IMG/VR virus record: IMGVR_UViG_3300043344_000002
Coordinates: 29,055-93,054 of that record
Direction: 5' to 3' (one strand)
Length of the DNA: 64,000 bases
From: a virus
Taxonomy: Duplodnaviria; Caudoviricetes
A model generated the notes under the pieces. That model was not told the origin of the DNA. It saw only the letters and a program-made list of their open reading frames with translations, and made no database searches. Position 1 is the stretch's first letter. Each line of letters opens with the position of its first letter. A program made the position numbers and the translations under genes. This document shows positions 1 through 64,000 of this stretch, one piece after another.

Positions 1-474
1 CGAGTTAGGACAGATGATGAGAGCAGGCAGTGCGTTTTTACGTTCGTGCTCATGCGCAAGATTAAGTGCTAGTGTTTGAAGACTTTTGCCTGTTCCCATA
101 TCATCACCAAGTAGCCCTGACTTGGCTCGTCGCATGAACTCAACGCCAGCACGTTGATATGAATACAGGTGTTCATCGAGGCCTGGAATCGCCGGCCACT
201 CAAGCAAGCTGCGAACCTCGAGAGCCGGATCAATGCGCTCTCTACGGAGGACCCAGGCCCAGTCGATGAGTGCTGGAGTGAGCGTGAACGTCTCCTTGAA
301 CACACCACGAAGTGTTACGAGTGAGGCCCAGGTTGGTGGCACAGCCCAGATCTTCTTGTTGGGCAGCCACTTGCAACCAGAGACCTTTTTCACAAGTTCT
401 TTTGCGTTCCATTCGGTAACAAGTGTGATTACTTGATTACCTTTTTCATCAACGCCAATGTCACCAAGAGGCAT
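1..474 (-). CDS. SNF2-family (SF2) helicase, N-terminal part, runs off window
   Basis: Manual translation MPLGDIG...LYSYQRAGVEFM...LLGDDMGTGKSLQTL...ALIICPNS gives Q motif, Walker A and motif Ia; ATG overlaps the upstream TAA. Confidence 0.88.
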   Translation of the reverse strand, partial: MPLGDIGVDEKGNQVITLVTEWNAKELVKKVSGCKWLPNKKIWAVPPTWASLVTLRGVFKETFTLTPALIDWAWVLRRERIDPALEVRSLLEWPAIPGLDEHLYSYQRAGVEFMRRAKSGLLGDDMGTGKSLQTLALNLAHEHERKNALPALIICPNS

Positions 475-926
475 TATGCGCCGTTCTTTCGTCTTGCTGC
501 ATTACTTGCGATGCGAGTTGCGGCAATTTTCTTATTACGAGCTTCTTTTTGTTCTGGAGTCAATCTAGCGTAACGCTCACGTGCCATAGCACTACGTTCT
601 TCTGGAGTTGACTTTGCTTTCCACGCACCTTTTGCTGCGAGACCTGCTTTACGCGAAATTTCTGATCGTCGTTCTGGTGAAAGAGCAGCCTGTCGTCCTG
701 CGGCTGCACGCTTTCCACGCTCAGTGCCATGCGCTTTTTCGTGACAACGAGTACAAAGCCATTGGACACTGAGATGATGCTCTTCGCTATAACCCATATG
801 ATGATGCGCCACAATTTTGTTCGGCGAATCACCACAATCTTGACAAGATGTAGGCCTTATGAGAACACCATCACGTACAGCACGTGATACTGCTCGATGT
901 GCCAAACGTTGTTCTTGTGGAATCAC
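474..926 (-). CDS. HNH-type endonuclease with basic C-terminal tail
   Basis: CQDC...AHHHMGY...WLCTRCH; GTG start at 926 after AGGAG (ORF track extends to 1037). Confidence 0.7.
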   Translation of the reverse strand: MIPQEQRLAHRAVSRAVRDGVLIRPTSCQDCGDSPNKIVAHHHMGYSEEHHLSVQWLCTRCHEKAHGTERGKRAAAGRQAALSPERRSEISRKAGLAAKGAWKAKSTPEERSAMARERYARLTPEQKEARNKKIAATRIASNAARRKNGA

Positions 927-936
927 GCACGTTCTC

Positions 937-1122
937 CTAGCGTACGACGCGAAGTGCGTGACGTCCGGTTGCCTCTTCGTGAAGACTGGTGGCCCACTCG
1001 ATGTTGGCACCGGTGTGAATTTGATTAAAGTATGCATTCATCGACTTCTTGTCGATGGCATTCGCTAGGAATGCAGCAATGAGGCCCACTATCCAGGCAG
1101 TGACCATTTCTGAGAGAGACAT
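937..1122 (-). CDS. small membrane protein
   Basis: N-terminal hydrophobic helix, AAGGA RBS. Confidence 0.5.
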   Translation of the reverse strand: MSLSEMVTAWIVGLIAAFLANAIDKKSMNAYFNQIHTGANIEWATSLHEEATGRHALRVVR

Positions 1123-1181
1123 GCCATAATCCTTTCCGATATTCCGTGTTAAGGAGAATCTATCAAGTAATTACACGACGG

Positions 1182-1685
1182 TTAGACACCCGAGTTGGCA
1201 AGCATTGCGTCAAAAATGGACGCCTTAAAGCGAGCAAGAGCGAGTGTCGCATGACGTGCTGCGTCGTTTACGTCATTCGCGTCGGGCAGGTTAACCTCTT
1301 TTGGCGTCGTGTAAAAACCAAGTCGTTTCAGCATTTCGTTAGGCGCAAATGCCTTTACATCACCCGGCGGCATCATAACGAAGCGAGTCGAGAACCGTTC
1401 GATGAGTATCTTAACGATGCCAATCGCCTGCAGAGCGGTTGGCTGCTGCGTACGCTTTCCAGTCTCCGGAGTTACTGTGTACCGCTCGCAAGCGACTAGC
1501 GCACCCTCTGAACTCTTGTTAGCGGCGTAGAGTGTCTCCTCCAACCAGTTTACTGCCGTCGAAACGTCGGTCTGTAGAAAGTGCATGCGTTCTGCGTGCT
1601 TTTCATGAAGTTTGAGCGCGAAAATGCCCATACTGTCACCGGGATCGACACCGATGATAAGACCAAGAGGTTTGATGATTGTCAT
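1182..1685 (-). CDS. ruvC: RuvC-like Holliday junction resolvase
   Basis: IIGVDPG, ACERY and NDAARHA acidic catalytic motifs; ATGA overlap with polA. Confidence 0.78.
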   Translation of the reverse strand: MTIIKPLGLIIGVDPGDSMGIFALKLHEKHAERMHFLQTDVSTAVNWLEETLYAANKSSEGALVACERYTVTPETGKRTQQPTALQAIGIVKILIERFSTRFVMMPPGDVKAFAPNEMLKRLGFYTTPKEVNLPDANDVNDAARHATLALARFKASIFDAMLANSGV

Positions 1686-3490
1686 CCGCACTCACCCCAA
1701 CGTTGTCCTACGTCAATGGAAGAAGTGATTGGCACGCTGAGTAGTTTATCGTCATTCATGACATCATGCAATGTTACCATGACATCGTCGAACACATCAT
1801 TGGGAATGTCAAGGTCAATCTCGTCGTGCACGGGAATTGTCATATATGGTCCGAGTCCAGCAGCATCAGCCTCCACAATCTTCATCTTGAGAATCTCGCC
1901 AGCTGTGCCCTGGATTTTGTAATTAACCAACGCATACAACTTACCCGCGTCAACTGTAAACTTACGACCAGTGAGTGGTGAACGTACGTACGCTTCACCA
2001 GTCAGGTTGAGATTCGCGCGACCTTCGGCTTCCACTTCTTTAATCCAGGTGGGTACACGCTCGTACGTCTTATCGAAGTCACGCATAAACTGACCGGCTT
2101 CATCCTCAGGTACGCCTGCGGTCTTAGCGAACTTCGGGATACCCGCGCCGTAGATCTTCGCGTAACCACCATTCTTAAGCAGCTGCCTACGAGGATCAGC
2201 CTTTGCAAAGTCAGGCTCGTGAAACAGTCGAGTTCCCATGTTAACGAAAAAGTCACCGGGAGTCATGAACGCTTCAATCATACCCGGGTCTTGTGACATA
2301 TGCGCCATGACCCGCATTTCGATCTGCCCGAAGTCTGCCTTAGCCCAACGATGATCGATCGATGCAATGAAGCAATTGCGAATCTTTTTGCCAAACTTAG
2401 TCCTGACCGGGACGTTTTGAAGATTGGGATCGCTCATCGACATGCGACCCGTGCGAACTCCAGAGCCTCCACCAGGCTCGAATGGGTTCTTATCGGTGCC
2501 ACCGACCGTATTGATCGATGGATGGATCTTACCGTCCCACTCCGACATCTTAAGATAGTTCGCGAGGTAGGTCGATACCATCTTCTGTGCACGCCGACGG
2601 CCGAGGACAGTTGCTGCTAGCGGGTGATCAATGCTCTCGAGAACCTCTTTGTCCAGTGAGTAAGCGCCACCGTCGGTCATCTTGGTGAACTCGACTCCGA
2701 ATGACTGAAGCTTCTCGATGACCTTGGCGTTGGCGCCAGGCGAGATGCCATGGACGTCATGGCACCACTTCTCAGCCTGATCGACGTATACGCTAAGTTC
2801 ATCCATCAACTTCTGTGTGTACTCACGGTCGACGACGACACCCTTGTTCTCCATACGGCGAGCAACCCACGACACTGCAAGTTCAAGTTCGTATGACTTA
2901 GGCGCCTCGGCCATCACCCGCGGGTAGAGCTCATCCTTGAGTTGCATGGTGAGAATCGTGTCGAGCCCACCATACATCCAATAGGCCTCGAGGTCAATTG
3001 GCACTGTGGCCCAGTTCCAGCCACCGGCCTTCATCGCATCGTCCAGTTGATGCTGGAAGTTGCCTGCACGCCTATCGACGAGACGTCGCGTGAGAGTCTT
3101 GAGCGCAGTGGAGCCGGTCGACTCGAGAACGTGCGACATGAGTCGAGTGTCGTGGCACCTGGACTCAGGCAATGATACACCGAGAGTGCCGCGAATCATA
3201 TCCGCGTCATATGTCAAGTTATGCGCGACGAACGTTCCCTGGAAGCGCTTGAGCATATCTGCGCCGAACGCTCCCCACCCGGGAAAGTCGATGGGAATGC
3301 AGTACGCGGTTTGTCGGTCACCGAACTGGAGAAGACGTACCTTATCGATGCGTGTGTTCAAACCTGTGCCCTCGCTATCGATGGCGACTTCATCACACGT
3401 CGATAGCCACCTCTGACACTCCCAAGCAGTCTCAATGTTGTCAATGTAATGAATACCACGAACCTCATCAAGACTCACGCGGAACCTCAC
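1682..3490 (-). CDS. polA: DNA polymerase I family (3'-5' exonuclease + polymerase)
   Basis: Exo AIDSEG, HNLTYD; RTGRMSMSDPNLQN; motif A KADFGQIEMR, motif B RQLLKNGGYAKIYG, motif C PVHDEI. Confidence 0.97.
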   Translation of the reverse strand: MRFRVSLDEVRGIHYIDNIETAWECQRWLSTCDEVAIDSEGTGLNTRIDKVRLLQFGDRQTAYCIPIDFPGWGAFGADMLKRFQGTFVAHNLTYDADMIRGTLGVSLPESRCHDTRLMSHVLESTGSTALKTLTRRLVDRRAGNFQHQLDDAMKAGGWNWATVPIDLEAYWMYGGLDTILTMQLKDELYPRVMAEAPKSYELELAVSWVARRMENKGVVVDREYTQKLMDELSVYVDQAEKWCHDVHGISPGANAKVIEKLQSFGVEFTKMTDGGAYSLDKEVLESIDHPLAATVLGRRRAQKMVSTYLANYLKMSEWDGKIHPSINTVGGTDKNPFEPGGGSGVRTGRMSMSDPNLQNVPVRTKFGKKIRNCFIASIDHRWAKADFGQIEMRVMAHMSQDPGMIEAFMTPGDFFVNMGTRLFHEPDFAKADPRRQLLKNGGYAKIYGAGIPKFAKTAGVPEDEAGQFMRDFDKTYERVPTWIKEVEAEGRANLNLTGEAYVRSPLTGRKFTVDAGKLYALVNYKIQGTAGEILKMKIVEADAAGLGPYMTIPVHDEIDLDIPNDVFDDVMVTLHDVMNDDKLLSVPITSSIDVGQRWGECG

Positions 3491-3980
3491 AGCCGTGTCG
3501 GTACATCCATGATTGCGTTTTAGGGATATTACACACCGGACAAGGCGTGCGAATAACTTTCTTTCCTAGTTTTTGCGCAGCAAGTTGTGCACGAATTTCA
3601 GGTGTATGAGTCTTTCCATAAAAGCCGTTTTCTTCGCCTGATCGTCCGGTATTGCGCATTAGACCACTGTCGTAAGCCTCTTTTACACCTTCACTGATTT
3701 TCTTACGCTGTTCATCAGTGAATTTAATACCATGTCGACGAGCATGTACTTTTTGATGACATGATTGACAAAGCCACTCGATGTCGGTCAAGTGGTCATC
3801 ATCATATCCGTTTGAATGATGTGCGTCAATTAGTGCTTTACCATTTTTCGCAACACCTGGGCATGCATTGCAGCGAGAACACTCTTTTGGGCGAACGAGT
3901 ACACCATTCTTAAGAGCCCGATTGACTGCGCGACGCGCTTTCTTACGTTGCTCTACATCCACATCACGGGTGTCAATCAA
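3468..3980 (-). CDS. HNH homing endonuclease with NUMOD3-like motif
   Basis: CSRC...AHHSNGY...WLCQSCH plus NGFYGKTHTPEIRA; paralog of 474-926. Confidence 0.75.
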   Translation of the reverse strand: MIDTRDVDVEQRKKARRAVNRALKNGVLVRPKECSRCNACPGVAKNGKALIDAHHSNGYDDDHLTDIEWLCQSCHQKVHARRHGIKFTDEQRKKISEGVKEAYDSGLMRNTGRSGEENGFYGKTHTPEIRAQLAAQKLGKKVIRTPCPVCNIPKTQSWMYRHGCEVPRES

Positions 3981-4125
3981 CGAATGCTCCTATTGTAGCC
4001 AGTCGAATGATCCGCGTACCTTACGCTGCACGGCCTTACGACCATGCTTACGACCAAGTCCATAGGCAAAGCAAACTGCGACGAAGATAAGTACGAATTC
4101 CATATCAGTTCCTATGTTCCGAGAA

Positions 4126-4815
4126 TCAGAGCAGTTCGGCATGTACGTCAACACCGAGTGACAAGAGTAGACGAGTACCACTGTCATCGCGGTACTGTTC
4201 AGCGGCGACGACTCGAACAATGCCTGCGTTCATAATCAGCTTGGCGCACTCCAAGCATGGAGCCATGGTCGTGTACAACGTAGCACCTTCGGTTGCCACG
4301 CCATTCTTCGCGGCAAATGCGATGGCGTTAGCCTCAGCATGAACACTGAACTTACACGGTTGACGTGATGCGCATTCTACCCAGTGATGCTTGGGATCAG
4401 GGTTCGTTGGCAGCTTTGTGCAGTCACACGCGTGATTACAGTGAGGAAGTCCGGCGGCGGTGCCGTTGTACCCACTGGACACTGGCCTCGTCTCAATGAC
4501 GATGACAGCACCGACCTGTGCGCGAGAGCATGTGGCACGATCGGCCATCAACTTTGCCATTTGCATGAGTGTCTGATCCATCGATGGACGCGTGATGACG
4601 ACCTTACGAAATGGTACCACAAATTGTGCGTGATACTTACGAAGCGTTGCGATGGCCTCATCGCGAGTGATGAAGAACATTGTTGACTTACGCTTATCAG
4701 TGGCGGTCCAGGAGTATCGCAGACCGTGATTTGTGATACTCGCCCACGTAATTCCAATGCGTTCACCATCGTTGGTAAAGATAGCCATGGCTGTGTCAGA
4801 ACTTTCCTCACTCAT
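4126..4815 (-). CDS. dCMP deaminase
   Basis: CSRAQVGAV, SGYNG, HAEANA, PCLECAK zinc-deaminase motifs. Confidence 0.92.
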   Translation of the reverse strand: MSEESSDTAMAIFTNDGERIGITWASITNHGLRYSWTATDKRKSTMFFITRDEAIATLRKYHAQFVVPFRKVVITRPSMDQTLMQMAKLMADRATCSRAQVGAVIVIETRPVSSGYNGTAAGLPHCNHACDCTKLPTNPDPKHHWVECASRQPCKFSVHAEANAIAFAAKNGVATEGATLYTTMAPCLECAKLIMNAGIVRVVAAEQYRDDSGTRLLLSLGVDVHAELL

Positions 4816-5681
4816 ACTGGTACCGTATCTTCACTTGGGAGTAGGGTCTCGATTAGGTCAAGCTGCTTAGTGTACCACGGATTGGCTTCATCTTCAGCCG
4901 TTGTCGTGTTGCCATCAAGCAGGTAGGCTGCTATGTCGATTGAGTACGTCTCGCGGTTGGGTGAGCAAATGCCAAGTGGCAAGTCAACGAAATCGATGTC
5001 AGTCGGCGCGTGCAACTTATTCGCAGCTGCGATGTCACGCTCGTAAATGTGTAGACTTGTCGTGTGGTGCACGTACTGACCAACGGGCATACGCAGTTCA
5101 TTTGCGATGGTGTGTTGAAGCTGCGTGAACATGAAGATGTCGTATGGTACGCCCAACCACACGTCCTGACTACGCATGTGCGTGTGCATCTCTAGTGCTG
5201 CAAAGCCATGACCACTCTCGCGAATGAGAAATTGGAAGAACACGGTGCACGGCTTATCACCAACGTGTCGAAGATCTGCCTTGTTCCAGATGCTCACAAT
5301 CGCTTGCCGACTGGACGGATCATCCTTGAGGAGTGCGATGCAGTCTGCGAGCTGTTCGACCACGCGCGGACCGTACGCTCCGTAATCGGGATCTGTAGCA
5401 TCCACCAGGACACTTTCGAACGTTGGAGCAGCTACCCTGACCAGGTCGGCTCGGGCAACACCAGAGATGAGCTGGAGCGCTTCAAGCGCCGCCAACTTCA
5501 GGTTCACCCCACGTCCAACACCGATTGGAAGTAGTGGTTCGAGCGTGTTGGGAATGATCATTGTCACAGCAGTGAGTTCACGCGTCGGCATGTCGCGTAC
5601 GACTACGTGTTCACCACGATTGATCACATGGTTTACGAGCTTGACGTAACTACCACGTAGATCATTGAGCTTCAGTTCCAT
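4812..5681 (-). CDS. thymidylate-synthase-family enzyme, probably dCMP (hydroxy)methylase
   Basis: YGPR, SRQA, PC catalytic Cys, MRSQDVWLGVPYD, SLHIY; Asp at the specificity position where ThyA has Asn. Confidence 0.8.
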   Translation of the reverse strand: MELKLNDLRGSYVKLVNHVINRGEHVVVRDMPTRELTAVTMIIPNTLEPLLPIGVGRGVNLKLAALEALQLISGVARADLVRVAAPTFESVLVDATDPDYGAYGPRVVEQLADCIALLKDDPSSRQAIVSIWNKADLRHVGDKPCTVFFQFLIRESGHGFAALEMHTHMRSQDVWLGVPYDIFMFTQLQHTIANELRMPVGQYVHHTTSLHIYERDIAAANKLHAPTDIDFVDLPLGICSPNRETYSIDIAAYLLDGNTTTAEDEANPWYTKQLDLIETLLPSEDTVPV

Positions 5682-6646
5682 TAGGACCCTTCAACACGAT
5701 CGTAGAGTGTTACCTGATTACGATCGATGATATCGCTTACATACTCTGCCGCTGAACCGTGCTTAAACCTGCGAATGAATTGGGGGTGATGAACTGAACG
5801 ATCAACCCAGTGCGCTTCCTTGCCCGCTTTACGACCAAGTGCAACCGACGTTGGCGTACCCAACGTGTGTCGTAGCAAGTGAATGTCATCAACGTCGCAC
5901 GCGTTGGCGATACCGATGGTGTTAAGCCAACGTGGGTCGGCGTGCCGAGCAAGTGCGTTTGTGAGGTAGTGCCCAGAGGTGGACGGGTATGGCATAAACG
6001 CTGGACGGAAGTCACCTCGATCTCGCGGAAGTTCAAGATCGTGACGTACATCACCAACGAGAAGCAACCTCGGTGAGGGCGGGCCAATATACGTTATGAA
6101 CGAATTGAGCTTCGCTGTGGCCGTCGACTCAACGCAAGCTCGATGAATGATGGCTTGGATGGTGTCATCAGTCACGTGTCGGCCATCTACGCGAACTACC
6201 GGCAGTATGGTCTTTTCTTCGACGAAGCTGTAGAGCGTGTTGAGCTCGTGACCCTTGCCCGGTTCAATGAGATCATCACCGCGACGAGAGATGCACTGCT
6301 CAAGAGTGCGATCATCAGCCATCACATGAACAACAATCGCACCACGGGAGCGAAGAAACAACTCAATGTGTAGGTTGATGCCGGGGTCCAGTTGGGAGGG
6401 ACGGTGTAGTACCGTGGGGTAGACCGATTCGCCCCAGTGGAACCGATCGCAGATGATGTGGTGCCCGATTTGGGGGCGGTAGCGAAGTAGTGGAGTTTCG
6501 TACTCATCGAGTGGATGCAATTCAGGTGGACCCTTATGAATAAGAGTCACGTCGTTGTTGGGAAATTGCTTCTCGAGTTCACATGCGAGTTTACTCGCAA
6601 GAGTTGATTTCCCGCTACAGTCGGGCCCTTCGAGAATTATGAGCAA
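5681..6646 (-). CDS. dNMP kinase (thymidylate-kinase-like) fused to a UDG-superfamily-like domain
   Basis: ILEGPDCSGKS P-loop, CDRF; C-terminal LLLVGD...SGHYL...VALGRKA...HHPQF. Confidence 0.75.
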   Translation of the reverse strand: MLIILEGPDCSGKSTLASKLACELEKQFPNNDVTLIHKGPPELHPLDEYETPLLRYRPQIGHHIICDRFHWGESVYPTVLHRPSQLDPGINLHIELFLRSRGAIVVHVMADDRTLEQCISRRGDDLIEPGKGHELNTLYSFVEEKTILPVVRVDGRHVTDDTIQAIIHRACVESTATAKLNSFITYIGPPSPRLLLVGDVRHDLELPRDRGDFRPAFMPYPSTSGHYLTNALARHADPRWLNTIGIANACDVDDIHLLRHTLGTPTSVALGRKAGKEAHWVDRSVHHPQFIRRFKHGSAAEYVSDIIDRNQVTLYDRVEGS

Positions 6647-6664
6647 CTTACTTTCCTTTGATCG

Positions 6665-6901
6665 TTACTTGGTGATGTACTCTGCGTTACGTGCGACGAT
6701 GAGTCTATCATCTCCATCACCATCTGAGCTAGTAATAGCTTCGATGATGGACACAACGTCGGTCTCGAGTTCATACGCGATGGCTTCATCCACCGTCATA
6801 TCGGGGTATGCGTCGAGTTGAATGTCAGCCGTGTACACCAACTCGTATTTCACTCGAATGAAACCGGACTTGTGCTCATCAGAGAGTGGAGGCATCTTCA
6901 T
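6665..6901 (-). CDS. hypothetical acidic protein
   Basis: ORF coupled within the operon. Confidence 0.55.
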   Translation of the reverse strand: MKMPPLSDEHKSGFIRVKYELVYTADIQLDAYPDMTVDEAIAYELETDVVSIIEAITSSDGDGDDRLIVARNAEYITK

Positions 6902-7223
6902 CCCTTGCCTGTGCCTTCATGAACTCGATGTAGTGAATGGCCTTATCGAGATCCTCGATGCCACCCTTATCGCGATACCGAGTGACGAGCTTGATCACGT
7001 TACCCTGACAGAAGTCCAGTGAGTTCGCCAGAATGTACTCGATTGGCTGGATCGCAAGCTGCCGATAGTGGTTGCCGCCAACTTGCCGTTCGAGAGGCTG
7101 AGGAAGACTGGAGGCCCCAGCGGATTGCTTAAATTCTTCGATTATGTCTTGCGCATACTGCGGTAGGGGAACTGATGTCATGATGGATCGCTCACCAGCG
7201 GGTTCGTTGATCATAGCTCCCAT
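6879..7223 (-). CDS. DUF3310 / T7 gp1.7-like nucleotide kinase
   Basis: QVGGNHY...QPIEYI...FCQGNVIK..R...KGGIEDLDKA pattern. Confidence 0.85.
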   Translation of the reverse strand: MGAMINEPAGERSIMTSVPLPQYAQDIIEEFKQSAGASSLPQPLERQVGGNHYRQLAIQPIEYILANSLDFCQGNVIKLVTRYRDKGGIEDLDKAIHYIEFMKAQARDEDASTL

Positions 7224-7255
7224 GTGCTCTCCTGTTTAAATCCCAGGTGGGAATT

Positions 7256-7291
7256 AAAAGAGGGGACCGGGCCTACCCTGGCCCGGCCCCC
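7256..7291 (-). terminator. Rho-independent terminator after the RNA locus
   Basis: GGGGCCGGGCC/GGCCCGGTCCCC hairpin followed by TCTTTT. Confidence 0.7.
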
Positions 7292-7299
7292 AAGAATGT

Positions 7300-7371
7300 T
7301 GTCACGTGCCGGATTCGAACCGGCGACATACAGATTATAAGTCTGTGGCTCTACCACTGAGCTACCGTGTC
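7300..7371 (-). tRNA. tRNA-Ile(UAU) with imperfect acceptor stem
   Basis: TAGCTCAGTGGTAGAGC D arm, ACAGA-CTTATAA-TCTGT anticodon arm, GCCGG-TTCGAAT-CCGGC T arm; 2 acceptor mismatches, no encoded CCA. Confidence 0.75.
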
Positions 7372-7425
7372 GGCTGTTACCTGTGATTACGTTTCCGACG
7401 ACGTTTAAGAGCAAGACTCAGGTTT

Positions 7426-7509
7426 AATTCGCAAGCGTGTTGCCGCTAACACCATGCGCGCATGATTTGGAGCGCGCACCTGGATTCGAACCAGGGTCTC
7501 TCGCTAATT
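7426..7509 (-). ncRNA. circularly permuted tRNA-like domain (YrlA-like topology), Gly-like acceptor
   Basis: Order: GCGAG, T arm CCTGG-TTCGAAT-CCAGG, acceptor TGCGCGC-TCCA-AATCAT-GCGCGCA, D arm GTGT/ACAC, CTTGC. Confidence 0.8.
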
Positions 7510-7597
7510 GGGTCAAGCCCGGTTGATCCGGAATCGCACAAGCTGAGTTTGAGGTCTGTGGTACGACAAGTTGATTTGTGAAGCTGAAGAGACCGCG

Positions 7598-7670
7598 TCC
7601 GGTGCCTCTGCCATTGGGCTACCTCAGCATGAGTGCCGAGGGTAGGGGTCGAACCTACGCTATGTCCGGA
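7598..7670 (-). ncRNA. circularly permuted tRNA-like domain (YrlA-like topology), Leu-like acceptor
   Basis: Order: TCCGG, T arm GTAGG-TTCGACC-CCTAC, acceptor CCTCGGCA-CTCA-TGCTGAGG, D arm GCC..GGC, CCGGA. Confidence 0.8.
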
Positions 7671-7705
7671 TTCTTCGCTTATTGAAATTGAGGTTGGTAC
7701 CGCGC

Positions 7706-7799
7706 TGCGTAGACGGGATTCGAACCCGCAGACTTCCAGGCATCTTCCACCACAAAGATGTTGTTCCTGGCTGCTCTGAACCGTGTGAGCACCTACGCA
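7706..7799 (-). ncRNA. tRNA-like element with anticodon loop replaced by a hairpin
   Basis: TGCGTAG/CTACGCA acceptor, GCTC/GAGC D stem, CCAGG/CCTGG stem enclosing a CATCTT/AAGATG hairpin, GCGGG-TTCGAAT-CCCGT T arm. Confidence 0.7.
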
Positions 7800-7877
7800 A
7801 ACCTTGCAGATCCGAACATTCCCCGGTCGTCGATTCGCGGACGAATTTGGTCGACTAGGAAACTCTATCAAACGCGA

Positions 7878-8615
7878 CTAGCGGTCGAGCAGGAAGCCGA
7901 AGAGCGCGTCGCCGACGAACACGTCATCCACAACGATGACGTTGGCTTCCTCACGAGCGAGCTTGACGGCATCGATCAGCTCGTTGATTCGACCGACCAG
8001 CGTGTGCTGCTGCGCCGTCGTGAACGCACCCGAGAAGTGCGTGGTCGCCCACGTACCAACGATCTGGTCACGAGTACGGTCACGCGTCTGCGCCGCGTGC
8101 TTCTCAGTCGCCGGCACGACGATGACCGTCTCTTCGAGCTTCTCGGAACGAGTCGTCTCGGTCGGCCGAGTCCGACTGATGCCCGTCACCTCGTCAGTCG
8201 TCCACTCCTTTGCACTGTCCAAAGTGGGGCACGCCGTCACGAAGGTACGCACGTCGATGAGCTGCTTCTCGAGGAAGAGGAGCGTGCTGGTCGGCACATC
8301 CTCGAGAAGAACCTGTCCACGCACCTTGATATCAGCACGAGCGATCTGGTTGCCCACGTCGCGCGTCGCCGTGATGTCCCAGTAGGACGTCATGTCCGTA
8401 GCGATGGCCTGCAGTAGCGACGTAGCGACCAACTGGACCTGCTGAGCTTCGGCCGGAAGAGGGGTTCCGTCCTCGGCCTTAGGCGTGTACTCACGGGCAA
8501 GACCCGCGAAGAGAGTCGGCTTCTGCACGTTCTTGTACGCGGCACTGACGATTGCGCCGGTACGAGCCTTGATCGTTCGCTGCAGCATGACGATGGAGAT
8601 GAGACGCTTTCCCAT
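7878..8615 (-). CDS. conserved coiled-coil protein (resembles the actinobacterial DUF7873-like family)
   Basis: LLFLEKQL, W.TT.FSGA and AVKLAREEAN motifs recognised from memory; strong codon bias; good RBS. Confidence 0.7.
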   Translation of the reverse strand: MGKRLISIVMLQRTIKARTGAIVSAAYKNVQKPTLFAGLAREYTPKAEDGTPLPAEAQQVQLVATSLLQAIATDMTSYWDITATRDVGNQIARADIKVRGQVLLEDVPTSTLLFLEKQLIDVRTFVTACPTLDSAKEWTTDEVTGISRTRPTETTRSEKLEETVIVVPATEKHAAQTRDRTRDQIVGTWATTHFSGAFTTAQQHTLVGRINELIDAVKLAREEANVIVVDDVFVGDALFGFLLDR

Positions 8616-8661
8616 GATTCCTTACCTATGATTGAAGTCGAGATTGAGGTTGAGTGGTGGA

Positions 8662-9603
8662 CTAGACGCGCTTACGACGGTTGACGTAGAGCAGGATGAA
8701 CGAGAGCGCGCCCAAGATGAGCATCACCAAACCAACTGCGGCGTACTCCTTGATGCCCGCTGCCCCGGTGTACGCGAGATCGTTGGAGTTGTTACCGACC
8801 GGCACTACAGCAGGCCTGGTAGTGGACGTAGAACTCTCTGTCGACGTCTCTGGGGTAGTACTGGTAGTTGTCGATGAGTCGGTTGTCGTGCTGGTGTCCG
8901 AGGAGGTGCTAGCGGTCGTCGAGCTGGGGCTGGTACCCGTCGTCGATGAGTCGGTCGTAGTCGTAGTCGTGTACGAGGTCGTCGTTGTCGTCTGCGCCGC
9001 GCACTTTCCGAACACCCACCTGGTTCCCTGGAAGGTCAAGCTCTTCAAGAATCCCTTGCCCGTCACTCCCGAACCCAACGAGAACCCAACGTGAGACACC
9101 GTTGCACTTGGGTACATCGACGTGTACTCGGCCAATGTATACCCAGCGCCTTGACCCGTGTTCGGAAGAAGTGGCCACGAAAGCGGCCGTGTTGCCCACC
9201 ACTTGCCTCCGCCTTCGTAGACGAGATGCCCAGCCCACAGGGACGTACCGTCCGGATGAACACGCAGCTGGTAGCCCGGAGCCGGACCCGACTCAGCCGA
9301 GTAGCTCATCACGGTGTCGGACTGATTCACTGATGACAACTTTACGCCCATGATGCCGACGTAACCCGAGGTCTTGCCGCCTGAGCGAGCACCGATGAGG
9401 TCGAGAGTGAGACCGGACTCAGCGAAGTCCGTATCTCGCACCGGTGTCCCAAATGCGTTCGAGTCGGAGTAGTCCCAGGTTGACGCGATCGAGCTCTCGC
9501 ACACGATCGAGTCGGTGACTTGCGCGTCGGCGGTTCCGGTGAAAAGAACGATGGGTACTAGTGAGAGCGTGCCGATGATGCCGGCTGCGATGAACTTACG
9601 CAT
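8662..9603 (-). CDS. secreted, sortase-anchored cell-wall protein
   Basis: Signal peptide MRKFIAAG...ADA, Ser/Thr-rich stalk, LAYTG + TM helix + RRKRV tail. Confidence 0.85.
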   Translation of the reverse strand: MRKFIAAGIIGTLSLVPIVLFTGTADAQVTDSIVCESSIASTWDYSDSNAFGTPVRDTDFAESGLTLDLIGARSGGKTSGYVGIMGVKLSSVNQSDTVMSYSAESGPAPGYQLRVHPDGTSLWAGHLVYEGGGKWWATRPLSWPLLPNTGQGAGYTLAEYTSMYPSATVSHVGFSLGSGVTGKGFLKSLTFQGTRWVFGKCAAQTTTTTSYTTTTTTDSSTTGTSPSSTTASTSSDTSTTTDSSTTTSTTPETSTESSTSTTRPAVVPVGNNSNDLAYTGAAGIKEYAAVGLVMLILGALSFILLYVNRRKRV

Positions 9604-9620
9604 TGCTTGGTGCTGCCCTT

Positions 9621-9992
9621 CTAGTCGGGGAACTTCATGGCGGCGATGGTGTCCTGCCACTCACGCTCGAGTTGCGTCAAGTTCGTCATGAGACGTTCTG
9701 GCTTGGCTTTGGGTTCGACGATGACTTCGAACCCGTAGTGCGCTTCGCGCTTAAAGACGTCAGAGGGTAGAGATGTCGTGATGTTCCGGCGCAACTTCTG
9801 GAAGACATCGAGAGGCATGATGTCGAGTGTGACGAGAGCTTCAGCGTACGTCTCCCCCGTTGCCTGCGCGGCGATGCAGCTGACGCAACTCGTCATGTTG
9901 ATGTGCGCTGGGTTAACTCGAGGGAGCCACGCGTCACGTCCGAGCTTTTCGTCAAACAGCGTGAGTCCGTTCCGAATCTCTGCCTCGTACAC
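9621..9992 (-). CDS. hypothetical protein
   Basis: AGGAG RBS, operon context. Confidence 0.6.
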   Translation of the reverse strand: MYEAEIRNGLTLFDEKLGRDAWLPRVNPAHINMTSCVSCIAAQATGETYAEALVTLDIMPLDVFQKLRRNITTSLPSDVFKREAHYGFEVIVEPKAKPERLMTNLTQLEREWQDTIAAMKFPD

Positions 9993-10037
9993 TGTAGCTC
10001 TCCTCGAGTTCCGCGGGTTAGAAATCAGGTATCGGGA

Positions 10038-10241
10038 TTAGTTGGGCGATGTCACCAAGTTTACCAGGATGATACCGCCCAGCGAGAGGAGGAATACGAT
10101 AAGTGGAATGATCACCGACTTTACGCTCTTCAGTGTACTCAGCGCCGCCACCGAGAGGAGAGCCGACGCGACCGCGAAGAGTGTGAGAATGACAAAGATC
10201 ACCCAGAGGGATACTTGATTGAGCGCGGGCATCCTAGTCAC
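10038..10241 (-). CDS. two-TM membrane protein
   Basis: Two hydrophobic helices; overlaps the rtcB stop. Confidence 0.6.
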   Translation of the reverse strand: MTRMPALNQVSLWVIFVILTLFAVASALLSVAALSTLKSVKSVIIPLIVFLLSLGGIILVNLVTSPN

Positions 10242-11445
10242 CCTTCACGTTGAGAATCTGATGAAGCGTGTGCTTGATGGTGACGAGGTCAGTGGAATCG
10301 GCCATCACGACATCGATGTCCTTGTACGCGCCGGGGATCTCGTCCACGAATGCTGCCGAATCACGGTACTCGATGCCCTTCATCGCTTCACGAAGGTCAT
10401 CATGCGTGAACGTCTCACGTGCCTTCTTACGCGAAAAGTTACGCCCGGCACCGTGAGGCGAAGAGTTGAGAGCCACGTGATTGCCCTTGCCCTCAACCAC
10501 GTATGACGCCGTCCCCATTGAGCCGGGGATGAGACCCATTGTCCCACTGGACGCGTCGATCGCGCCCTTGCGAGACAGCCACACCTGCTTACCGAAGTGC
10601 TTTTCGGACGTGGTGTAGTTGTGATGGCAGTTCACCGTCTCCTGCTGCTCGATGGGTTCGCCACTCCACTCTTCGACGCACAGCATGAGACGATCCATCA
10701 TCTCCTCACGGTTCATCCACGCGAACTCCTGGGCCCACCGCATCTCGCGGATGTAGCACCAGAACTCAGGATCTCCTTCAACGAGGTATGCCAGGTCTGG
10801 GTTCGGGAGGTTGATCCAGCGCTTCTCGCACTGCTGCGCCGCGATCTTGATGTGTCGCTGCGCAATGCGGTTGCCGACACCACGTGAACCCGAGTGAAGG
10901 AAGAGCCAGACACGATCTTCTTCGTCGATGGTGATCTCGATGAAGTGGTTGCCGCCGCCCAAGGTGCCAAGCTGAAGCGCCCAGTTGGGAGAGTAGTCAC
11001 TGGGGGAGAATTCAGCGGACTCGAGGGCCTTCTTCGTGAGAATGTCAACACGAATCTTGGCGGTGTTCGTGAGTTCCGTGTTGTACTTACCAGCCGACGT
11101 CGGGATGGCTGCCTCGATCGACTCGCGAAGTGCCGTGAGAGACTTTTTGGACTGCGTGAAGTCGTGCTTGGTGAACTGCGTGCGGACTGCGATCATTCCG
11201 CATCCGATGTCCACGCCCACCGCAGCGGGCATGATGGCACCAAGAGTTGGGATCACGGAGCCGACGGTGCTGCCCTTGCCGAGATGTGCGTCGGCCATGA
11301 GCGCGATGTGCGGATGGATGAAGGGCATCGTTGAGGTCTGCTCGGCCTGCCGACGCGTCTGCTCCTCGAGAATCGACGCGTAGCTGATAAGACGGTTGTT
11401 GATGTGCTCCACTAAACTGCCTTCCGAGAATCTAATGTTGGACAT
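10234..11445 (-). CDS. rtcB: RtcB RNA 2',3'-cyclic phosphate/5'-OH ligase
   Basis: DAHLG, VGVDIGCG, LGTLGGGNHFIE, LHSGSRG, HHNY, RKGA, PGSMG, HGAGR, DEIPGAYK. Confidence 0.97.
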   Translation of the reverse strand: MSNIRFSEGSLVEHINNRLISYASILEEQTRRQAEQTSTMPFIHPHIALMADAHLGKGSTVGSVIPTLGAIMPAAVGVDIGCGMIAVRTQFTKHDFTQSKKSLTALRESIEAAIPTSAGKYNTELTNTAKIRVDILTKKALESAEFSPSDYSPNWALQLGTLGGGNHFIEITIDEEDRVWLFLHSGSRGVGNRIAQRHIKIAAQQCEKRWINLPNPDLAYLVEGDPEFWCYIREMRWAQEFAWMNREEMMDRLMLCVEEWSGEPIEQQETVNCHHNYTTSEKHFGKQVWLSRKGAIDASSGTMGLIPGSMGTASYVVEGKGNHVALNSSPHGAGRNFSRKKARETFTHDDLREAMKGIEYRDSAAFVDEIPGAYKDIDVVMADSTDLVTIKHTLHQILNVKGD

Positions 11446-11452
11446 TAAGTAA

Positions 11453-11953
11453 TTAGGATACTGGCCACGCGTAGAAGAGACTTTTATCGCACATGGTGCC
11501 TACGATGGTCAGTGCACTTCGCCTACACTTACATCGTGGAAACGTGCAACCGTCTGAGGTATGATGCGACCACGAGTGCGTGCACCAGTCTTGATTCTCA
11601 CCTATTACAAGACTTGCGATTTGTCGAAGTCTTTGCTCAACCTCACTTCGTCGTCCGGGAGTAAACGCAATGGGAAGTGGTTTTGAGTTTACGATCTCAC
11701 ATGCCTTCGTGTACGCGTCTTCCCACGTCTGGAACGCCCAGAGATCCCACTTGTCGTTATTCTGATCGGACACGACCCAGGGAAACACGATGCCGCTGAT
11801 CACGGTGGATCCACGAAGCCAGCCTGGGTAGCCTACACCGCTAAGTGGACGAAGTTTTCGTACGTAAGGGCGAATCGGCATAACGAACCCGTTGAGCTTA
11901 CGAAGCTGCTCGATGGTGATCAGATGTTCACCCGGTGGAAGCTTCTCATTCAT
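11453..11953 (-). CDS. hypothetical protein
   Basis: ATGA-coupled ORF; N-half resembles 11950-12201. Confidence 0.6.
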   Translation of the reverse strand: MNEKLPPGEHLITIEQLRKLNGFVMPIRPYVRKLRPLSGVGYPGWLRGSTVISGIVFPWVVSDQNNDKWDLWAFQTWEDAYTKACEIVNSKPLPIAFTPGRRSEVEQRLRQIASLVIGENQDWCTHSWSHHTSDGCTFPRCKCRRSALTIVGTMCDKSLFYAWPVS

Positions 11954-12201
11954 CGTCTTACCTGCTCATCAACCCACTTGATCGCGTTCGCGTGCGTGCT
12001 GAACCGCAGTGCACGACGTGCATCACGTGATGAAAAGACGAACCAAGGTAGCCTGTTATTGAACGGGTGATCATCGGGAGTGTCACCCGGGCGAATTCGC
12101 CGGATGTACGCGTACCCGTTGAACTCACGCATGATTCTCTGAAATGCGTGTCGTCGAGCGTTCACGCGCTCGATGTAGTCGTCAAGACGCTCTTCGTTCA
12201 T
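11950..12201 (-). CDS. hypothetical protein
   Basis: ATGA-coupled ORF. Confidence 0.6.
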   Translation of the reverse strand: MNEERLDDYIERVNARRHAFQRIMREFNGYAYIRRIRPGDTPDDHPFNNRLPWFVFSSRDARRALRFSTHANAIKWVDEQVRR

Positions 12202-12710
12202 GCCGTCGCTCGCTGGGTGTAAGCGCGCTCGAGGTCAGTGTCGAACCCGGCCGCCTGTGCGAGCGCACGAGCCGCCGGACGAGTGAGAAATGGCGGCTGT
12301 GGAGCACCGGCTGGGCTGCTCTTGCGCACAGTGAACGCCTCGATGACCTCATGCGCTGAGCGAACGGCCTCGTATCGGTAGTGCACCACTTCATCGGGCA
12401 CGATCGAGACACCGGAGTGGTGAAGTAGGTAGTTGGACCCGACGAGTTCGCCCTCCTCCGCAGCGAGTTCCACGAGACGGAAGATGCGAGTCTCGAACCA
12501 GCGGCACGCGTTGCAGTGGTGCTTGGGTAGTGCAAACTTAGCACCACTGACATGGTTCTGGTGTCGGTCACGCTGCGATGAGCCAACACCGATGAAGCGC
12601 GCACTGACGACGATGGGTTCGCTCCGGCTCACTGGCAGTGTCCAGATGGACCGGTGACCGACGTTGGACGGTCGTGGAAGTTTACTGTGATTAATGATCA
12701 CGCTTGACAT
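12198..12710 (-). CDS. hypothetical protein (CxxC)
   Basis: ATG 12710 after GGAGAGGA; HHCNACRWFE. Confidence 0.65.
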   Translation of the reverse strand: MSSVIINHSKLPRPSNVGHRSIWTLPVSRSEPIVVSARFIGVGSSQRDRHQNHVSGAKFALPKHHCNACRWFETRIFRLVELAAEEGELVGSNYLLHHSGVSIVPDEVVHYRYEAVRSAHEVIEAFTVRKSSPAGAPQPPFLTRPAARALAQAAGFDTDLERAYTQRATA

Positions 12711-12878
12711 CGTGTCGTCCTCTCCTGTAGTTCCTGTAGACCTAACGACTGGTCCCACGTCCTTCGGGCGGTGTCGTGGGACCAGTCGTGACCAACCTGG
12801 GGGGAGCACGGTCGGGGACGTGCGGGGTTGGTCGATGTCAACTGTACTCAGCGGGTGTCTGACCGTGAGATGTTGGGT

Positions 12879-13235
12879 TTACTTGCAGAAATACTTGGCC
12901 GCTGAGTTGTACATGACACGTGCCTGCGACTCGGTCCAGCTGTCTTTGAGTTCGGTAATGATGTCGCTCTCGGAGACACCAGCGTCACGCTTCTGACACG
13001 TCATCTTCCCAATCGTGATGACGGTGCTCTCCTTTACCGCGGTGTCAAGATCAGATTCCATGAGAGGTCCGATGTCCGACAGGAAGGCTTTCTCCTTGAC
13101 GGTGTAAGAGTCGTGGTCGTTTTGCTGTGGCGAACACGACGTGATCGACATGACAATGCCGAAGAACGTCAGTAGAAGGATCAAGGTAATCGCGGCCTGG
13201 ATCGTTTGGCGACGGGTGCTGTCATCCATACTCAT
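12879..13235 (-). CDS. lipoprotein (DUF732-like)
   Basis: Hydrophobic leader + ITSC lipobox; IGKMTC...AAKYFC. Confidence 0.65.
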   Translation of the reverse strand: MSMDDSTRRQTIQAAITLILLLTFFGIVMSITSCSPQQNDHDSYTVKEKAFLSDIGPLMESDLDTAVKESTVITIGKMTCQKRDAGVSESDIITELKDSWTESQARVMYNSAAKYFCK

Positions 13236-13493
13236 GTGTTGCTCTCCTAAGTCCTAAGTGTACTCTCTGATCAAGACGGAGGGCGGCGAGGTTGTAGATT
13301 AGAGGTCTACTCTCGAGTAAAACTGCCCGACGTGGGAAGTGCCGAGAGCGTCATCAATGCACAAGTCCAGTGGCGACTGGATGACACAAAGACACGCTCT
13401 CGGCACTCGGTACGAAGGCATGACACCCCCTCTGAAAGGTGAGATACCCGTGGCAGATTGTATCGTGCGCACGCTTCACGGCGAGGGTCCAGA

Positions 13494-15863
13494 GTGACGG
13501 GGCCGTACGGGCAGGCCGCGCGGCTCTACTGGGATGCTGGCTGGCCGTCACCATTTCCGATCGTGGGTAAGTTCCCACCACCTTCCGGCTGGACCGGATA
13601 TGATGGTGCGTGGCCAGATGAGACGCAAATCGATGAGTGGGAGCGCAGCCAGCACGCGCGCAACATCGCGCTACGTATGCCTGATGGTGTCATCGGTATC
13701 GACATCGACGCCTATGACGGACGCAACGGTCTTGAAAAGATCGAGTGGTATGAACTCAATCTTGACGAACCACTACCTCCCACCTGGACATCGACGTCAC
13801 GTACCGATGGTAGCGGCTCAGGTATCAAGTTCTATCGTGTACCCGAAGGTCTTAACTGGAAGTCAAAACTTGAGAAAGACGCCAATGTCGAAATTGTACG
13901 TACGGGACATCGGTATGCAATGGTGTGGCCGTCCGTGCATCCTGATACGAATCAGGTGTATCACTGGAAAACACCAGATGGTGAAGTAACCACTGAGATT
14001 CCCGTCATTGGTGAATTCACAATGCTGGGGCCTAAGTGGATAGAAGTACTGCAAACCACCGCGCCTACTCCTGGGACTGAGTCTGGTGCTGATGGCACTA
14101 ATCACGCAACTGATGACGAAGAAGTAAGTCATAACGGTGATGTCATTGATGTCGACTCGATCTACTCAGAAGGCTTGCCGATAGGCGATCAGCAAAACCA
14201 GCTCTTTGCTTACTTCTGCTCAATGCGAGCGCGTCGCTGGCGTCGTGTTGAGATGATTAACGCGGGTATGTTCGTTCTCCAGCGAATGGAAAACGACCCG
14301 AATAAAGCACCATGGACACCCGAGGGCATCGTCGACATCGTCGATCATGTTCGGCGGTTGTACCCGGCTGGCATGAGCTCGGGAATGCAAGGCCTAGGCC
14401 CGGGAGCACTTGCGTACGCTCAGCGACTCGCTGGCGGGCAAGGCGTCACTGAGATCAATGAGCTACCGCCACGTGAAGCACTCGCAACTGACATGGGCAA
14501 TTCCATGCGGATGGTGCAACTCCTTGGTGATCGCATCAGGTACGCGGTGCGCGAGGATCAGTGGTACGTCTGGGATGATGTTCGTTGGTGTCCTGATGAT
14601 ACAAACCGTGTTATGGAGCTTACGAAGAATGTTGTCGATGCAATTCGTGGAGACGCGATCATTGCCGAAGGAGATGAGCGTACTCGTTGGCTCAACTGGG
14701 CACGAGACTCGGAAAGTCTGGCACGTCGTAAAGCAATGATCGCGGGCGCAGAGTCCGAGCCTAGCTTGGTTATCAACACGACTAATATGGATAGCAACCC
14801 AAACATCCTAGTGGTGCGCAACGGCACATTGGACCTGCTCACTGGTCAATTGCGCGAGTCCAGGAGGGAAGAGTTGTGTAGTCACCTAGCCGAGGTGGAC
14901 TACGTCGAAGACGCACCATTCGAGCGTTGGCTGTCTCACGTTCACTTCGTTTGCAATGGTGATCCCATTCTCATGGCGTACCTACAGCGTGCTGCCGGGT
15001 ATTCGCTCACCGGTAACGTAGGTGCACGAAGCTTCTTCTTCATGGAGGGCACCGGGTCGAATGGTAAGAACGCATTCGTTGAGCCACTCATGATGGTGAT
15101 GGGAAGCTACGCCAAGACTGCCACCACCGCGCTGCTGACCGGTGGAGACGAGCAGCACCCGACGATTCTCGCGGACTTGCAAGGAGCACGTCTGGTCTTC
15201 ATCGATGAGACACGGCAGGGTAAGGCGCTTAACGTCGAGCGGCTCAAAGCATTGACGGGAAGTAAGCGCGTCAAGGCCCGGAAGATGAACAAAAACTTCT
15301 ACGAGTTTGATGCGCAGTTCAAGCTGTGGATCGCGGGGAATGGACAGCCTACGATTCGGGATCCCAGTGATGGTGTTTGGAACCGAATGCACCGGGTGGT
15401 CTGTCACGGAAAGATCGCGCCCGGTAAGGCGATTGCTGGCTATGGAGACTTGTTGTACAAGGAGGAGGCATCGGGCATCCTACGTTGGGCTTTGGAGGGA
15501 TTGCAAGGTTATCGAGAACTTGGCGGACTGGGCATTCCGGACAGCATCAAGCAGGATGTACAGTCTTATCGTGATGAAGAGGATTACGTCGGGCAGTTCA
15601 TCGAGGACGTGTTGATCAGGACTGGAAATAGTGGAGATGCGCTCTTTAATAAAGATCTTTATGCTGCGTACGAACGCTGGGCTGTGGAACACGGTTTGCG
15701 TGGTGTCGATAAGCTGAATGCTGCTGTTTTGGGTAAGGCGCTTGTTGGTCATGGCATTGAGCGTCCGAATGGCCCAATCTCCATCAATAAAGAGAAGGGT
15801 CGTGGTTATCGGGGGATTAAGTTCCGTGATGGAACTACGGCATGGCTGAACAGCTTGGGCTAG
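13494..15863 (+). CDS. bifunctional primase-polymerase / D5-like SF3 helicase
   Basis: IGIDID prim-pol motif, TDMGNS, WYVWDD.RW, GTGSNGKN Walker A, FIDE Walker B. Confidence 0.93.
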   Translation: MTGPYGQAARLYWDAGWPSPFPIVGKFPPPSGWTGYDGAWPDETQIDEWERSQHARNIALRMPDGVIGIDIDAYDGRNGLEKIEWYELNLDEPLPPTWTSTSRTDGSGSGIKFYRVPEGLNWKSKLEKDANVEIVRTGHRYAMVWPSVHPDTNQVYHWKTPDGEVTTEIPVIGEFTMLGPKWIEVLQTTAPTPGTESGADGTNHATDDEEVSHNGDVIDVDSIYSEGLPIGDQQNQLFAYFCSMRARRWRRVEMINAGMFVLQRMENDPNKAPWTPEGIVDIVDHVRRLYPAGMSSGMQGLGPGALAYAQRLAGGQGVTEINELPPREALATDMGNSMRMVQLLGDRIRYAVREDQWYVWDDVRWCPDDTNRVMELTKNVVDAIRGDAIIAEGDERTRWLNWARDSESLARRKAMIAGAESEPSLVINTTNMDSNPNILVVRNGTLDLLTGQLRESRREELCSHLAEVDYVEDAPFERWLSHVHFVCNGDPILMAYLQRAAGYSLTGNVGARSFFFMEGTGSNGKNAFVEPLMMVMGSYAKTATTALLTGGDEQHPTILADLQGARLVFIDETRQGKALNVERLKALTGSKRVKARKMNKNFYEFDAQFKLWIAGNGQPTIRDPSDGVWNRMHRVVCHGKIAPGKAIAGYGDLLYKEEASGILRWALEGLQGYRELGGLGIPDSIKQDVQSYRDEEDYVGQFIEDVLIRTGNSGDALFNKDLYAAYERWAVEHGLRGVDKLNAAVLGKALVGHGIERPNGPISINKEKGRGYRGIKFRDGTTAWLNSLG

Positions 15864-15883
15864 TCAATCACTGAGTTTTCGTA

Positions 15884-16268
15884 GGTTACAGCAGCGGTTA
15901 CAGCAGCGGTTACAGCAGCGGTTACAGCAGGTTTTTGGTTACAGCAAGATGTCGGGTCGGTAACAGCAGGCCGAATGTAGGTAACAGCAGGATCGACACC
16001 TGCTGTTACCTACTAAATAGGTTCTTATGAATCTCTGAAGTCGGGTTTTAGGATAATTTTTATACTTCGTTACAGCAGTTACAGCAATTACAGCAAAAAT
16101 GGTAGTTGACCGTATACGCTCGGTTGAGGGGGTAAGACTAACATGATTAGTACAAACGGACTACGCGATAGCTGCTCTACCGTCCGTATTGGTAGCTACC
16201 GGAAAATTGCTGTAACTGCTGTAACTGCTGTTACCTGGAGATCAACTAGGACAGTCGGGTAACAGCAA
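15884..16268 (+). repeat. iteron array, putative replication origin
   Basis: About 15 direct and inverted GT(T/A)ACAGCA copies (4 tandem 12-mers GGTTACAGCAGC) around an AT-rich core, directly after the primase gene. Confidence 0.8.
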
Positions 16269-16269
16269 A

Positions 16270-16596
16270 TTGTTGATCTCTAAAGAGCTGTTCAGTGGCA
16301 GTTCACGAGATAATGTCGAGATGCGATCGTATGATAAGGTTGAAGACATGAGCGAAGATTACTCACCTAAACATCCAGATGATCCACCAAGCGATGGCAT
16401 CGATCGTTGTCGTTGGCTTGGGTGTTATGTCGCTGCAAATGGTGCTGGTGCTCCATTGTGTAATTTTCATAAAGATGCACCGGGAGCACAACTTATCATT
16501 GAAGCACTAGATGCTGGCGAGAGAATGTACGTCTTCGCTAAGACAGAAGACGAGATGCGTCAACTCGAGAATAAGACAAGATTGCGCAATGGCTAG
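16270..16596 (+). CDS. hypothetical Cys/His protein
   Basis: CRWLGC...LCNFH; true start probably internal. Confidence 0.5.
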   Translation: MLISKELFSGSSRDNVEMRSYDKVEDMSEDYSPKHPDDPPSDGIDRCRWLGCYVAANGAGAPLCNFHKDAPGAQLIIEALDAGERMYVFAKTEDEMRQLENKTRLRNG

Positions 16597-17260
16597 GCGA
16601 CGTCTTGCACGACGTCTCATGCTTAAATGCGCAAAGACTACGCGCTCGGGGCGTGAGTGCCGGCTGTCGGCAGGTGAAGACACACAGCATCTGGGGTTTG
16701 GGCCGTGTCGCATTCATGGTAAGGCGAAAGAGCATAGGGCGTGGGAAATGGCGATGGACGTAGCACGGGAACTGCACATCTCACCGTGGGAAGCACTGCT
16801 TAAGAGCGTTCGTTTGAGCGCCGGACGAGCGGAGTGGGTTGACGCGCAGCTACGTGAATCGGTGCAACGCAATGATGGTGAGATGACGAGTGGAGAAGTC
16901 GTTCACTGGTTGAAGGAAAGCCGGCTCGAGAGGACGATGCTGGCAAAGGTCGCGAAGGCAGCGATCGACGCGGGAGTCTCTGAGCGTTTGGTGAGGAACG
17001 TCGAGTTGGAGGGGCAGCTGGTGGCGGAAGTCATCGGGCGCGTGCTTGACAAGCTGGCACTGGACCCTGCGATGAGGGTGCTGGCGTTTGAGGAAGCCCA
17101 CCGGCAGTTGCTAGTACTAGAGGCCCCGTCTGGTACCCCAGTAGAGGTGCAGGGCACCTGGAGTCCTCCGGGGGTAGTCGACAATGGGGAGGGTGACGGG
17201 TGGTCTCCGGGGAGGTCTGAGGGGGAGGATGACAAGGATGGCGATAGTGGGACTCATTGA
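16589..17260 (+). CDS. probable terminase small subunit (HGGxSTG-like Zn domain)
   Basis: CAKTTRSGREC...GPCRIHG plus helical AIDAGVSERLVR segment typical of actinophage TerS. Confidence 0.55.
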   Translation: MARRRLARRLMLKCAKTTRSGRECRLSAGEDTQHLGFGPCRIHGKAKEHRAWEMAMDVARELHISPWEALLKSVRLSAGRAEWVDAQLRESVQRNDGEMTSGEVVHWLKESRLERTMLAKVAKAAIDAGVSERLVRNVELEGQLVAEVIGRVLDKLALDPAMRVLAFEEAHRQLLVLEAPSGTPVEVQGTWSPPGVVDNGEGDGWSPGRSEGEDDKDGDSGTH

Positions 17261-17633
17261 TGAAATCCCTGAGATGATTCGCAGCTACCATGAGAAGAAC
17301 AGGGCGCGGCTCGCTCTCTCACTGGACATTCCGATGGAGGGGTTCAAGCGAACGCATGTCGTAAGCTATGAGTCGTTGAACGTCTCGTTGACGGATGAGC
17401 TGGTTCGAAGGTGTTATGATGAGGGGATGATTAGCGAGGATAGGGAACGGGTCCTCGTTATGGGAGGATGGATTCGAATAGTCGGAGGTGAGAGACGAGT
17501 AAGTGACGCACTAGGAGATAGACCAGTGCAGCGAGAGACCAAGGAGAGGCAAGGTGGAGGTGCGAAGCGCCAAGCGCCACTCACTGGACCTAGGCGAGCC
17601 GCTTTTACACGGAGAGGAAAGGACGACACGTGA
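17238..17633 (+). CDS. hypothetical protein
   Basis: Coupled ORF. Confidence 0.5.
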   Translation: MAIVGLIDEIPEMIRSYHEKNRARLALSLDIPMEGFKRTHVVSYESLNVSLTDELVRRCYDEGMISEDRERVLVMGGWIRIVGGERRVSDALGDRPVQRETKERQGGGAKRQAPLTGPRRAAFTRRGKDDT

Positions 17634-17905
17634 CTGAACCTAGGCTAGGCGAGTCTAGTTGGCGAGTCGTAGATCGTGTCCTAGTTGAGCACGCACGGCG
17701 AGCTGACGCTCTGCAAGAGCAGCTGACGGCACATGCCGAAATGCACGAGATTCTGAATCGTCGCATTAACACGCTCCACGAGTACCGTGAAGCACGAGAT
17801 CGTGAAGATGCTACGCGAGATAAGCGCATTGAGAAGCTCGTCGAGCGACTGGACCGTGCCTACACGAAGATCCACAACATTGAGCGAAAGCTGAGGGAGA
17901 CGTAA
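17630..17905 (+). CDS. coiled-coil protein
   Basis: GTGA overlap, heptad pattern. Confidence 0.55.
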   Translation: MTEPRLGESSWRVVDRVLVEHARRADALQEQLTAHAEMHEILNRRINTLHEYREARDREDATRDKRIEKLVERLDRAYTKIHNIERKLRET

Positions 17906-18073
17906 GTGACATGGCATGACACGCGCATCTGCGCACAGGAGAAGAAGTTTTCAGTGACGATGTGGTTCTGCATCGGACTTAGTATGGGACTCGTAGCACG
18001 AAGCATTAGTAGGCGAGTGCGGCGCGCCTGAGTGGCAATTGTCCTGCTGTTTGTTAAGAGAGTAGGAGAGGCA

Positions 18074-18496
18074 ATGCAGATCCGTAAGATGACTGTTGAC
18101 GAAATGAACGAGTTCCTGACACAACCGCTGGTCGCAGTGTTCGCAGTGAACGAGTCCTTTAAGGCTCCGCACCAGACGCCGGTATGGTTTCGGTATGACG
18201 CGAAGTCGGGATTGTTTTACGTTATGAGCAAGAGCGACTCCAAGAAGATGCGACTACTCAGGGAGCTTCGCTCACATGACTCGATCTCACTGTGCATTCA
18301 GGTCAGTGAGGGCGCCACTGCGAAATACGTGAACATGAGTGGTGATGTTTCTTTGGAGCCACTCATGCCGCACACAGTGGAGGAGTTCGCCATGAAGTAC
18401 CTATCTCCTATTCACCGTGAGGCATACGTGGCCAGCACTCCCGAGGACACGCTTCTGATCATCGAGCCGACTAAGATTATCACTGGAGTGATTTGA
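18074..18496 (+). CDS. pyridoxamine 5'-phosphate oxidase-like (PPOX/F420 class) protein
   Basis: EMNEFL...PHQTPVWF.Y...SKKMRLL...ISLCIQ...YVNMSG. Confidence 0.8.
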   Translation: MQIRKMTVDEMNEFLTQPLVAVFAVNESFKAPHQTPVWFRYDAKSGLFYVMSKSDSKKMRLLRELRSHDSISLCIQVSEGATAKYVNMSGDVSLEPLMPHTVEEFAMKYLSPIHREAYVASTPEDTLLIIEPTKIITGVI

Positions 18497-18764
18497 GTGG
18501 ATGACGTAGTTATGTTGGAGACACAAGCTGACTACCCCGTGCCATGGTGGTGTTGGGTGATTATGGCTGTGGTTGGTGTAGCTCTAGCGAGTTTGATCTC
18601 GCTACTGGCTTTCGTCGGACGGCCGCTGGAATGACAGAATTGCACTGGTCTATCGGAGACCACGATGAAGATGAAGAAGTCGTCACGCCATGTGGCTGGT
18701 GTCAGGAACCTGATGGTGACAACTGCCGGTGCTACGTTGAGCTTGATGAAGAGGAGTACGAACG

Positions 18765-19451
18765 ATGAAGGTTGATCTGCTCGCGTTCACGGCCATCACG
18801 CCTACCGCACTCGAGGTTCTGGAGTATCAGCGAGGAACGGCAGCGGCCGACCACCTTGCGGAACTCGGGGGGCGCGAATGCTACCAATCTTTTCACCGGC
18901 CTAACTCGAAGACGGCCGAGAACAAAGACTACCTACGACACATCCTCGAGATCGATCACACGTCGATCATGGAACACAGCAGTGCGACGTTCCGTCTCAC
19001 GGAGGTGAGTCGAAACCTGCTTGTGGAGCTGACTCGGCACAGGCACCTCTCGTTCTCGGTCCAGTCGCAACGTTACGTTGATGAGTCATACGGGCAGATG
19101 ATCATCCCGCCCGACATCATGGGAAATGCGGCGCTCTCTGGACTTGTGGAGAAGATCGATCACTTCCACCAGGACGCGAAGATTCTTTACGATGAGATCG
19201 TCGACACGATGATGAAAGAGGGCTACAAGCGTAAGCAGGCGAGGCAGGCGGCCAGGGCCGTGCTCCCCGGTGGACACGAGACACGCATCATCGTCACGGG
19301 AAACATCAGGGCGTGGCGACACGTGATCCACATGCGCTTTAGCGAGCACGCTGACGTGGAGATTCGCGAGATGGCCGGAAAGATTCTTGCGCACTTGCGC
19401 GTCATCGCGCCGAACCAGATGCAGGACATCAGCAGCGATCCTCGTCAGTGA
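18765..19451 (+). CDS. thyX: flavin-dependent thymidylate synthase
   Basis: HTSIMEH, ELTRHRHLSFSVQSQRYV, ARAVLP, GNIRAWRH, ADVEIR. Confidence 0.96.
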   Translation: MKVDLLAFTAITPTALEVLEYQRGTAAADHLAELGGRECYQSFHRPNSKTAENKDYLRHILEIDHTSIMEHSSATFRLTEVSRNLLVELTRHRHLSFSVQSQRYVDESYGQMIIPPDIMGNAALSGLVEKIDHFHQDAKILYDEIVDTMMKEGYKRKQARQAARAVLPGGHETRIIVTGNIRAWRHVIHMRFSEHADVEIREMAGKILAHLRVIAPNQMQDISSDPRQ

Positions 19452-20061
19452 AAAGACCTGATAGGATCAGGCAATGAACGCTCCGTGGTGGATCTTTCCG
19501 TTGATTTTCGTAGTGTCATATCTTGTGTGCTACCTCATCATTCGATGGGTAGGCAAGCGACGATGAGGGGACAAGAAGATGCACTGGATCACTGCATTGG
19601 TCATCGGCATCGCAGTGGGCGTACTTGCTATGCTCGCGTACATATGGTGGGAGTTTAAGGACATGTGGCGATGAAGGCCATCACGTTTGACGTGAAATAC
19701 TGGCTCGGGCTTCAGGGTAATAAGCCGATGCGCGTCGCCACGGTTCACGGTGCGAGGTTCATCGAAACGGTGAAGGATTTGCTCTCGGATCCCACGATCC
19801 AGGGCGTTCAGATCACCATCGAGAAGGAGCACGGGAGGGAGTACATCTGATGACACGGAAAGAGTTCTTGCGGCAGGCCACGATCCTGTACATCGATGGG
19901 GTGACGGACATCCTGGGACTGATGGTCCTACGAAGGTTACGATATAGGCTCGCCTTTGGCACATGGTGTAAGCACCACTCGTGGACGCCGTGGGAGAAGT
20001 TTGGCGACCACTGGAAGAAGATTCGGCAGTGTGAAGGTTGCTGCATTAGGGAGACGAAGTA

Positions 20062-20421
20062 GTGGGCTGGTGTAGTGGAACACAGGTGTTTGATGCGGCG
20101 ATGGAGATCATCGAGAAGGTGGTGAAGGAGTTCTCCGGTCCAGCGGCTGGAGAGCAGAGCATCACCGATTACGTCGACGATCTCATCCGCGATGACGTGA
20201 GAAAGTTTGCGCAGTTCTTGCGTGATCAGGATTGGGATTGCACGAGTGAGTCCGAGTACTACGAGCGCTTCGCCCAAGAGATCGAGGGGTGGACGGACGA
20301 CGAGTACTACGACTACCTGAAGGAATCGCTTCGCGAGGAGTACAGCGGTGTGAAGTACGAGAAGTTCCTCGCGTTTAAGGCGAAGATCGGCAGGACTGGT
20401 GAGATCACACCTCACGCGTAA
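20062..20421 (+). CDS. hypothetical protein
   Basis: MGWCSGT...DWDC phage-type motif; RBS. Confidence 0.6.
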   Translation: MGWCSGTQVFDAAMEIIEKVVKEFSGPAAGEQSITDYVDDLIRDDVRKFAQFLRDQDWDCTSESEYYERFAQEIEGWTDDEYYDYLKESLREEYSGVKYEKFLAFKAKIGRTGEITPHA

Positions 20422-21121
20422 TGGTGCGACGGTCTCACTAGACCCTGCGGACTACATCCTACAGGGGCACAAGGAACGGACGATCCTGCTCATTGAGCGA
20501 GTGGTGGAGTACGCCGAGAACGCGGACGAGCCATTCACACGCACGCAGTGCTGGCGCGTGTGTTACGGGCACTACAGCGCGGTGAGTCAGACGCTACTCT
20601 CGCTGATCAGGGCAGGACTCGTCGTCATCATTGACCCGAAGCGCAGCCCGCAGTACCTCATTAGCGTGGATAAGTTGAAGGAGTATGATGGAAGAAGTAG
20701 ACGAAGTAGATGAAGTGGAAGAAGTAGATACGCCTAAGCGCTCGCGCACGCTGACGTGGATGCTGAGCGTACTGGTAACGTTCCTCGCGGTCGATGTCGT
20801 CTTGATGATCGTGTACATCACGAAGGAAGTGGGTGCACGGTGATGTGGCCCTACTGGCTCGCCGGATACGTGGTTCTCGCTATCATTCTCGACCGTGTTG
20901 GCACGTACGCATTCTTCCGGTTGCTTGCTAAGAGGCGCCGAAAGTGTGGAGATGATGCCACGTTAACGTTGAGTGTACGCGCGGTGCACCTTCACGCGCG
21001 CACACGCGATGGACAAACCATCGACATGACGTCGGGTTGGTGGTAGTGCGTCGGCAAACGCAATGATGAGACTTATGATACAGTTAGTCTTGCACTACCC
21101 GTAGGAACCTAGGAGAGCACG

Positions 21122-21361
21122 ATGCAGCAGTTGTGGTCATGGGGTCTCATGGTTGTCGGAGTCACCGGCTTATTTCTCGCCGGGCGAGGCGGTTGGCTTG
21201 GGTGGGCGATCGGCATCTTCGCCCAGCTCCTCTGGTTCGCGTACGCGCTGGTGACGAAGCAGTACGGCTTCATCGTCTCGGCGATCGCGTACGGCGCGGT
21301 GAACGTGGTCAACCTTCGTAAAGCGATCGTGAAGCAACGCGAGGCTGACACGCGGGAGTAG
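21122..21361 (+). CDS. small PnuC-like membrane protein
   Basis: Trp-rich TM helices, GW..G...Q.LW..YA....QYGF. Confidence 0.65.
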   Translation: MQQLWSWGLMVVGVTGLFLAGRGGWLGWAIGIFAQLLWFAYALVTKQYGFIVSAIAYGAVNVVNLRKAIVKQREADTRE

Positions 21362-21367
21362 TCGACA

Positions 21368-21408
21368 GGAGAGTGGGAGGGACGAAAGTTCCTCCCACTT
21401 TCTCATTT
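21368..21408 (+). terminator. Rho-independent terminator
   Basis: GAGTGGGAGGGAC-GAAA-GTTCCTCCCACTT then TCTCATTT. Confidence 0.75.
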
Positions 21409-21472
21409 ACATTAATATGAACGCGTGATACTGTAGTCTTACAGGCAAAACGGCGAGACACAGGAGAGAACG

Positions 21473-21712
21473 ATGACTCACGTTAACTACGTCGCGCAGA
21501 TCGTCCAGACCGCGCAGGTTCCCGGCACTCAGGTGATTATCACCATCAGCGAGATGATCAACGGTCACTGGAACGTCATGACCACTCGCCAAGCTGGCAT
21601 TTTCGAGAACGCACGCAACATCGACTTTCGCTCGAACGAGGAGGACAATGCACGCGCGTGCGCGAATAGCCTGTGGATGACGGCGGTCGCGAAGCGCGAC
21701 GCACTTGTCTAA
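21473..21712 (+). CDS. early protein, paralog of 22319-22618
   Basis: Own promoter and RBS; shared VPGT..I.I.....G.W.V. Confidence 0.75.
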   Translation: MTHVNYVAQIVQTAQVPGTQVIITISEMINGHWNVMTTRQAGIFENARNIDFRSNEEDNARACANSLWMTAVAKRDALV

Positions 21713-21932
21713 CTTACAGGTGATGCTGGCAGCCACCTGGGTTCGAGGCCCGGGGTCACACTTTTTCGCACAGCTTAGGAGAGCATCATGATGAACGTCA
21801 TTGGCCTGATCATCCTCTTCACGGTTCTCGCACTCTCGCTCTGGCTCTTCCTCTTCTCACGCGGTGATGGTCTCGCGGGCCGGATTATCGACTGGTTCGG
21901 CTCGCTATTCGGCTGCTGACACGCACGCATCG

Positions 21933-21963
21933 TGGGAGATTCCTCTTGGGATCTCCCACTTTG
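21933..21963 (+). terminator. Rho-independent terminator
   Basis: GTGGGAGATTCC/GGGATCTCCCAC hairpin + TTTGT. Confidence 0.7.
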
Positions 21964-22034
21964 TCGTTTGCATAAGTCTTGGCACCTAGTAAAATTGTCT
22001 TACAAGCACAGCAACGCACAACGCGGGAGACGAA

Positions 22035-22235
22035 ATGATCACGAGCAGCATCGCCCGTCACGACATCACGCTCATGGGTTCGCTCATCGGCGAGGGCTTC
22101 GGCATCGAGAACGCCGAGGACCGAGCGCGTGATCTCTCACTGAGCGCCTTCACGGGTCGCCTCATCAGGGTGATGGACGAGTCCGGGCTTGACGTGATCG
22201 CCGAGTTCCGCAACGGCGAGAAGCTCGCTGCATAA
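22035..22235 (+). CDS. small early protein
   Basis: Own promoter, GGGAG RBS. Confidence 0.7.
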   Translation: MITSSIARHDITLMGSLIGEGFGIENAEDRARDLSLSAFTGRLIRVMDESGLDVIAEFRNGEKLAA

Positions 22236-22318
22236 ATCACGCGTGGCAGTTTACATAGTCACACGCGTGTGATACGATTAGTTTACGCACGACAACTACA
22301 TAGCCTTAGGAGCCTCAC

Positions 22319-22618
22319 ATGAAGGAGAACACTTCCATCACGGTCCCCGGAACGACCGTGAAGATTGAGATCATGAAGACGATGGAGGGCGGGTGGAAGG
22401 TCACTCGCACCGCGCAGCTTGGCATCGCACGGCGGGTTGATGTCACGTTTCCCGCTGACTCACGAGAAGCAGCGAAGGTGTTTGCCGACATCTGCTGGAC
22501 CAACGCGGTGGACGCTCGTAACGAACAGATCGCACGCGCGGACGCGGACGCGTACGCTGGCTTTCACCGCGCGCAGGCGCGCAACTCGTTTATCATCGAA
22601 GTACGCTTCGATGATTAA
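22319..22618 (+). CDS. early protein, paralog of 21473-21712
   Basis: Own promoter and RBS. Confidence 0.75.
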   Translation: MKENTSITVPGTTVKIEIMKTMEGGWKVTRTAQLGIARRVDVTFPADSREAAKVFADICWTNAVDARNEQIARADADAYAGFHRAQARNSFIIEVRFDD

Positions 22619-22697
22619 TCATGTTGCTTGTTTACATGAGTGTGGTGATGTGATAGATTTGTCTTAATAGGAAAGCATTACTCTGAAGGAGAGCATC

Positions 22698-23102
22698 ATG
22701 AGTATCGTGGACATCCCACTCATGGACGTTAGCTGGAACCGTGGAGTGTACGTGGACGGCGCTCCCTCCACGTGGGGCACCACGCCGGTTGTTACGATGG
22801 CTCACCAGCTGCTCGCTGACCTCCGGGGTGCGATTCGCCACGGTGTGATTTCGGCGGATGTGGACATCACGATCGCGACGCACGTCGTCGACGGCATGAA
22901 CATGGTGATCGTGCGGATCAAGTCGGACAACGAGTTGCTCGGAATGCACCAGTTCCGCAAGATGCTCGGCGACTTTGTGCGTGAGCTGATGACGAGGCGC
23001 GCGACGCAGCATCACTTTACGGGAATTCTCAACTACTACGGTCTCGTCGCCCTCGTGAAGAGTGATGACACCGTCGTTGAGAGCTTTAACCACTTCATGT
23101 GA
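22698..23102 (+). CDS. early protein
   Basis: Own promoter and RBS. Confidence 0.75.
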   Translation: MSIVDIPLMDVSWNRGVYVDGAPSTWGTTPVVTMAHQLLADLRGAIRHGVISADVDITIATHVVDGMNMVIVRIKSDNELLGMHQFRKMLGDFVRELMTRRATQHHFTGILNYYGLVALVKSDDTVVESFNHFM

Positions 23103-23176
23103 TTGCTTGTTTACACGATCACATAAGCGTGATAGATTTATCTTAGCACGCCGACTACCTCAAAATCTAGGAGAGC

Positions 23177-23410
23177 ATGATGCTGACGATCGCCGAGACC
23201 CTCGAACTCGCCGCCGGTGAATCTTACGTCCGCATCACGTTCAAGAATGGCCGAGTTGCGATCGGCTCGGTTCGGCTCTGCAACTACCGTTTCGTCGAGG
23301 GTAAGGGTTGGGGCTACCAGGGCGGGTGGAGTGACATCGTGCTGACGCGTAAGTCGGGTAGCTCCGCGCGGATGCCGCTCACGGTGATGGCCAGCGTTGA
23401 GCTCGTTTGA
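23177..23410 (+). CDS. small early protein
   Basis: Own promoter and RBS. Confidence 0.75.
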   Translation: MMLTIAETLELAAGESYVRITFKNGRVAIGSVRLCNYRFVEGKGWGYQGGWSDIVLTRKSGSSARMPLTVMASVELV

Positions 23411-23451
23411 TTTCGTTCATCATCGAAGTACGCTTTGACTAGGAGAGCACC

Positions 23452-23661
23452 ATGATTTACATCGTCACGTTCGCCGACGAGCACGGCGAGAGCAAGACGT
23501 TGACCGCCAACACCGACATCCCGTTCGACGAGCACGAGGGTCGCATCGATGAGATCATCGTCGCGGCACAGTCGACTGACCCGAGCGTCGACTGGAACTC
23601 TGCGTCTCTTTCGTGGGAACCGATCATCATCGAACGCGACGGCATCGTCATCTGGGAGTGA
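23452..23661 (+). CDS. small acidic early protein
   Basis: AGGAGAGCACCATG; Y.V.F acidic family. Confidence 0.75.
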   Translation: MIYIVTFADEHGESKTLTANTDIPFDEHEGRIDEIIVAAQSTDPSVDWNSASLSWEPIIIERDGIVIWE

Positions 23662-23755
23662 CGAGAACTTCTCCACATTGCTTGTTTACACGAGCACAGG
23701 ATCCTGCTAGATTTATCATATCACCACGAACCACCCCGGATCTTAGGAGAACACG

Positions 23756-24022
23756 ATGACGATCGCCACCACGACCCGCTTCACCCCCAAGAAGACCGGC
23801 GCTGGCGACTTCATCTGGGTGGGCATCGACAGCAAGTCCTACGCGCTGATCGGGATGGGCACCACGAGCCGGGTCCAGGTCGACAGCCGCCGCGAGATGA
23901 AGGTCTCGAAGAGCGCGTCCGGTAAGGGCTGGGACTTGATCATCGACGGCGAGGTGCTCGACACGTACCGCCTGAAGGTCGACGCCCAGTGGGACGGCAT
24001 CGAGTACATCACCGCGCCCTGA
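23756..24022 (+). CDS. early protein
   Basis: Own promoter and RBS. Confidence 0.75.
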   Translation: MTIATTTRFTPKKTGAGDFIWVGIDSKSYALIGMGTTSRVQVDSRREMKVSKSASGKGWDLIIDGEVLDTYRLKVDAQWDGIEYITAP

Positions 24023-24072
24023 TCTTCACCACATCGTTTCACATCACGCGCAATCGATCTTAGGAGAGCACG

Positions 24073-24333
24073 ATGAGCAAGAGCACGTACATCGTTCAGG
24101 TCTACGTCAACAAGCGTTACATCACCGTCGCGTCGGGCATGCACAGCATCTCCACCGCGTTCGACAAGTTCACCGCGTTCAACCGTACGGGTGACCTCAT
24201 GAGCGTCTCCACCGGACGTTCCATCGACTCGTTCGCGGACCGCCCGACGCGCCTCGTCTCCATCCCGTCCGACACCGGTAAGACGATCGTCCTACGCAAG
24301 GGCCGCACCGCGGCGGAGAAGATCGCCGCGTAG
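24073..24333 (+). CDS. early protein
   Basis: AGGAGAGCACGATG. Confidence 0.75.
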   Translation: MSKSTYIVQVYVNKRYITVASGMHSISTAFDKFTAFNRTGDLMSVSTGRSIDSFADRPTRLVSIPSDTGKTIVLRKGRTAAEKIAA

Positions 24334-24625
24334 CTCGCTTGGCAGCCCGTGCGTGCGCTCGCAGATCGGCGCACGGGCACTCATATTGCTTCGACTGTTA
24401 GGACGAATCATCATGGGTATCGCAGAAGACAAAGCGGCAGAGGCCAAGAAGGCCGAAGATGCGGAACGCGCTGAGACGGAGGCTAGGATCAAGAAGTTAC
24501 GTGATGAAGCAGAGCAGAAGCTTGACCAGGACTGGAACAAAGACTGACGAAATATTTACACTTCGTGCGTGATGTGATAGATTTATCTTAACACCACGAA
24601 GGCCCCAGGAATCAAGGAGAGCACG

Positions 24626-24871
24626 ATGTACGAGTACAAGGTCACGTTCAAGCGTGGGGCTGCATCCGACACGTTCATTGTCGACTCGCACATCAACCCG
24701 GCGTCCCTCATCCTCGACGTCCACGCCGGCTACTCGTATGGTGACTACGAGTACGTGCAGGAGTGCTTGACCGTGCTTCAGAGTCTTGCACGACGTCGCT
24801 ATGACTTTAGCCCACGGCAGGCGTTCATGCACGTCACGCTGCCCGATGGCACGGTCGTCGAGCCGACCTGA
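24626..24871 (+). CDS. early protein
   Basis: Own promoter and RBS. Confidence 0.75.
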   Translation: MYEYKVTFKRGAASDTFIVDSHINPASLILDVHAGYSYGDYEYVQECLTVLQSLARRRYDFSPRQAFMHVTLPDGTVVEPT

Positions 24872-24881
24872 TCATCACCCA

Positions 24882-24941
24882 GGACGAAACCCACGGCCGT
24901 GAGGTAGCGGGTCCGCCGGTGAAGCCGGTGCTGATGAGTCC
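24882..24941 (+). ncRNA. type II hammerhead ribozyme HHR1
   Basis: GGAC-GAAACCC..GGGTC^-CGCCGG(TGAAG)CCGGTG-CTGATGA-GTCC; predicted cut after 24913. Confidence 0.9.
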
Positions 24942-24958
24942 GATATGAGGAGAGTGCG

Positions 24959-25075
24959 ATGCTCCACAAGAACGTGATGAAGATGTCTGGCGGCAAGGAA
25001 GACGCGGGCACGGCCGACGCGCGCAAGGAGCTGGAGAAGGAGATCGAGAAGCTCGAGAAGCAGCAGGGCCAGTAG
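24959..25075 (+). CDS. 38-aa charged peptide flanked by HHR1 and HHR2
   Basis: GAGGAG RBS; MLHKNVMKMSGG...EKQQGQ. Confidence 0.6.
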   Translation: MLHKNVMKMSGGKEDAGTADARKELEKEIEKLEKQQGQ

Positions 25076-25136
25076 GACGAAACGCGCACGCTGGGAAGCG
25101 TCCGCGTCCACGGGTAGGGCCCGTGCTGACGAGTCC
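25075..25136 (+). ncRNA. type II hammerhead ribozyme HHR2
   Basis: GGAC-GAAACGCG..(GGGA)..CGCGTC^-CACGGG(TAGGG)CCCGTG-CTGACGA-GTCC; cut after 25108. Confidence 0.92.
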
Positions 25137-25148
25137 AGAGGGAGAAGC

Positions 25149-25334
25149 ATGAAAGAGGCAATTCGTCACCTGCTCGCGGCAGCGATGGAGCTGTCGCCGA
25201 CGGGAACCGAGCAGGCCGCATTCAGCGCGATCGCCAATCAGGATCGCCGCCCGGATGACGTCATCGTGATGGATCTCGCAAGCGGGATTCTCACGGGCGT
25301 CTCGCACGGCGCCTGGCCGAAGGTGGGCGACTGA
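25149..25334 (+). CDS. helical repeat-family protein (GxxxG[AN]W), copy 1
   Basis: Similar to the next two ORFs. Confidence 0.7.
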   Translation: MKEAIRHLLAAAMELSPTGTEQAAFSAIANQDRRPDDVIVMDLASGILTGVSHGAWPKVGD

Positions 25335-25756
25335 TGAATGAAGCAGTACGACTACTACTCGACGCCGCGATGTATGTCGCACCAACGAGTGTCGAGCAGG
25401 CGGGGTTCAGCGATCTCGTCAACCGAATGCGGGGTGGCGGCTGCTCGCAGGACTCCATCGTCATCGAGTTGACGAGTGCCATCTTCGCGGGAGTCTCGCG
25501 CGGTGCTTGGCCCACGAGAGACGATAAGTCGATGCCGAAGGAGTCGGCACTCGAGGTGCTACACATGGCGGCGACGCTGGCCCCCGACGAGACCGCCCGT
25601 GCGGGTTTCACCGAGATCATGCGCAAGATGGAGCAGGACAAGAAGTCCTACGCTGACATCTCGCTCATGCTCATCACGACGGTGAGTGACGGCCTGCGCA
25701 CAGGCAACTGGCCGAGGGTGGAGGCGAAGGGCAATGGTCGACCAACCCGCGCCTAA
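25334..25756 (+). CDS. helical repeat-family protein with two internal copies
   Basis: GVSRGAWP and GLRTGNWP repeats. Confidence 0.75.
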   Translation: MNEAVRLLLDAAMYVAPTSVEQAGFSDLVNRMRGGGCSQDSIVIELTSAIFAGVSRGAWPTRDDKSMPKESALEVLHMAATLAPDETARAGFTEIMRKMEQDKKSYADISLMLITTVSDGLRTGNWPRVEAKGNGRPTRA

Positions 25757-25967
25757 GGAAGCGCCGCGTGTCGCAACGAACCTACTCCTGCGCGCAGCGC
25801 TGCTACTCGCACCCGACCAGGCATCGCGCGACTACCTCACGGGTATTGTCACGGCCGGTAGGAAGCTCGCCAAGAAGGTGTCTGAGGCCGATGAGGAGAG
25901 CATCATTCGGTCTCTCGTCGTTGCACTGGACCAGGGAGTTACGCATGGAGCGTGGCAGCGAGACTGA
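25734..25967 (+). CDS. helical repeat-family protein, copy 4
   Basis: AALLLAPD...GVTHGAWQ. Confidence 0.65.
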   Translation: MVDQPAPKEAPRVATNLLLRAALLLAPDQASRDYLTGIVTAGRKLAKKVSEADEESIIRSLVVALDQGVTHGAWQRD

Positions 25968-26120
25968 GCTTAGCTTGACGTTGGCGACTGAACTTAGGGA
26001 AGTCGCCGGACACATCAAAGCTAACAGCGTTGCGTGGGGTCGCGTTACGTCGCAAGAAGCTGAGCACATCGACTGGGAAGCTGCACTCTTGCGTTCTTGG
26101 CACAAGAGAGGCATAGCATA

Positions 26121-26177
26121 GGACGAAACCCCGTCGGGAGACGGTGGTCCGTGGTTCTTGACCACGCTGACGAGTCC
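26121..26177 (+). ncRNA. type II hammerhead ribozyme HHR3
   Basis: GGAC-GAAACC-CCGTC(GGGA)GACGG-TGGTC^-CGTGGT(TCTTG)ACCACG-CTGACGA-GTCC; cut after 26149. Confidence 0.92.
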
Positions 26178-26232
26178 AGTGAGGGACACACACACATGAC
26201 TATCATACATTATCACTTATGTCGGGAGATGC

Positions 26233-26572
26233 GATGAGTGAACGCACAGTGATGCAACTTGCCGCGCTGCTCACATCCGCGGCAAACCGAGGAAGTCACA
26301 ACTTTCTCTTGCCTCAAGAACTCTCCGCACTGCGTGAGGCTGCCGACCTGCTCACGCGAATGGCCGAGCTGACGGCGAGCGCTAACCGTGCTCGTCTCAC
26401 GTCGGCACGGATGTCGAGTCGCGACCAGTTGCTCCTCTGGACCGGCGACGACAGCATGCGACAGAACGTCGCTGCGTACGCCGAGCAGACCGTCTGTAGT
26501 CTTCACTCGGACGTCGAGCGGGGGTCCGAACAGTTCTACTCCTTGGTGTTGGCGGAGGCACTTAGAAGGTGA
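26233..26572 (+). CDS. hypothetical protein
   Basis: GGGAG RBS. Confidence 0.6.
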
Positions 26573-26637
26573 CTGGCGTCGTTGTACACGATCACGCTAG
26601 CCTGATACTGTAGTCTTACCAACACAGCAGCATGTGA

Positions 26638-26883
26638 ATGAAGGAGAGCACCATACACGCACTCACCCTGGACGTCTGCTTCGGGTCGGACGAAGAGGTC
26701 ACCGACGTGGTCGACGCGCTGGTGCACGAGACCGACGTGACGGCCGACTTCACCGGCGTTCACGTGGCCGGTGGCTGGCCTGAGATCAAGTTCTCCGGCA
26801 CGCAGGAGGACCTGATCGTCGTGGCCAACCGCTACGCCGCTGACTCGGGCGACACGAACGAGATCATCTCTCGCATCGTGTGA
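26638..26883 (+). CDS. small acidic early protein (RBS-positioned start codon is ATA at 26653)
   Basis: Own promoter; GGWPEIKFSG motif. Confidence 0.65.
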   Translation: MKESTIHALTLDVCFGSDEEVTDVVDALVHETDVTADFTGVHVAGGWPEIKFSGTQEDLIVVANRYAADSGDTNEIISRIV

Positions 26884-26961
26884 TCGTGGTTTACACCGGC
26901 GTTAAGACCTGTTAGATTAGTCTTAGCGTCGGTGCATGGCGCAGGACACAAGGAGAGTAAG

Positions 26962-27138
26962 ATGAACCAGCGCAAGTACGTGGTGTACGTCCACACAGGC
27001 AAGTTCACCGAGGCCACCGAGCTGTTCCTCTTCGCCGATAGCGAGCAAGACGCGATCGATGAGGTCAGCCGCATGGTGCAGATGCTTGGCGGCGACATGT
27101 CGAACGCAATCAAGGTGACTGCCGCGCTCGACGACTAG
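26962..27138 (+). CDS. small early protein
   Basis: Own promoter and RBS; stop overlaps HHR4. Confidence 0.7.
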   Translation: MNQRKYVVYVHTGKFTEATELFLFADSEQDAIDEVSRMVQMLGGDMSNAIKVTAALDD

Positions 27139-27199
27139 GACGAAACTGCATCATCGGGAGATGACGTGGTCCGTGCGTAATGCGCACGCTGATGAGTCC
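27138..27199 (+). ncRNA. type II hammerhead ribozyme HHR4
   Basis: GGAC-GAAACTGC-ATCATC(GGGA)GATGA-CGTGGTC^-CGTGCG(TAATG)CGCACG-CTGATGA-GTCC; cut after 27171. Confidence 0.9.
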
Positions 27200-27212
27200 G
27201 ATAGGAGAGCAC

Positions 27213-27647
27213 GTGTATTACGTCTTTGAACGCAATGACGGGTACGTCGGTTGCATTAGCTCGAGCGAGAAGCTCGCGCATGGGCAGGCGCCCGAGCGAC
27301 TTCGCGGATGGACACCGTCGGGTTGTGAGCGTGTTTCATTCACTATCCTACTTCAGACTGACGACTGGGATGAGGCAAGCACGTTCATCGACGAGAAGCG
27401 TGGTGTCGGTGATCTTGCGGCCGCGCTTTGCTCAACTCGTGTGCCGCCGGCTGACCCCATTGAGGTGAGGCGTCGCACGATCGACGAGATCGCTACACGA
27501 CTCGCCGCGGTCGAGCGTGAGCTGATTCGACTCGATGCCGAGATCTCGGAGTGCCACGGGTACGCGAGTCCGGCGCAGCTGATGATTGAGCTGGCCGGTG
27601 AGTGCGTGAAGAAGGCCATGCGAGCGAATGGAAAGGCGAAGTCATGA
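27213..27647 (+). CDS. hypothetical protein downstream of HHR4
   Basis: AGGAGAGCAC-GTG start. Confidence 0.7.
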   Translation: MYYVFERNDGYVGCISSSEKLAHGQAPERLRGWTPSGCERVSFTILLQTDDWDEASTFIDEKRGVGDLAAALCSTRVPPADPIEVRRRTIDEIATRLAAVERELIRLDAEISECHGYASPAQLMIELAGECVKKAMRANGKAKS

Positions 27648-27934
27648 GTGAATTTGACAGGCTGATCGGACTGCACGCCGAGAGGTTGCAGCGAGTTTAC
27701 GACGAGCGAACCGCGGGTGAATTCACGTTCACGAGCATTCTTGCTGAGTTCATGGTTGCCTACGAGAGTGCGAAGCTCGTCGAGACGATTGAGCGCATCA
27801 AGGCGACCGAGAAGGAACATCCGATCAAGCACACTGGTGTTAACTTCATCGTCCAGATGCAGAACACGGACACAGCTGCGCTTGACGCACGTGCTAAGAC
27901 TCTGACGGATCTCGGCATTGAGGCGCACCAGTGA
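27644..27934 (+). CDS. hypothetical protein
   Basis: ATGA coupling. Confidence 0.6.
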   Translation: MSEFDRLIGLHAERLQRVYDERTAGEFTFTSILAEFMVAYESAKLVETIERIKATEKEHPIKHTGVNFIVQMQNTDTAALDARAKTLTDLGIEAHQ

Positions 27935-28080
27935 CGAGAGCAGTTTTCGCTCTCGCTACGCTCCTCGCGTTGACCGCCTGCGATCGCCCGCAGCAGACCC
28001 CAGAGCACCCACCGACGGTCCGGCTTGACACGAACTGTCGACCTACTGGTTGCATTGTTCACAGATTCTAGAGGAGTATC

Positions 28081-28308
28081 ATGTTCACGTTTCGTTATGG
28101 TGTCGCGTTCCGCAAGGACACCGACCCGGCGTTCGAGACGCACGTGTCGATCGATCACCCGGCAAATCCGGCCGAGATCAACGATCACGCCGACGTGATC
28201 GCTGATTACGCACGCGCGTACGTCGCCGCGAACTACCCGGAAGTTGAGCTTGACGGGTACTCGCCATATTGCATCATGCACAACAAGACGACGATCAAGA
28301 AGTTCTGA
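28081..28308 (+). CDS. small acidic early protein (Y.x.F family)
   Basis: GAGGAG RBS; paralog pattern. Confidence 0.7.
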   Translation: MFTFRYGVAFRKDTDPAFETHVSIDHPANPAEINDHADVIADYARAYVAANYPEVELDGYSPYCIMHNKTTIKKF

Positions 28309-28320
28309 GGGAATAGCGCG

Positions 28321-28545
28321 ATGAACATTCCGCCGTACACGCTCACGTTCGAGAACGACTACGACAGCATCTTCACTCTGGTGATGAAGGTTGATTTACC
28401 GAAGATGCCGTGGGAGATCGACGATAAGTACGATGCGCTCACTGAGCACGCGTACGATCGCGCCGCTGATACGTCCGTGGTACTGGGTGACTACACGCTT
28501 AGGTCAATCTCCTATGGTGGGATGGAGATCGCCTCGTTTGATTAG
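28321..28545 (+). CDS. small acidic early protein (Y.x.F family)
   Basis: Paralog pattern. Confidence 0.7.
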   Translation: MNIPPYTLTFENDYDSIFTLVMKVDLPKMPWEIDDKYDALTEHAYDRAADTSVVLGDYTLRSISYGGMEIASFD

Positions 28546-28626
28546 CATGATCAAGTAGTTTACATTGATCACGTTATCCTAGTACTGTAATCCTAGCACG
28601 CTGAACCACCCGGAACCTAGGAGAGC

Positions 28627-28875
28627 ATGATGGCTGACTACATCGTTCACTTCAAGCACGACGAGAGCAGTGATGTTAAGATGCAGGTGCGGGTGCCGTA
28701 CGATGTTGACCCCGCCGTCGCGGCCGATGACTACGAGATCATCGTGGAGCTGGCATACGGCATCATGCGTGAAAAGTCGACAGCCATCGACATCAACGTC
28801 CTCGGTCTCGAAGTGCGTGACTTCGACGCGATCAAGATCATGCACAACGACGACTTGATTATGGACTTCGCGTAA
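28627..28875 (+). CDS. small acidic early protein (Y.x.F family)
   Basis: Own promoter and RBS. Confidence 0.75.
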   Translation: MMADYIVHFKHDESSDVKMQVRVPYDVDPAVAADDYEIIVELAYGIMREKSTAIDINVLGLEVRDFDAIKIMHNDDLIMDFA

Positions 28876-28897
28876 GCACAACAACGGGAGTAAGTTA

Positions 28898-29008
28898 ATG
28901 GTTCTCGCACAGGTGATGTTCGAGTTCGGTGGCGAGCAGAAGGGTGGCATTATTATCTTGCTGCTTGTCGGTCTGCTGCTCTTCGTTTTGCTGGGAAAGA
29001 AGCGGTGA
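28898..29008 (+). CDS. 36-aa single-TM peptide
   Basis: MVLAQ...LLLFVLLGKKR; GGGAG RBS. Confidence 0.55.
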   Translation: MVLAQVMFEFGGEQKGGIIILLLVGLLLFVLLGKKR

Positions 29009-29087
29009 TGGGAGGGTCGTTGCACTCCACTATTTAGTGCGGTAGAGTATTCATACCGACCCGAACACAGGAACACAGGAGAGCACG

Positions 29088-29381
29088 ATGAGTGACTTCG
29101 AGTACTCGTACACGCTGATCTTTCGGCACGACAACCACCCCAGCGTCAAGATCACGATCGACGTCGAGTCGGATGACAGTCCCGAGTACCTGCGTGAGCA
29201 CCCGCTCGCTCTCGATCTGCTGGAGGCGGCGGACGACTTCATCGAAAGTGCCGAACTGAGCATGTACGACTACACGCTCGTTGCGGTCATGCGGGACAGT
29301 GAAACGGTGCTTCGTTACGATGATGGATCTGTGGACTTGACGAACACGGTTAAGAACGATGAGGACCGCGACAATCGCTAA
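29088..29381 (+). CDS. small acidic early protein (Y.x.F family)
   Basis: Own promoter and RBS. Confidence 0.75.
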   Translation: MSDFEYSYTLIFRHDNHPSVKITIDVESDDSPEYLREHPLALDLLEAADDFIESAELSMYDYTLVAVMRDSETVLRYDDGSVDLTNTVKNDEDRDNR

Positions 29382-29463
29382 GCGTGATTGCCTATTTGCA
29401 TTGATCACGCTTCTTGGTACTGTAGTCTTAACACGCTGAACCACCGAATTCTAGGAGAGCATC

Positions 29464-29742
29464 GTGAACGACATTCGTCCCCGCACTCCGATCAACACGC
29501 TCACGATCCCCACCTTCGAGCACTTCATTCTTGAGTCCGACGGGACGGAAGACGCGTTTCGTATCTTCGCCGCAGACGGCTTCACACTTCTGGGAATGGT
29601 GGAGCGGCTCCCGAAGTACCGTGGCAAGATCTCTCGTCAGTGGAATGTGAGTGGGTTTTCCAAGTACGGTACGTTCGTCTTCAACTTCGAGCAGGTCGAG
29701 CAGATCGTCAACAAGTGGCTTGCTGACAATCGAGTCCTGTGA
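29464..29742 (+). CDS. early protein
   Basis: Own promoter and RBS. Confidence 0.7.
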   Translation: MNDIRPRTPINTLTIPTFEHFILESDGTEDAFRIFAADGFTLLGMVERLPKYRGKISRQWNVSGFSKYGTFVFNFEQVEQIVNKWLADNRVL

Positions 29743-29794
29743 GACGTCTGTCCTCGCTGGACAACTGACACGTGGTATGATACCCGTAATCACA

Positions 29795-29847
29795 GGTCGA
29801 AACGCCTGGGAAGGCGTCGCCGGGAAAGAGACCGGCCCGAAGAGACC
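29795..29847 (+). ncRNA. type II hammerhead ribozyme, core variant (CCGAAGA), HHR8
   Basis: GGTC-GAAACGCCT(GGGA)AGGCGTC^-GCCGG(GAAAGAGA)CCGGC-CCGAAGA-GACC. Confidence 0.72.
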
Positions 29848-29875
29848 CATTTCAACGACAAGTGAGGTATGTATT

Positions 29876-30034
29876 ATGAAGCGAGGTCTCATCATTCTCG
29901 CGATCATCGTGGGTACGTTCACGATCATCGAGCTGATCATCCCGGGGCACTTGACCGCGTTCACCACCTACCTGTCCACCATCGGCAATCTGTTCACCGC
30001 CAAGTACGGTGAGCCGAGCCTTCCCACGTCCTAG
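29876..30034 (+). CDS. small membrane protein downstream of HHR8
   Basis: MKRGLIILAIIVG; GAGGT RBS. Confidence 0.55.
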   Translation: MKRGLIILAIIVGTFTIIELIIPGHLTAFTTYLSTIGNLFTAKYGEPSLPTS

Positions 30035-30736
30035 CACCTCCCCCGAGCGGCCCTGTCCGAAGTAGCTGCAACTACTTTGGCCGGGGCCTTAGGTGGTTGA
30101 GAGGAGGTCTCAGATGCCCGCTCAGGGGAGACTGAAGCCCTTTTGGAGATGGTTGGCAGTTCGACTAGCCGCTCTGGAGGTCCAGCGAATCAAGATCGAC
30201 CTCGGCTTTGACGCAATCATGTGGGACGCCGAGATTCCACCTAAGATTCTCGTTGACGCACAGGAACAGTGGAAGGTGGTGTTAGCAGGTGGCCGGATTG
30301 ACGAACCGTGAACTCATTGCGCAGCTGAGTGAACTTGATCCCAACGCTGAGGTCGTAATCCATAGTGGGTGCGGTGTCACTAGTGCTGAGTTCTCCACTC
30401 CGTCAGAGTGGAATCCCGACACGAAGAATTACGAGCTACGCTCGCAGGCGCAGATCACGCTTGAGAACGACTGCTACTGTGGATACGGTGGTTAAGCGAT
30501 GGTCTGTCCTGATCGTGAACGCAGAAATTCATTAAGTGACGATGAGTTTTGGAAGGAGGTGTTTGGAATCCCGCTTGATATTGAGGGTCCACTGACTGAG
30601 TCTGAAGCTGAGGCAATTGAGAACGATTGGTACATGGTGAAGCCGTGCGTTCAGTGCGGTGCCACTGGACCCTGCGCATACGACGCCGAGGGACGTCCCC
30701 TCATCCACGCTGATTCACAGGAAATAGGAGAGTAAG

Positions 30737-31195
30737 ATGAGATACCACAGGCGTAGTCCTGGCTTAAGTGTTGGGCAAGCTGTAGTCGGTGTTGGCTGTG
30801 GTGGTGTGCTCTTGCTTACCATCGGTCTGCTCGTTGCCGCGGCAGTCGGTGCTGATGACGCTGATGCCGTTGCGGTATGCACCAGCTCGGACGGCTTCAC
30901 ACGCGTTGACGACTCGCAGTGTGGAGACTTTGGCGATGATGGTGGTGTCATCTTCCCCGGCGGATAGCACTACATGATCTTTGACACGCGCACTTACCGT
31001 GGTGACATTCCCGCGGTGGGGCAGAAGATGCCAGTGGGGAATCCCGCCGGCTACGTTCGCACGTACAACACGTTCAGCACGGGTAGGTCCGTCATCACGA
31101 AACCACCGTCCACGGGCGGTAAGACGAGCACCATCACGCGTGGCGGATTCGGTGTGAAAGTTGGCACGAGCGCAGGAACGAGTGGAGGATCATGA
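30737..31195 (+). pseudogene. membrane/lipoprotein-like gene interrupted by an in-frame TAG at 30965
   Basis: TM, C...RVDDSQC, [TAG], HYMIF...PAVG...ITRGGFG reads as one protein across the stop. Confidence 0.55.
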
Positions 31196-31584
31196 CCGAC
31201 GACTTTGAAGTTGAGCTTGGCGACAACATGAAGTGGCGTGAACAGCCTCCTGCCCGCGAATTCACGAGTGAACAAGAAGAGACCGACGCGATCGACGATC
31301 TCTTCGCGACGCTCATTCCCGATGATTATGTCCTGCCGCCGCGTGAGTGCTGTGGTGCTGAGGACGACGCGAGCATTGATATCGCAGTTGATTGCGAGAA
31401 GGGCAACTGCACCTGGCTGTACTGCCGCTGCGGGCGGTCGACGCAGTCTGGATATGGCGTCTATGGATGCACCTGCGCGGAGAACACGGGTGGGCACTGG
31501 CGAGTGTTTGAGCGGAAGATGATTTCCGTCAAGAAGGTTGCACTGTCAACCAACAAGAAGCGAGCGAGGCAGGGGCATGGCTGA
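31192..31584 (+). CDS. Cys-rich hypothetical protein
   Basis: GGAGG RBS; multiple Cys pairs. Confidence 0.6.
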   Translation: MTDDFEVELGDNMKWREQPPAREFTSEQEETDAIDDLFATLIPDDYVLPPRECCGAEDDASIDIAVDCEKGNCTWLYCRCGRSTQSGYGVYGCTCAENTGGHWRVFERKMISVKKVALSTNKKRARQGHG

Positions 31585-32046
31585 CGAAAAGCACGTACGC
31601 ACGAATTACTTCGAGCAGGCAAATGCCGCGGTTCCTCTCTTCACTGAGATGTGTAAGCGAGCTAAGCTCGCCGATCACAACGGCTATCTCACGCTTGAGC
31701 TGGAGACCGACGACTCGCCCGAGGGTAAGCTCATCTGCTTCGCTGAAGCGGGCGATAGCATGTACGAGCTGCTTGAGAAGACGGCCATCGAGTGGGGTGA
31801 AGGCTGATGGAACTCGACGACACCGGTGTTCCCACGTGGTTCAAGATTCTCGAGAAGTTCGAGTTCAACTTCAATCCATATGACGATCCCGGCACGCTTG
31901 AGATGCGTGTGACTGATGCTAACGGGAAAGATAGTACGTTCGTCGTCTATGCCAGCGCTGGTGATAACCTCGCCGATCTCATGCGCGCGGCATGGATGGA
32001 AGAGAACCCCGTCATTCTCAAGAAGAGGTTGAGTGATGGTACGTAA
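31577..32046 (+). other. tandem paralogous pair of small proteins (31577-31807, 31807-32046)
   Basis: Shared G.L.LE...A.AGD....L motif. Confidence 0.55.
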
Positions 32047-32356
32047 GTTGACGAGCGTTGAGCGTGACGGACTTTACGCACCTGCCGCGCAACCACAGGG
32101 TTGGCGTGCGTTGCGTAACCCAAAGCCAGCGACACCGGCCGATGAGCTGACCCTCATCGAGACCGTCATTCTTCGTCGTGTCGCCGCAGGCGAGAAGACG
32201 GGTGAGATAGGCGCAACGCTTAGCATGTCGAGGCAGTCGGTCTATACGCACATTGCACGTGCGATGACGCGATTCGGTGCTGAGACGCGTGAGGAACTCC
32301 TGGACCTTCCCCGCGTGCAGGAATTGCTGCGAGGTGATGATGCCCAGGGTACCTGA
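32033..32356 (+). CDS. LuxR-type HTH transcriptional regulator
   Basis: LTLIETVILRRVAAGEKTGEIGATLSMSRQSVYTHIARAMTRFG. Confidence 0.85.
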   Translation: MMVRKLTSVERDGLYAPAAQPQGWRALRNPKPATPADELTLIETVILRRVAAGEKTGEIGATLSMSRQSVYTHIARAMTRFGAETREELLDLPRVQELLRGDDAQGT

Positions 32357-32654
32357 GGATCAGTCACGCTTCAATCCTGACATTGGCGACCGAGGCATTT
32401 CACGCGCGAATTACACAAACTCCATATTTCGTGTGCGTGCTGGTAAGTCTCACGAACTGACATGGAAGGAGAAGATTTACTTACGACGCATGCGCCGTGG
32501 GCAATCACAAGCAGACATCGCCCGTGCGCTTGAGATTGCACCTGGGAGTATCTCAGGTGCGCTTAGCGCGGCAGCGAAGCGCTTCGACGTTACACTCATT
32601 TCTGAACTCCTCGCGCTCGACGAGGTCCAGAGGCAACTCGATGCGGAGGACTGA
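32337..32654 (+). CDS. LuxR-type HTH transcriptional regulator (paralog)
   Basis: LTWKEKIYLRRMRRGQSQADIARALEIAPGSISGALSAAAKRF. Confidence 0.8.
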   Translation: MMPRVPEDQSRFNPDIGDRGISRANYTNSIFRVRAGKSHELTWKEKIYLRRMRRGQSQADIARALEIAPGSISGALSAAAKRFDVTLISELLALDEVQRQLDAED

Positions 32655-33094
32655 TGAAGGATTTCAGGACACCAGCGTGGGAAAGCATCTACGCAGAAGA
32701 AAGTCGTAGCGCACGCTGGCGACGAAAAGATGAGACCACGTGCACGATCACGTTCAAGTGTCTCATCTGCTTTGATCACGGCATCACAGATCGCATGCAA
32801 CACGACATCGAGCGAAGGCATAACTCGATGCGTAAGGGACAACTTCATCGTGATCCGCTAGGCGTGATGCTCGAGATTGTTGACTGTTTGTGGGGTGATG
32901 TGGTAAAGTCTTCACTACCAACCCGTGAAGATTCATAGGAGAACACGTCATGAGCCGCCATCGTTCGCACGTCGTCAAGCCACTTCGCCTCAGCAGCGTC
33001 GTCAACGCCATCGTCGCATCCGCGCTCGCCGGTGTCACGCTTGGCGTCATCAAGCCGCTGGGTCCGCTCTTCGCTTACATGATGGGGATGTGAC

Positions 33095-33280
33095 ATGAAG
33101 ACGACGTGGGAATCTGGCCTCGAGCAGGGCAAGCCGTTTTACGCGATGTCCAACGCCGAGTTGAAGACGGCCTGTCACGAGCGCATGTTGCGGACGGTAG
33201 GAGACCGTGCGACGGTGGTTGCGCGACTGGACCGTCACGTCGCACGCGGTGGTGGAGTTATCCCGGGGAGGGTAACATGA
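33095..33280 (+). CDS. SAP-domain-like small DNA-binding protein
   Basis: MSNAELKTACHERMLRTVGDRATVVARL matches the SAP consensus. Confidence 0.65.
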   Translation: MKTTWESGLEQGKPFYAMSNAELKTACHERMLRTVGDRATVVARLDRHVARGGGVIPGRVT

Positions 33281-33707
33281 GTTTTACGCAGTTGATTTTC
33301 ATGGAGTGGCTTCGCGCGCAGGAGAACGTTAACGATGAGCTCGTCGATGCGATCTTGAATTACGAATCGGAGGGAGACAGCGAATTCGGCTGTGTCCATT
33401 CTGCTGAAGAGATCGAGCAGGGCTTGTGTCGTACCGTTAAGCCACACGACATTCGCGCACTGCAGATCATCGCAGTGCAGGCAGGATGGCCGAAGGAATG
33501 GAAGTTTTCTCGTTTGACGTGACGGTCTCCACACACGACAACCTGAAGCGTGGCATCACCGCGATGGGGTTACCACCGTACGATCATCACCGGGTCGTAG
33601 TTGCAGCTGATGACCACACCGAAGCATTCTACACCGCGTTCGCAATGCTGTACGTCCGTGGCTACTACGTCACGGGCGTGTACGATAGGATCTAGGAAAG
33701 AAGGATA

Positions 33708-33986
33708 ATGACCTACACGAGTAATGCTCCCGAACCGACGACGCACTACGTCGCTCGCATCGTCATCGAGCGTGTTGACCACAGGCAGGTGGAGACACGC
33801 AACGGAATCGGTGTTGGGAAGATCATGGAGCCGAAGCGCACCGTCACCGAGCTGGCGACGCTGACGCTCAAGTCCGACGAGCTTAACACGCTTGTCACAA
33901 AGGTGGGCATGCACCTCGAACTCGTCGAAGAGATCGAGGCCGTCGACCCGGTGCGGCCGAAGGGCGTGAGGTCCAGTGGGTCGTAG
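33708..33986 (+). CDS. hypothetical protein
   Basis: AAGGA RBS; codon bias. Confidence 0.6.
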   Translation: MTYTSNAPEPTTHYVARIVIERVDHRQVETRNGIGVGKIMEPKRTVTELATLTLKSDELNTLVTKVGMHLELVEEIEAVDPVRPKGVRSSGS

Positions 33987-34506
33987 TGGTTGGGTTGAGA
34001 TGGAGCCCGTCGTCGCACGAGAGTTCGACCAAGTGATGATGTGCCATCCCAATCCGGACGTTGTGTGTCTGGAAGGTGGATGCATTCACTGTGTCGATAG
34101 CGACACGTGGTGGACCACTGAAGCACTTGAGGTGTACGCGTTCCAGTGCGATCAGAAGCACTGGCTCGCGTACCTATACGGTCGTCAGCACTACTGGTGG
34201 AATCAGCGTAAGAAGATGGGTGACGCCGGCGAGCCGTTCTTCGGGGTGGGTTAATCCACTCGATGTTAACAGCCTATTGCTGTGTTATTGTTGGCCTGGA
34301 GGTAACGTACTCCAGTGAGGAGATTCACCGTGCTTGAGGGCAAGGTGACCGACTACGGCGATCTTCTCCACGTCGAAAGATGGATCGTCAAGGGTCGCCG
34401 GCTGCGATTCACGTGGCACATTGGCCCGGTGGAGCGTACCACCGCGGCGGATCGTCAGCCGGGCACGTCAACTCCGGACAACGCACAGCGAAGGGCAGAC
34501 ATCGTT

Positions 34507-34827
34507 ATGGATCTCAAGGCTGACCAGAAGGTCGCGCTCACCGGGCAGTGGCGTGACGAGATGCAGAACCCCGTTCCCGCACCCGCTGGCGCGTCGGTCG
34601 TGTTCACCGTTGACAACGGTACGGTCATCAACCTCGTCGACAACGCTGATGGCACCGCCCTGGCGACCGCCGTCGGCGTCCTCGGCACCGCGAACGTGCA
34701 CGCGGTCGCGAACGCACCGGGCCTCCCGGAGGCGACCGGTGATCTCCAGATCGTCGTTGTCGCGGGTGACGCCCAGCGCTTCGACATCGTCCCGGGCGTG
34801 CCGGAAGAAGCCACCCCGGACGTGTAG
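34507..34827 (+). CDS. small beta-rich (Ig-like) protein
   Basis: Strong codon bias from MDLKADQ; may start upstream at 34315. Confidence 0.55.
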   Translation: MDLKADQKVALTGQWRDEMQNPVPAPAGASVVFTVDNGTVINLVDNADGTALATAVGVLGTANVHAVANAPGLPEATGDLQIVVVAGDAQRFDIVPGVPEEATPDV

Positions 34828-34843
34828 TGCTGATGGAGTAGAG

Positions 34844-34882
34844 TTGAGGCGGGCCGATCACTTAGCGGTCCGCCTCACTTGT
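34844..34882 (+). terminator. Rho-independent terminator
   Basis: TGAGGCGGGCCG/CGGTCCGCCTCA + CTTGT. Confidence 0.65.
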
Positions 34883-34932
34883 GCTTGAAAGATTTTGTTT
34901 ACACAGGTCCCATCGCCTGTTAGGATAAGACT

Positions 34933-35295
34933 ATGAACGTGACCACGACCGCCCCGATCACGGCCCCCGCGCCAATCCCGTGCCTCGAGTGCGGGCGGAT
35001 GCTTCGCTCCGTCAAGTCCATCAAGCGCGGTCGCGGCGCGGCCTGCCAGACGAAGGTCAACAAGGCAGCTAAGACTGTCGACCTGAGCGATTTCAAGCCG
35101 GCACAGGTCCAGTCGGCACTGGACCTGATCGAGGACGCGGCGATCGTCAAGGTTCGCCCGAACGTGTTCCGTTCGGTTTCGACCGATGGCATGTCCGAAT
35201 ACCTCACGCACCCGGCGGCGTGTAACTGCCCTGCTGGACTCAAGGCCCGTAACTGCTATCACCGCGCCGCGGTCATCATCCTGCTCGCGGCCTAA
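34933..35295 (+). CDS. DUF6011-like Zn finger + SWIM domain protein (leaderless)
   Basis: CLECGRML...RGRGAAC; CNCPAG...CYH; ATG 6 nt after the -10 box, no RBS. Confidence 0.75.
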   Translation: MNVTTTAPITAPAPIPCLECGRMLRSVKSIKRGRGAACQTKVNKAAKTVDLSDFKPAQVQSALDLIEDAAIVKVRPNVFRSVSTDGMSEYLTHPAACNCPAGLKARNCYHRAAVIILLAA

Positions 35296-35595
35296 GAAGT
35301 AAGGGAATCTCATGTCTCACCTGAAGTGCATGCACGAGCGTCGAGTGGTTGTCGTTCGTGACCGGGAAGAGAACGCCGTCATTCGACACCGGAGTGACGG
35401 CGGCAAGTGCGACTCGCGATACGTCGCCATCGATAAGGTGGTGTATGATCCCACCACGCACGGCGCCGCAGTCACTGCGGGCACGTCGCAGGATGTGGTG
35501 TTCGGGCCGCTTGGTCCGGTGATCACCGTCGGCACGTTCGCCGAAGCGGAAGAGCGGCAGGCGAAGCCGGTTCGCCGGGTGAAGAAGCACAAGCG

Positions 35596-35861
35596 ATGAG
35601 CGGCGCTTTCGTACTTGCGCAGGGACAGCAGCATACCGAACTCAACGGTGTCGGTTCGTTCGTCATCGTGCTTGCCGCACTTCTCGTGGTCGCAGCACTC
35701 TTTGGCAGGAAGAAGTAATATACGTGTTGATGTACATTGTGCTGTTACAGAGTCCGGCGACTCCCGCCGAATACGACCCGAGTGCTGTACGCACTGCAGT
35801 TATTGTGATGGTGGTGTTGTCGCTATTGCTCTTTCTCTTTGGCGGAAAGAAGCGCAAATGA
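35596..35861 (+). other. two tandem single-TM peptides (35596-35718, 35724-35861)
   Basis: End in AALFGRKK and FLFGGKKRK. Confidence 0.55.
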
Positions 35862-35990
35862 ACATTGCGCAGGACATGAACACCGTCATTGAGACGAGCC
35901 AGCACTCACCCGCGACTGACGCACTTGGCGTTGTGTTGATGATCGTTGTTACCCTCATGGTCTTCAGCTCTTCAACAAGGATGGGTGGAA

Positions 35991-36599
35991 ATGAACGATC
36001 AAGACATGTACAATCTCTCCACACCGACTCACCCAGACCACCTCGCTGACATCACCGCGGGACAGCGATCGCCGGTACGTACTCATACAGAGGTAGACCC
36101 CGGATACATTCCTACCCAGGCAGAGCGCGACGCGAACGACGCACTCTACGCTGCGACGTTCACCGAAGAACAGCTGTCGGTCACGAAGCCACTCACTACG
36201 TCAGCGAACTTCACTGATGCGCTCGCCGGGAGTGAGGCATTTCACCAGGCTCTCACCGCAAAGCTGACGGAGCGTCAGGCGCCGGTACGTCCGGAGTACA
36301 TCGCCGGTTCACGCACCGACCCGTACGGGATGCGCTTTCCGTGGGGTCCCATTACCGAGCAGCATCAAATCGGGAACTACACGATCCTCGAGTTCCTGGA
36401 GGACACGAGCACGTACAATGATCCGGTGGCGTGGGCACGACACGGTCGCACGCTGTATCACGTCTACGTCGACGGGAAAAACACGAGTGTCTCGGCGCTC
36501 TCACTGGACGCTGCACTCGCTGGTGCGATCGCGTACCGACGTGAAGGTCCGAACTCGCACGCGGGTGACTACTTCATGAGGATGGTGGGCGGTGACTAG
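35991..36599 (+). CDS. hypothetical protein
   Basis: Long ORF; FPWG...SLDAALAGAIAY. Confidence 0.65.
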   Translation: MNDQDMYNLSTPTHPDHLADITAGQRSPVRTHTEVDPGYIPTQAERDANDALYAATFTEEQLSVTKPLTTSANFTDALAGSEAFHQALTAKLTERQAPVRPEYIAGSRTDPYGMRFPWGPITEQHQIGNYTILEFLEDTSTYNDPVAWARHGRTLYHVYVDGKNTSVSALSLDAALAGAIAYRREGPNSHAGDYFMRMVGGD

Positions 36600-37239
36600 G
36601 CCATCCATGCCGTCCACGCAGTGGATGATTCTTAAGCCTGCTGACGAAGGAAACAATAGCGGTGGGTACTTGGTCGTCAAGAGAATTGACTACGTAAAGT
36701 ACCTCACCGGTAAAATCGGTGAACTTCCTCATCGTCGATTTGTTCTGTATCTGCAGGCAGAGATCCACTGCGTCTACCTCAACCGTGGGCGGTACGGATG
36801 ACGCTTAGAGGCTGCTCAGACTCTCACCAGGGCCCGAGCAGCCTCGAGTGGTAGTACCTTATAGCCAGCAATTCTTACAAAATCCAAGGAGGTCTGAAGC
36901 CGTGGGACTTTCCTATTTGCGTTAGTCACAGTAGCCTGTTACTGTAGTCTTACAGGCAAAACAGCAAAACGAAAACAGGAGAGCATCATGTTGAGCACGA
37001 CTTACACGCCTACCAACCCAATGGTCACCATCACCAATGACCACGGTGACATCGAGCACATGCGTAAGTCGCTGTTCGTCGAGCACTTCCAGGGTCTCGG
37101 CTGGTGGATCACCGAGACCCCACACGCGTAGGTAGGCCGGTTGCTCCATGTGCTCGTGCAGCCCCGGTCACGTCCTCAGCACTCACTGGACCCTCGTCGG
37201 TTCTCCCGTGGATGTCTGGTTCGAGCGGACCAACTAATA

Positions 37240-37289
37240 GGCCGAAACGTCGGGAGACGTCTGCTGGTGTTGCCAGCGCTGATGAGGCC
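37240..37289 (+). ncRNA. type II hammerhead ribozyme HHR5
   Basis: GGCC-GAAACGTC(GGGA)GACGTC^-TGCTGG(TGTTG)CCAGCG-CTGATGA-GGCC; cut after 37261. Confidence 0.92.
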
Positions 37290-37307
37290 AAGAGTGAGGA
37301 TAGACTG

Positions 37308-37763
37308 ATGACCGATGTTGCGGAAACCTTCATCGAAATCCTGAAGAAGGCACGCGTGGAACTGACCACGGGCTTGGGCAAGGACCTGCCCGCGGGTGAT
37401 GCGTTCGAGACGAGGGAAGCACTCGAGCAGCGCGTCTCGCAGATCGAGATCGAGATCGTGGAGCCACTGCGCGCACTGATCGACGACCTCACGGAATACG
37501 TCGGTGAGCTGAGTGGCAAGTGCGATGATGTTGTCACTGCGGTGGGAAACGCCGACACCGCATCCGACGACTTCGACTCGGCGAACGAAGCGCGTGAGAC
37601 GTTCAATGGTGATGACGAGAACGAAGAGTTCGCTGCGCTCGAGAGCGATGTCACCGACGCCGAAAACGCGATGGAAGAAGCGGACGAGGAGTTGTCCGGT
37701 GATCGTGACGGACTCATCGACGCCATCGCGACGCTCGTCGAGCTGATCGGTGAGTGTAAGTGA
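37308..37763 (+). CDS. highly acidic coiled-coil protein
   Basis: GAGGA RBS right after HHR5; Asp/Glu-rich. Confidence 0.75.
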   Translation: MTDVAETFIEILKKARVELTTGLGKDLPAGDAFETREALEQRVSQIEIEIVEPLRALIDDLTEYVGELSGKCDDVVTAVGNADTASDDFDSANEARETFNGDDENEEFAALESDVTDAENAMEEADEELSGDRDGLIDAIATLVELIGECK

Positions 37764-38118
37764 AAAGCGTTCACCTCAAGAAGATTGCCAGTCGGATTGA
37801 TCGACTCACGTTTCACTTCGGTGATGAAGCACGTGTATGGCGCATGCTGGTTCGCACGGTGCCGCACATCCTCCCGCGTGACGCGTCGAACCGGGCGAAC
37901 GATCTCACCCGTGTCTTGAACGACGTGCCTGAACTCATCGCAACGATTCACGCATTGAGAGAGGAGCGTACTGCACTTCGTGGAGTCATTCATGAGATGC
38001 ACATCCAGTTGGAGAGTACGGTTACCGAAGCGCATGATTCTAAGACTGAAGACTTGGGAGATGACGACGGTCTCGGATCCTGAGATAACGAAACACCAAC
38101 GCATCGAGATGACTGAAA

Positions 38119-38168
38119 GGACGAAACCCCGGGAGGGGTCGGCACGTGATGCGTGCCCTGACGAGTCC
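38119..38168 (+). ncRNA. type II hammerhead ribozyme HHR6
   Basis: GGAC-GAAACCCC(GGGA)GGGGTC^-GGCACG(TGATG)CGTGCC-CTGACGA-GTCC; cut after 38140. Confidence 0.93.
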
Positions 38169-38179
38169 AGGAAGGTATT

Positions 38180-38599
38180 ATGACGGTAAAAGTTACGCTC
38201 ACCGTGGAGAGCACAGGCCACGCTGGCGACAAGAACGAAATGACGAAGTCTTTGGAGACGGGCAACGTCAACGAACGCTTCTACCCGTCGCAGATCGAGC
38301 ACATGGGTGCGCAGTTGACCATATGGGCTTCAGGTAGGATGACGAACCTCATCGGTGGCAAGGACAAGACTCTTTCCGACCAGGGCGCGATGATGCTCGT
38401 CGAGCAGCGTGCGCTCATCGCCGCGGTGGAACAGGCTCAGGCGTTCCGTGACTTCGAGAAGACGCAGGGTGATCAGGTGCTCGTCGACCGCGAGACGCTC
38501 GAATTCTTGCGTAAGCGAGCCGCGCGCCTGACTGCCCTTGAAGTCGCGGGCGTGGACAACTGGGAAGGGATGGACCACGTCAAGTTCCCGGAGGACTGA
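38180..38599 (+). CDS. hypothetical phage protein
   Basis: RBS after HHR6; C-terminal LTALEVAGVDNWEG motif. Confidence 0.7.
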   Translation: MTVKVTLTVESTGHAGDKNEMTKSLETGNVNERFYPSQIEHMGAQLTIWASGRMTNLIGGKDKTLSDQGAMMLVEQRALIAAVEQAQAFRDFEKTQGDQVLVDRETLEFLRKRAARLTALEVAGVDNWEGMDHVKFPED

Positions 38600-38675
38600 G
38601 GCGTAGTTTGCATAGCGACTTGAGTCCTGATAGGATTACCTTGTAAGCGAAAACGACAACAAGGAGTGGTATTCG

Positions 38676-38915
38676 GTGAAGGTTTTCCTCACTGGACTCG
38701 CGGTCATTGCCGCGCTGGCGGGTGTCACTGCCTGCAACGAACCCGCGGCGAAGACGTACGTGACCAAGAAGGAGGGCGCGGTCAACACGGCGCTCTGCCT
38801 GGGTGACACGCCGTACATCATGCGCGTCCGGAAGGGCACCGCTGGTGAGACGATCGTCTGCGTGACTGAGCAGACGTTCAACAAGTACAACGTCGGGAAC
38901 GAGTACACGGGATGA
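38676..38915 (+). CDS. lipoprotein
   Basis: VTAC lipobox; paralog at ~39057-39311 (LIAC...KYNIGDEY). Confidence 0.7.
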   Translation: MKVFLTGLAVIAALAGVTACNEPAAKTYVTKKEGAVNTALCLGDTPYIMRVRKGTAGETIVCVTEQTFNKYNVGNEYTG

Positions 38916-39403
38916 TGAAGTGGGCCGCCGTCGCTGTTGTGTCGGTGGCCCGCTTCACCGGTGGCTGCAATCACACGTTCATTCAGGGCACGTGCGTATC
39001 GCCTGTGGTTGCCGCGCAGCACCCAATTGGCTCGCGTTACGCGGCCTAGGAGACAAGTGCACTTACGTGTAGTCATTGTCATGCTCGTCGCGATTAGCAC
39101 GCTCATCGCGTGTGGTGACACGACGAATGGCGTGGTGATCGAGAAGTACGAAGCTCGTGCCGGTGTTCCACAGACGTTCGGTTGCTTGAACACTGAGTGG
39201 CTGCTCGTCATAGACCAGGGCGAGCGCATCAAGTCAAAGAGTCGCTTCGTGAAGAAGTGCGTGTCGTACGTTGACGCGACGAAGTACAATATCGGTGATG
39301 AGTACCCGTAAAGCACCAATGGCGTGGACAGCCACAGAAGAATCACCATTAGCGCAGCGGGCTGGTTGGCTGCATACCGGTCAAGATGATGGTGATCGCC
39401 AGA

Positions 39404-39453
39404 GTCCGAAACGCCGGGAGGCGTCCGTGAGTAAGTCTCACGCTGATGAGGAC
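39404..39453 (+). ncRNA. type II hammerhead ribozyme HHR7
   Basis: GTCC-GAAACGCC(GGGA)GGCGTC^-CGTGAG(TAAGT)CTCACG-CTGATGA-GGAC; cut after 39425. Confidence 0.92.
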
Positions 39454-39470
39454 ATTGGGACGAGGAAAGT

Positions 39471-40118
39471 ATGACTGCTACGAAGTGTCTCTCGTGTCAG
39501 CACACCTTTGGTGTTGGAGGTAGAGCTTCTGCAGGACGAGGTCTCTGCAAAACTTGTCACAGTCACCACACGCATCATGGAACGCTCGAGCAGTTTCCGC
39601 GTAAGATGTGGAAGTCAGAAGAGTTGGTCGACGAGGCAAATCGACTGCAGTCTTATGGCATGCGACAGAAAGACATTGCGGCGAGACTAGGTGTAACCTG
39701 GGATGGTATCGTCTCGGCGAGACAACGCGTACGCATTCGTGCTGAGAAGAAAGCGAATACCATGGAATACACGGAGCACGAAAAGCTCAAGAAGATCGCA
39801 CCACTCTCGCAATCGATCGGTGAGTTCGTCGAGTGGCTCGGTGGTGAAGGTGTTCACCTGATGCGCTGGACTGAGACAGTTGACACCGAACCCTGCTACG
39901 GTACGCTTTTCACTAAATGTCAGGGTGAGGTGTGTCAGACGTGCGGTGGTGCTAAGACTGTTGAGGTTAAGCGTGAAACGTGGATGCCTCATGGTGTCGG
40001 CATTTCGGACATGCTGGCTGCGTTCTTTGACATTGACCAGGACAAGATCGAGCAGGAAAAGCGTCACATGCTCGAAAACCTTCGAGAACGAGGTGAAAGT
40101 AAAAGTGCAGGAAATTAA
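39471..40118 (+). CDS. Zn-finger/HTH-containing protein
   Basis: CLSC..RGLCKTC; QKDIAARLGVT HTH; CQTCGG. Confidence 0.65.
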   Translation: MTATKCLSCQHTFGVGGRASAGRGLCKTCHSHHTHHGTLEQFPRKMWKSEELVDEANRLQSYGMRQKDIAARLGVTWDGIVSARQRVRIRAEKKANTMEYTEHEKLKKIAPLSQSIGEFVEWLGGEGVHLMRWTETVDTEPCYGTLFTKCQGEVCQTCGGAKTVEVKRETWMPHGVGISDMLAAFFDIDQDKIEQEKRHMLENLRERGESKSAGN

Positions 40119-43100
40119 GGACACGGGTGAAGCGATCGACGCGATCACGCGCGTATATAACATCGCTCCGGGAGAGGACAGCATTCCCGACGCGATCTAC
40201 TGGGCGCCGGGTGACATGACTCGCTACACCGTCGCACTGCTGAAGATGAAGCCGCATGGCAGCGAGGGTGTGAACATTTCGACGATACTGTTCGTCAGCT
40301 CCGGTGGCATCTACCTCGTCATCCCAGCACCCACTAGCGAGTACTCGCAATACTCGGTCGAGTTGTTCCTGGCGAAGTTCGGAGAGCGTTACGCGGGGTG
40401 GTGGGGCGGTGTACGGCCACTACTCGCGGGTCTTGGCTGGACCCCGCTGAACGCACGTGACACTGACTTCAACACTTCCGACGCGAACACCATGGGGTCT
40501 GTCCTGCACCACCGGGGCCTGTAGTACGGTCGCTCTATCGAAAGTTGGGAGTGATGATAATGTCGGGTCAAGTCGTAAGTGCAGTGCTCGCGTTCGGGTT
40601 TGACCTCGGTGGGATTGAAGCGCGTGACGGATGGCGCTTCAAGGAAGTCGACGATAACGGCTTCGCGGCGTTGCCATGGTTTGGTGAGGCGGAATTCGAT
40701 AGTGATGCGTTTGGTGATTTCACTGACGTCGCAAATGAGTTTATCACGCGTGAATTTGCGCCCGATGAGGATCAGCTCGCAGTTGCGCTAAAGTCGGCCG
40801 GCGTGGAGGTACACTCCATCGGCTTTGAAAGTGAACGCGCATTCATCGCTGCGCACGTCATCGAGACGACGCCAAGTACGAGTGTAGTGATCAATCTTCG
40901 TGAGCTCGCGCTTAAGCAGGTAGAAAACTCGATGGCAAGCAAGCTCGCTGTCGCGCTTAAGGTGATGGGGATCACGCCACTCGAGCCGCATCCTCGCTGG
41001 ACACTCATCGCAGTTTACGATTAGGATACACGGAAAACTAGGAGAGAACATGCCGTCACGTAAGGAACGCCTGGAGATCCGGGCAGCAGTGTTGGCTGAC
41101 CAGTTAGGTATGCTGGTCGAAGAAATCGGCCACCTGTCCACTCGGCCAAAAGAACCGGCTTCGGACACGATCCGCTTCTTCAAGAAGTTTCGCGACAGTG
41201 AACGTACGTACAAGTACGTCGCACGTCGCGCAGCAAATGGCACGTGGTTCGTGTCAGGTCGCGTGAACACGGGCAACAAGACGTGGGATGAACTGCTCGA
41301 CTTCATCGAGGTTGATGACCCGGGCGCGCTCGCGACGGTCCGGGTGGCAGTGAAGTGGAAGGATCTGGTGCAGCCGTGAGCGTTCCTATCCCGGGTTTCG
41401 AAAAGCAGCCGGAGCACATGCGACCATCGCTGACGAATCGCGGCTTCAAGCACATGCCTGCACTCGATCTCGCGTACGATGGTCGAGTTGCTGTGTACGA
41501 ATCGTCAAGTGCTGATGAACCGCAGGTGTGTCTCAATGGGGTGATGAAGAAGCACCCCGGTGATCCTCGCAGCGAGAAGGTGTCGGTGTCGCTGCTCTTC
41601 CCACTGGACCAGGTCGACCAGCTGATCGATCAGCTGAAGTGGTTGCGTGACAATCACTACCAGCGTCCCGAGGGCGAGCGCTACCCGGTTGTTGAGAACG
41701 AACCGCCGTGGTGGCACCAGTAGGGCCGAGCGACGAGGAGGTCGAGCGGATCGCCCAGTTGATGGACGATCTCGCTCGACCCATCTTCGTCCTCCGAGGT
41801 GCTCGTGGACTACTCAGGACTAACGCTAAATCAAGTACACGAGAGGCCGCTAGCCAGAACCAAGGTGCCCGTAAGCGGGAGCGTAATGCAGCTGCGCAAA
41901 TCATTGCGTTGATCGACAAGTACGTACGGGAGAAATGATGCCGAGTCGCGAACAGCTTCGTAAGTTCCGCGCCGAGTTCACCGAGCTTATTCCGTGGGTG
42001 AATGTGCTCAAGCGCCCAAAGGCTCACTGCGCTGCGTTCACGGTGCCGTACTACCGACTCGGCTTTAAGACTCGCCGTGACATGACTGCTGCCGACGAAA
42101 GTAAGTACCGGTGTAAGCATCGTGGTCTCTTCCACTTCACTGCACTCAAGGGTGAACACGGCGGAAAGACCGGCACGTACTGCGAAACTCATCTTCGCAC
42201 AGTGTGCATCTTCGCGTCAATGGCTGAGGATGAACGATTCCAAAGATGGTGCGAAAAGAACATCTTCACGCTGAATGCGCTCAGGGTGAAGTATGGACTC
42301 CCACCCGTTCCGACCAAGCGTGAGTTGGAGGTGATGCACGGTGTTGAGCACAGGTGATGAATCCGTGATCGATGTCGAGCGGCTACGCGCGCTACTCGAG
42401 CACCTCACCGCACATCCTGAGATGCATAATCAGGTAGAGTGGGCCATCCGTGAGGATCGTGGTAATCGCCCGTGCAAGACTGCGTACTGCGCGGCCGGCT
42501 GGGCCGTTGTACTTGATGATCACTACTCGATTATCTGGCACGCAACGTCGGGTGGAGAAAGTTTTGGCACGCACGCAAGCGGGCCGGATGGTAAGCACAA
42601 GACCATTCGTGAAGTCGCGCAAGAATTGCTTAGCTTTGAGACATGGCAGGCATCGAGGTTCTTCAGAACGTCGAATTCGCTTCATGACCTGTGGAGCTAC
42701 GCTAACACCTGAACTAGCGGGGCGATTCAAACTCCGAGTAGTATCACTGAATTCGGTGACGAAACCTGACTTGACATCAGTGCGTCAAAACGCGTCCACG
42801 AGGGAGTACCGCGCGTAAAGGTTCGATCGGAGGACAACACTTATCCTCTGCTATGAGAGTTCCTGCGTGACTGATGTTGCGGAGAGCGGGTCATAGGTTC
42901 GTCTAGTCCCTGTGACCCGCTCTCATCTTTACGATACAATTGATCTTAGGAGATCTCGTGCCAAAATTGAAGCTCGAACAGCCGCTCATCTTCAACAACA
43001 TGCTCGCTGAAGCTGAGATGTGGGAGGAGGGATTCGTCGTGCATACGCCGGATAGCACTTATCCCTCGTTCATCGGCGACCTCCTGGACCAGCACTTCCC

Positions 43101-44120
43101 TGATCGGGATAAGACTGAATATCTTGGTCCCGAGATCACTGACGAGGACATCTTTCGTGATCTCCTCGCCGGTGAGTACGTCACCCCACTGGACATTGTG
43201 ACGGTGCTCGAACACAAGAAGCCAGTCGCTGAGGTGACGTCGTTCATTTCACTGAAGAGTGCATTTATCGGTCTTTCCGAGGGTGAACGCGATTACACCA
43301 TCCTGCCCATTCCTAAAGTTGAGGATACGCCGAGCTAAAATGCAGGTTGCATTCCGGATCACCATCATCATTCTGTCTCTTCTCGTTTTTGTGGTAACCG
43401 GAATCTGCTGGATTTACACGTGATAGGTACATCACCGAGTGATGAGTGATATGTACGATAGACAGAGAATGCTAGGAATTCAAGGAGAGCGTAGGGAGAA
43501 GTCGATGGGTTTGATGGACTCGGAGATCGCGGAGCACAGGGCACGTAAGAACGAAGCCGACGCGAGACGAATGCAGCAAGTCACAGAGCACGATGGTCAG
43601 CCTGAGCTGTGGTTTGACGCCACGTTCTCGATCGCCGGAATTGACGACATCCCGTTGCCGTGGAAGGGTGTCGACCACGAGGATGCGGCTCGCAGCTTTA
43701 AGATCTGGCTCGCCACTGTTGAAGATCCAGAGGTTGACGGCACGATTCCGTGGCACACGATCAAAGTTGTCGTTGATGGTGCTGAGCGTATTCTTACGTT
43801 CCGTGGAGACTGGGTAGCTGGCTTCAAGATGAAGGAGAAGGGACGGGCACGTGCCTAAATTCAAAGCGCACTTCACCACGACTGCGAGTGCGACGGTTGA
43901 GGTGGAGATTCCACAAGAGACGATCGATGAAAATGGTCTCGACATCGCGATCACCGATCTCGTCGAGAGCGGCCTGATCGACATGCCTGACGTCTGTGCT
44001 CGGTGTGGCGGCTGGAGGCAGACATACAGCCTTGAACTAGCTGGTGAGTGGGACACGAACGAAGTGACCGATGAGCAGGGAAACACGGTGTGGGGTGGAC
44101 ATGAAGCAGAAGGTAACTAG
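40092..44120 (+). other. run of closely spaced hypothetical phage ORFs
   Basis: ORFs ending at 40524, 41024, 41379, 41723, 41938, 42357, 42712, 43338, 43858, 44120 with RBSs or overlaps. Confidence 0.6.
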
Positions 44121-44353
44121 GACTTACATCTCGGGCTTCTGTTCAAGCTCGGCTGAAAGTGGACATGGCCGTTGTGGTCGCTTTCCACTACCCGAAGACA
44201 TGACGTGTAGGTGCCATTGTCACCTCCCTCAGGCAACTGAAGGGGCGACTGGTAATTTCCCTAGCGGGGAAGCTGCAGGCGGCCAGGCGGAGGCGACAGC
44301 GGCGGTAAACGACGGCTGACGGCCAGTCGGTCGAAGGTCCAGGAGGTTCTGAA

Positions 44354-44545
44354 ATGCTCAAGACTTTGTTCTCCCCGGAGTCAACAAAGGCATGGCTAGC
44401 CGCGATGGGTGCGCTTATTTCGGCACTCATCATGGGCAATCAGGACCACGTGATTGACCTCACTGACTGGCTGACTTCGGCAGGTGCATTCATTGGTACG
44501 CTAGGTGCCGTGTACGCAATTCCCAACCAAGACCCAGAAGAGTGA
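44354..44545 (+). CDS. holin-like two-TM protein
   Basis: KAWLAA...WL...LGAVYAIPN pattern of actinophage holins; AGGAGG RBS. Confidence 0.55.
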   Translation: MLKTLFSPESTKAWLAAMGALISALIMGNQDHVIDLTDWLTSAGAFIGTLGAVYAIPNQDPEE

Positions 44546-44551
44546 GACTTC

Positions 44552-45175
44552 ATGACAGCAACGATTGCCGTTTGCATTCCCACGATTCCCAGTCGGGAGG
44601 AGATGCTCGAGCACGCGGTTCGATCAGCGCAAACGCAGACGCGGCAGGCTGACGAGATCATCGTTCGTATTGACACCGAAGGTGTTGGCGCCGCGCAGAA
44701 TCGCAACATGGCGTGGCAGCTCTCCAAGCCAGACACTGACTGGATCGCGTTCCTCGATGATGACGATGTCATGTACCCCGATCATCTCGAGTACTTGCTT
44801 AAGATGGCCGAGGAGACGGACGCTGACTTCGTCTATCCGTGGTTTGATCTGTGGGAGGGTCCAGATCCGCTGTCACTGAGGGTGGATGGCAAGTACGTCT
44901 CCCCGCTAGGTGTGCCGTTTGGCGAGGAAGCGAAACACTACATTCTCACCGAGGGAAACTTCATCCCCATCACGGTGTTGGTGAAGCGCTCGCTCCTTGA
45001 GACAGTTGGCGGCTTCCCGCAGCCTGGTTCGGAAGAGTGGCCGGACGATCGCAACGAAGACTGGGGCTGCTGGCAGAAGATGCTGCGTGCGGACGCGAAG
45101 TTCGTGCACGCGCCCAAGCGTACGTGGCGTTGGGTCTGGCACGGCAATCACACCAGCGGCAGGGCCTGGAAGTAA
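44552..45175 (+). CDS. glycosyltransferase family 2
   Basis: VCIPT, GAAQNRN, WIAFLDDDD, NEDW. Confidence 0.9.
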   Translation: MTATIAVCIPTIPSREEMLEHAVRSAQTQTRQADEIIVRIDTEGVGAAQNRNMAWQLSKPDTDWIAFLDDDDVMYPDHLEYLLKMAEETDADFVYPWFDLWEGPDPLSLRVDGKYVSPLGVPFGEEAKHYILTEGNFIPITVLVKRSLLETVGGFPQPGSEEWPDDRNEDWGCWQKMLRADAKFVHAPKRTWRWVWHGNHTSGRAWK

Positions 45176-45238
45176 GTTCATCTGAGTGCCCGGTTCAGCA
45201 ATCCGCTGGACCGGGCACTTTCGCATCGAGGAGAAACC

Positions 45239-45916
45239 GTGATTAGCATTCTCTGCCCCACGCGTGGTCGGCCTGACAGCATGCAACGTATGATGACGTC
45301 TGCACAACGCACAGCGAAAGGCGAACTCGAATTCATCTTCTACATTGATGATGACGATGCAGCTTCGTATGACATGGCCGAGCGACTTGGCGCAGACAGC
45401 ATCGTCGGGCCACGCATCATTCTTTCGGAGATGTGGAACGCGTGTTGGATGAAGGCGCACAGTGATGTCTTCATGCACTGCGGTGATGACATTGTTTTCC
45501 GATCGGAGGGTTGGGATTCACACGTGCTTGATGCGTTTGCACGTGTTCCCGATAAGATCGTGCTCGTTCACGGACGTGACGGATATCAGGACGCGAATCT
45601 CGCCACGCACGGCTTCTACCATCGCCGCTGGACTGAGGCAACGGGATACTTGGTTCCGCCCTACTTTAGCTCTGACTACAATGACTTGTGGTGGACTGAA
45701 GTTGCTGACATGATCAGTCGTCGAACGTACCTGCATCACGTCTTCACCGAACACATGCACCCTGTTGTGGGTAAGGGTACGTGGGATCAGACACACAACG
45801 AGCGGCTCGCCCGACACCAGCAGGACAACGTCCAGGCAATCTACAATTCCAAGACGCATGAGCGTCTGGAGGACGCTAACAAGCTACGCGCTGCTATCGC
45901 TGCGTACACCGGCTAG
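45239..45916 (+). CDS. glycosyltransferase (GT-A fold)
   Basis: ISILCPTRGRP, YIDDDD, CGDD, YND. Confidence 0.85.
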   Translation: MISILCPTRGRPDSMQRMMTSAQRTAKGELEFIFYIDDDDAASYDMAERLGADSIVGPRIILSEMWNACWMKAHSDVFMHCGDDIVFRSEGWDSHVLDAFARVPDKIVLVHGRDGYQDANLATHGFYHRRWTEATGYLVPPYFSSDYNDLWWTEVADMISRRTYLHHVFTEHMHPVVGKGTWDQTHNERLARHQQDNVQAIYNSKTHERLEDANKLRAAIAAYTG

Positions 45917-45918
45917 GA

Positions 45919-46581
45919 GTGGGTATGGAACCTAAGTGGAACATCCTGATCGCCACTCTCGGCCAACGAGGTGATCGGTTTAAGCGTCTCATCGACATTC
46001 TCATGCCACAGGTTGATAAGTATGATGGTGAAGTCATCGTCACAGCACTGTGGAATAACGGTGAGCACTCGCTCTCGCATGTTCGGCAATCGCTCATCGA
46101 GCACGCCACTGGCGAGTACGTTTCATTCGTTGACGATGATGACATCTTGCCACACTACTTCGTTGATGAAATCGTACAGCGTCTCGACGGTGTCGATTAC
46201 ATCGGTTGGCAGATGCAGACGTACATCAATGGAAATCCACTTAAGCCGACATATCACAGCTTGAAGTACGATCGTTGGTGGGACGATCATCAGGGCTACT
46301 ACCGCGACGTGAGTCACCTAAATCCAGTGAGACTGCAGCTCGCCAAGCAGGCTGACTTCCGACGCACAACGCCTCCTGAGGACGTTGCTTGGTGCGACCA
46401 GATGCGTGGCCTCGTTCTCACTGAGCACTACATCAACCGTGTCATGTACGAATATTACTCATCAACGACGGATAGCACGTGGAACCCAGGTTCAGTGCAA
46501 ATGCCGACGGTCCAGGGGATGTACTCGCGTCTTAACGTTCATAGCCCTCACTTCTCTTATCACCCGAGGAGCTCAGAGTGA
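45919..46581 (+). CDS. glycosyltransferase family 2
   Basis: ILIATL, ATGEYVSFVDDDD, PEDVAW. Confidence 0.88.
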   Translation: MGMEPKWNILIATLGQRGDRFKRLIDILMPQVDKYDGEVIVTALWNNGEHSLSHVRQSLIEHATGEYVSFVDDDDILPHYFVDEIVQRLDGVDYIGWQMQTYINGNPLKPTYHSLKYDRWWDDHQGYYRDVSHLNPVRLQLAKQADFRRTTPPEDVAWCDQMRGLVLTEHYINRVMYEYYSSTTDSTWNPGSVQMPTVQGMYSRLNVHSPHFSYHPRSSE

Positions 46582-47549
46582 GAATCCTCATCACCGGCAC
46601 CGCTGGATTTGTGGGTAGTCACATTCTTGAGTCAGTGCTCAAAGAGACTGACTGGGATGTTGTCTGCATTGATTCGCTGAAGGCTTGGCATAACGGGAAT
46701 GTCCTGTCGACGATGCAGGCAATGTCCGCATCTGCGTTCGAGAAGCGCAGCATTACGCACTTGACACATGATCTCTCGGTGCCATTTCGTAATCAACAGA
46801 TTGACGCCATTGGCGACGTTGACTACATTGCGAATATCGCGTCGATGTCGCAGGTGGGTGCCAGCATTAAGGACCCCGTAGGATTCATTGGCAACAATGT
46901 CCAGTTGATGTTGAACATGCTTGAGTTGGCGCGCGAACTGGGGCCACGTCGATTCATTCACATGTCAACGGACGAGGTGTACGGATCGGGTGTCGGTTGT
47001 TCCCCAGCAGAACACCAGCCAAGCAGTCCGTATGCTGCCTCTAAGGCGTCTCAGGAGGACATCAGTCTCTCATACAGGCGTACGTTCAAGGTTCCGGTAA
47101 CAATTGTCAACAGCAGCAACATGTTTGGCCAGAGGCAGTCTGAGCTGGCCTTTATCCCCAAGGTTGTCCGCTGGATCAGTGATGATGCTCGAATTCCCGT
47201 GCATTACTACGGAGATGTGCCCGGTGGACGGCACTACACTTACGTGAAGAATGTCACTGAACACATTGTGCGACTACTTCGCGTAGATTCACTTGGTGAG
47301 AGCGCTTCTCCATTTCCCGATCGTGTGCATCTTGCTGGTCAGCAGTACGTCGACAATCATAAACTTGTTGAACGTATTGGGGTGCTCATGAATAAGGCAC
47401 CGTACATTATTACGCAGCGTGGTGAAGATGCACGACCAGGCTGGGATCCCAGGTACGCAGAGCTTGCTAAGAATGAAGACTGGAATCCAACGCACTCGTT
47501 CGGTGAAGGTCTCATTAGCACGGTGAAGTGGTTGGAGAGTAACCTGTGA
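46578..47549 (+). CDS. NAD-dependent epimerase/dehydratase (dTDP-glucose 4,6-dehydratase-like)
   Basis: ITGTAGFVGSH, STDEVYG, PSSPYAASK. Confidence 0.92.
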   Translation: MRILITGTAGFVGSHILESVLKETDWDVVCIDSLKAWHNGNVLSTMQAMSASAFEKRSITHLTHDLSVPFRNQQIDAIGDVDYIANIASMSQVGASIKDPVGFIGNNVQLMLNMLELARELGPRRFIHMSTDEVYGSGVGCSPAEHQPSSPYAASKASQEDISLSYRRTFKVPVTIVNSSNMFGQRQSELAFIPKVVRWISDDARIPVHYYGDVPGGRHYTYVKNVTEHIVRLLRVDSLGESASPFPDRVHLAGQQYVDNHKLVERIGVLMNKAPYIITQRGEDARPGWDPRYAELAKNEDWNPTHSFGEGLISTVKWLESNL

Positions 47550-48124
47550 ATGAACACTTGCTCAACGCGTACCGGCAGAACTGGGAAAGTGTTTACGACT
47601 GGGCGGGACATCAGGTTCGTCGCTTCATCTCGCATAGACATGAACCACTCAAGACAAGCATTCTTGACGTCGGTGCCGGACAGGGCAAGTACCGAATTCT
47701 TTTCGCTGACTACCCGCGAGTAGATGCGATCGAGATCTTTGAGCCTTACGTGGAGCAGAACTTGCTTCACGAGTTGTACGACACCGTGTATATTGGTGAT
47801 GCTAAGTACATCATCACGCAATTTCCCGATGGCACGCACTGGGATGTAGTAATTCTCGGTGACGTGCTTGAACATCTGGACCTCGCGGATGCGAAGCAAC
47901 TTCTCATCGGGCTTGAGCGTCTGTGCACTGAGTACTTCGTTGTCGTTCCATACGAATATGCGCAGGGTGAAGAAGACGGAAACATTCACCAGTGTCACTT
48001 GCAGGATGACTTGACGCCAACACTGATGTCGCGTCATTACCCGCAGCTTGAGCTACTCGCGATAGAGTCGAGGCCTGACGGTAGCCCGTTCAAGGGGCTG
48101 TACAAGAGGAGGACTAACTCGTGA
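47546..48124 (+). CDS. class I SAM-dependent methyltransferase
   Basis: ILDVGAGQG, GDVLEHL. Confidence 0.88.
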   Translation: MNEHLLNAYRQNWESVYDWAGHQVRRFISHRHEPLKTSILDVGAGQGKYRILFADYPRVDAIEIFEPYVEQNLLHELYDTVYIGDAKYIITQFPDGTHWDVVILGDVLEHLDLADAKQLLIGLERLCTEYFVVVPYEYAQGEEDGNIHQCHLQDDLTPTLMSRHYPQLELLAIESRPDGSPFKGLYKRRTNS

Positions 48125-49347
48125 GTGCGGTCAGTTGGATGGGCCTCGGCAAGCTGGGCTCGACGTGTGCGTGGGCGTTGGGTACGTACGGTGGTCATGA
48201 CGTCGTTGGTTATGACATTAGTCTAGACGTCGCTGCGGTGGAGAACAACCCGGGTGATGTCGTTAAGCGTGCCTCGACCGTCAAGGATCTCATCACGCAC
48301 ACTGATGATGTCGTGTACGTCGCCGTACAGACGCCTCACGGGCCGGAGTTCGGCGGTGAGACTCTGATGAACGATGATTACGTACCGCAGGACTTCGAGT
48401 ACGGTTACCTCATCAACGCGGTGAGGACGCTCGCGAACGCAGCACGTGAACTGAGTAAGAACATCACGATTGTCGTTGTCTCAACGGTGCTGCCAGGTAC
48501 GATGGATAAGCACATTCGTCCACTGCTTAACGTTCACACGAAGCTCGTGTACCACCCTTTCTTCATCGCGATGGGGACGGTGATCGACGACTTCACCAGT
48601 CCCGAGTTCGTGCTCCTGGGCGTTGATACTCCGGGTGATGAGCAGGCCGTCCTGTCGCTCTACGCGGGTATGCACTCGTCTCCCGTCAGCGTTATCTCGG
48701 TGGCATCTGCCGAGCTCACCAAGGTGGCGTACAACACCTTCATCACAATGAAGATTGTGTTCGCGAACACCATGGCTGAAATGGCCGATCATACTGGTGC
48801 TGACGTCGATGAGGTCACCGCGTCGCTCGCCATGGGTTCACAGCGCATCATCTCTCCAGCCTACATGACCGCAGGTATGGGTGATGGTGGTGCGTGCCAT
48901 CCTCGAGACAACATTGCCATGTCAGCGCTCGCAATCAAGCATGACATGAGCGTTGACCTGATGGGTTATCTCATCGCAGCTCGTCAGAGTCACGCTGGCT
49001 GGCAGGCGGCAACGATCTTCAAGTGGCATCGCCTCACTGGACTCGCCATCACGATTCTCGGCAAGTCGTACAAGCCTGGTGTTAATTCCACTGCGGGCTC
49101 TCCGGCACTCCTTCTCGCCGATCTTCTCGACAACGAGCATGTTCGCTACACGCACAGTGACTACGTGGTGGATGGTAACGACGCGTCATTTGCGACAAGT
49201 AACTTCAAGCCGCGTATTTTCTTCATCGCGACTAAGCACGAGAAGTACGCGAATGGTGAGTACCCGGCGGGTAGCGTGGTGATTGACCCGTTTGGTTACG
49301 TGTCCGTACCCGAAGGCGTGACACTTGTGACTCCTGGTCGCAAGTAA
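48121..49347 (+). CDS. UDP-glucose/GDP-mannose dehydrogenase family
   Basis: GLGKLG, AVQTP, STVLPGT, SAELTK..YN, GDGGACHPRD, LGKSYK. Confidence 0.93.
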   Translation: MSAVSWMGLGKLGSTCAWALGTYGGHDVVGYDISLDVAAVENNPGDVVKRASTVKDLITHTDDVVYVAVQTPHGPEFGGETLMNDDYVPQDFEYGYLINAVRTLANAARELSKNITIVVVSTVLPGTMDKHIRPLLNVHTKLVYHPFFIAMGTVIDDFTSPEFVLLGVDTPGDEQAVLSLYAGMHSSPVSVISVASAELTKVAYNTFITMKIVFANTMAEMADHTGADVDEVTASLAMGSQRIISPAYMTAGMGDGGACHPRDNIAMSALAIKHDMSVDLMGYLIAARQSHAGWQAATIFKWHRLTGLAITILGKSYKPGVNSTAGSPALLLADLLDNEHVRYTHSDYVVDGNDASFATSNFKPRIFFIATKHEKYANGEYPAGSVVIDPFGYVSVPEGVTLVTPGRK

Positions 49348-49439
49348 ATTCGTGTAAGAGCGCGCCGCGTGGTCAGTTCGTGAGGCTACGCGGCTCTCTC
49401 GTTCGTGTAGCGTAGCATCACTGTTGCTAAGATAGCGCA

Positions 49440-50801
49440 ATGACGGCCGGTGGAATGACGCGCAGCGAGGTTGCTGGCGCTTCTGCACGCGCTCTGATGA
49501 GTTACCTCGAGCGCCCGCCGGGTTGGAACCCACGTCCCCACCAGATTCCACCACCCGGAGACTGGTACGGGTGGCTTTTGAATGCTGGTCGCGGGAGTGG
49601 AAAAACGAGAACCTGCGCACAGTACATCATTGATCACGTGAAGGGCCCGCCGTGTCTACCCGGTAGCACTCCCCACTGGATTGGTATCATCGGTCCAACG
49701 CTTGGAGACGCTGTTACAGCTTGCTTCTCTGGACCGTCTGGGATTGGCCCGAACGATCCGACCGCAAAGCTTGCAGGAGGTTTGGGCGGCACGGTCATCA
49801 AGTGGCCAAACGGCTCGCAGGCAAAGCTGTTTGGAGCATCTACGCCTGATGATATTGAGCGCCTTCGGGCAGGCGGGAATGTGTGTGTTTCGTGGTGTGA
49901 AGAACTAGCGGCATGGCGTCATCTAGAGCAGTGCTATCAGCAGATGCGCTTCGGTCTTCGCTCAGGTAAGCGTCCTCGCTGGATTGCGAGCACAACGCCT
50001 AAGCCGCGTCCGCTAATCAAGAAGCTCGTAAAGCAGACACCGCATAACGTCGTTGTCACATACGCGACGACTCATGATAATCCACATCTTGAGCAGCACG
50101 TGCGTGATGCGCTTTTTGAGGAATACGAAGGTACGCAGATCGGTCGACAGGAACTGCTCGCTGAGGTTATGGAGCAGGATGAGAATGCTCTGTGGCAGCG
50201 ATCGGACATCGATCTTTACCGTGTGAAGGAAGCACCTGATCTCGTACGCGTCACGGTTGGTGTTGACCCGTCGGGCGGTGCCGGCGAACAGGGCATTGTC
50301 GTCGCGGGTAAGCACATTCTCGACGAGATCGTTAACGGTCGCGCACAAAAGCGCTTCGAGGGTTATGTTCTCGCAGACATGACGTGTCATCTCGGTCCCG
50401 CTGGTTGGGGTAGGCGAGCGGTCCAGGCAGCGATTGACTGGGAAGCCGATGACATCGTTGTCGAGACGAACTACGGCGGTGAGATGGCCGTCGTTACGAT
50501 CCGTGACGCGGCACTCGCGATGGGTGTCACCATTCCCGTGAAAATGGTTGTGGCGACACGAGGTAAGCGCGTTCGCGCTGAACCCGTCGCTGCACTTTCG
50601 GTACGAGGACAGTGGCATCACGTTGGAACGTTTGATGCTCTTGAGGACCAGTTGTGCACATGGACTCCTGAACTTGGCTACTCGCCTGACCGACTTGACG
50701 CCATGGTCTGGACTGCCTGGCATAACAAGATCGTAGCCACGCGACCGCGCGGCATGGGTTCATTTGCAGGTGGAGGTTCCATGTCCCGCTCGATTGGTTA
50801 A
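49440..50801 (+). CDS. terminase large subunit
   Basis: AGRGSGKT Walker A, WCEE Walker B, STTP, VGVDP, SPDRLDA. Confidence 0.95.
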   Translation: MTAGGMTRSEVAGASARALMSYLERPPGWNPRPHQIPPPGDWYGWLLNAGRGSGKTRTCAQYIIDHVKGPPCLPGSTPHWIGIIGPTLGDAVTACFSGPSGIGPNDPTAKLAGGLGGTVIKWPNGSQAKLFGASTPDDIERLRAGGNVCVSWCEELAAWRHLEQCYQQMRFGLRSGKRPRWIASTTPKPRPLIKKLVKQTPHNVVVTYATTHDNPHLEQHVRDALFEEYEGTQIGRQELLAEVMEQDENALWQRSDIDLYRVKEAPDLVRVTVGVDPSGGAGEQGIVVAGKHILDEIVNGRAQKRFEGYVLADMTCHLGPAGWGRRAVQAAIDWEADDIVVETNYGGEMAVVTIRDAALAMGVTIPVKMVVATRGKRVRAEPVAALSVRGQWHHVGTFDALEDQLCTWTPELGYSPDRLDAMVWTAWHNKIVATRPRGMGSFAGGGSMSRSIG

Positions 50802-50842
50802 CGGCTGCACTACGTTAGTGTAATCCGAAAAGAGGTGATGAA

Positions 50843-51085
50843 GTGAGGGGGTGTATTGTGGAGATCGGCGAGAAGGAGATATACGATCTGCTGATGATTC
50901 TCGATGGAAAGATGGATGCGTATATGCGTGCGCAGGAACCGCAGATGGCGCTGTTTAACCATCGACTTACATCGGTAGAGACCAAGATGGAAAAGACAGC
51001 GGATCGAACTTGGTTGCTCTATCTTACGCTGATCACGTCACTCGTTGCGTTGATTGGTGTCATTACACCGCTTATCTCAAAGTAG
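50843..51085 (+). CDS. small coiled-coil + C-terminal TM protein
   Basis: Hydrophobic C-terminus. Confidence 0.55.
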   Translation: MRGCIVEIGEKEIYDLLMILDGKMDAYMRAQEPQMALFNHRLTSVETKMEKTADRTWLLYLTLITSLVALIGVITPLISK

Positions 51086-51095
51086 GATGTGACAA

Positions 51096-51434
51096 ATGTC
51101 GACTGAGGTGCTCCTGGTATTGATGACGCTTGTTACGTACCGCACAGCGAAGTTGCTCACGGAAGATGACTTTCCTCCACTGTTGTGGTTGCGTAAGAAG
51201 CTCACTGATCCTTACTCCACTCATCCTGATGATCCCGTCAGGCGAACGACAAAGGTGCCGTACTGGCTCGCCTACCTCTGGACCTGCATGTGGTGCATGC
51301 CGATCTGGACTTCAGCTGTCGTAACGGGATTGACTGCTTTGACCATCGGCGTTCCGGCGCCACTACTGGTATGGCTTGCGATTGCGGCCGGTGCGAGTCT
51401 TATTTCGCACGCTGAAGAATTTTTGACCCGCTAG
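51096..51434 (+). CDS. DUF1360-like membrane protein
   Basis: TYR..KLLTED....LR; LWTCMWCMPIW. Confidence 0.75.
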   Translation: MSTEVLLVLMTLVTYRTAKLLTEDDFPPLLWLRKKLTDPYSTHPDDPVRRTTKVPYWLAYLWTCMWCMPIWTSAVVTGLTALTIGVPAPLLVWLAIAAGASLISHAEEFLTR

Positions 51435-51447
51435 GGAAGGCGGAACG

Positions 51448-53358
51448 ATGGCATGGTGGAATGGCCGCAGGAAGAATAAGCATGCGGCAGTTGACACCCG
51501 ACTCGTCGTGCCATCGCGTGATGACCGTGTTCTCACCGCTGCCGCGCAAACTGTTAATACCCTAGCACAGGGTCGCACGCGTGTTACGCCAAAGTACGAT
51601 GGTTGGCAGCGTGAGCTATGGGATTACTACGACACGCTTGGTGAATTCAATATCTCCGTGACGTGGCGCTCGTACATGATCTCGCGCGTGCGACTCCGTG
51701 CCGCAAAACTTAAGCCCGGATCTGATGAACCCGAAATTGTTGACTCGGGTCCAGCGGCTGATCTCGTCAATGAACTGTGTGGTGGCACCGCACGTCAGAC
51801 TGAAATGCTTGGGTCGCTCTCTGTGTACCTTGATGTTCCCGCCGAAGGTTGGCTCGTTGGCGAGACGGTGGGTAGTCGACAGAAGTGGCGTGTCATCTCG
51901 AGCGACGAAATTCGGCGACGTGGCCGCAACTATGAAGTCATTGCAGACGATTCCACAGAAGCTGACGTGCACTGGCGTGATCTGCCGCAAACTACTTCAT
52001 ATGTAACGCGCATCTGGCGCCCGCATAAGCGTCTTCACTACTTGCCGTATTCATCCGCGTACGCGGCTCGAAGCGCGATGCGTGAACTTGAGCTCGTCAA
52101 TCGTCACATCCAGGCACAGTACCTCTCGCGCTTGGCATCGGCTGGTCTCATCATTTTCCCCGATGAGATCACTTTTCCGGTGCGTCCTGAGTTCATGAAT
52201 GAGCCTGACCCGTTCATTCGTGAGTGGATCGAGACCGCAGCCGAAGCCATTAAGAACCCAGGTTCGGCATCGTCGTTGATTCCACTGCCAATTCGCGTGC
52301 CTGCTGAGTACGTGGAAAAGGTAAAGCACGTTGACTTCACGCTCAAGATGGATGACAGGATCATCGAGAAGCGAGACTCGGCGCGTAACCGTCTCGCATC
52401 AATGATTAACGTCCCAGCGGATCTGCTCTTTCAAGCAGGTGACGTAAATCACTGGGGACTTTGGCAGCTTGAAGAAGGTGCCATTCGTACCTACATCACT
52501 CCTGACGTTGAGATCATTACAAGCGGTCTCACCACTGGATACCTACACCCACGTATGCGTGCGCTCGGCATTGAAGATTACGAAGACTGGGTTATTTGGT
52601 ATGACGCGTCTGAGCTAATGGTGCGTCCGGACAAGTCGGACAACGCTAAGGACGCGTACGATCGTCTTGAATTGTCCGGCACTGCTCTTCGTCGTGAAGT
52701 TGGTTTCGACGAGGATGACGCACCAGATGACACTGAACTCGCGAACATGATTCTTAAGAAGCTGGCGACGAACCCAACACTCGCTATTCAGGCGCTGGAG
52801 AAGCTCACCGGTATTAAGTTGGAGCAGCCTCCTACGCAGACTCCCGTTCCCGCTGAAGGTCCGGTGGTGACTGGCGGTAACGCAAGTGGTGATGACAGCG
52901 GTGCGTCAAGCGATGGACCGCCGAAGACTGAAGACGATAAGCCGCCTGCACCTGGCGAGCTAGCAGCTGAACTTGAGCGATTCGCAATCGAGAGCACGCT
53001 GCCGCAGCCTATCATTACAGGTCCAGTGGTGCCAGGACCGGTACCGTTTGAGACGCTCTCACTTGAGAACCGCGCGTTCGCTATCATGCAGGCGGGTATG
53101 CGCCATGTGATGGAATTCACTATGGACAGCTGGCGCCTTAAGCACCCGCTCATTTGCATGGAGAAGCAGTTCTCCTGCCCATTCACGCACGCCACGTATG
53201 AAGGTGTGCGGTTCCGCCCCGGGACCAAGGGCGACTACGAGTGTTTCCTCACTGACCAGGGAGAGCTCTCCATTGGTCAACGGTTGGTCAATCACGACGA
53301 CGCGCGACTCGTCGCCAACCCGAGGAAGGCCATCAATGGTACACGTCTCGGGTCCTAG
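51448..53358 (+). CDS. portal protein
   Basis: Position after TerL; WQRELWDYYD..GE, RIWRPH, SRLASAG, NHWG motifs of cluster-B-like portals. Confidence 0.88.
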   Translation: MAWWNGRRKNKHAAVDTRLVVPSRDDRVLTAAAQTVNTLAQGRTRVTPKYDGWQRELWDYYDTLGEFNISVTWRSYMISRVRLRAAKLKPGSDEPEIVDSGPAADLVNELCGGTARQTEMLGSLSVYLDVPAEGWLVGETVGSRQKWRVISSDEIRRRGRNYEVIADDSTEADVHWRDLPQTTSYVTRIWRPHKRLHYLPYSSAYAARSAMRELELVNRHIQAQYLSRLASAGLIIFPDEITFPVRPEFMNEPDPFIREWIETAAEAIKNPGSASSLIPLPIRVPAEYVEKVKHVDFTLKMDDRIIEKRDSARNRLASMINVPADLLFQAGDVNHWGLWQLEEGAIRTYITPDVEIITSGLTTGYLHPRMRALGIEDYEDWVIWYDASELMVRPDKSDNAKDAYDRLELSGTALRREVGFDEDDAPDDTELANMILKKLATNPTLAIQALEKLTGIKLEQPPTQTPVPAEGPVVTGGNASGDDSGASSDGPPKTEDDKPPAPGELAAELERFAIESTLPQPIITGPVVPGPVPFETLSLENRAFAIMQAGMRHVMEFTMDSWRLKHPLICMEKQFSCPFTHATYEGVRFRPGTKGDYECFLTDQGELSIGQRLVNHDDARLVANPRKAINGTRLGS

Positions 53359-55804
53359 TCTCGATCAACTTGACGATCGTGGTGATCGATTCGCTGCAGA
53401 CATTAGGCGTGCGATTGCTTCCATTGTTAATGATGTCATGCCTACGGTCCAGAGTGTTGATGATCTCGCGATCATTCGTACACACTGGACCAAGGCCGTT
53501 GGTGTCTCACTGTCTCAACACCTCCTGAACGCGTGGCTAGACTCGGCCGATGACACGTATGGCCAGCTAGTCAAGGTGTCTGCGCGGGTGGATCGGGCGC
53601 AGACAGAGCAGTCAAGCGCGGATCACCCAACGGCACTGACTGCCGCGTTTTTGGTGCCTAAGGTCGTTAGTCGTCTCGCTGAGTTGTTTCTCGAGAGTGC
53701 GATCAATCGTCTCGTTGCCATTGGTGATCTCGTGTGGAACACTGCACGTAAGCAGATGCTCATCGGAATGCAAGCTGGTGAGAGCATCGTTGAGATTCGT
53801 AATCGTCTTATGGAGACGACGAAGCTTGCTTCACCACGTGCTGAAGTTATCGCACGTACCGAAGTGATTGGCGCGAGCAACGCAGGTTCATACGCTGAGA
53901 TGAAGGCAACCGGGCTCAATGCGACGAAGGAATGGATTGCGACAGAGGATACTCGCACGCGTCCTTCGCACACGCATATTGATGGTGAAGAAATCGGCAT
54001 TGACGATAAGTTCATCGTTGGCGGATATGCTATGTCGTATCCTCACGACCCCACTGGACCGCCGCAAGAAACCATCTCGTGCCGCTGCACGCTTGGGTGG
54101 GACATTCCTGAGGAGGAATTCTTGACCATCGACGGTGCACCACTAGCGGCGGCAGCAACTGCATTTCACTTGAAAGGTTTGCATGACCAACACTCGCATG
54201 GTCGACGTGGTGCGCGCAGCGTCCTAGGCGGCAGCATTGCACCCGGTAAGACAATCAAGATGACGCACGGCTTGGTGCACAAGAAGCATCCAGGGGGTAC
54301 GACGATTGCTGTCAACAAGGGTGGCGACAAGAAGGTCACCTGGAATGGTAAGTCGTACGATCTTGACACCAAGCAGTCTGATGGATCGTGGAAGACTGAG
54401 AAGAAGGTCATCAAGTCAAAGGCTTATAAGGAAATCAATGACTTTGACTCGGCGTGGCACGAGCCAGTAGCGGAAGGTGATGATACTGAGTTGCCATCAG
54501 CTAAGACTGCACCTACGCCTACACCAAGTAAGCCTAGCGCGCCTGCTACCGCACCAACACCGACAACGCCAAAAGCTGTGATGATTGGCAAGTATGATGC
54601 TGCAAAGCCAGGTAAGCCAATTGCGCTTACGCAAGAATTGATCGATCAAAATTACCCGCCGCATAGTGTTGTCGCAATCACGCCTGACGGCAACACGAGG
54701 CTTGCGTGGGGAAAAGATAAGTTTCAGATCCTTGAACGCGAACCAACGACTAATACGTGGTTTATTGTGGAGGATGCACCTAAAAATAAAGCACTCGCGA
54801 TGGCAAATGGTTTTTCTAAAGAGTGGCATGCGTCAGTTGAAGATAGTGCCACAAGCACTATTCCGGCTGCACCAGCTACGCCTACACCAACGACAACGCC
54901 AGCCGCAAGCGGACCGAAGACGTTTACACCTATTCAGAAGGCCTACGCACAATCAATCTTTGGCAGTAACGGCGTCAAGTGGCACACTGACACAAAGAAG
55001 ATCTACGACTCAGCACTTGAGGTGTCCCAGAAGGATTCGTCGCTAACGATGGCTGACGCTTTGGCCATCATGGACCAGTCGCTACAGAAAAAGACTGGTG
55101 ATCCGTTTCAGACGAAGATGACGAAGTTCCTGCAGACAAAGGCAGGAATGAAGTATGCGCAGGAAAAGGGTGGCTCGGCACCGGTAGGCTCGATGGTATC
55201 AACCGCGCCTGCCGCACCTTCGGTTAAGATTCCTAAGTCTAATGCACTGGCAACTAATCTTTCAAAGCCGGCTGCGACAAAGATGCAAGACGATATGAAT
55301 AAAGTTGCTCCACCACCCTGGACTGCTGCACAGAAAGCTGCACTGCGTAAGTACACAGGTGGAGACTACAAGGTGATTAATAAGTGTGCTCGTGGCACTG
55401 GCGCGTGTACACCTGCGACACTTAAGACACTTGCAGATATTAAAGCAGGTATGAAACCAAGTACGCAGAACATCAAGCTTTATCGTAAGACTGCACTGGC
55501 GACATTTGGTGTTAAAAGTAATGCGGAACTTGAAGCATTCGCCGGTAACACAATTCGTGATGATGGTGTCATCAGCACAAGTATCACAGAGGGTACGTGG
55601 AGTGGTGAAGTTCATGTAAAAATTGAGGCGCCAGCCGGATCTAAGATGGCATGGGTGGCACCAATCAGTCATTACCCGGGTGAGAACGAATTCGTCCTCG
55701 CGCCAGGAACTGAGTTTGAAGTGATTAGCGTAGAACCACACTATTCATTCCCGAATCAGCGCGTTATGAAGGTTCGCATCGTACCGGGGAGTGGCACGCC
55801 ATGA
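53336..55804 (+). CDS. MuF-like minor head protein with C-terminal ADP-ribosyltransferase
   Basis: IARTE, KEWIATED.RTRPSH, CRC (MuF); YT...Y..IN, LYR, ISTS, ENE (R-S-E ART). Confidence 0.88.
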   Translation: MVHVSGPSLDQLDDRGDRFAADIRRAIASIVNDVMPTVQSVDDLAIIRTHWTKAVGVSLSQHLLNAWLDSADDTYGQLVKVSARVDRAQTEQSSADHPTALTAAFLVPKVVSRLAELFLESAINRLVAIGDLVWNTARKQMLIGMQAGESIVEIRNRLMETTKLASPRAEVIARTEVIGASNAGSYAEMKATGLNATKEWIATEDTRTRPSHTHIDGEEIGIDDKFIVGGYAMSYPHDPTGPPQETISCRCTLGWDIPEEEFLTIDGAPLAAAATAFHLKGLHDQHSHGRRGARSVLGGSIAPGKTIKMTHGLVHKKHPGGTTIAVNKGGDKKVTWNGKSYDLDTKQSDGSWKTEKKVIKSKAYKEINDFDSAWHEPVAEGDDTELPSAKTAPTPTPSKPSAPATAPTPTTPKAVMIGKYDAAKPGKPIALTQELIDQNYPPHSVVAITPDGNTRLAWGKDKFQILEREPTTNTWFIVEDAPKNKALAMANGFSKEWHASVEDSATSTIPAAPATPTPTTTPAASGPKTFTPIQKAYAQSIFGSNGVKWHTDTKKIYDSALEVSQKDSSLTMADALAIMDQSLQKKTGDPFQTKMTKFLQTKAGMKYAQEKGGSAPVGSMVSTAPAAPSVKIPKSNALATNLSKPAATKMQDDMNKVAPPPWTAAQKAALRKYTGGDYKVINKCARGTGACTPATLKTLADIKAGMKPSTQNIKLYRKTALATFGVKSNAELEAFAGNTIRDDGVISTSITEGTWSGEVHVKIEAPAGSKMAWVAPISHYPGENEFVLAPGTEFEVISVEPHYSFPNQRVMKVRIVPGSGTP

Positions 55805-56685
55805 CAACGTCTGAGCCAACACCGAAGACTTCACTTGAAGATCCTAACGCACAGTCGTTCTATGTCGTTAAGCAGGATGACAAGGGCTTCACCGATGAGC
55901 AAATCGCGAAGTGGTTGAGTGGTGAACCACTTGATGTTGTCACGGCCGCTGTCAATGCGTTTCATTTGCCTGGCAAGCATAATCAACTTGATCACGGACA
56001 TGTTGGTAATAATCATGGTGGTACTGGCGGTGACAAACAGTCGAGTATCGACGCATCGGAAATGACGAATCGTCGTGCGCAGTTTGACGAGCGCATTAAA
56101 GATGCCTACACTGGTGATGAAGTATTCACACGAGGATCGCAGTATGCTTCACTTGAAGACTTTACGCAGGCGTATGAAAACGAGCGCGGTGAAGGTGATC
56201 CGACTGCGTCTCGTGTTGAGAGTTCTTATGGGATGTACCAAGTAAGTTACGAAGAAATCAACACTGAACTACGTAACGACAATCTTGATGACTTCAATGA
56301 ACGTGTTGTGAACTATATGAACACAGGATTTAAGCATAGTAGTACGACGAGTGATGTGGTTGTCCACCGAGGAATCGGTAATGCTAAGCATCTATTCGGT
56401 GATGCCTGGAACGATGAAGGTGATAATTCAGGACTCTCTTGGGATGATCCAGCGTACATGAGCACAACTACATCCGCCATTGTCGCGCGTTCATACGCCA
56501 CTAACGATCTCATTAAACGAGACGGTGTAATGATGCGTATGCTCGTTAAGCGTGGCACGCCAGCTATGTCAATGCGTGGTAACTTGTCACAGCTACTTCT
56601 CGGACCAGATCGAACAGCTACCGTAATACGTGATTACATCGGTGATGATGATGGCTTTCGCACAATTGACGTGGAGGTCTCATAA
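55801..56685 (+). CDS. ADP-ribosyltransferase-like protein, degenerate catalytic ExE
   Basis: YEEINTELR, VHRG, YMSTT, but LSQLLL where ExE is expected. Confidence 0.7.
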   Translation: MTTSEPTPKTSLEDPNAQSFYVVKQDDKGFTDEQIAKWLSGEPLDVVTAAVNAFHLPGKHNQLDHGHVGNNHGGTGGDKQSSIDASEMTNRRAQFDERIKDAYTGDEVFTRGSQYASLEDFTQAYENERGEGDPTASRVESSYGMYQVSYEEINTELRNDNLDDFNERVVNYMNTGFKHSSTTSDVVVHRGIGNAKHLFGDAWNDEGDNSGLSWDDPAYMSTTTSAIVARSYATNDLIKRDGVMMRMLVKRGTPAMSMRGNLSQLLLGPDRTATVIRDYIGDDDGFRTIDVEVS

Positions 56686-56687
56686 CC

Positions 56688-57473
56688 GTGGGAAGCATTT
56701 TGATCGACAATGCCAGCGCGCCGGTTAAGACGCGACGACAGTGGAGTGTCACAGCCGCAGCGAATGAAGAAAAATTCACAGGTGGAATGATCGCTCTCAT
56801 TCCCACTGATGCTGACATCGCGCGTCTTGCACTGGACGGTGAAGAGCCGCCTGAGGACTTGCACCTCACGCTGTGGTACTTGGGTGACGAAGAAATCAAC
56901 ATCGCGCATCAGCTACGCATTCTTCATGGCGTGGTGCATGCTGTTGAAGGCATGCCGATAATGCACGGCAATGCGTTTGGCGCAGCACACTGGAATCCAG
57001 AGAGTGAACATCCCGCGTGGGTGCTCAACGTTGGTGATGCAAATGAAGACGATGTTTGGAATCTCGCACATGTTCGTGGCTCGATCATCTCGCAGATCAT
57101 AGGCTTTGACATGCCTGAGCAGCATACTCCGTGGCAGCCACACATCTGCATTGCTTACTCGAGCGATGACCTACTTGATGAACTTAGTTCACGTACAGGT
57201 CCAGTGACATTTGATCGAGTGCGGATCGCGTTTGGTCACGAGATCACTGACATTAAACTTTATGATGATTCGGTAGTCACTGCAGCGGGTAAGAAGTCTG
57301 GTGACAATAATAATCTCAAGGACTACTGGACCAAGGATCCGAGAGGACTCGCTAAGTGGGTTGATAAGCCGCATCCGTGGACAGAGCTCTACGGCCACCT
57401 CAAGAAGTTCATGCCAGACGAAATGGCCAAGCGTGTTGCGTCTGAGTGGTATCACGAAGTGAAGGGTCACTAG
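56688..57473 (+). CDS. 2H phosphoesterase (2'-5' RNA ligase / Acb1-like fold)
   Basis: LHLTL and PHIC motifs. Confidence 0.85.
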   Translation: MGSILIDNASAPVKTRRQWSVTAAANEEKFTGGMIALIPTDADIARLALDGEEPPEDLHLTLWYLGDEEINIAHQLRILHGVVHAVEGMPIMHGNAFGAAHWNPESEHPAWVLNVGDANEDDVWNLAHVRGSIISQIIGFDMPEQHTPWQPHICIAYSSDDLLDELSSRTGPVTFDRVRIAFGHEITDIKLYDDSVVTAAGKKSGDNNNLKDYWTKDPRGLAKWVDKPHPWTELYGHLKKFMPDEMAKRVASEWYHEVKGH

Positions 57474-57586
57474 CCAAACGAAGGCAAGAAGGGTCACAAG
57501 TGAGTATTTAAAGATCTCGCTGTAACGTGGAATCCGAACGGTGAGAACTCAATGATAGACTAACATCATCATCAGGAGGTGGACCC

Positions 57587-59416
57587 GTGCCGTGGCACAT
57601 TGTTGAGAACAGCACTGAGTGCGAGAATGGCGAGCCATTCGCAGTCGTGCAGGACGACACCGATGAAGTAATTGGGTGTCACGACACCGAGGCGTCTGCC
57701 CAGGAGCACATTGACGAAATGGTTGCCGACGAGGGTAGTGTCGATCCTGGCGAAAAGTCTGAGCTTTTCGAAGCAAAGTCAGTTACGCTGGCTGCTGACG
57801 AAGCTATTCCTGACGGTCACATCCGAGTCGGTAATGGTTCGTACATGTCACAAGCTGACTTTGACATTGCACGACGGTGGCGTGGCACCCTTGTGGTTGA
57901 GGGCATCACCACGGGAGACGGCCGTGAATTCTCGCCTGAGGCACTGGACTGGGTTGAGGCTCCGCTCATTCGGTGGCAGAAGGAAACTGCGCACGGTGGC
58001 GAGCACGATGTCACCGTAACGGTTGGTCGCGCCGATAAGGTATGGCGTATCGGTGAAAAGATCGAGGGTGAGGGCGTCCTCGACATCGTAAGTCCAGATG
58101 GCTTCGAGATCTACCGGCGCATGAAGGAAGGCTTCGCTGGCGGTATCTCCATCGACGCTGATGACATCGCCGATGCTGACGTTGAGGTTGTGTGGCCGGA
58201 ATCGCCCAATGAAACGGCGAGCGATGACAGCCCCCTGAAGCTTCTCTTCGGTAAGCCGGAGAAGATGGTCTTCCATGGTGGTCGCATTCGTGCCGCTACC
58301 ATCGTTGACATCCCTGCGTTCGTAGAGGCCAGGATCGGTCTCATCGGAAACGACACGACTGCACTCGTCGCTGCAGCTGCGGAACCCGTCACAGGCATGC
58401 CGATGCAGCCATCGTACGCGATTCACCAGCACACCACGGCATTGTCTGACGCTCCCTGGACCGCGCCGCATAATCGCGGAATGAAGCGCACAGCGCCACT
58501 TGGTGCGTACGCGTGGGGCCGTGGTGACATCGCGCTACTGCTTCACCATGAGACACTTGGTGATGAAGTTGGCCCGGCCAACCTCACCGCCTGCTCCGCT
58601 GCTGTCGCGGAACTCGTCAACTCTCGGGGTGTTATCCCAGCGACTGATGAGCGCACCGTCTACGAGCACTTGGCCGGTCATCTGCGCGACGCTGGCCTAA
58701 CACCACCACCATTCCCGAAACTGGACGCACTCTCGGCCGCGCTCGCTATTGCGGAAGAGAAGTTGCCGCCCAGTGAGTGGTTCGAGAACCCGCGATTGAC
58801 GGTACCGGTAGGTATCACAATTACGGATGAAGGACGCATCTACGGGCACGCTGCCCAGTGGGGCGAGTGTCACATTGGCTTTGAGGACACGTGCGTTGGC
58901 CCGCCTGTCGAGGATTCTCATCCTTACTTCATGACTGGTGAGGTTATCACCGCTGACGGTTCTCGTGTTGCCGTGGGGCAGATCACCGTTGCCACCGGAC
59001 ACGCACCATTGAACATGCGTGCGTCGAAGGCGGCCGAACACTATGACAACACCGGAAGCGTGGTCGCAGACGTCGTCGTTGGGAACGATGAGGTTGGCAT
59101 CTGGGTCGCAGGTGCGATTCGTCCCCACGCTGAAGCTGCACGTGTTCATGATCTGCGTGCGTCGGGTCGTGTGAGTGGTGACTGGCGCCGCATCGGCGGT
59201 GAACTTCGCATGGTGGGTCTGCTTGGTGTTAACGTGCCAGGCTTCGCACTTCGCACACGAGCGCGTGTTGCATCAGGCGTGCCGCAGGCGCTCGTCGCCG
59301 CTGGACTCATGACCATCGGCAATGGCGGTATGACAAATGCCGAAGACGAGGACACTGCTGCAATGAAGCGTGTTCTTGGAATGCTTAAGACTCGAGTGCA
59401 TAGTGGAGGTGAATGA
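57587..59416 (+). CDS. capsid maturation protease
   Basis: TGDGR, ATIVDIPAF, GRIYGH.A.W..CH, VSGDWR, VNVPGF; position before the major capsid gene. Confidence 0.8.
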   Translation: MPWHIVENSTECENGEPFAVVQDDTDEVIGCHDTEASAQEHIDEMVADEGSVDPGEKSELFEAKSVTLAADEAIPDGHIRVGNGSYMSQADFDIARRWRGTLVVEGITTGDGREFSPEALDWVEAPLIRWQKETAHGGEHDVTVTVGRADKVWRIGEKIEGEGVLDIVSPDGFEIYRRMKEGFAGGISIDADDIADADVEVVWPESPNETASDDSPLKLLFGKPEKMVFHGGRIRAATIVDIPAFVEARIGLIGNDTTALVAAAAEPVTGMPMQPSYAIHQHTTALSDAPWTAPHNRGMKRTAPLGAYAWGRGDIALLLHHETLGDEVGPANLTACSAAVAELVNSRGVIPATDERTVYEHLAGHLRDAGLTPPPFPKLDALSAALAIAEEKLPPSEWFENPRLTVPVGITITDEGRIYGHAAQWGECHIGFEDTCVGPPVEDSHPYFMTGEVITADGSRVAVGQITVATGHAPLNMRASKAAEHYDNTGSVVADVVVGNDEVGIWVAGAIRPHAEAARVHDLRASGRVSGDWRRIGGELRMVGLLGVNVPGFALRTRARVASGVPQALVAAGLMTIGNGGMTNAEDEDTAAMKRVLGMLKTRVHSGGE

Positions 59417-59417
59417 C

Positions 59418-59516
59418 ATGTGTGGGTGCCGAAAGAACAAGAAGATCATCATCCAGCCGACTGAGGAGCAGATCCCTCCGACTTCTCCGCAGCAGGAACC
59501 CCCCGTTCAGCAGTAG
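59418..59516 (+). CDS. small MCGC-type peptide
   Basis: GGAGG RBS; MCGCRKNKK...; typical of this head-gene neighbourhood. Confidence 0.55.
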   Translation: MCGCRKNKKIIIQPTEEQIPPTSPQQEPPVQQ

Positions 59517-59642
59517 GACATTCTTCGTGGTGGGAGCACAAACTGCTCCCACCGCGAAGAGAATATTGCACGATAGTGCCACTTTGATACGCTACGGAGA
59601 GAAAGCGCGCGGACGTCCGCTCGCCCTCAAGAGGAGGCTTGA

Positions 59643-61406
59643 ATGTCAGGGAAGCCTGAGGAGCTTGTGAACGTTCCGCAGGATCTCACGCTCATCACCG
59701 ATGACTCGGAGCTCTCGGCTCTTCAGGTCCAGGTGGTGGCTGAGTTCGATCGCGTTCAGGGGCTTGACAGCGTTACGCCAGAATCGCTTCAGTACGCACT
59801 GAAGCTCACTGAGGGTCTCGATCGCATTCGCGCTGAGCTCGCCGTTCGTGAATCGCGCGCAGAGACGCTGGCCAACATCGAGAAGACCAAGATGCTGGCG
59901 CAGGCTGATACGCTCGCAGCCCGTGTTCATGGCAGCAAGAACGCTGATGGCACGCCGGTCGAAGCTGCGAAGCCGATCGACGCTGACAGCATCGCTGCGG
60001 CGGCGTCTCGCGGTACTACCCAGGCACTCATCCAGGTGATGGGCGAGCGTCTCGGTGGACGCGGCAACCTCGTCGCCGCTGGTCGTGGTGGACAGCTTGG
60101 TGACACGCAGAAGTTCGCGCCTCCCGGGAATAAGCCGCAGCGTGCCAAGCTGGCGATCACCGCGAGCGTCGACATCCCGGGTGTGGCACGCGGCGACAGC
60201 GTGAACAACATCGACGGTCTCGTCGACGTGTTCACTCGCAAGGCGAAGAGCATGCCCATCCAGACGGGCAATCAGCAGCTCGTCGCGAGCATTCGCAACG
60301 AGTTCGAGAACACCGTCGATGACCGCACCAACCCAGGCCAGATTGGTGAGCTGTTCCGACACCTCACCTCTGACGACAAGAAGGACGCGCTGGTCGCGGC
60401 TGGCGGCTGGTGTGCGCCGTCCGAGGTTCGGTACGACTTCTTCAACATCGCTTGTGAGGCTGGTCTCGTCGACCTGCCCACGTTCGGTGTCTCGCGTGGT
60501 GGCATTCGGTTCCCCGTCTCCCCGTCGCTGGCTGACGTGTTTGGCGGTGCGTTCGGCGGTTTCTCCACCGGCTTTAGTGTCACGTCGAATCCGTGGCTCT
60601 GGACCGAGGACTCGGACATCGCGGCTGTCACCGGTTCGCCGGAGAAGCCCTGCATCCGGGTTCCTTGCCCGTCGTTCTCCGAGCAGCGTCTCGAGTGCTA
60701 CGGCGTCTGCCTCACGGCCGGCAACCTGACTGACGACGCGTACCCTGAAGCGACGTCGAACTTCCTGCGTCTCCTGATGGCGTCGCACGCGCACGCCATG
60801 AACGGGCGCTTCCTGCAGATCATGGCTGCGAACTCCACGGCTGCGGTCGCAACCGGTTCCTACGCGGTGACCGGTCAGCCGGTATACCAGCAGGTCTTCG
60901 GCGGCATCGCTCTCGGTGCGACTGACTACCGCGCTCGCTACGGCATGTGCTCCGAGGACATCCTCGAGGCCATCGTTCCCTACTGGGTCCGTGACGAGAT
61001 CCGTGCCGACCTGGCGTGGCGCACTGGTGTCATGCCGGAGCAGGTCACCAACGCGGAGATCGACGCTCACTTCAACGTGATCAACGTTCGAGTCCAGTGG
61101 GTCAACGACTTCCAGGTTCGCGGTGCCGGGCAGTTCGGCAACGCGACTGCGATGACCGCGTGGCCGACGACCGCAACGATCATGATCTACGCGGCGGGCA
61201 CGTTCATCCTCGGCAACGGCCTCTCTCTGGACCTCGGCGTCGTTCGTGACTCCGTGCTCAACGAGACGAACGACCACACCGCTGCCTGGTCGGAGGAGTG
61301 CCACCTGATCGCCAAGGTCGGTCACGAGTCCCGTCGGTACACGATCACCTTCGCCGTGAACGGTCGTACCGGCTCTGCTAACGGCACGGGTGCGACGAAC
61401 CTGTAG
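59643..61406 (+). CDS. major capsid (hexamer) protein with N-terminal scaffold-like region
   Basis: ALVAAGGWCAPSE..YD, RGGI.F, KPC..VPCP; strongest codon bias in the window. Confidence 0.92.
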   Translation: MSGKPEELVNVPQDLTLITDDSELSALQVQVVAEFDRVQGLDSVTPESLQYALKLTEGLDRIRAELAVRESRAETLANIEKTKMLAQADTLAARVHGSKNADGTPVEAAKPIDADSIAAAASRGTTQALIQVMGERLGGRGNLVAAGRGGQLGDTQKFAPPGNKPQRAKLAITASVDIPGVARGDSVNNIDGLVDVFTRKAKSMPIQTGNQQLVASIRNEFENTVDDRTNPGQIGELFRHLTSDDKKDALVAAGGWCAPSEVRYDFFNIACEAGLVDLPTFGVSRGGIRFPVSPSLADVFGGAFGGFSTGFSVTSNPWLWTEDSDIAAVTGSPEKPCIRVPCPSFSEQRLECYGVCLTAGNLTDDAYPEATSNFLRLLMASHAHAMNGRFLQIMAANSTAAVATGSYAVTGQPVYQQVFGGIALGATDYRARYGMCSEDILEAIVPYWVRDEIRADLAWRTGVMPEQVTNAEIDAHFNVINVRVQWVNDFQVRGAGQFGNATAMTAWPTTATIMIYAAGTFILGNGLSLDLGVVRDSVLNETNDHTAAWSEECHLIAKVGHESRRYTITFAVNGRTGSANGTGATNL

Positions 61407-61458
61407 TCAAGACTGCTCGTTCGACAAGATCGCAACTCGCGAAGGAAGGTGAACACAG

Positions 61459-62352
61459 GTGGCTGGACCACGCCTGAACGTTGAGCCACCTGTGTTTGCC
61501 CCCCAACCGTACGGTCTCATCAGTGTTGTTCAGCCGGTCGACGACAACACTACGCACTGGCTGAATGGCATCACCTGGCAGTCGCGCTGCATGAACCCAA
61601 TGGGTTCTAGCACGTATGATGAGTGTATTGCCGTGACCGGCTCGGGAGAAGCACCACCTGAGCCAAGTACCAAGGCTGAGAACGTCGAGCTGATCGACCG
61701 AGGTGGTACACCATTCACGGTGTATGCTAAGTTCGACTGTTCACCCGTAGGCATCAGTGATGCGCAGAAAATCGCGACTGATGCGCTGAACAGGAGTGAA
61801 TCCTGGCAGGTCGAGCGGGTGTTCTGGACCGGTCTAGTGGACGGTAAGGTCATCGCGTTCCCGCATCTCGCAGCAGCTGCTGAAGTCGATGACGCACAAG
61901 GCATCATGCTTCAGTCAGCAGCGACGATCGTCACCGGTTCACCAGTTGACATCGCTACCGGACTCGGCCTGCTTGAAGCACAACTCGCCAATTGCTACAA
62001 CGGCGTCGGTGTCATCCACGTTCCGATTGTCGCACTTCCTACCCTTGACGCATGGGGTCTGGTGAAGGCGACGACTGGTGTACTTAAGACTTTGAACGGT
62101 AATCTCGTCTCCGTGGGAGCGGGGTACGCTGGCACATCGCCTGCAGGCGCCGCAGCATCGGTCGGCACGACGTGGCTTTATGCCACAGGTGCCATCATGA
62201 TGCGGCGTGGAGATGTTAAGATCGCACCATCTCGTGAGTCGATCGACCGGAGAAACAACACGGTTGAAATGATTGCCGAGCGCACATACGTACTCGGCTG
62301 GGATTGCTGTCACGCGGCGGTCCAGGTCGACATCGGCGTTTCCACCACCTAG
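61459..62352 (+). CDS. second (pentamer-type) major capsid protein
   Basis: YGL...HW.NG, PFTVY, E...VE..FW, G.IH, G.GY, AER.Y as in cluster-B-like phages. Confidence 0.75.
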   Translation: MAGPRLNVEPPVFAPQPYGLISVVQPVDDNTTHWLNGITWQSRCMNPMGSSTYDECIAVTGSGEAPPEPSTKAENVELIDRGGTPFTVYAKFDCSPVGISDAQKIATDALNRSESWQVERVFWTGLVDGKVIAFPHLAAAAEVDDAQGIMLQSAATIVTGSPVDIATGLGLLEAQLANCYNGVGVIHVPIVALPTLDAWGLVKATTGVLKTLNGNLVSVGAGYAGTSPAGAAASVGTTWLYATGAIMMRRGDVKIAPSRESIDRRNNTVEMIAERTYVLGWDCCHAAVQVDIGVSTT

Positions 62353-62362
62353 GAGTAACGAC

Positions 62363-63040
62363 ATGGCTGGAATTTGCGCAGCTCCTATTAAGGGAACGCA
62401 CCTGCGCCTCGTCAAGACAGATGATTGTGGTGCGCCGGTTACTGGTGCTGCCTCACTCGTCATCGTCACTAAGGGTTTCGTTCAGGTTGAGATGGAACCT
62501 GACTACGAAGATGGTGAAGAGTTCTTCGAGCGTAACGCTGATGGTGAAGCGTGCGTGAACCAGAAGGACAAGCCTACGCTGAAGCGTCTCGGCTTGACGG
62601 TCAACTTCTGCGACGTCGACCCAGTCGCCGCTGCGCTTGTGCTGAGCGCCCGCCTTCTAGACACTGCAGCGATTCCTGTCACAGGCACTGGCTTCGCCGT
62701 TGCTGAAGGCGAGCCTGAAAACCGCTTTTCCATGGAAGTGTGGCAGCGTGTCGCCGGCTCTGGCGCATGTGACGCATCGGGAGTCCAGCGCTACATCTAC
62801 AACGCGTGGCCGAGCGTCGGTAACTCACAGCTCAACACGTACACGATCGAGAACGCGCGATCCACGCTTTCGTTCACGGCTGAGACACAGGCTGCATCAG
62901 CTTTCTGGGGTAATGGCCCGGGCACAGGCGCGAGTTGGCTACCAACGGGCGTCGTTGCCGCAACCGACGAACACTGGTTGTGGAACATCACCACCGTTGC
63001 ACTACCGACTGCCGCGTGTGGGCCGCTCGCACTAGCGTAG
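62363..63040 (+). CDS. major tail (tube) protein
   Basis: KG..LR..K.D.CG, GFV.V, NADGEAC, C.VDP, EVW. Confidence 0.8.
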   Translation: MAGICAAPIKGTHLRLVKTDDCGAPVTGAASLVIVTKGFVQVEMEPDYEDGEEFFERNADGEACVNQKDKPTLKRLGLTVNFCDVDPVAAALVLSARLLDTAAIPVTGTGFAVAEGEPENRFSMEVWQRVAGSGACDASGVQRYIYNAWPSVGNSQLNTYTIENARSTLSFTAETQAASAFWGNGPGTGASWLPTGVVAATDEHWLWNITTVALPTAACGPLALA

Positions 63041-63166
63041 CATTCATGCGAGAGGTGTGCGATGTCGGCAGAAGTTAGCACACCTTATGAAGCATGGAGC
63101 TATCAAACAGGCGCACTGTTCGCGGTGCGCCTGTTTGTCATAGCTGACCAGAGCAAGGAGTAGTCC

Positions 63167-63604
63167 ATGTCCGGCTTCGACGACGCGACCGAACGCGCGA
63201 TTCTTAATCATGTTTTCACAGATCCGGCGTGGACCCCAGCAGCGACACTCTACCTTGGGTTGTCTTCCACTACGCCCACTGATGCTGGAACAAACTTCAC
63301 TGAGCCAGCGTCGGGTTCATACGCCCGCGTCTCCACTACCGCGACTGACTGGGCTGCGGCTTCTGGCACTGCGCCTGCGACAAAGGCGAACAGTGCAGTA
63401 AAGATATTTCCTACCGCGACGGGCGATTGGCTCTCGGGTGTTAACCTCACATACTTTGGATTGTTCGAAGCGCTGAGTGGTGGAACTCCCATTGTCTTTG
63501 GCCTGCTGGTTACGCCTAAGGCTGTGCTCTCTGGTGACACGGCACAGTTTGGCGCAGGCGCACTCATCATCCGACTCGGTGATCCTGGCGACACCTACAG
63601 CTAA
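63167..63604 (+). CDS. virion structural protein (tail-associated)
   Basis: YLGL..T.P, SYARV, FP.AT..W, GLF.A.SGG family. Confidence 0.7.
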   Translation: MSGFDDATERAILNHVFTDPAWTPAATLYLGLSSTTPTDAGTNFTEPASGSYARVSTTATDWAAASGTAPATKANSAVKIFPTATGDWLSGVNLTYFGLFEALSGGTPIVFGLLVTPKAVLSGDTAQFGAGALIIRLGDPGDTYS

Positions 63605-63635
63605 CCCGATGACATCATAGTGGAGAGGAGATGAT

Positions 63636-64000
63636 GTGGTAACCGTAGTTGAAGAGCTACACGGCAGCGGCTACACCGACATCACCCTCGTCACTGATGG
63701 TGCGACCGCAATCGGACAATGGCTCGTTGCCATTCAAGGTTGTGACTTCTACAACGCATCAGATCTTCTGTCACCAACCCCGGGCGCGTGGACGCTGCTC
63801 GCAGGTGATGGTAACCTATCCTCTGGACATCCACACATTAAAGCGTGGGCGCGCCAGGTAACCGTCGCAGGTGTCAATAGTGTCACGTTTGATGAAGCAC
63901 TTGACTCTGGCAACCACGCACATCTCCGTGTCCTATCCGGAGTAGATAGCTTTGACATTGGTGCTGGTACATTTGGGCCATCATCAGTGTCGCACGTATG
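63636..64000 (+). CDS. putative minor tail protein, runs off window
   Basis: GTG after GAGGAG; open frame to the window end. Confidence 0.55.
   Translation, partial: MVTVVEELHGSGYTDITLVTDGATAIGQWLVAIQGCDFYNASDLLSPTPGAWTLLAGDGNLSSGHPHIKAWARQVTVAGVNSVTFDEALDSGNHAHLRVLSGVDSFDIGAGTFGPSSVSHV

What the first reader, a model, noticed from the sequence alone, without database searches (positions are those of the whole stretch)
24882..39453. Eight type-II hammerhead ribozymes punctuate the early transcripts of a phage that also encodes RtcB
Seen: eight intergenic sense-strand elements (24882, 25075, 26121, 27138, 29795, 37240, 38119, 39404) with stemII-GAAA-stemIII-GUC-stemI-CUGANGA-stemII. Stem sequences differ between copies but pairing is kept (stem II GGAC/GUCC, GGCC/GGCC, GUCC/GGAC, GGUC/GACC). 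Seven copies have a GGGA loop on stem III and seven a 5-nt U-initiated loop I. Each ends about 11-28 nt before a start codon. Known: hammerheads leave 2',3'-cyclic phosphate and 5'-OH ends, the substrates of RtcB (10234-11445). Inference: a programmed mRNA-processing system that cuts polycistrons into 5'-OH, hairpin-capped, nuclease-resistant units and/or religates them. Isolated phage hammerheads are known; I do not know a description of such a gene-delimiting array with a cognate ligase.
Basis: partly seen in the sequence, partly recalled or inferred. Interest (0 to 1): 0.95.

Follow-up and report, generated by a model that had tools for sequence, protein, structure and literature searches.

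The report
Phage hammerhead ribozyme array; RtcB link unsupported
Eight genuine self-cutting hammerhead RNAs sit between small genes of an uncultivated soil phage and probably chop its long transcripts into gene-sized messages, a layout known in phages since 2011; broad surveys give no support for the idea that the phage's RtcB ligase is their partner.

Summary
Eight type II hammerhead motifs lie at the stated coordinates, all on the + strand. They are the only ones in the 93-kb genome. Catalytic cores are intact in seven; h29795 has the known weak U4C variant. The stems covary strongly. Each fills the gap between a stop codon and the next Shine-Dalgarno/start.

The array is not new. Perreault et al. 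2011 described hammerhead clusters flanking phage genes and proposed processing into gene-length mRNAs, and even ligation or circles. This scan has already met such arrays in at least 26 other genomes. Other viral records carry 7-9 copies.

- 1 of 44 hammerhead-bearing viral records encodes RtcB.
- 0 of 47 RtcB-bearing records has a type II hammerhead.
- RtcB lies on the opposite strand, 13 kb away, on the arm that carries the phage tRNAs.

Array and RtcB do co-occur in all four members of this phage's own lineage. That is one inherited event, so a lineage-specific link cannot be excluded.

Useful extras: this subclass scores below Rfam's threshold; [gene + ribozyme] cassettes duplicate as units; in one relative a promoter replaces a ribozyme at the same slot. 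No RNA data exist.

The parts
24882..24941 (+). Type II hammerhead h24882. Stem II GGAC/GUCC, long stem III with a GUGA loop, core CUGAUGA. Predicted cleavage after C24913.
   Evidence: 47.9 bits, E 3e-14. The MFE fold is the three-way junction. Orthologs sit at the same slot in G046, L262, L263, L265 and L268.
25075..25136 (+). Type II hammerhead h25075. Core CUGACGA. The TAG stop of the upstream 38-aa ORF overlaps its first G. Predicted cleavage after C25108.
   Evidence: 47.8 bits. Orthologs in L262, L265 and L268. With flanks, the MFE is a competing fold.
26121..26177 (+). Type II hammerhead h26121. Core CUGACGA. The upstream TAG stop is embedded in it. Predicted cleavage after C26149.
   Evidence: 45.1 bits. 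With flanks, the MFE is a competing fold.
27138..27199 (+). Type II hammerhead h27138. Core CUGAUGA. It follows ORF 26932-27138, whose TAG stop is embedded in it. Predicted cleavage after C27171.
   Evidence: 50.2 bits. The MFE and the centroid are both the hammerhead fold, z -2.2. The [ORF + HHR] cassette is triplicated in relative L268.
29795..29847 (+). Variant type II hammerhead h29795. Stem II GGUC/GACC, 5-bp stem I with an 8-nt loop, core CCGAAGA (U4C). Predicted cleavage after C29818.
   Evidence: 37.1 bits. Orthologs are in L262 (canonical core) and L268 (U4C). A competing fold sequesters the SD and start codon, z -3.66. U4C is a known weak but viable natural variant.
37240..37289 (+). 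Minimal 50-nt type II hammerhead h37240. Stem II GGCC/GGCC. Predicted cleavage after C37261.
   Evidence: 75.7 bits. The probable ortholog is G046 9448-9399, with the same stem II.
38119..38168 (+). Minimal 50-nt type II hammerhead h38119. Predicted cleavage after C38140. It lies 11 nt before a 139-aa ORF that weakly matches RecBCD-inhibitor PHROGs.
   Evidence: 74.8 bits; MFE is the hammerhead fold.
39404..39453 (+). Minimal 50-nt type II hammerhead h39404. Stem II GUCC/GGAC. Predicted cleavage after C39425. It lies 17 nt before an HNH-endonuclease-like ORF.
   Evidence: 74.0 bits; MFE is the hammerhead fold.
22631..26918 (+). Series of repeated sigma-70-like promoters, TTTACA-N14-TGN-TAGATT, at 22631, 23110, 23685, 24555 and 26890. 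A 2-mismatch copy lies at 34898. They drive the small-gene block that the hammerheads punctuate.
   Evidence: 6 matches against 0.2 expected, all on the + strand. The order 'promoter series, then hammerhead series' is conserved in relatives.
10234..11445 (-). RtcB RNA ligase gene. Considered as a partner of the hammerheads but not shown to be one.
   Evidence: Pfam PF01139, E 1.2e-115. It lies on the opposite strand, 13.4 kb from the first hammerhead. The association tests are negative.
7300..7371 (-). tRNA-Ile(UAU), on the same leftward arm as RtcB. A candidate canonical RtcB client.
   Evidence: Further tRNAs (Glu, Met) and tRNA-like elements lie on the same strand upstream of the window.

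Best explanation
The eight elements are functional type II hammerhead ribozymes. They belong to a compact, phage-borne subclass with these features:
- a 4-bp open stem II;
- a 6-bp stem I capped by a U-N-A-N-G loop;
- stem III capped by a stable tetraloop;
- an invariant A just 5' of stem II;
- no loop I-tail pseudoknot.

They lie in the rightward block of about 70 small genes of a 93-kb tailed phage whose host is probably an actinomycete. Host RNA polymerase starts at a series of repeated sigma-70-like promoters. Past the last of these, read-through transcripts are cut co-transcriptionally at C17 of each ribozyme, exactly between one gene's stop codon and the next gene's Shine-Dalgarno sequence.

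The upstream RNA then ends in the stem III hairpin with a 2',3'-cyclic phosphate. The downstream mRNA starts with a 5'-OH stem I hairpin followed by a free ribosome-binding site. This uncouples the stability and translation of neighbouring cistrons, like a natural ribozyme insulator.

The phage RtcB most likely serves its usual role of sealing broken tRNAs or tRNA-like RNAs. It is not a dedicated partner of the ribozymes.

Shown here: motif, covariation, placement, conservation and the lack of a general RtcB association. Inferred: self-cleavage in vivo, the fate of the products and the role of RtcB.
For: Motif and statistics:
- Exactly eight hits, all on the sense strand, against 0.28 expected.
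- A model built from three copies finds the other five.
- Covariation in the eight copies: 99.1% paired, 10 of 15 pairs compensatory. In 24 copies from the clade: 99.4% paired, 11 of 15 compensatory, 0 of 500 shuffles.
- Five of eight adopt the hammerhead junction as MFE or centroid even with native flanks.

Placement:
- The upstream stop lies -1 to 10 nt from the element in five of eight.
- An SD and start codon follow 11-21 nt downstream in seven of eight.
- The same rule holds in 179 other viral copies: a stop triplet within 12 nt upstream in 86%, and an SD-like motif in the 20-nt tail in 65% against 15% upstream.

Conservation:
- The ribozyme after the 81-aa ORF is kept in five relatives whose proteins are 49-78% identical, with compensatory stem changes.
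- [ORF + HHR] cassettes are tandemly triplicated in L268.
- In L264 the same slot holds the clade's promoter motif instead.
- The order 'promoters, then ribozymes' is conserved.

Precedent:
- Perreault 2011 showed in vitro cleavage of three prophage arrays and proposed this function.
- D. vulgaris type II hammerheads next to phage genes cleave in vivo.
- The 5' end of an HF1/HF2 halovirus transcript maps to within 3 nt of its hammerhead site.

RtcB:
- It is in 1 of 44 hammerhead-bearing records, and hammerheads are in 0 of 47 and 0 of 6 RtcB-bearing records.
- It lies on the opposite strand, on the arm that carries the tRNAs.
Against: - No RNA evidence for this phage; cleavage is inferred.
- All copies score below Rfam's gathering threshold, 27 bits or less against 37.
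- The pseudoknot that gives many type II hammerheads fast kinetics is absent. Activity at cellular Mg2+ therefore rests on an untested tertiary contact.
- Three copies have competing MFE folds when flanks are included.
- h29795 has a weakened U4C core, and the G046 ortholog of h24882 has C3U.
- Within this phage's own lineage the array and RtcB always co-occur, in 4 of 4 members. A lineage-specific functional link is therefore not excluded.
- The host may supply RtcB in phages that lack it, which weakens the negative association test.
Confidence: 0.72

Rival explanations
1. Cleavage-ligation system. The ribozymes excise gene cassettes whose 5'-OH and 2',3'-cyclic-phosphate ends are rejoined by the phage RtcB. 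The result would be circular or reshuffled mRNAs, a prokaryotic counterpart of retrozyme/viroid-like circles.
For: - The end chemistry matches RtcB substrates (established biochemistry).
- RtcB circularises hammerhead-processed RNAs in animals (PMC7229834).
- All four lineage members with arrays also encode RtcB.
- In G046, RtcB lies on the ribozyme strand between the two copies.
- HF1-group haloviruses also carry both.
- Copies 1-4 share the GGAC/GUCC stem II, so hybrid ribozymes could form across an excised segment.
Against: - There is no general association: 1 of 44, 0 of 47 and 0 of 6.
- Records with 7-9 copies (G001, G030, G007) have no RtcB, although these records are incomplete.
- The lineage co-occurrence is one inherited event.
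- RtcB's position and strand are not conserved relative to the array.
- GGAC/GUCC is simply the subclass consensus, found in 153 of 189 copies.
- In copies 5-8, stem II covaries within each ribozyme. Hybrids between neighbours would have only 2-3 of 4 pairs. Selection therefore acts on cis folding, not on trans reassembly.
- A circle rebuilt this way restores a complete ribozyme and could cut itself again.
- Perreault 2011 looked for circular or spliced products and found none.
Confidence: 0.07
2. Passenger elements. The hammerheads spread with small [ORF + HHR] cassettes by duplication and recombination. They persist as near-neutral or selfish passengers, or merely as stable hairpins, and self-cleavage does not matter for phage gene expression.
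For: - Tandem triplication of the cassette in L268.
- Copy number varies from 2 to at least 8 among close relatives, and genes next to orthologous ribozymes turn over.
- Some cores are weakened: U4C and C3U.
Against: - The catalytic core is strictly conserved while all three stems drift by compensatory change. That pattern points to selection for catalysis rather than for a hairpin.
- Placement is precise and strand-specific, from stop codon to SD, across unrelated phages.
- The tertiary-type positions A(-1) and loop I U/A are conserved at 76-97%.
Confidence: 0.1
3. Conditional switches. Some copies are regulated ribozymes rather than constitutive cutters. Alternative folds with flanking mRNA hide the SD or block stem II until cleavage, or until a factor such as translation of the upstream ORF shifts the balance.
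For: - For h29795, the fold with flanks pairs the 5' flank with the SD/AUG region and replaces stem II. It has z -3.66, reached by 0 of 200 shuffles, and this copy also has the attenuated U4C core.
- h25075 and h26121 also have competing MFE folds.
- Upstream stop codons are embedded in the ribozyme's 5' edge, so terminating ribosomes would touch stem II.
Against: - Only one copy shows a statistically unusual alternative fold.
- No conserved aptamer-like domain is present.
- Five copies fold directly into the active junction.
- I did not test whether the alternative pairings covary in the orthologs.
Confidence: 0.08

Closest known systems
Clustered hammerhead ribozymes flanking genes in prophages (Perreault et al. 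2011, PLoS Comput Biol, PMC3088659). Examples: the A. tumefaciens triple array around ardA, C. scindens, A. caulinodans.
   Same: Several same-strand hammerheads, including type II, flank single genes or short gene blocks in phage DNA. The proposed function is processing of long phage transcripts into gene-length mRNAs. The paper also raises ligation and circles.
   Different: - There are eight copies in one near-complete 93-kb virion-type genome, against three per tested array.
- This subclass lacks the loop I-tail pseudoknot that the paper highlights.
- No cleavage has been tested here.
Rfam RF02276 Hammerhead_II
   Same: Same core, same topology (stem II open), and the conserved unpaired A 5' of stem II (alignments).
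   Different: - All eight copies fall below the gathering score: 24.5-27 bits for the three that are reported, against 37.
- None of the copies in ten other array-bearing viral loci passes either.
- These copies have a shorter loop I and lack the conserved 3' tail.
HF1/HF2 halovirus hammerhead ('HHphage'). These viruses also encode RtcB (PMC3088659, PMC7230728).
   Same: A virus-encoded hammerhead lies 13 nt upstream of a start codon in an early polycistronic transcript. The transcript's 5' end maps to within 3 nt of the cleavage site. RtcB is present in the same genome.
   Different: It is an archaeal virus with a single variant-core copy. No RtcB-ribozyme link is proposed there either, and related proviruses lack RtcB.
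Desulfovibrio vulgaris type II hammerheads next to phage-like genes (cyPhyRNA-seq, PMC8782182)
   Same: Type II hammerheads in phage-like gene contexts, two of them about 300 nt apart. Cleavage was shown in vivo and in vitro.
   Different: They have a longer 3' fragment (39 nt against 28 nt here) and lie in a bacterial chromosome. They do not form a large array.
Retrozymes and viroid-like circular RNAs: hammerhead cleavage followed by RtcB or tRNA-ligase circularisation (PMC7229834, PMC4918200)
   Same: Two ribozyme cuts give 5'-OH and 2',3'-cyclic-phosphate ends that an RtcB-type ligase can seal.
   Different: Those are eukaryotic, non-coding, type I/III elements with demonstrated circles. 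Here the segments are protein-coding, there is no circle evidence, and there is no RtcB association outside one lineage.
RiboJ-type synthetic ribozyme insulators (Lou et al. 2012; cited from my own knowledge, not checked here)
   Same: A hammerhead is placed just upstream of a ribosome-binding site. Cleavage removes the upstream RNA context and leaves a hairpin-capped 5'-OH mRNA.
   Different: RiboJ is an engineered type III ribozyme from sTRSV with an added hairpin. These elements are natural, type II and arrayed.

Membership tests
Hammerhead ribozyme, type II | Conserved catalytic core: C3 U4 G5 A6 N7 G8 A9, G12 A13 A14, the A15.1-U16.1 pair, and a cleavage-site nucleotide 17 that is not G. 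| tested here: met
   Seven of eight have CUGA(U/C)GA, GAA, the A...U pair closing stem III, and C17. h29795 has CCGAAGA (U4C), a known natural variant.
Hammerhead ribozyme, type II | [quoted passage not shown] | tested here: met
   Decomposition. The junction is the MFE or centroid fold in five of eight with native flanks.
Hammerhead ribozyme, type II | Helices supported by covariation. | tested here: met
   Eight copies: 99.1% paired, 10 of 15 pairs compensatory. 24 clade copies: 99.4% paired, 11 of 15. In both cases 0 of 500 shuffles reach this, and slid controls give 25-43%.
Hammerhead ribozyme, type II | Rfam RF02276 gathering score (37 bits). | tested here: not met
   The best three score 27.0, 24.9 and 24.5 bits; the other five are not reported. 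The same holds for other phage arrays. I read this as a limit of the model, because every structural and core criterion is met.
Hammerhead ribozyme, type II | A loop I-3' tail pseudoknot. It is present in the majority of type II representatives but is not obligatory. | tested here: not met
   Complementarity between loop I and the tail or the leader is no higher than in shuffles, both in this phage and in 181 other viral copies. Instead A(-1) is conserved at 97%, loop I U at 97% and loop I A at 76%.
Hammerhead ribozyme, type II | Site-specific self-cleavage. | not testable with these tools
   No public RNA run holds this phage. In vitro transcription is needed.
Ribozyme plus RtcB cleavage-ligation system (retrozyme-like) | The ligase gene co-occurs with the ribozyme array across independent genomes. 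| tested here: not met
   RtcB is in 1 of 44 hammerhead-bearing viral records of at least 28 kb. Hammerheads are in 0 of 47 RtcB-bearing records of at least 40 kb by R1 and by RF02276, and in 0 of 6 close RtcB relatives. Co-occurrence is confined to one lineage, G000, G046, Logan 94.6 kb and JGI 95 kb.
Ribozyme plus RtcB cleavage-ligation system (retrozyme-like) | Conserved genetic linkage or co-orientation of the ligase and the array. | tested here: not met
   In G000, G070, L266 and L267, RtcB is on the opposite strand in the replication arm. In G046 it has moved into the small-gene block.
Ribozyme plus RtcB cleavage-ligation system (retrozyme-like) | Ligated or circular junction RNAs. | not testable with these tools
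   No RNA holder is listed.

The most novel reading that the evidence does not exclude
In this actinophage lineage, and perhaps independently in HF1-type haloviruses, a virus-encoded RtcB re-seals or circularises the mRNA segments released by the hammerhead array. That would give the phage ligase-controlled, exonuclease-proof circular or re-joined messages. It would be the first ribozyme-plus-ligase mRNA processing pathway in a bacterial virus.
Probability: 0.06. Interest if true: 0.85.

Novelty: new member of a known kind. Interest (0 to 1): 0.3.

Why it matters
The biological role of the thousands of bacterial and phage hammerheads is still unproven 15 years after their discovery. This genome and its three long relatives offer a clean comparative model for it:
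- mapped promoters followed by 2 to at least 8 ribozymes;
- orthologous slots where a ribozyme, a promoter or nothing is present;
- [gene + ribozyme] cassettes that duplicate as units.

Two practical points follow.
- Rfam's Hammerhead_II threshold misses this whole phage subclass, so routine annotation under-counts these ribozymes.
- The attractive idea of a ribozyme with a cognate ligase can now be set aside as a general rule. RtcB and type II hammerheads do not travel together in viral genomes.

If the mRNA-processing model holds, these are natural versions of the ribozyme insulators used in synthetic biology.

Tried and rejected
- **Rfam at gathering threshold.** No hammerhead was reported. 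I set this aside as a sensitivity problem after the structural and covariation tests.
- **Megablast against INPHARED.** Window 24000-40000 gave no match.
- **Relatives of ORFs inside the array.** ORFs 27213-27647, 37308-37763 and 39471-40118 have none in viral contigs. The 81-aa ORF alignment found nothing in metagenome contigs.
- **Public RNA runs.** No RNA holder is listed; the only holder is one soil-metagenome DNA run, probably the source. Read laying was therefore not used, and there is no expression evidence either way.
- **Loop I-tail or loop I-leader pseudoknot.** No signal above shuffles.
- **G070 (RtcB 86% identical, about 80% nucleotide identity).** The contig ends at window position about 20,060, before the array, so it says nothing about hammerheads.
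- **Searching the Logan record directly.** The record is not held. I walked along it with the look-up of encoding contigs instead.
- **PHROG and Pfam scans of the RtcB neighbours.** No archease, RtcA, Pnkp or other RNA-repair genes were found, only DUF7873 and DUF732.
- **Sensitivity caveat.** The fast first look of the genome search missed 8 of 44 known-positive records at E <= 1e-4. The 0 of 47 result therefore bounds hammerhead prevalence among RtcB phages at roughly below 8%, not at zero.

Full report
**1. Source**

The window is bases 29055-93054 of a single 93,054-bp IMG/VR virus record. The record is linear, 98% complete by CheckV, and 55% G+C.

It is a tailed phage. It encodes:
- DNA polymerase A;
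- a primase-polymerase/D5 helicase;
- ThyX;
- a T4-type large terminase;
- a MuF-ADP-ribosyltransferase fusion.

It has only distant relatives among isolated actinophages.

Host hints point to Actinomycetota, possibly Pseudonocardiaceae:
- a DUF732 protein;
- the nearest cellular RtcB homologs, 70-72% identical, come from Saccharothrix and Actinosynnema.

The only public run that holds the sequence is a soil-metagenome DNA run.

**2.

All eight elements read, on the + strand: stem II 5' strand - GAA - stem III (closed by A15.1-U16.1) - C17 - stem I - CUGA(U/C)GA - stem II 3' strand.

- **Count.** A structure-aware scan of the whole genome on both strands returns exactly these eight. It returns none on the other strand. 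Dinucleotide shuffles give a mean of 0.28.
- **Independent recovery.** A covariance model (R1) built from only the three 50-nt copies recovers the other five at E 1e-10 to 1e-14. The next best hit in 64 kb scores 14 bits. The whole-genome search gives the same eight.
- **Covariation.** It is strong: 99.1% of cells pair and 10 of 15 pairs show double changes. 0 of 500 column shuffles reach this, and slid controls pair at 29-40%.
The stem II variants, the GGGA loop on stem III in seven copies (GUGA in the eighth), the U-initiated 5-nt loop I in seven copies and the predicted cleavage positions are all right.

Three corrections:
- h29795 has a CCGAAGA core (U4C).
- RtcB is on the minus strand.
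- Rfam's Hammerhead_II model does not call any copy at its curated threshold. Only three sub-threshold hits appear, at 24.5-27 bits against 37.

**3. Anatomy and context**

The elements fill the intergenic gaps.
- The upstream stop codon is embedded in, or lies within 10 nt of, the 5' edge in five of eight copies.
- A Shine-Dalgarno sequence and start codon follow 11-21 nt after the 3' edge in seven of eight.
- For h26121 a 12-codon mini-ORF starts 21 nt downstream and the 117-aa ORF 41 nt downstream.

The block from about 21 to 47.5 kb holds about 70 small + strand ORFs.

A repeated promoter-like motif, TTTACA-N14-TGN-TAGATT, occurs six times against 0.2 expected, always on the + strand. The sites are 22631, 23110, 23685, 24555, 26890 and 34898. 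The ribozymes begin right after the gene served by the promoter at 24555.

With native flanks, five of eight fold into the hammerhead junction as MFE or centroid. Three have competing folds. In h29795 the competing fold pairs the 5' flank with the SD/AUG region (z -3.66).

**4. A coherent, widespread subclass**

Many of them carry several same-strand copies.

From these loci I extracted 189 distinct type II hammerheads, 179 of them outside this phage and G046.
- The stem I hairpin is 17-18 nt long in 174 of the 189.
- The loop I consensus is U-N-A-N-G (U 97%, A 76%).
- The base 5' of stem II is A in 97%, and a fifth stem II pair is avoided.
- Stem III usually ends in a GNRA or UNCG tetraloop.
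- There is no loop I-tail pseudoknot above shuffle expectation.

Context is equally regular in the 179 others. A stop triplet lies within 12 nt upstream in 86%, often TAG or TAA using the conserved A. An SD-like motif lies in the 20-nt tail in 65%, against 15% upstream.

None of the copies in ten array-bearing loci reaches Rfam's gathering score. Standard annotation therefore misses this subclass.

**5. Relatives**

TerL-based relatives comprise 25 searchable records, with TerL 57-89% identical. They contain hammerheads in only one, G046 (84 kb, complete, 66% G+C). G046 has two copies.

Homologs of the 81-aa ORF that precedes h24882, and of RtcB, led to two more full-length relatives:
- a 94.6-kb Logan contig (loci L262 and L266);
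- a 95-kb JGI contig (loci L267 and L268).

They have at least 5 and at least 6 copies in the parts I could reach.

- **Positional conservation.** The ribozyme after the 81-aa ORF is retained in G046, L262, L263, L265 and L268, although the protein is only 49-78% identical. The stems change by compensatory substitutions. Over 24 clade copies pairing is 99.4%, with 11 of 15 covarying pairs.
- **Promoter in place of a ribozyme.** In L264 the same slot holds the clade's promoter motif instead.
- **Cassette duplication.** In L268 three paralogous ~57-aa ORFs, homologs of window ORF 26932-27138, each carry their own ribozyme in a 253-nt tandem repeat.
- **Shared layout.** The order 'promoter series, then ribozyme series' is common to the clade.

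These patterns argue for selection on catalysis and for a role in defining transcript units.

**6. The RtcB link**

| Direction of test | Result |
|---|---|
| RtcB in hammerhead-bearing viral records of at least 28 kb | 1 of 44; 1 of 18 among those at least 90% complete |
| Type II hammerhead in RtcB-bearing records of at least 40 kb, by R1 or RF02276 | 0 of 47; 34 of them at least 90% complete |
| Hammerhead in close RtcB relatives | 0 of 6 |

- The records with 9, 9 and 7 copies (G001, G030, G007) are among those that lack RtcB.
- The 1 of 44 rate is about the background of roughly 1.4% RtcB-positive records in INPHARED.
- The same R1 search lights up in positive controls. Its fast filter missed 8 of 44 known positives, so the bound is roughly below 8%, not zero.

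In this genome RtcB lies 13.4 kb from the first ribozyme, on the other strand. It sits in the leftward replication and nucleotide-metabolism arm. That arm also carries tRNA-Ile, and further left tRNA-Glu, tRNA-Met and tRNA-like elements. The position is the same in G070, L266 and L267, but in G046 the gene has moved into the small-gene block.

Inside the lineage, array and RtcB always co-occur, in four of four members. Both are absent from the 24 more distant TerL relatives. RtcB divergence (73-90%) matches that of the core genes and the ribozymes are syntenic. This is therefore one inherited state, not independent evidence.

Stem II covariation in copies 5-8 keeps pairing within each ribozyme, while hybrids between neighbouring ribozymes would be mismatched. 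The shared GGAC/GUCC of copies 1-4 is simply the subclass consensus, found in 153 of 189 copies. Nothing therefore points to selection for end-joining of excised segments.

**7. What is known**

Perreault et al. 2011 (PMC3088659) reported the following:
- They proposed processing of long phage transcripts into operon- or gene-length mRNAs.
- They raised successive cleavage and ligation giving spliced or circular RNAs, and did not detect such products.
- They showed in vitro cleavage for three arrays.

The same paper notes that U4C is a weak but viable variant.

Other precedents:
- The HF1/HF2 halovirus hammerhead lies 13 nt before a start codon, and the mapped 5' end of the transcript lies within 3 nt of the cleavage site. 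Those viruses also encode RtcB.
- D. vulgaris type II hammerheads next to phage genes cleave in vivo.
- RtcB-dependent circularisation after hammerhead cleavage is established for animal retrozymes.

I found no paper that links phage hammerhead arrays to phage RtcB.

This scan has already recorded such arrays in at least 26 other genomes. Its follow-ups reached the same 'known since 2011' verdict.

**8. Verdict**

The processing interpretation is plausible, but it is already in the literature. The cognate-ligase idea is not supported as a general rule and remains only a low-probability, lineage-specific possibility.

The finding is a clean, well-resolved new example of a known kind. Side results worth keeping are the subclass signature that Rfam's threshold misses, the duplication of [gene + ribozyme] cassettes, the interchange of promoter and ribozyme at one slot, and the negative RtcB association test.

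Noticed in passing
window 22631-22659, 23110-23138, 23685-23713, 24555-24583, 26890-26918, 34898-34926 (+): A repeated extended -10 promoter motif, TTTACA-N14-TGN-TAGATT, occurs 6 times against 0.2 expected, all on the + strand. In relatives the same motif forms a series of single-gene units that ends where the hammerhead series begins.
   Followed up: partly
L268 15655-16395: Three tandem paralogous [~57-aa ORF + hammerhead] cassettes repeat with a period of about 253 nt. They are homologous to window ORF 26932-27138 plus h27138. The ribozyme duplicates together with the gene upstream of it, and the TAG stop is embedded in its 5' edge.
   Followed up: partly
L264 2514-2588: In this relative the intergenic slot after the 81-aa ORF holds the clade's promoter motif (TTTACA...TGTTAGATT) instead of the hammerhead found there in five other relatives.
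   Followed up: no
L004, L009, L010, L011, L016, L017, L034, L051, L054, L058 (IMG/VR loci): None of the roughly 50 type II hammerheads in these array-bearing loci reaches Rfam RF02276's gathering score. The compact phage subclass has a 4-bp stem II, a U-N-A-N-G loop I, a conserved A(-1) and no pseudoknot. Rfam-based annotation misses it systematically.
   Followed up: partly
window 29780-29871: With its flanks, h29795 prefers a fold that pairs the 5' flank with the SD/AUG region and replaces stem II (z -3.66). This copy has the attenuated U4C core, as does one of its two orthologs. It may be a conditional ribozyme or translational switch.
   Followed up: no
G046 (L169-L173) compared with the window: These sister phages have syntenic genomes and 50-78% identical proteins, yet they differ by 11 points in G+C (66% against 55%). 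RtcB has moved from the leftward replication arm into the small-gene block in G046.
   Followed up: partly
window 53198-55804 (+): An 868-aa protein fuses a phage Mu F-like head-morphogenesis domain to a C-terminal ADP-ribosyltransferase exoenzyme domain (Pfam PF04233 and PF03496). It is a MuF-toxin type fusion in the head module.
   Followed up: no
window 46578-49347 (+): An NAD-dependent epimerase/dehydratase gene and a UDP-glucose/GDP-mannose dehydrogenase gene lie directly upstream of the terminase. They are sugar-nucleotide metabolism genes carried by the phage.
   Followed up: no
genome 14672-17087 and 36354-36853 (- strand); window 7300-7799: Relaxed ARAGORN finds tRNA-Glu, tRNA-Met and tRNA-Ile, plus tRNA-like elements with aberrant anticodon loops. 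All are on the same leftward arm as RtcB. They are plausible natural clients of the ligase, as earlier notes on this genome suggested.
   Followed up: partly
L170 11667-11785 (G046): A weak, sub-threshold YrlA (Y RNA-like) match, 24.6 bits against 69, lies among a tRNA cluster in the sister phage. Y-RNA-like genes accompany rtcB/rsr operons in some bacteria. It is probably noise, and I did not examine it.
   Followed up: no
window 26199-26237: A 12-codon mini-ORF with a good SD starts 21 nt after h26121 and overlaps the start of the 117-aa ORF at 26219. It could be a leader peptide or a translational-coupling device.
   Followed up: no
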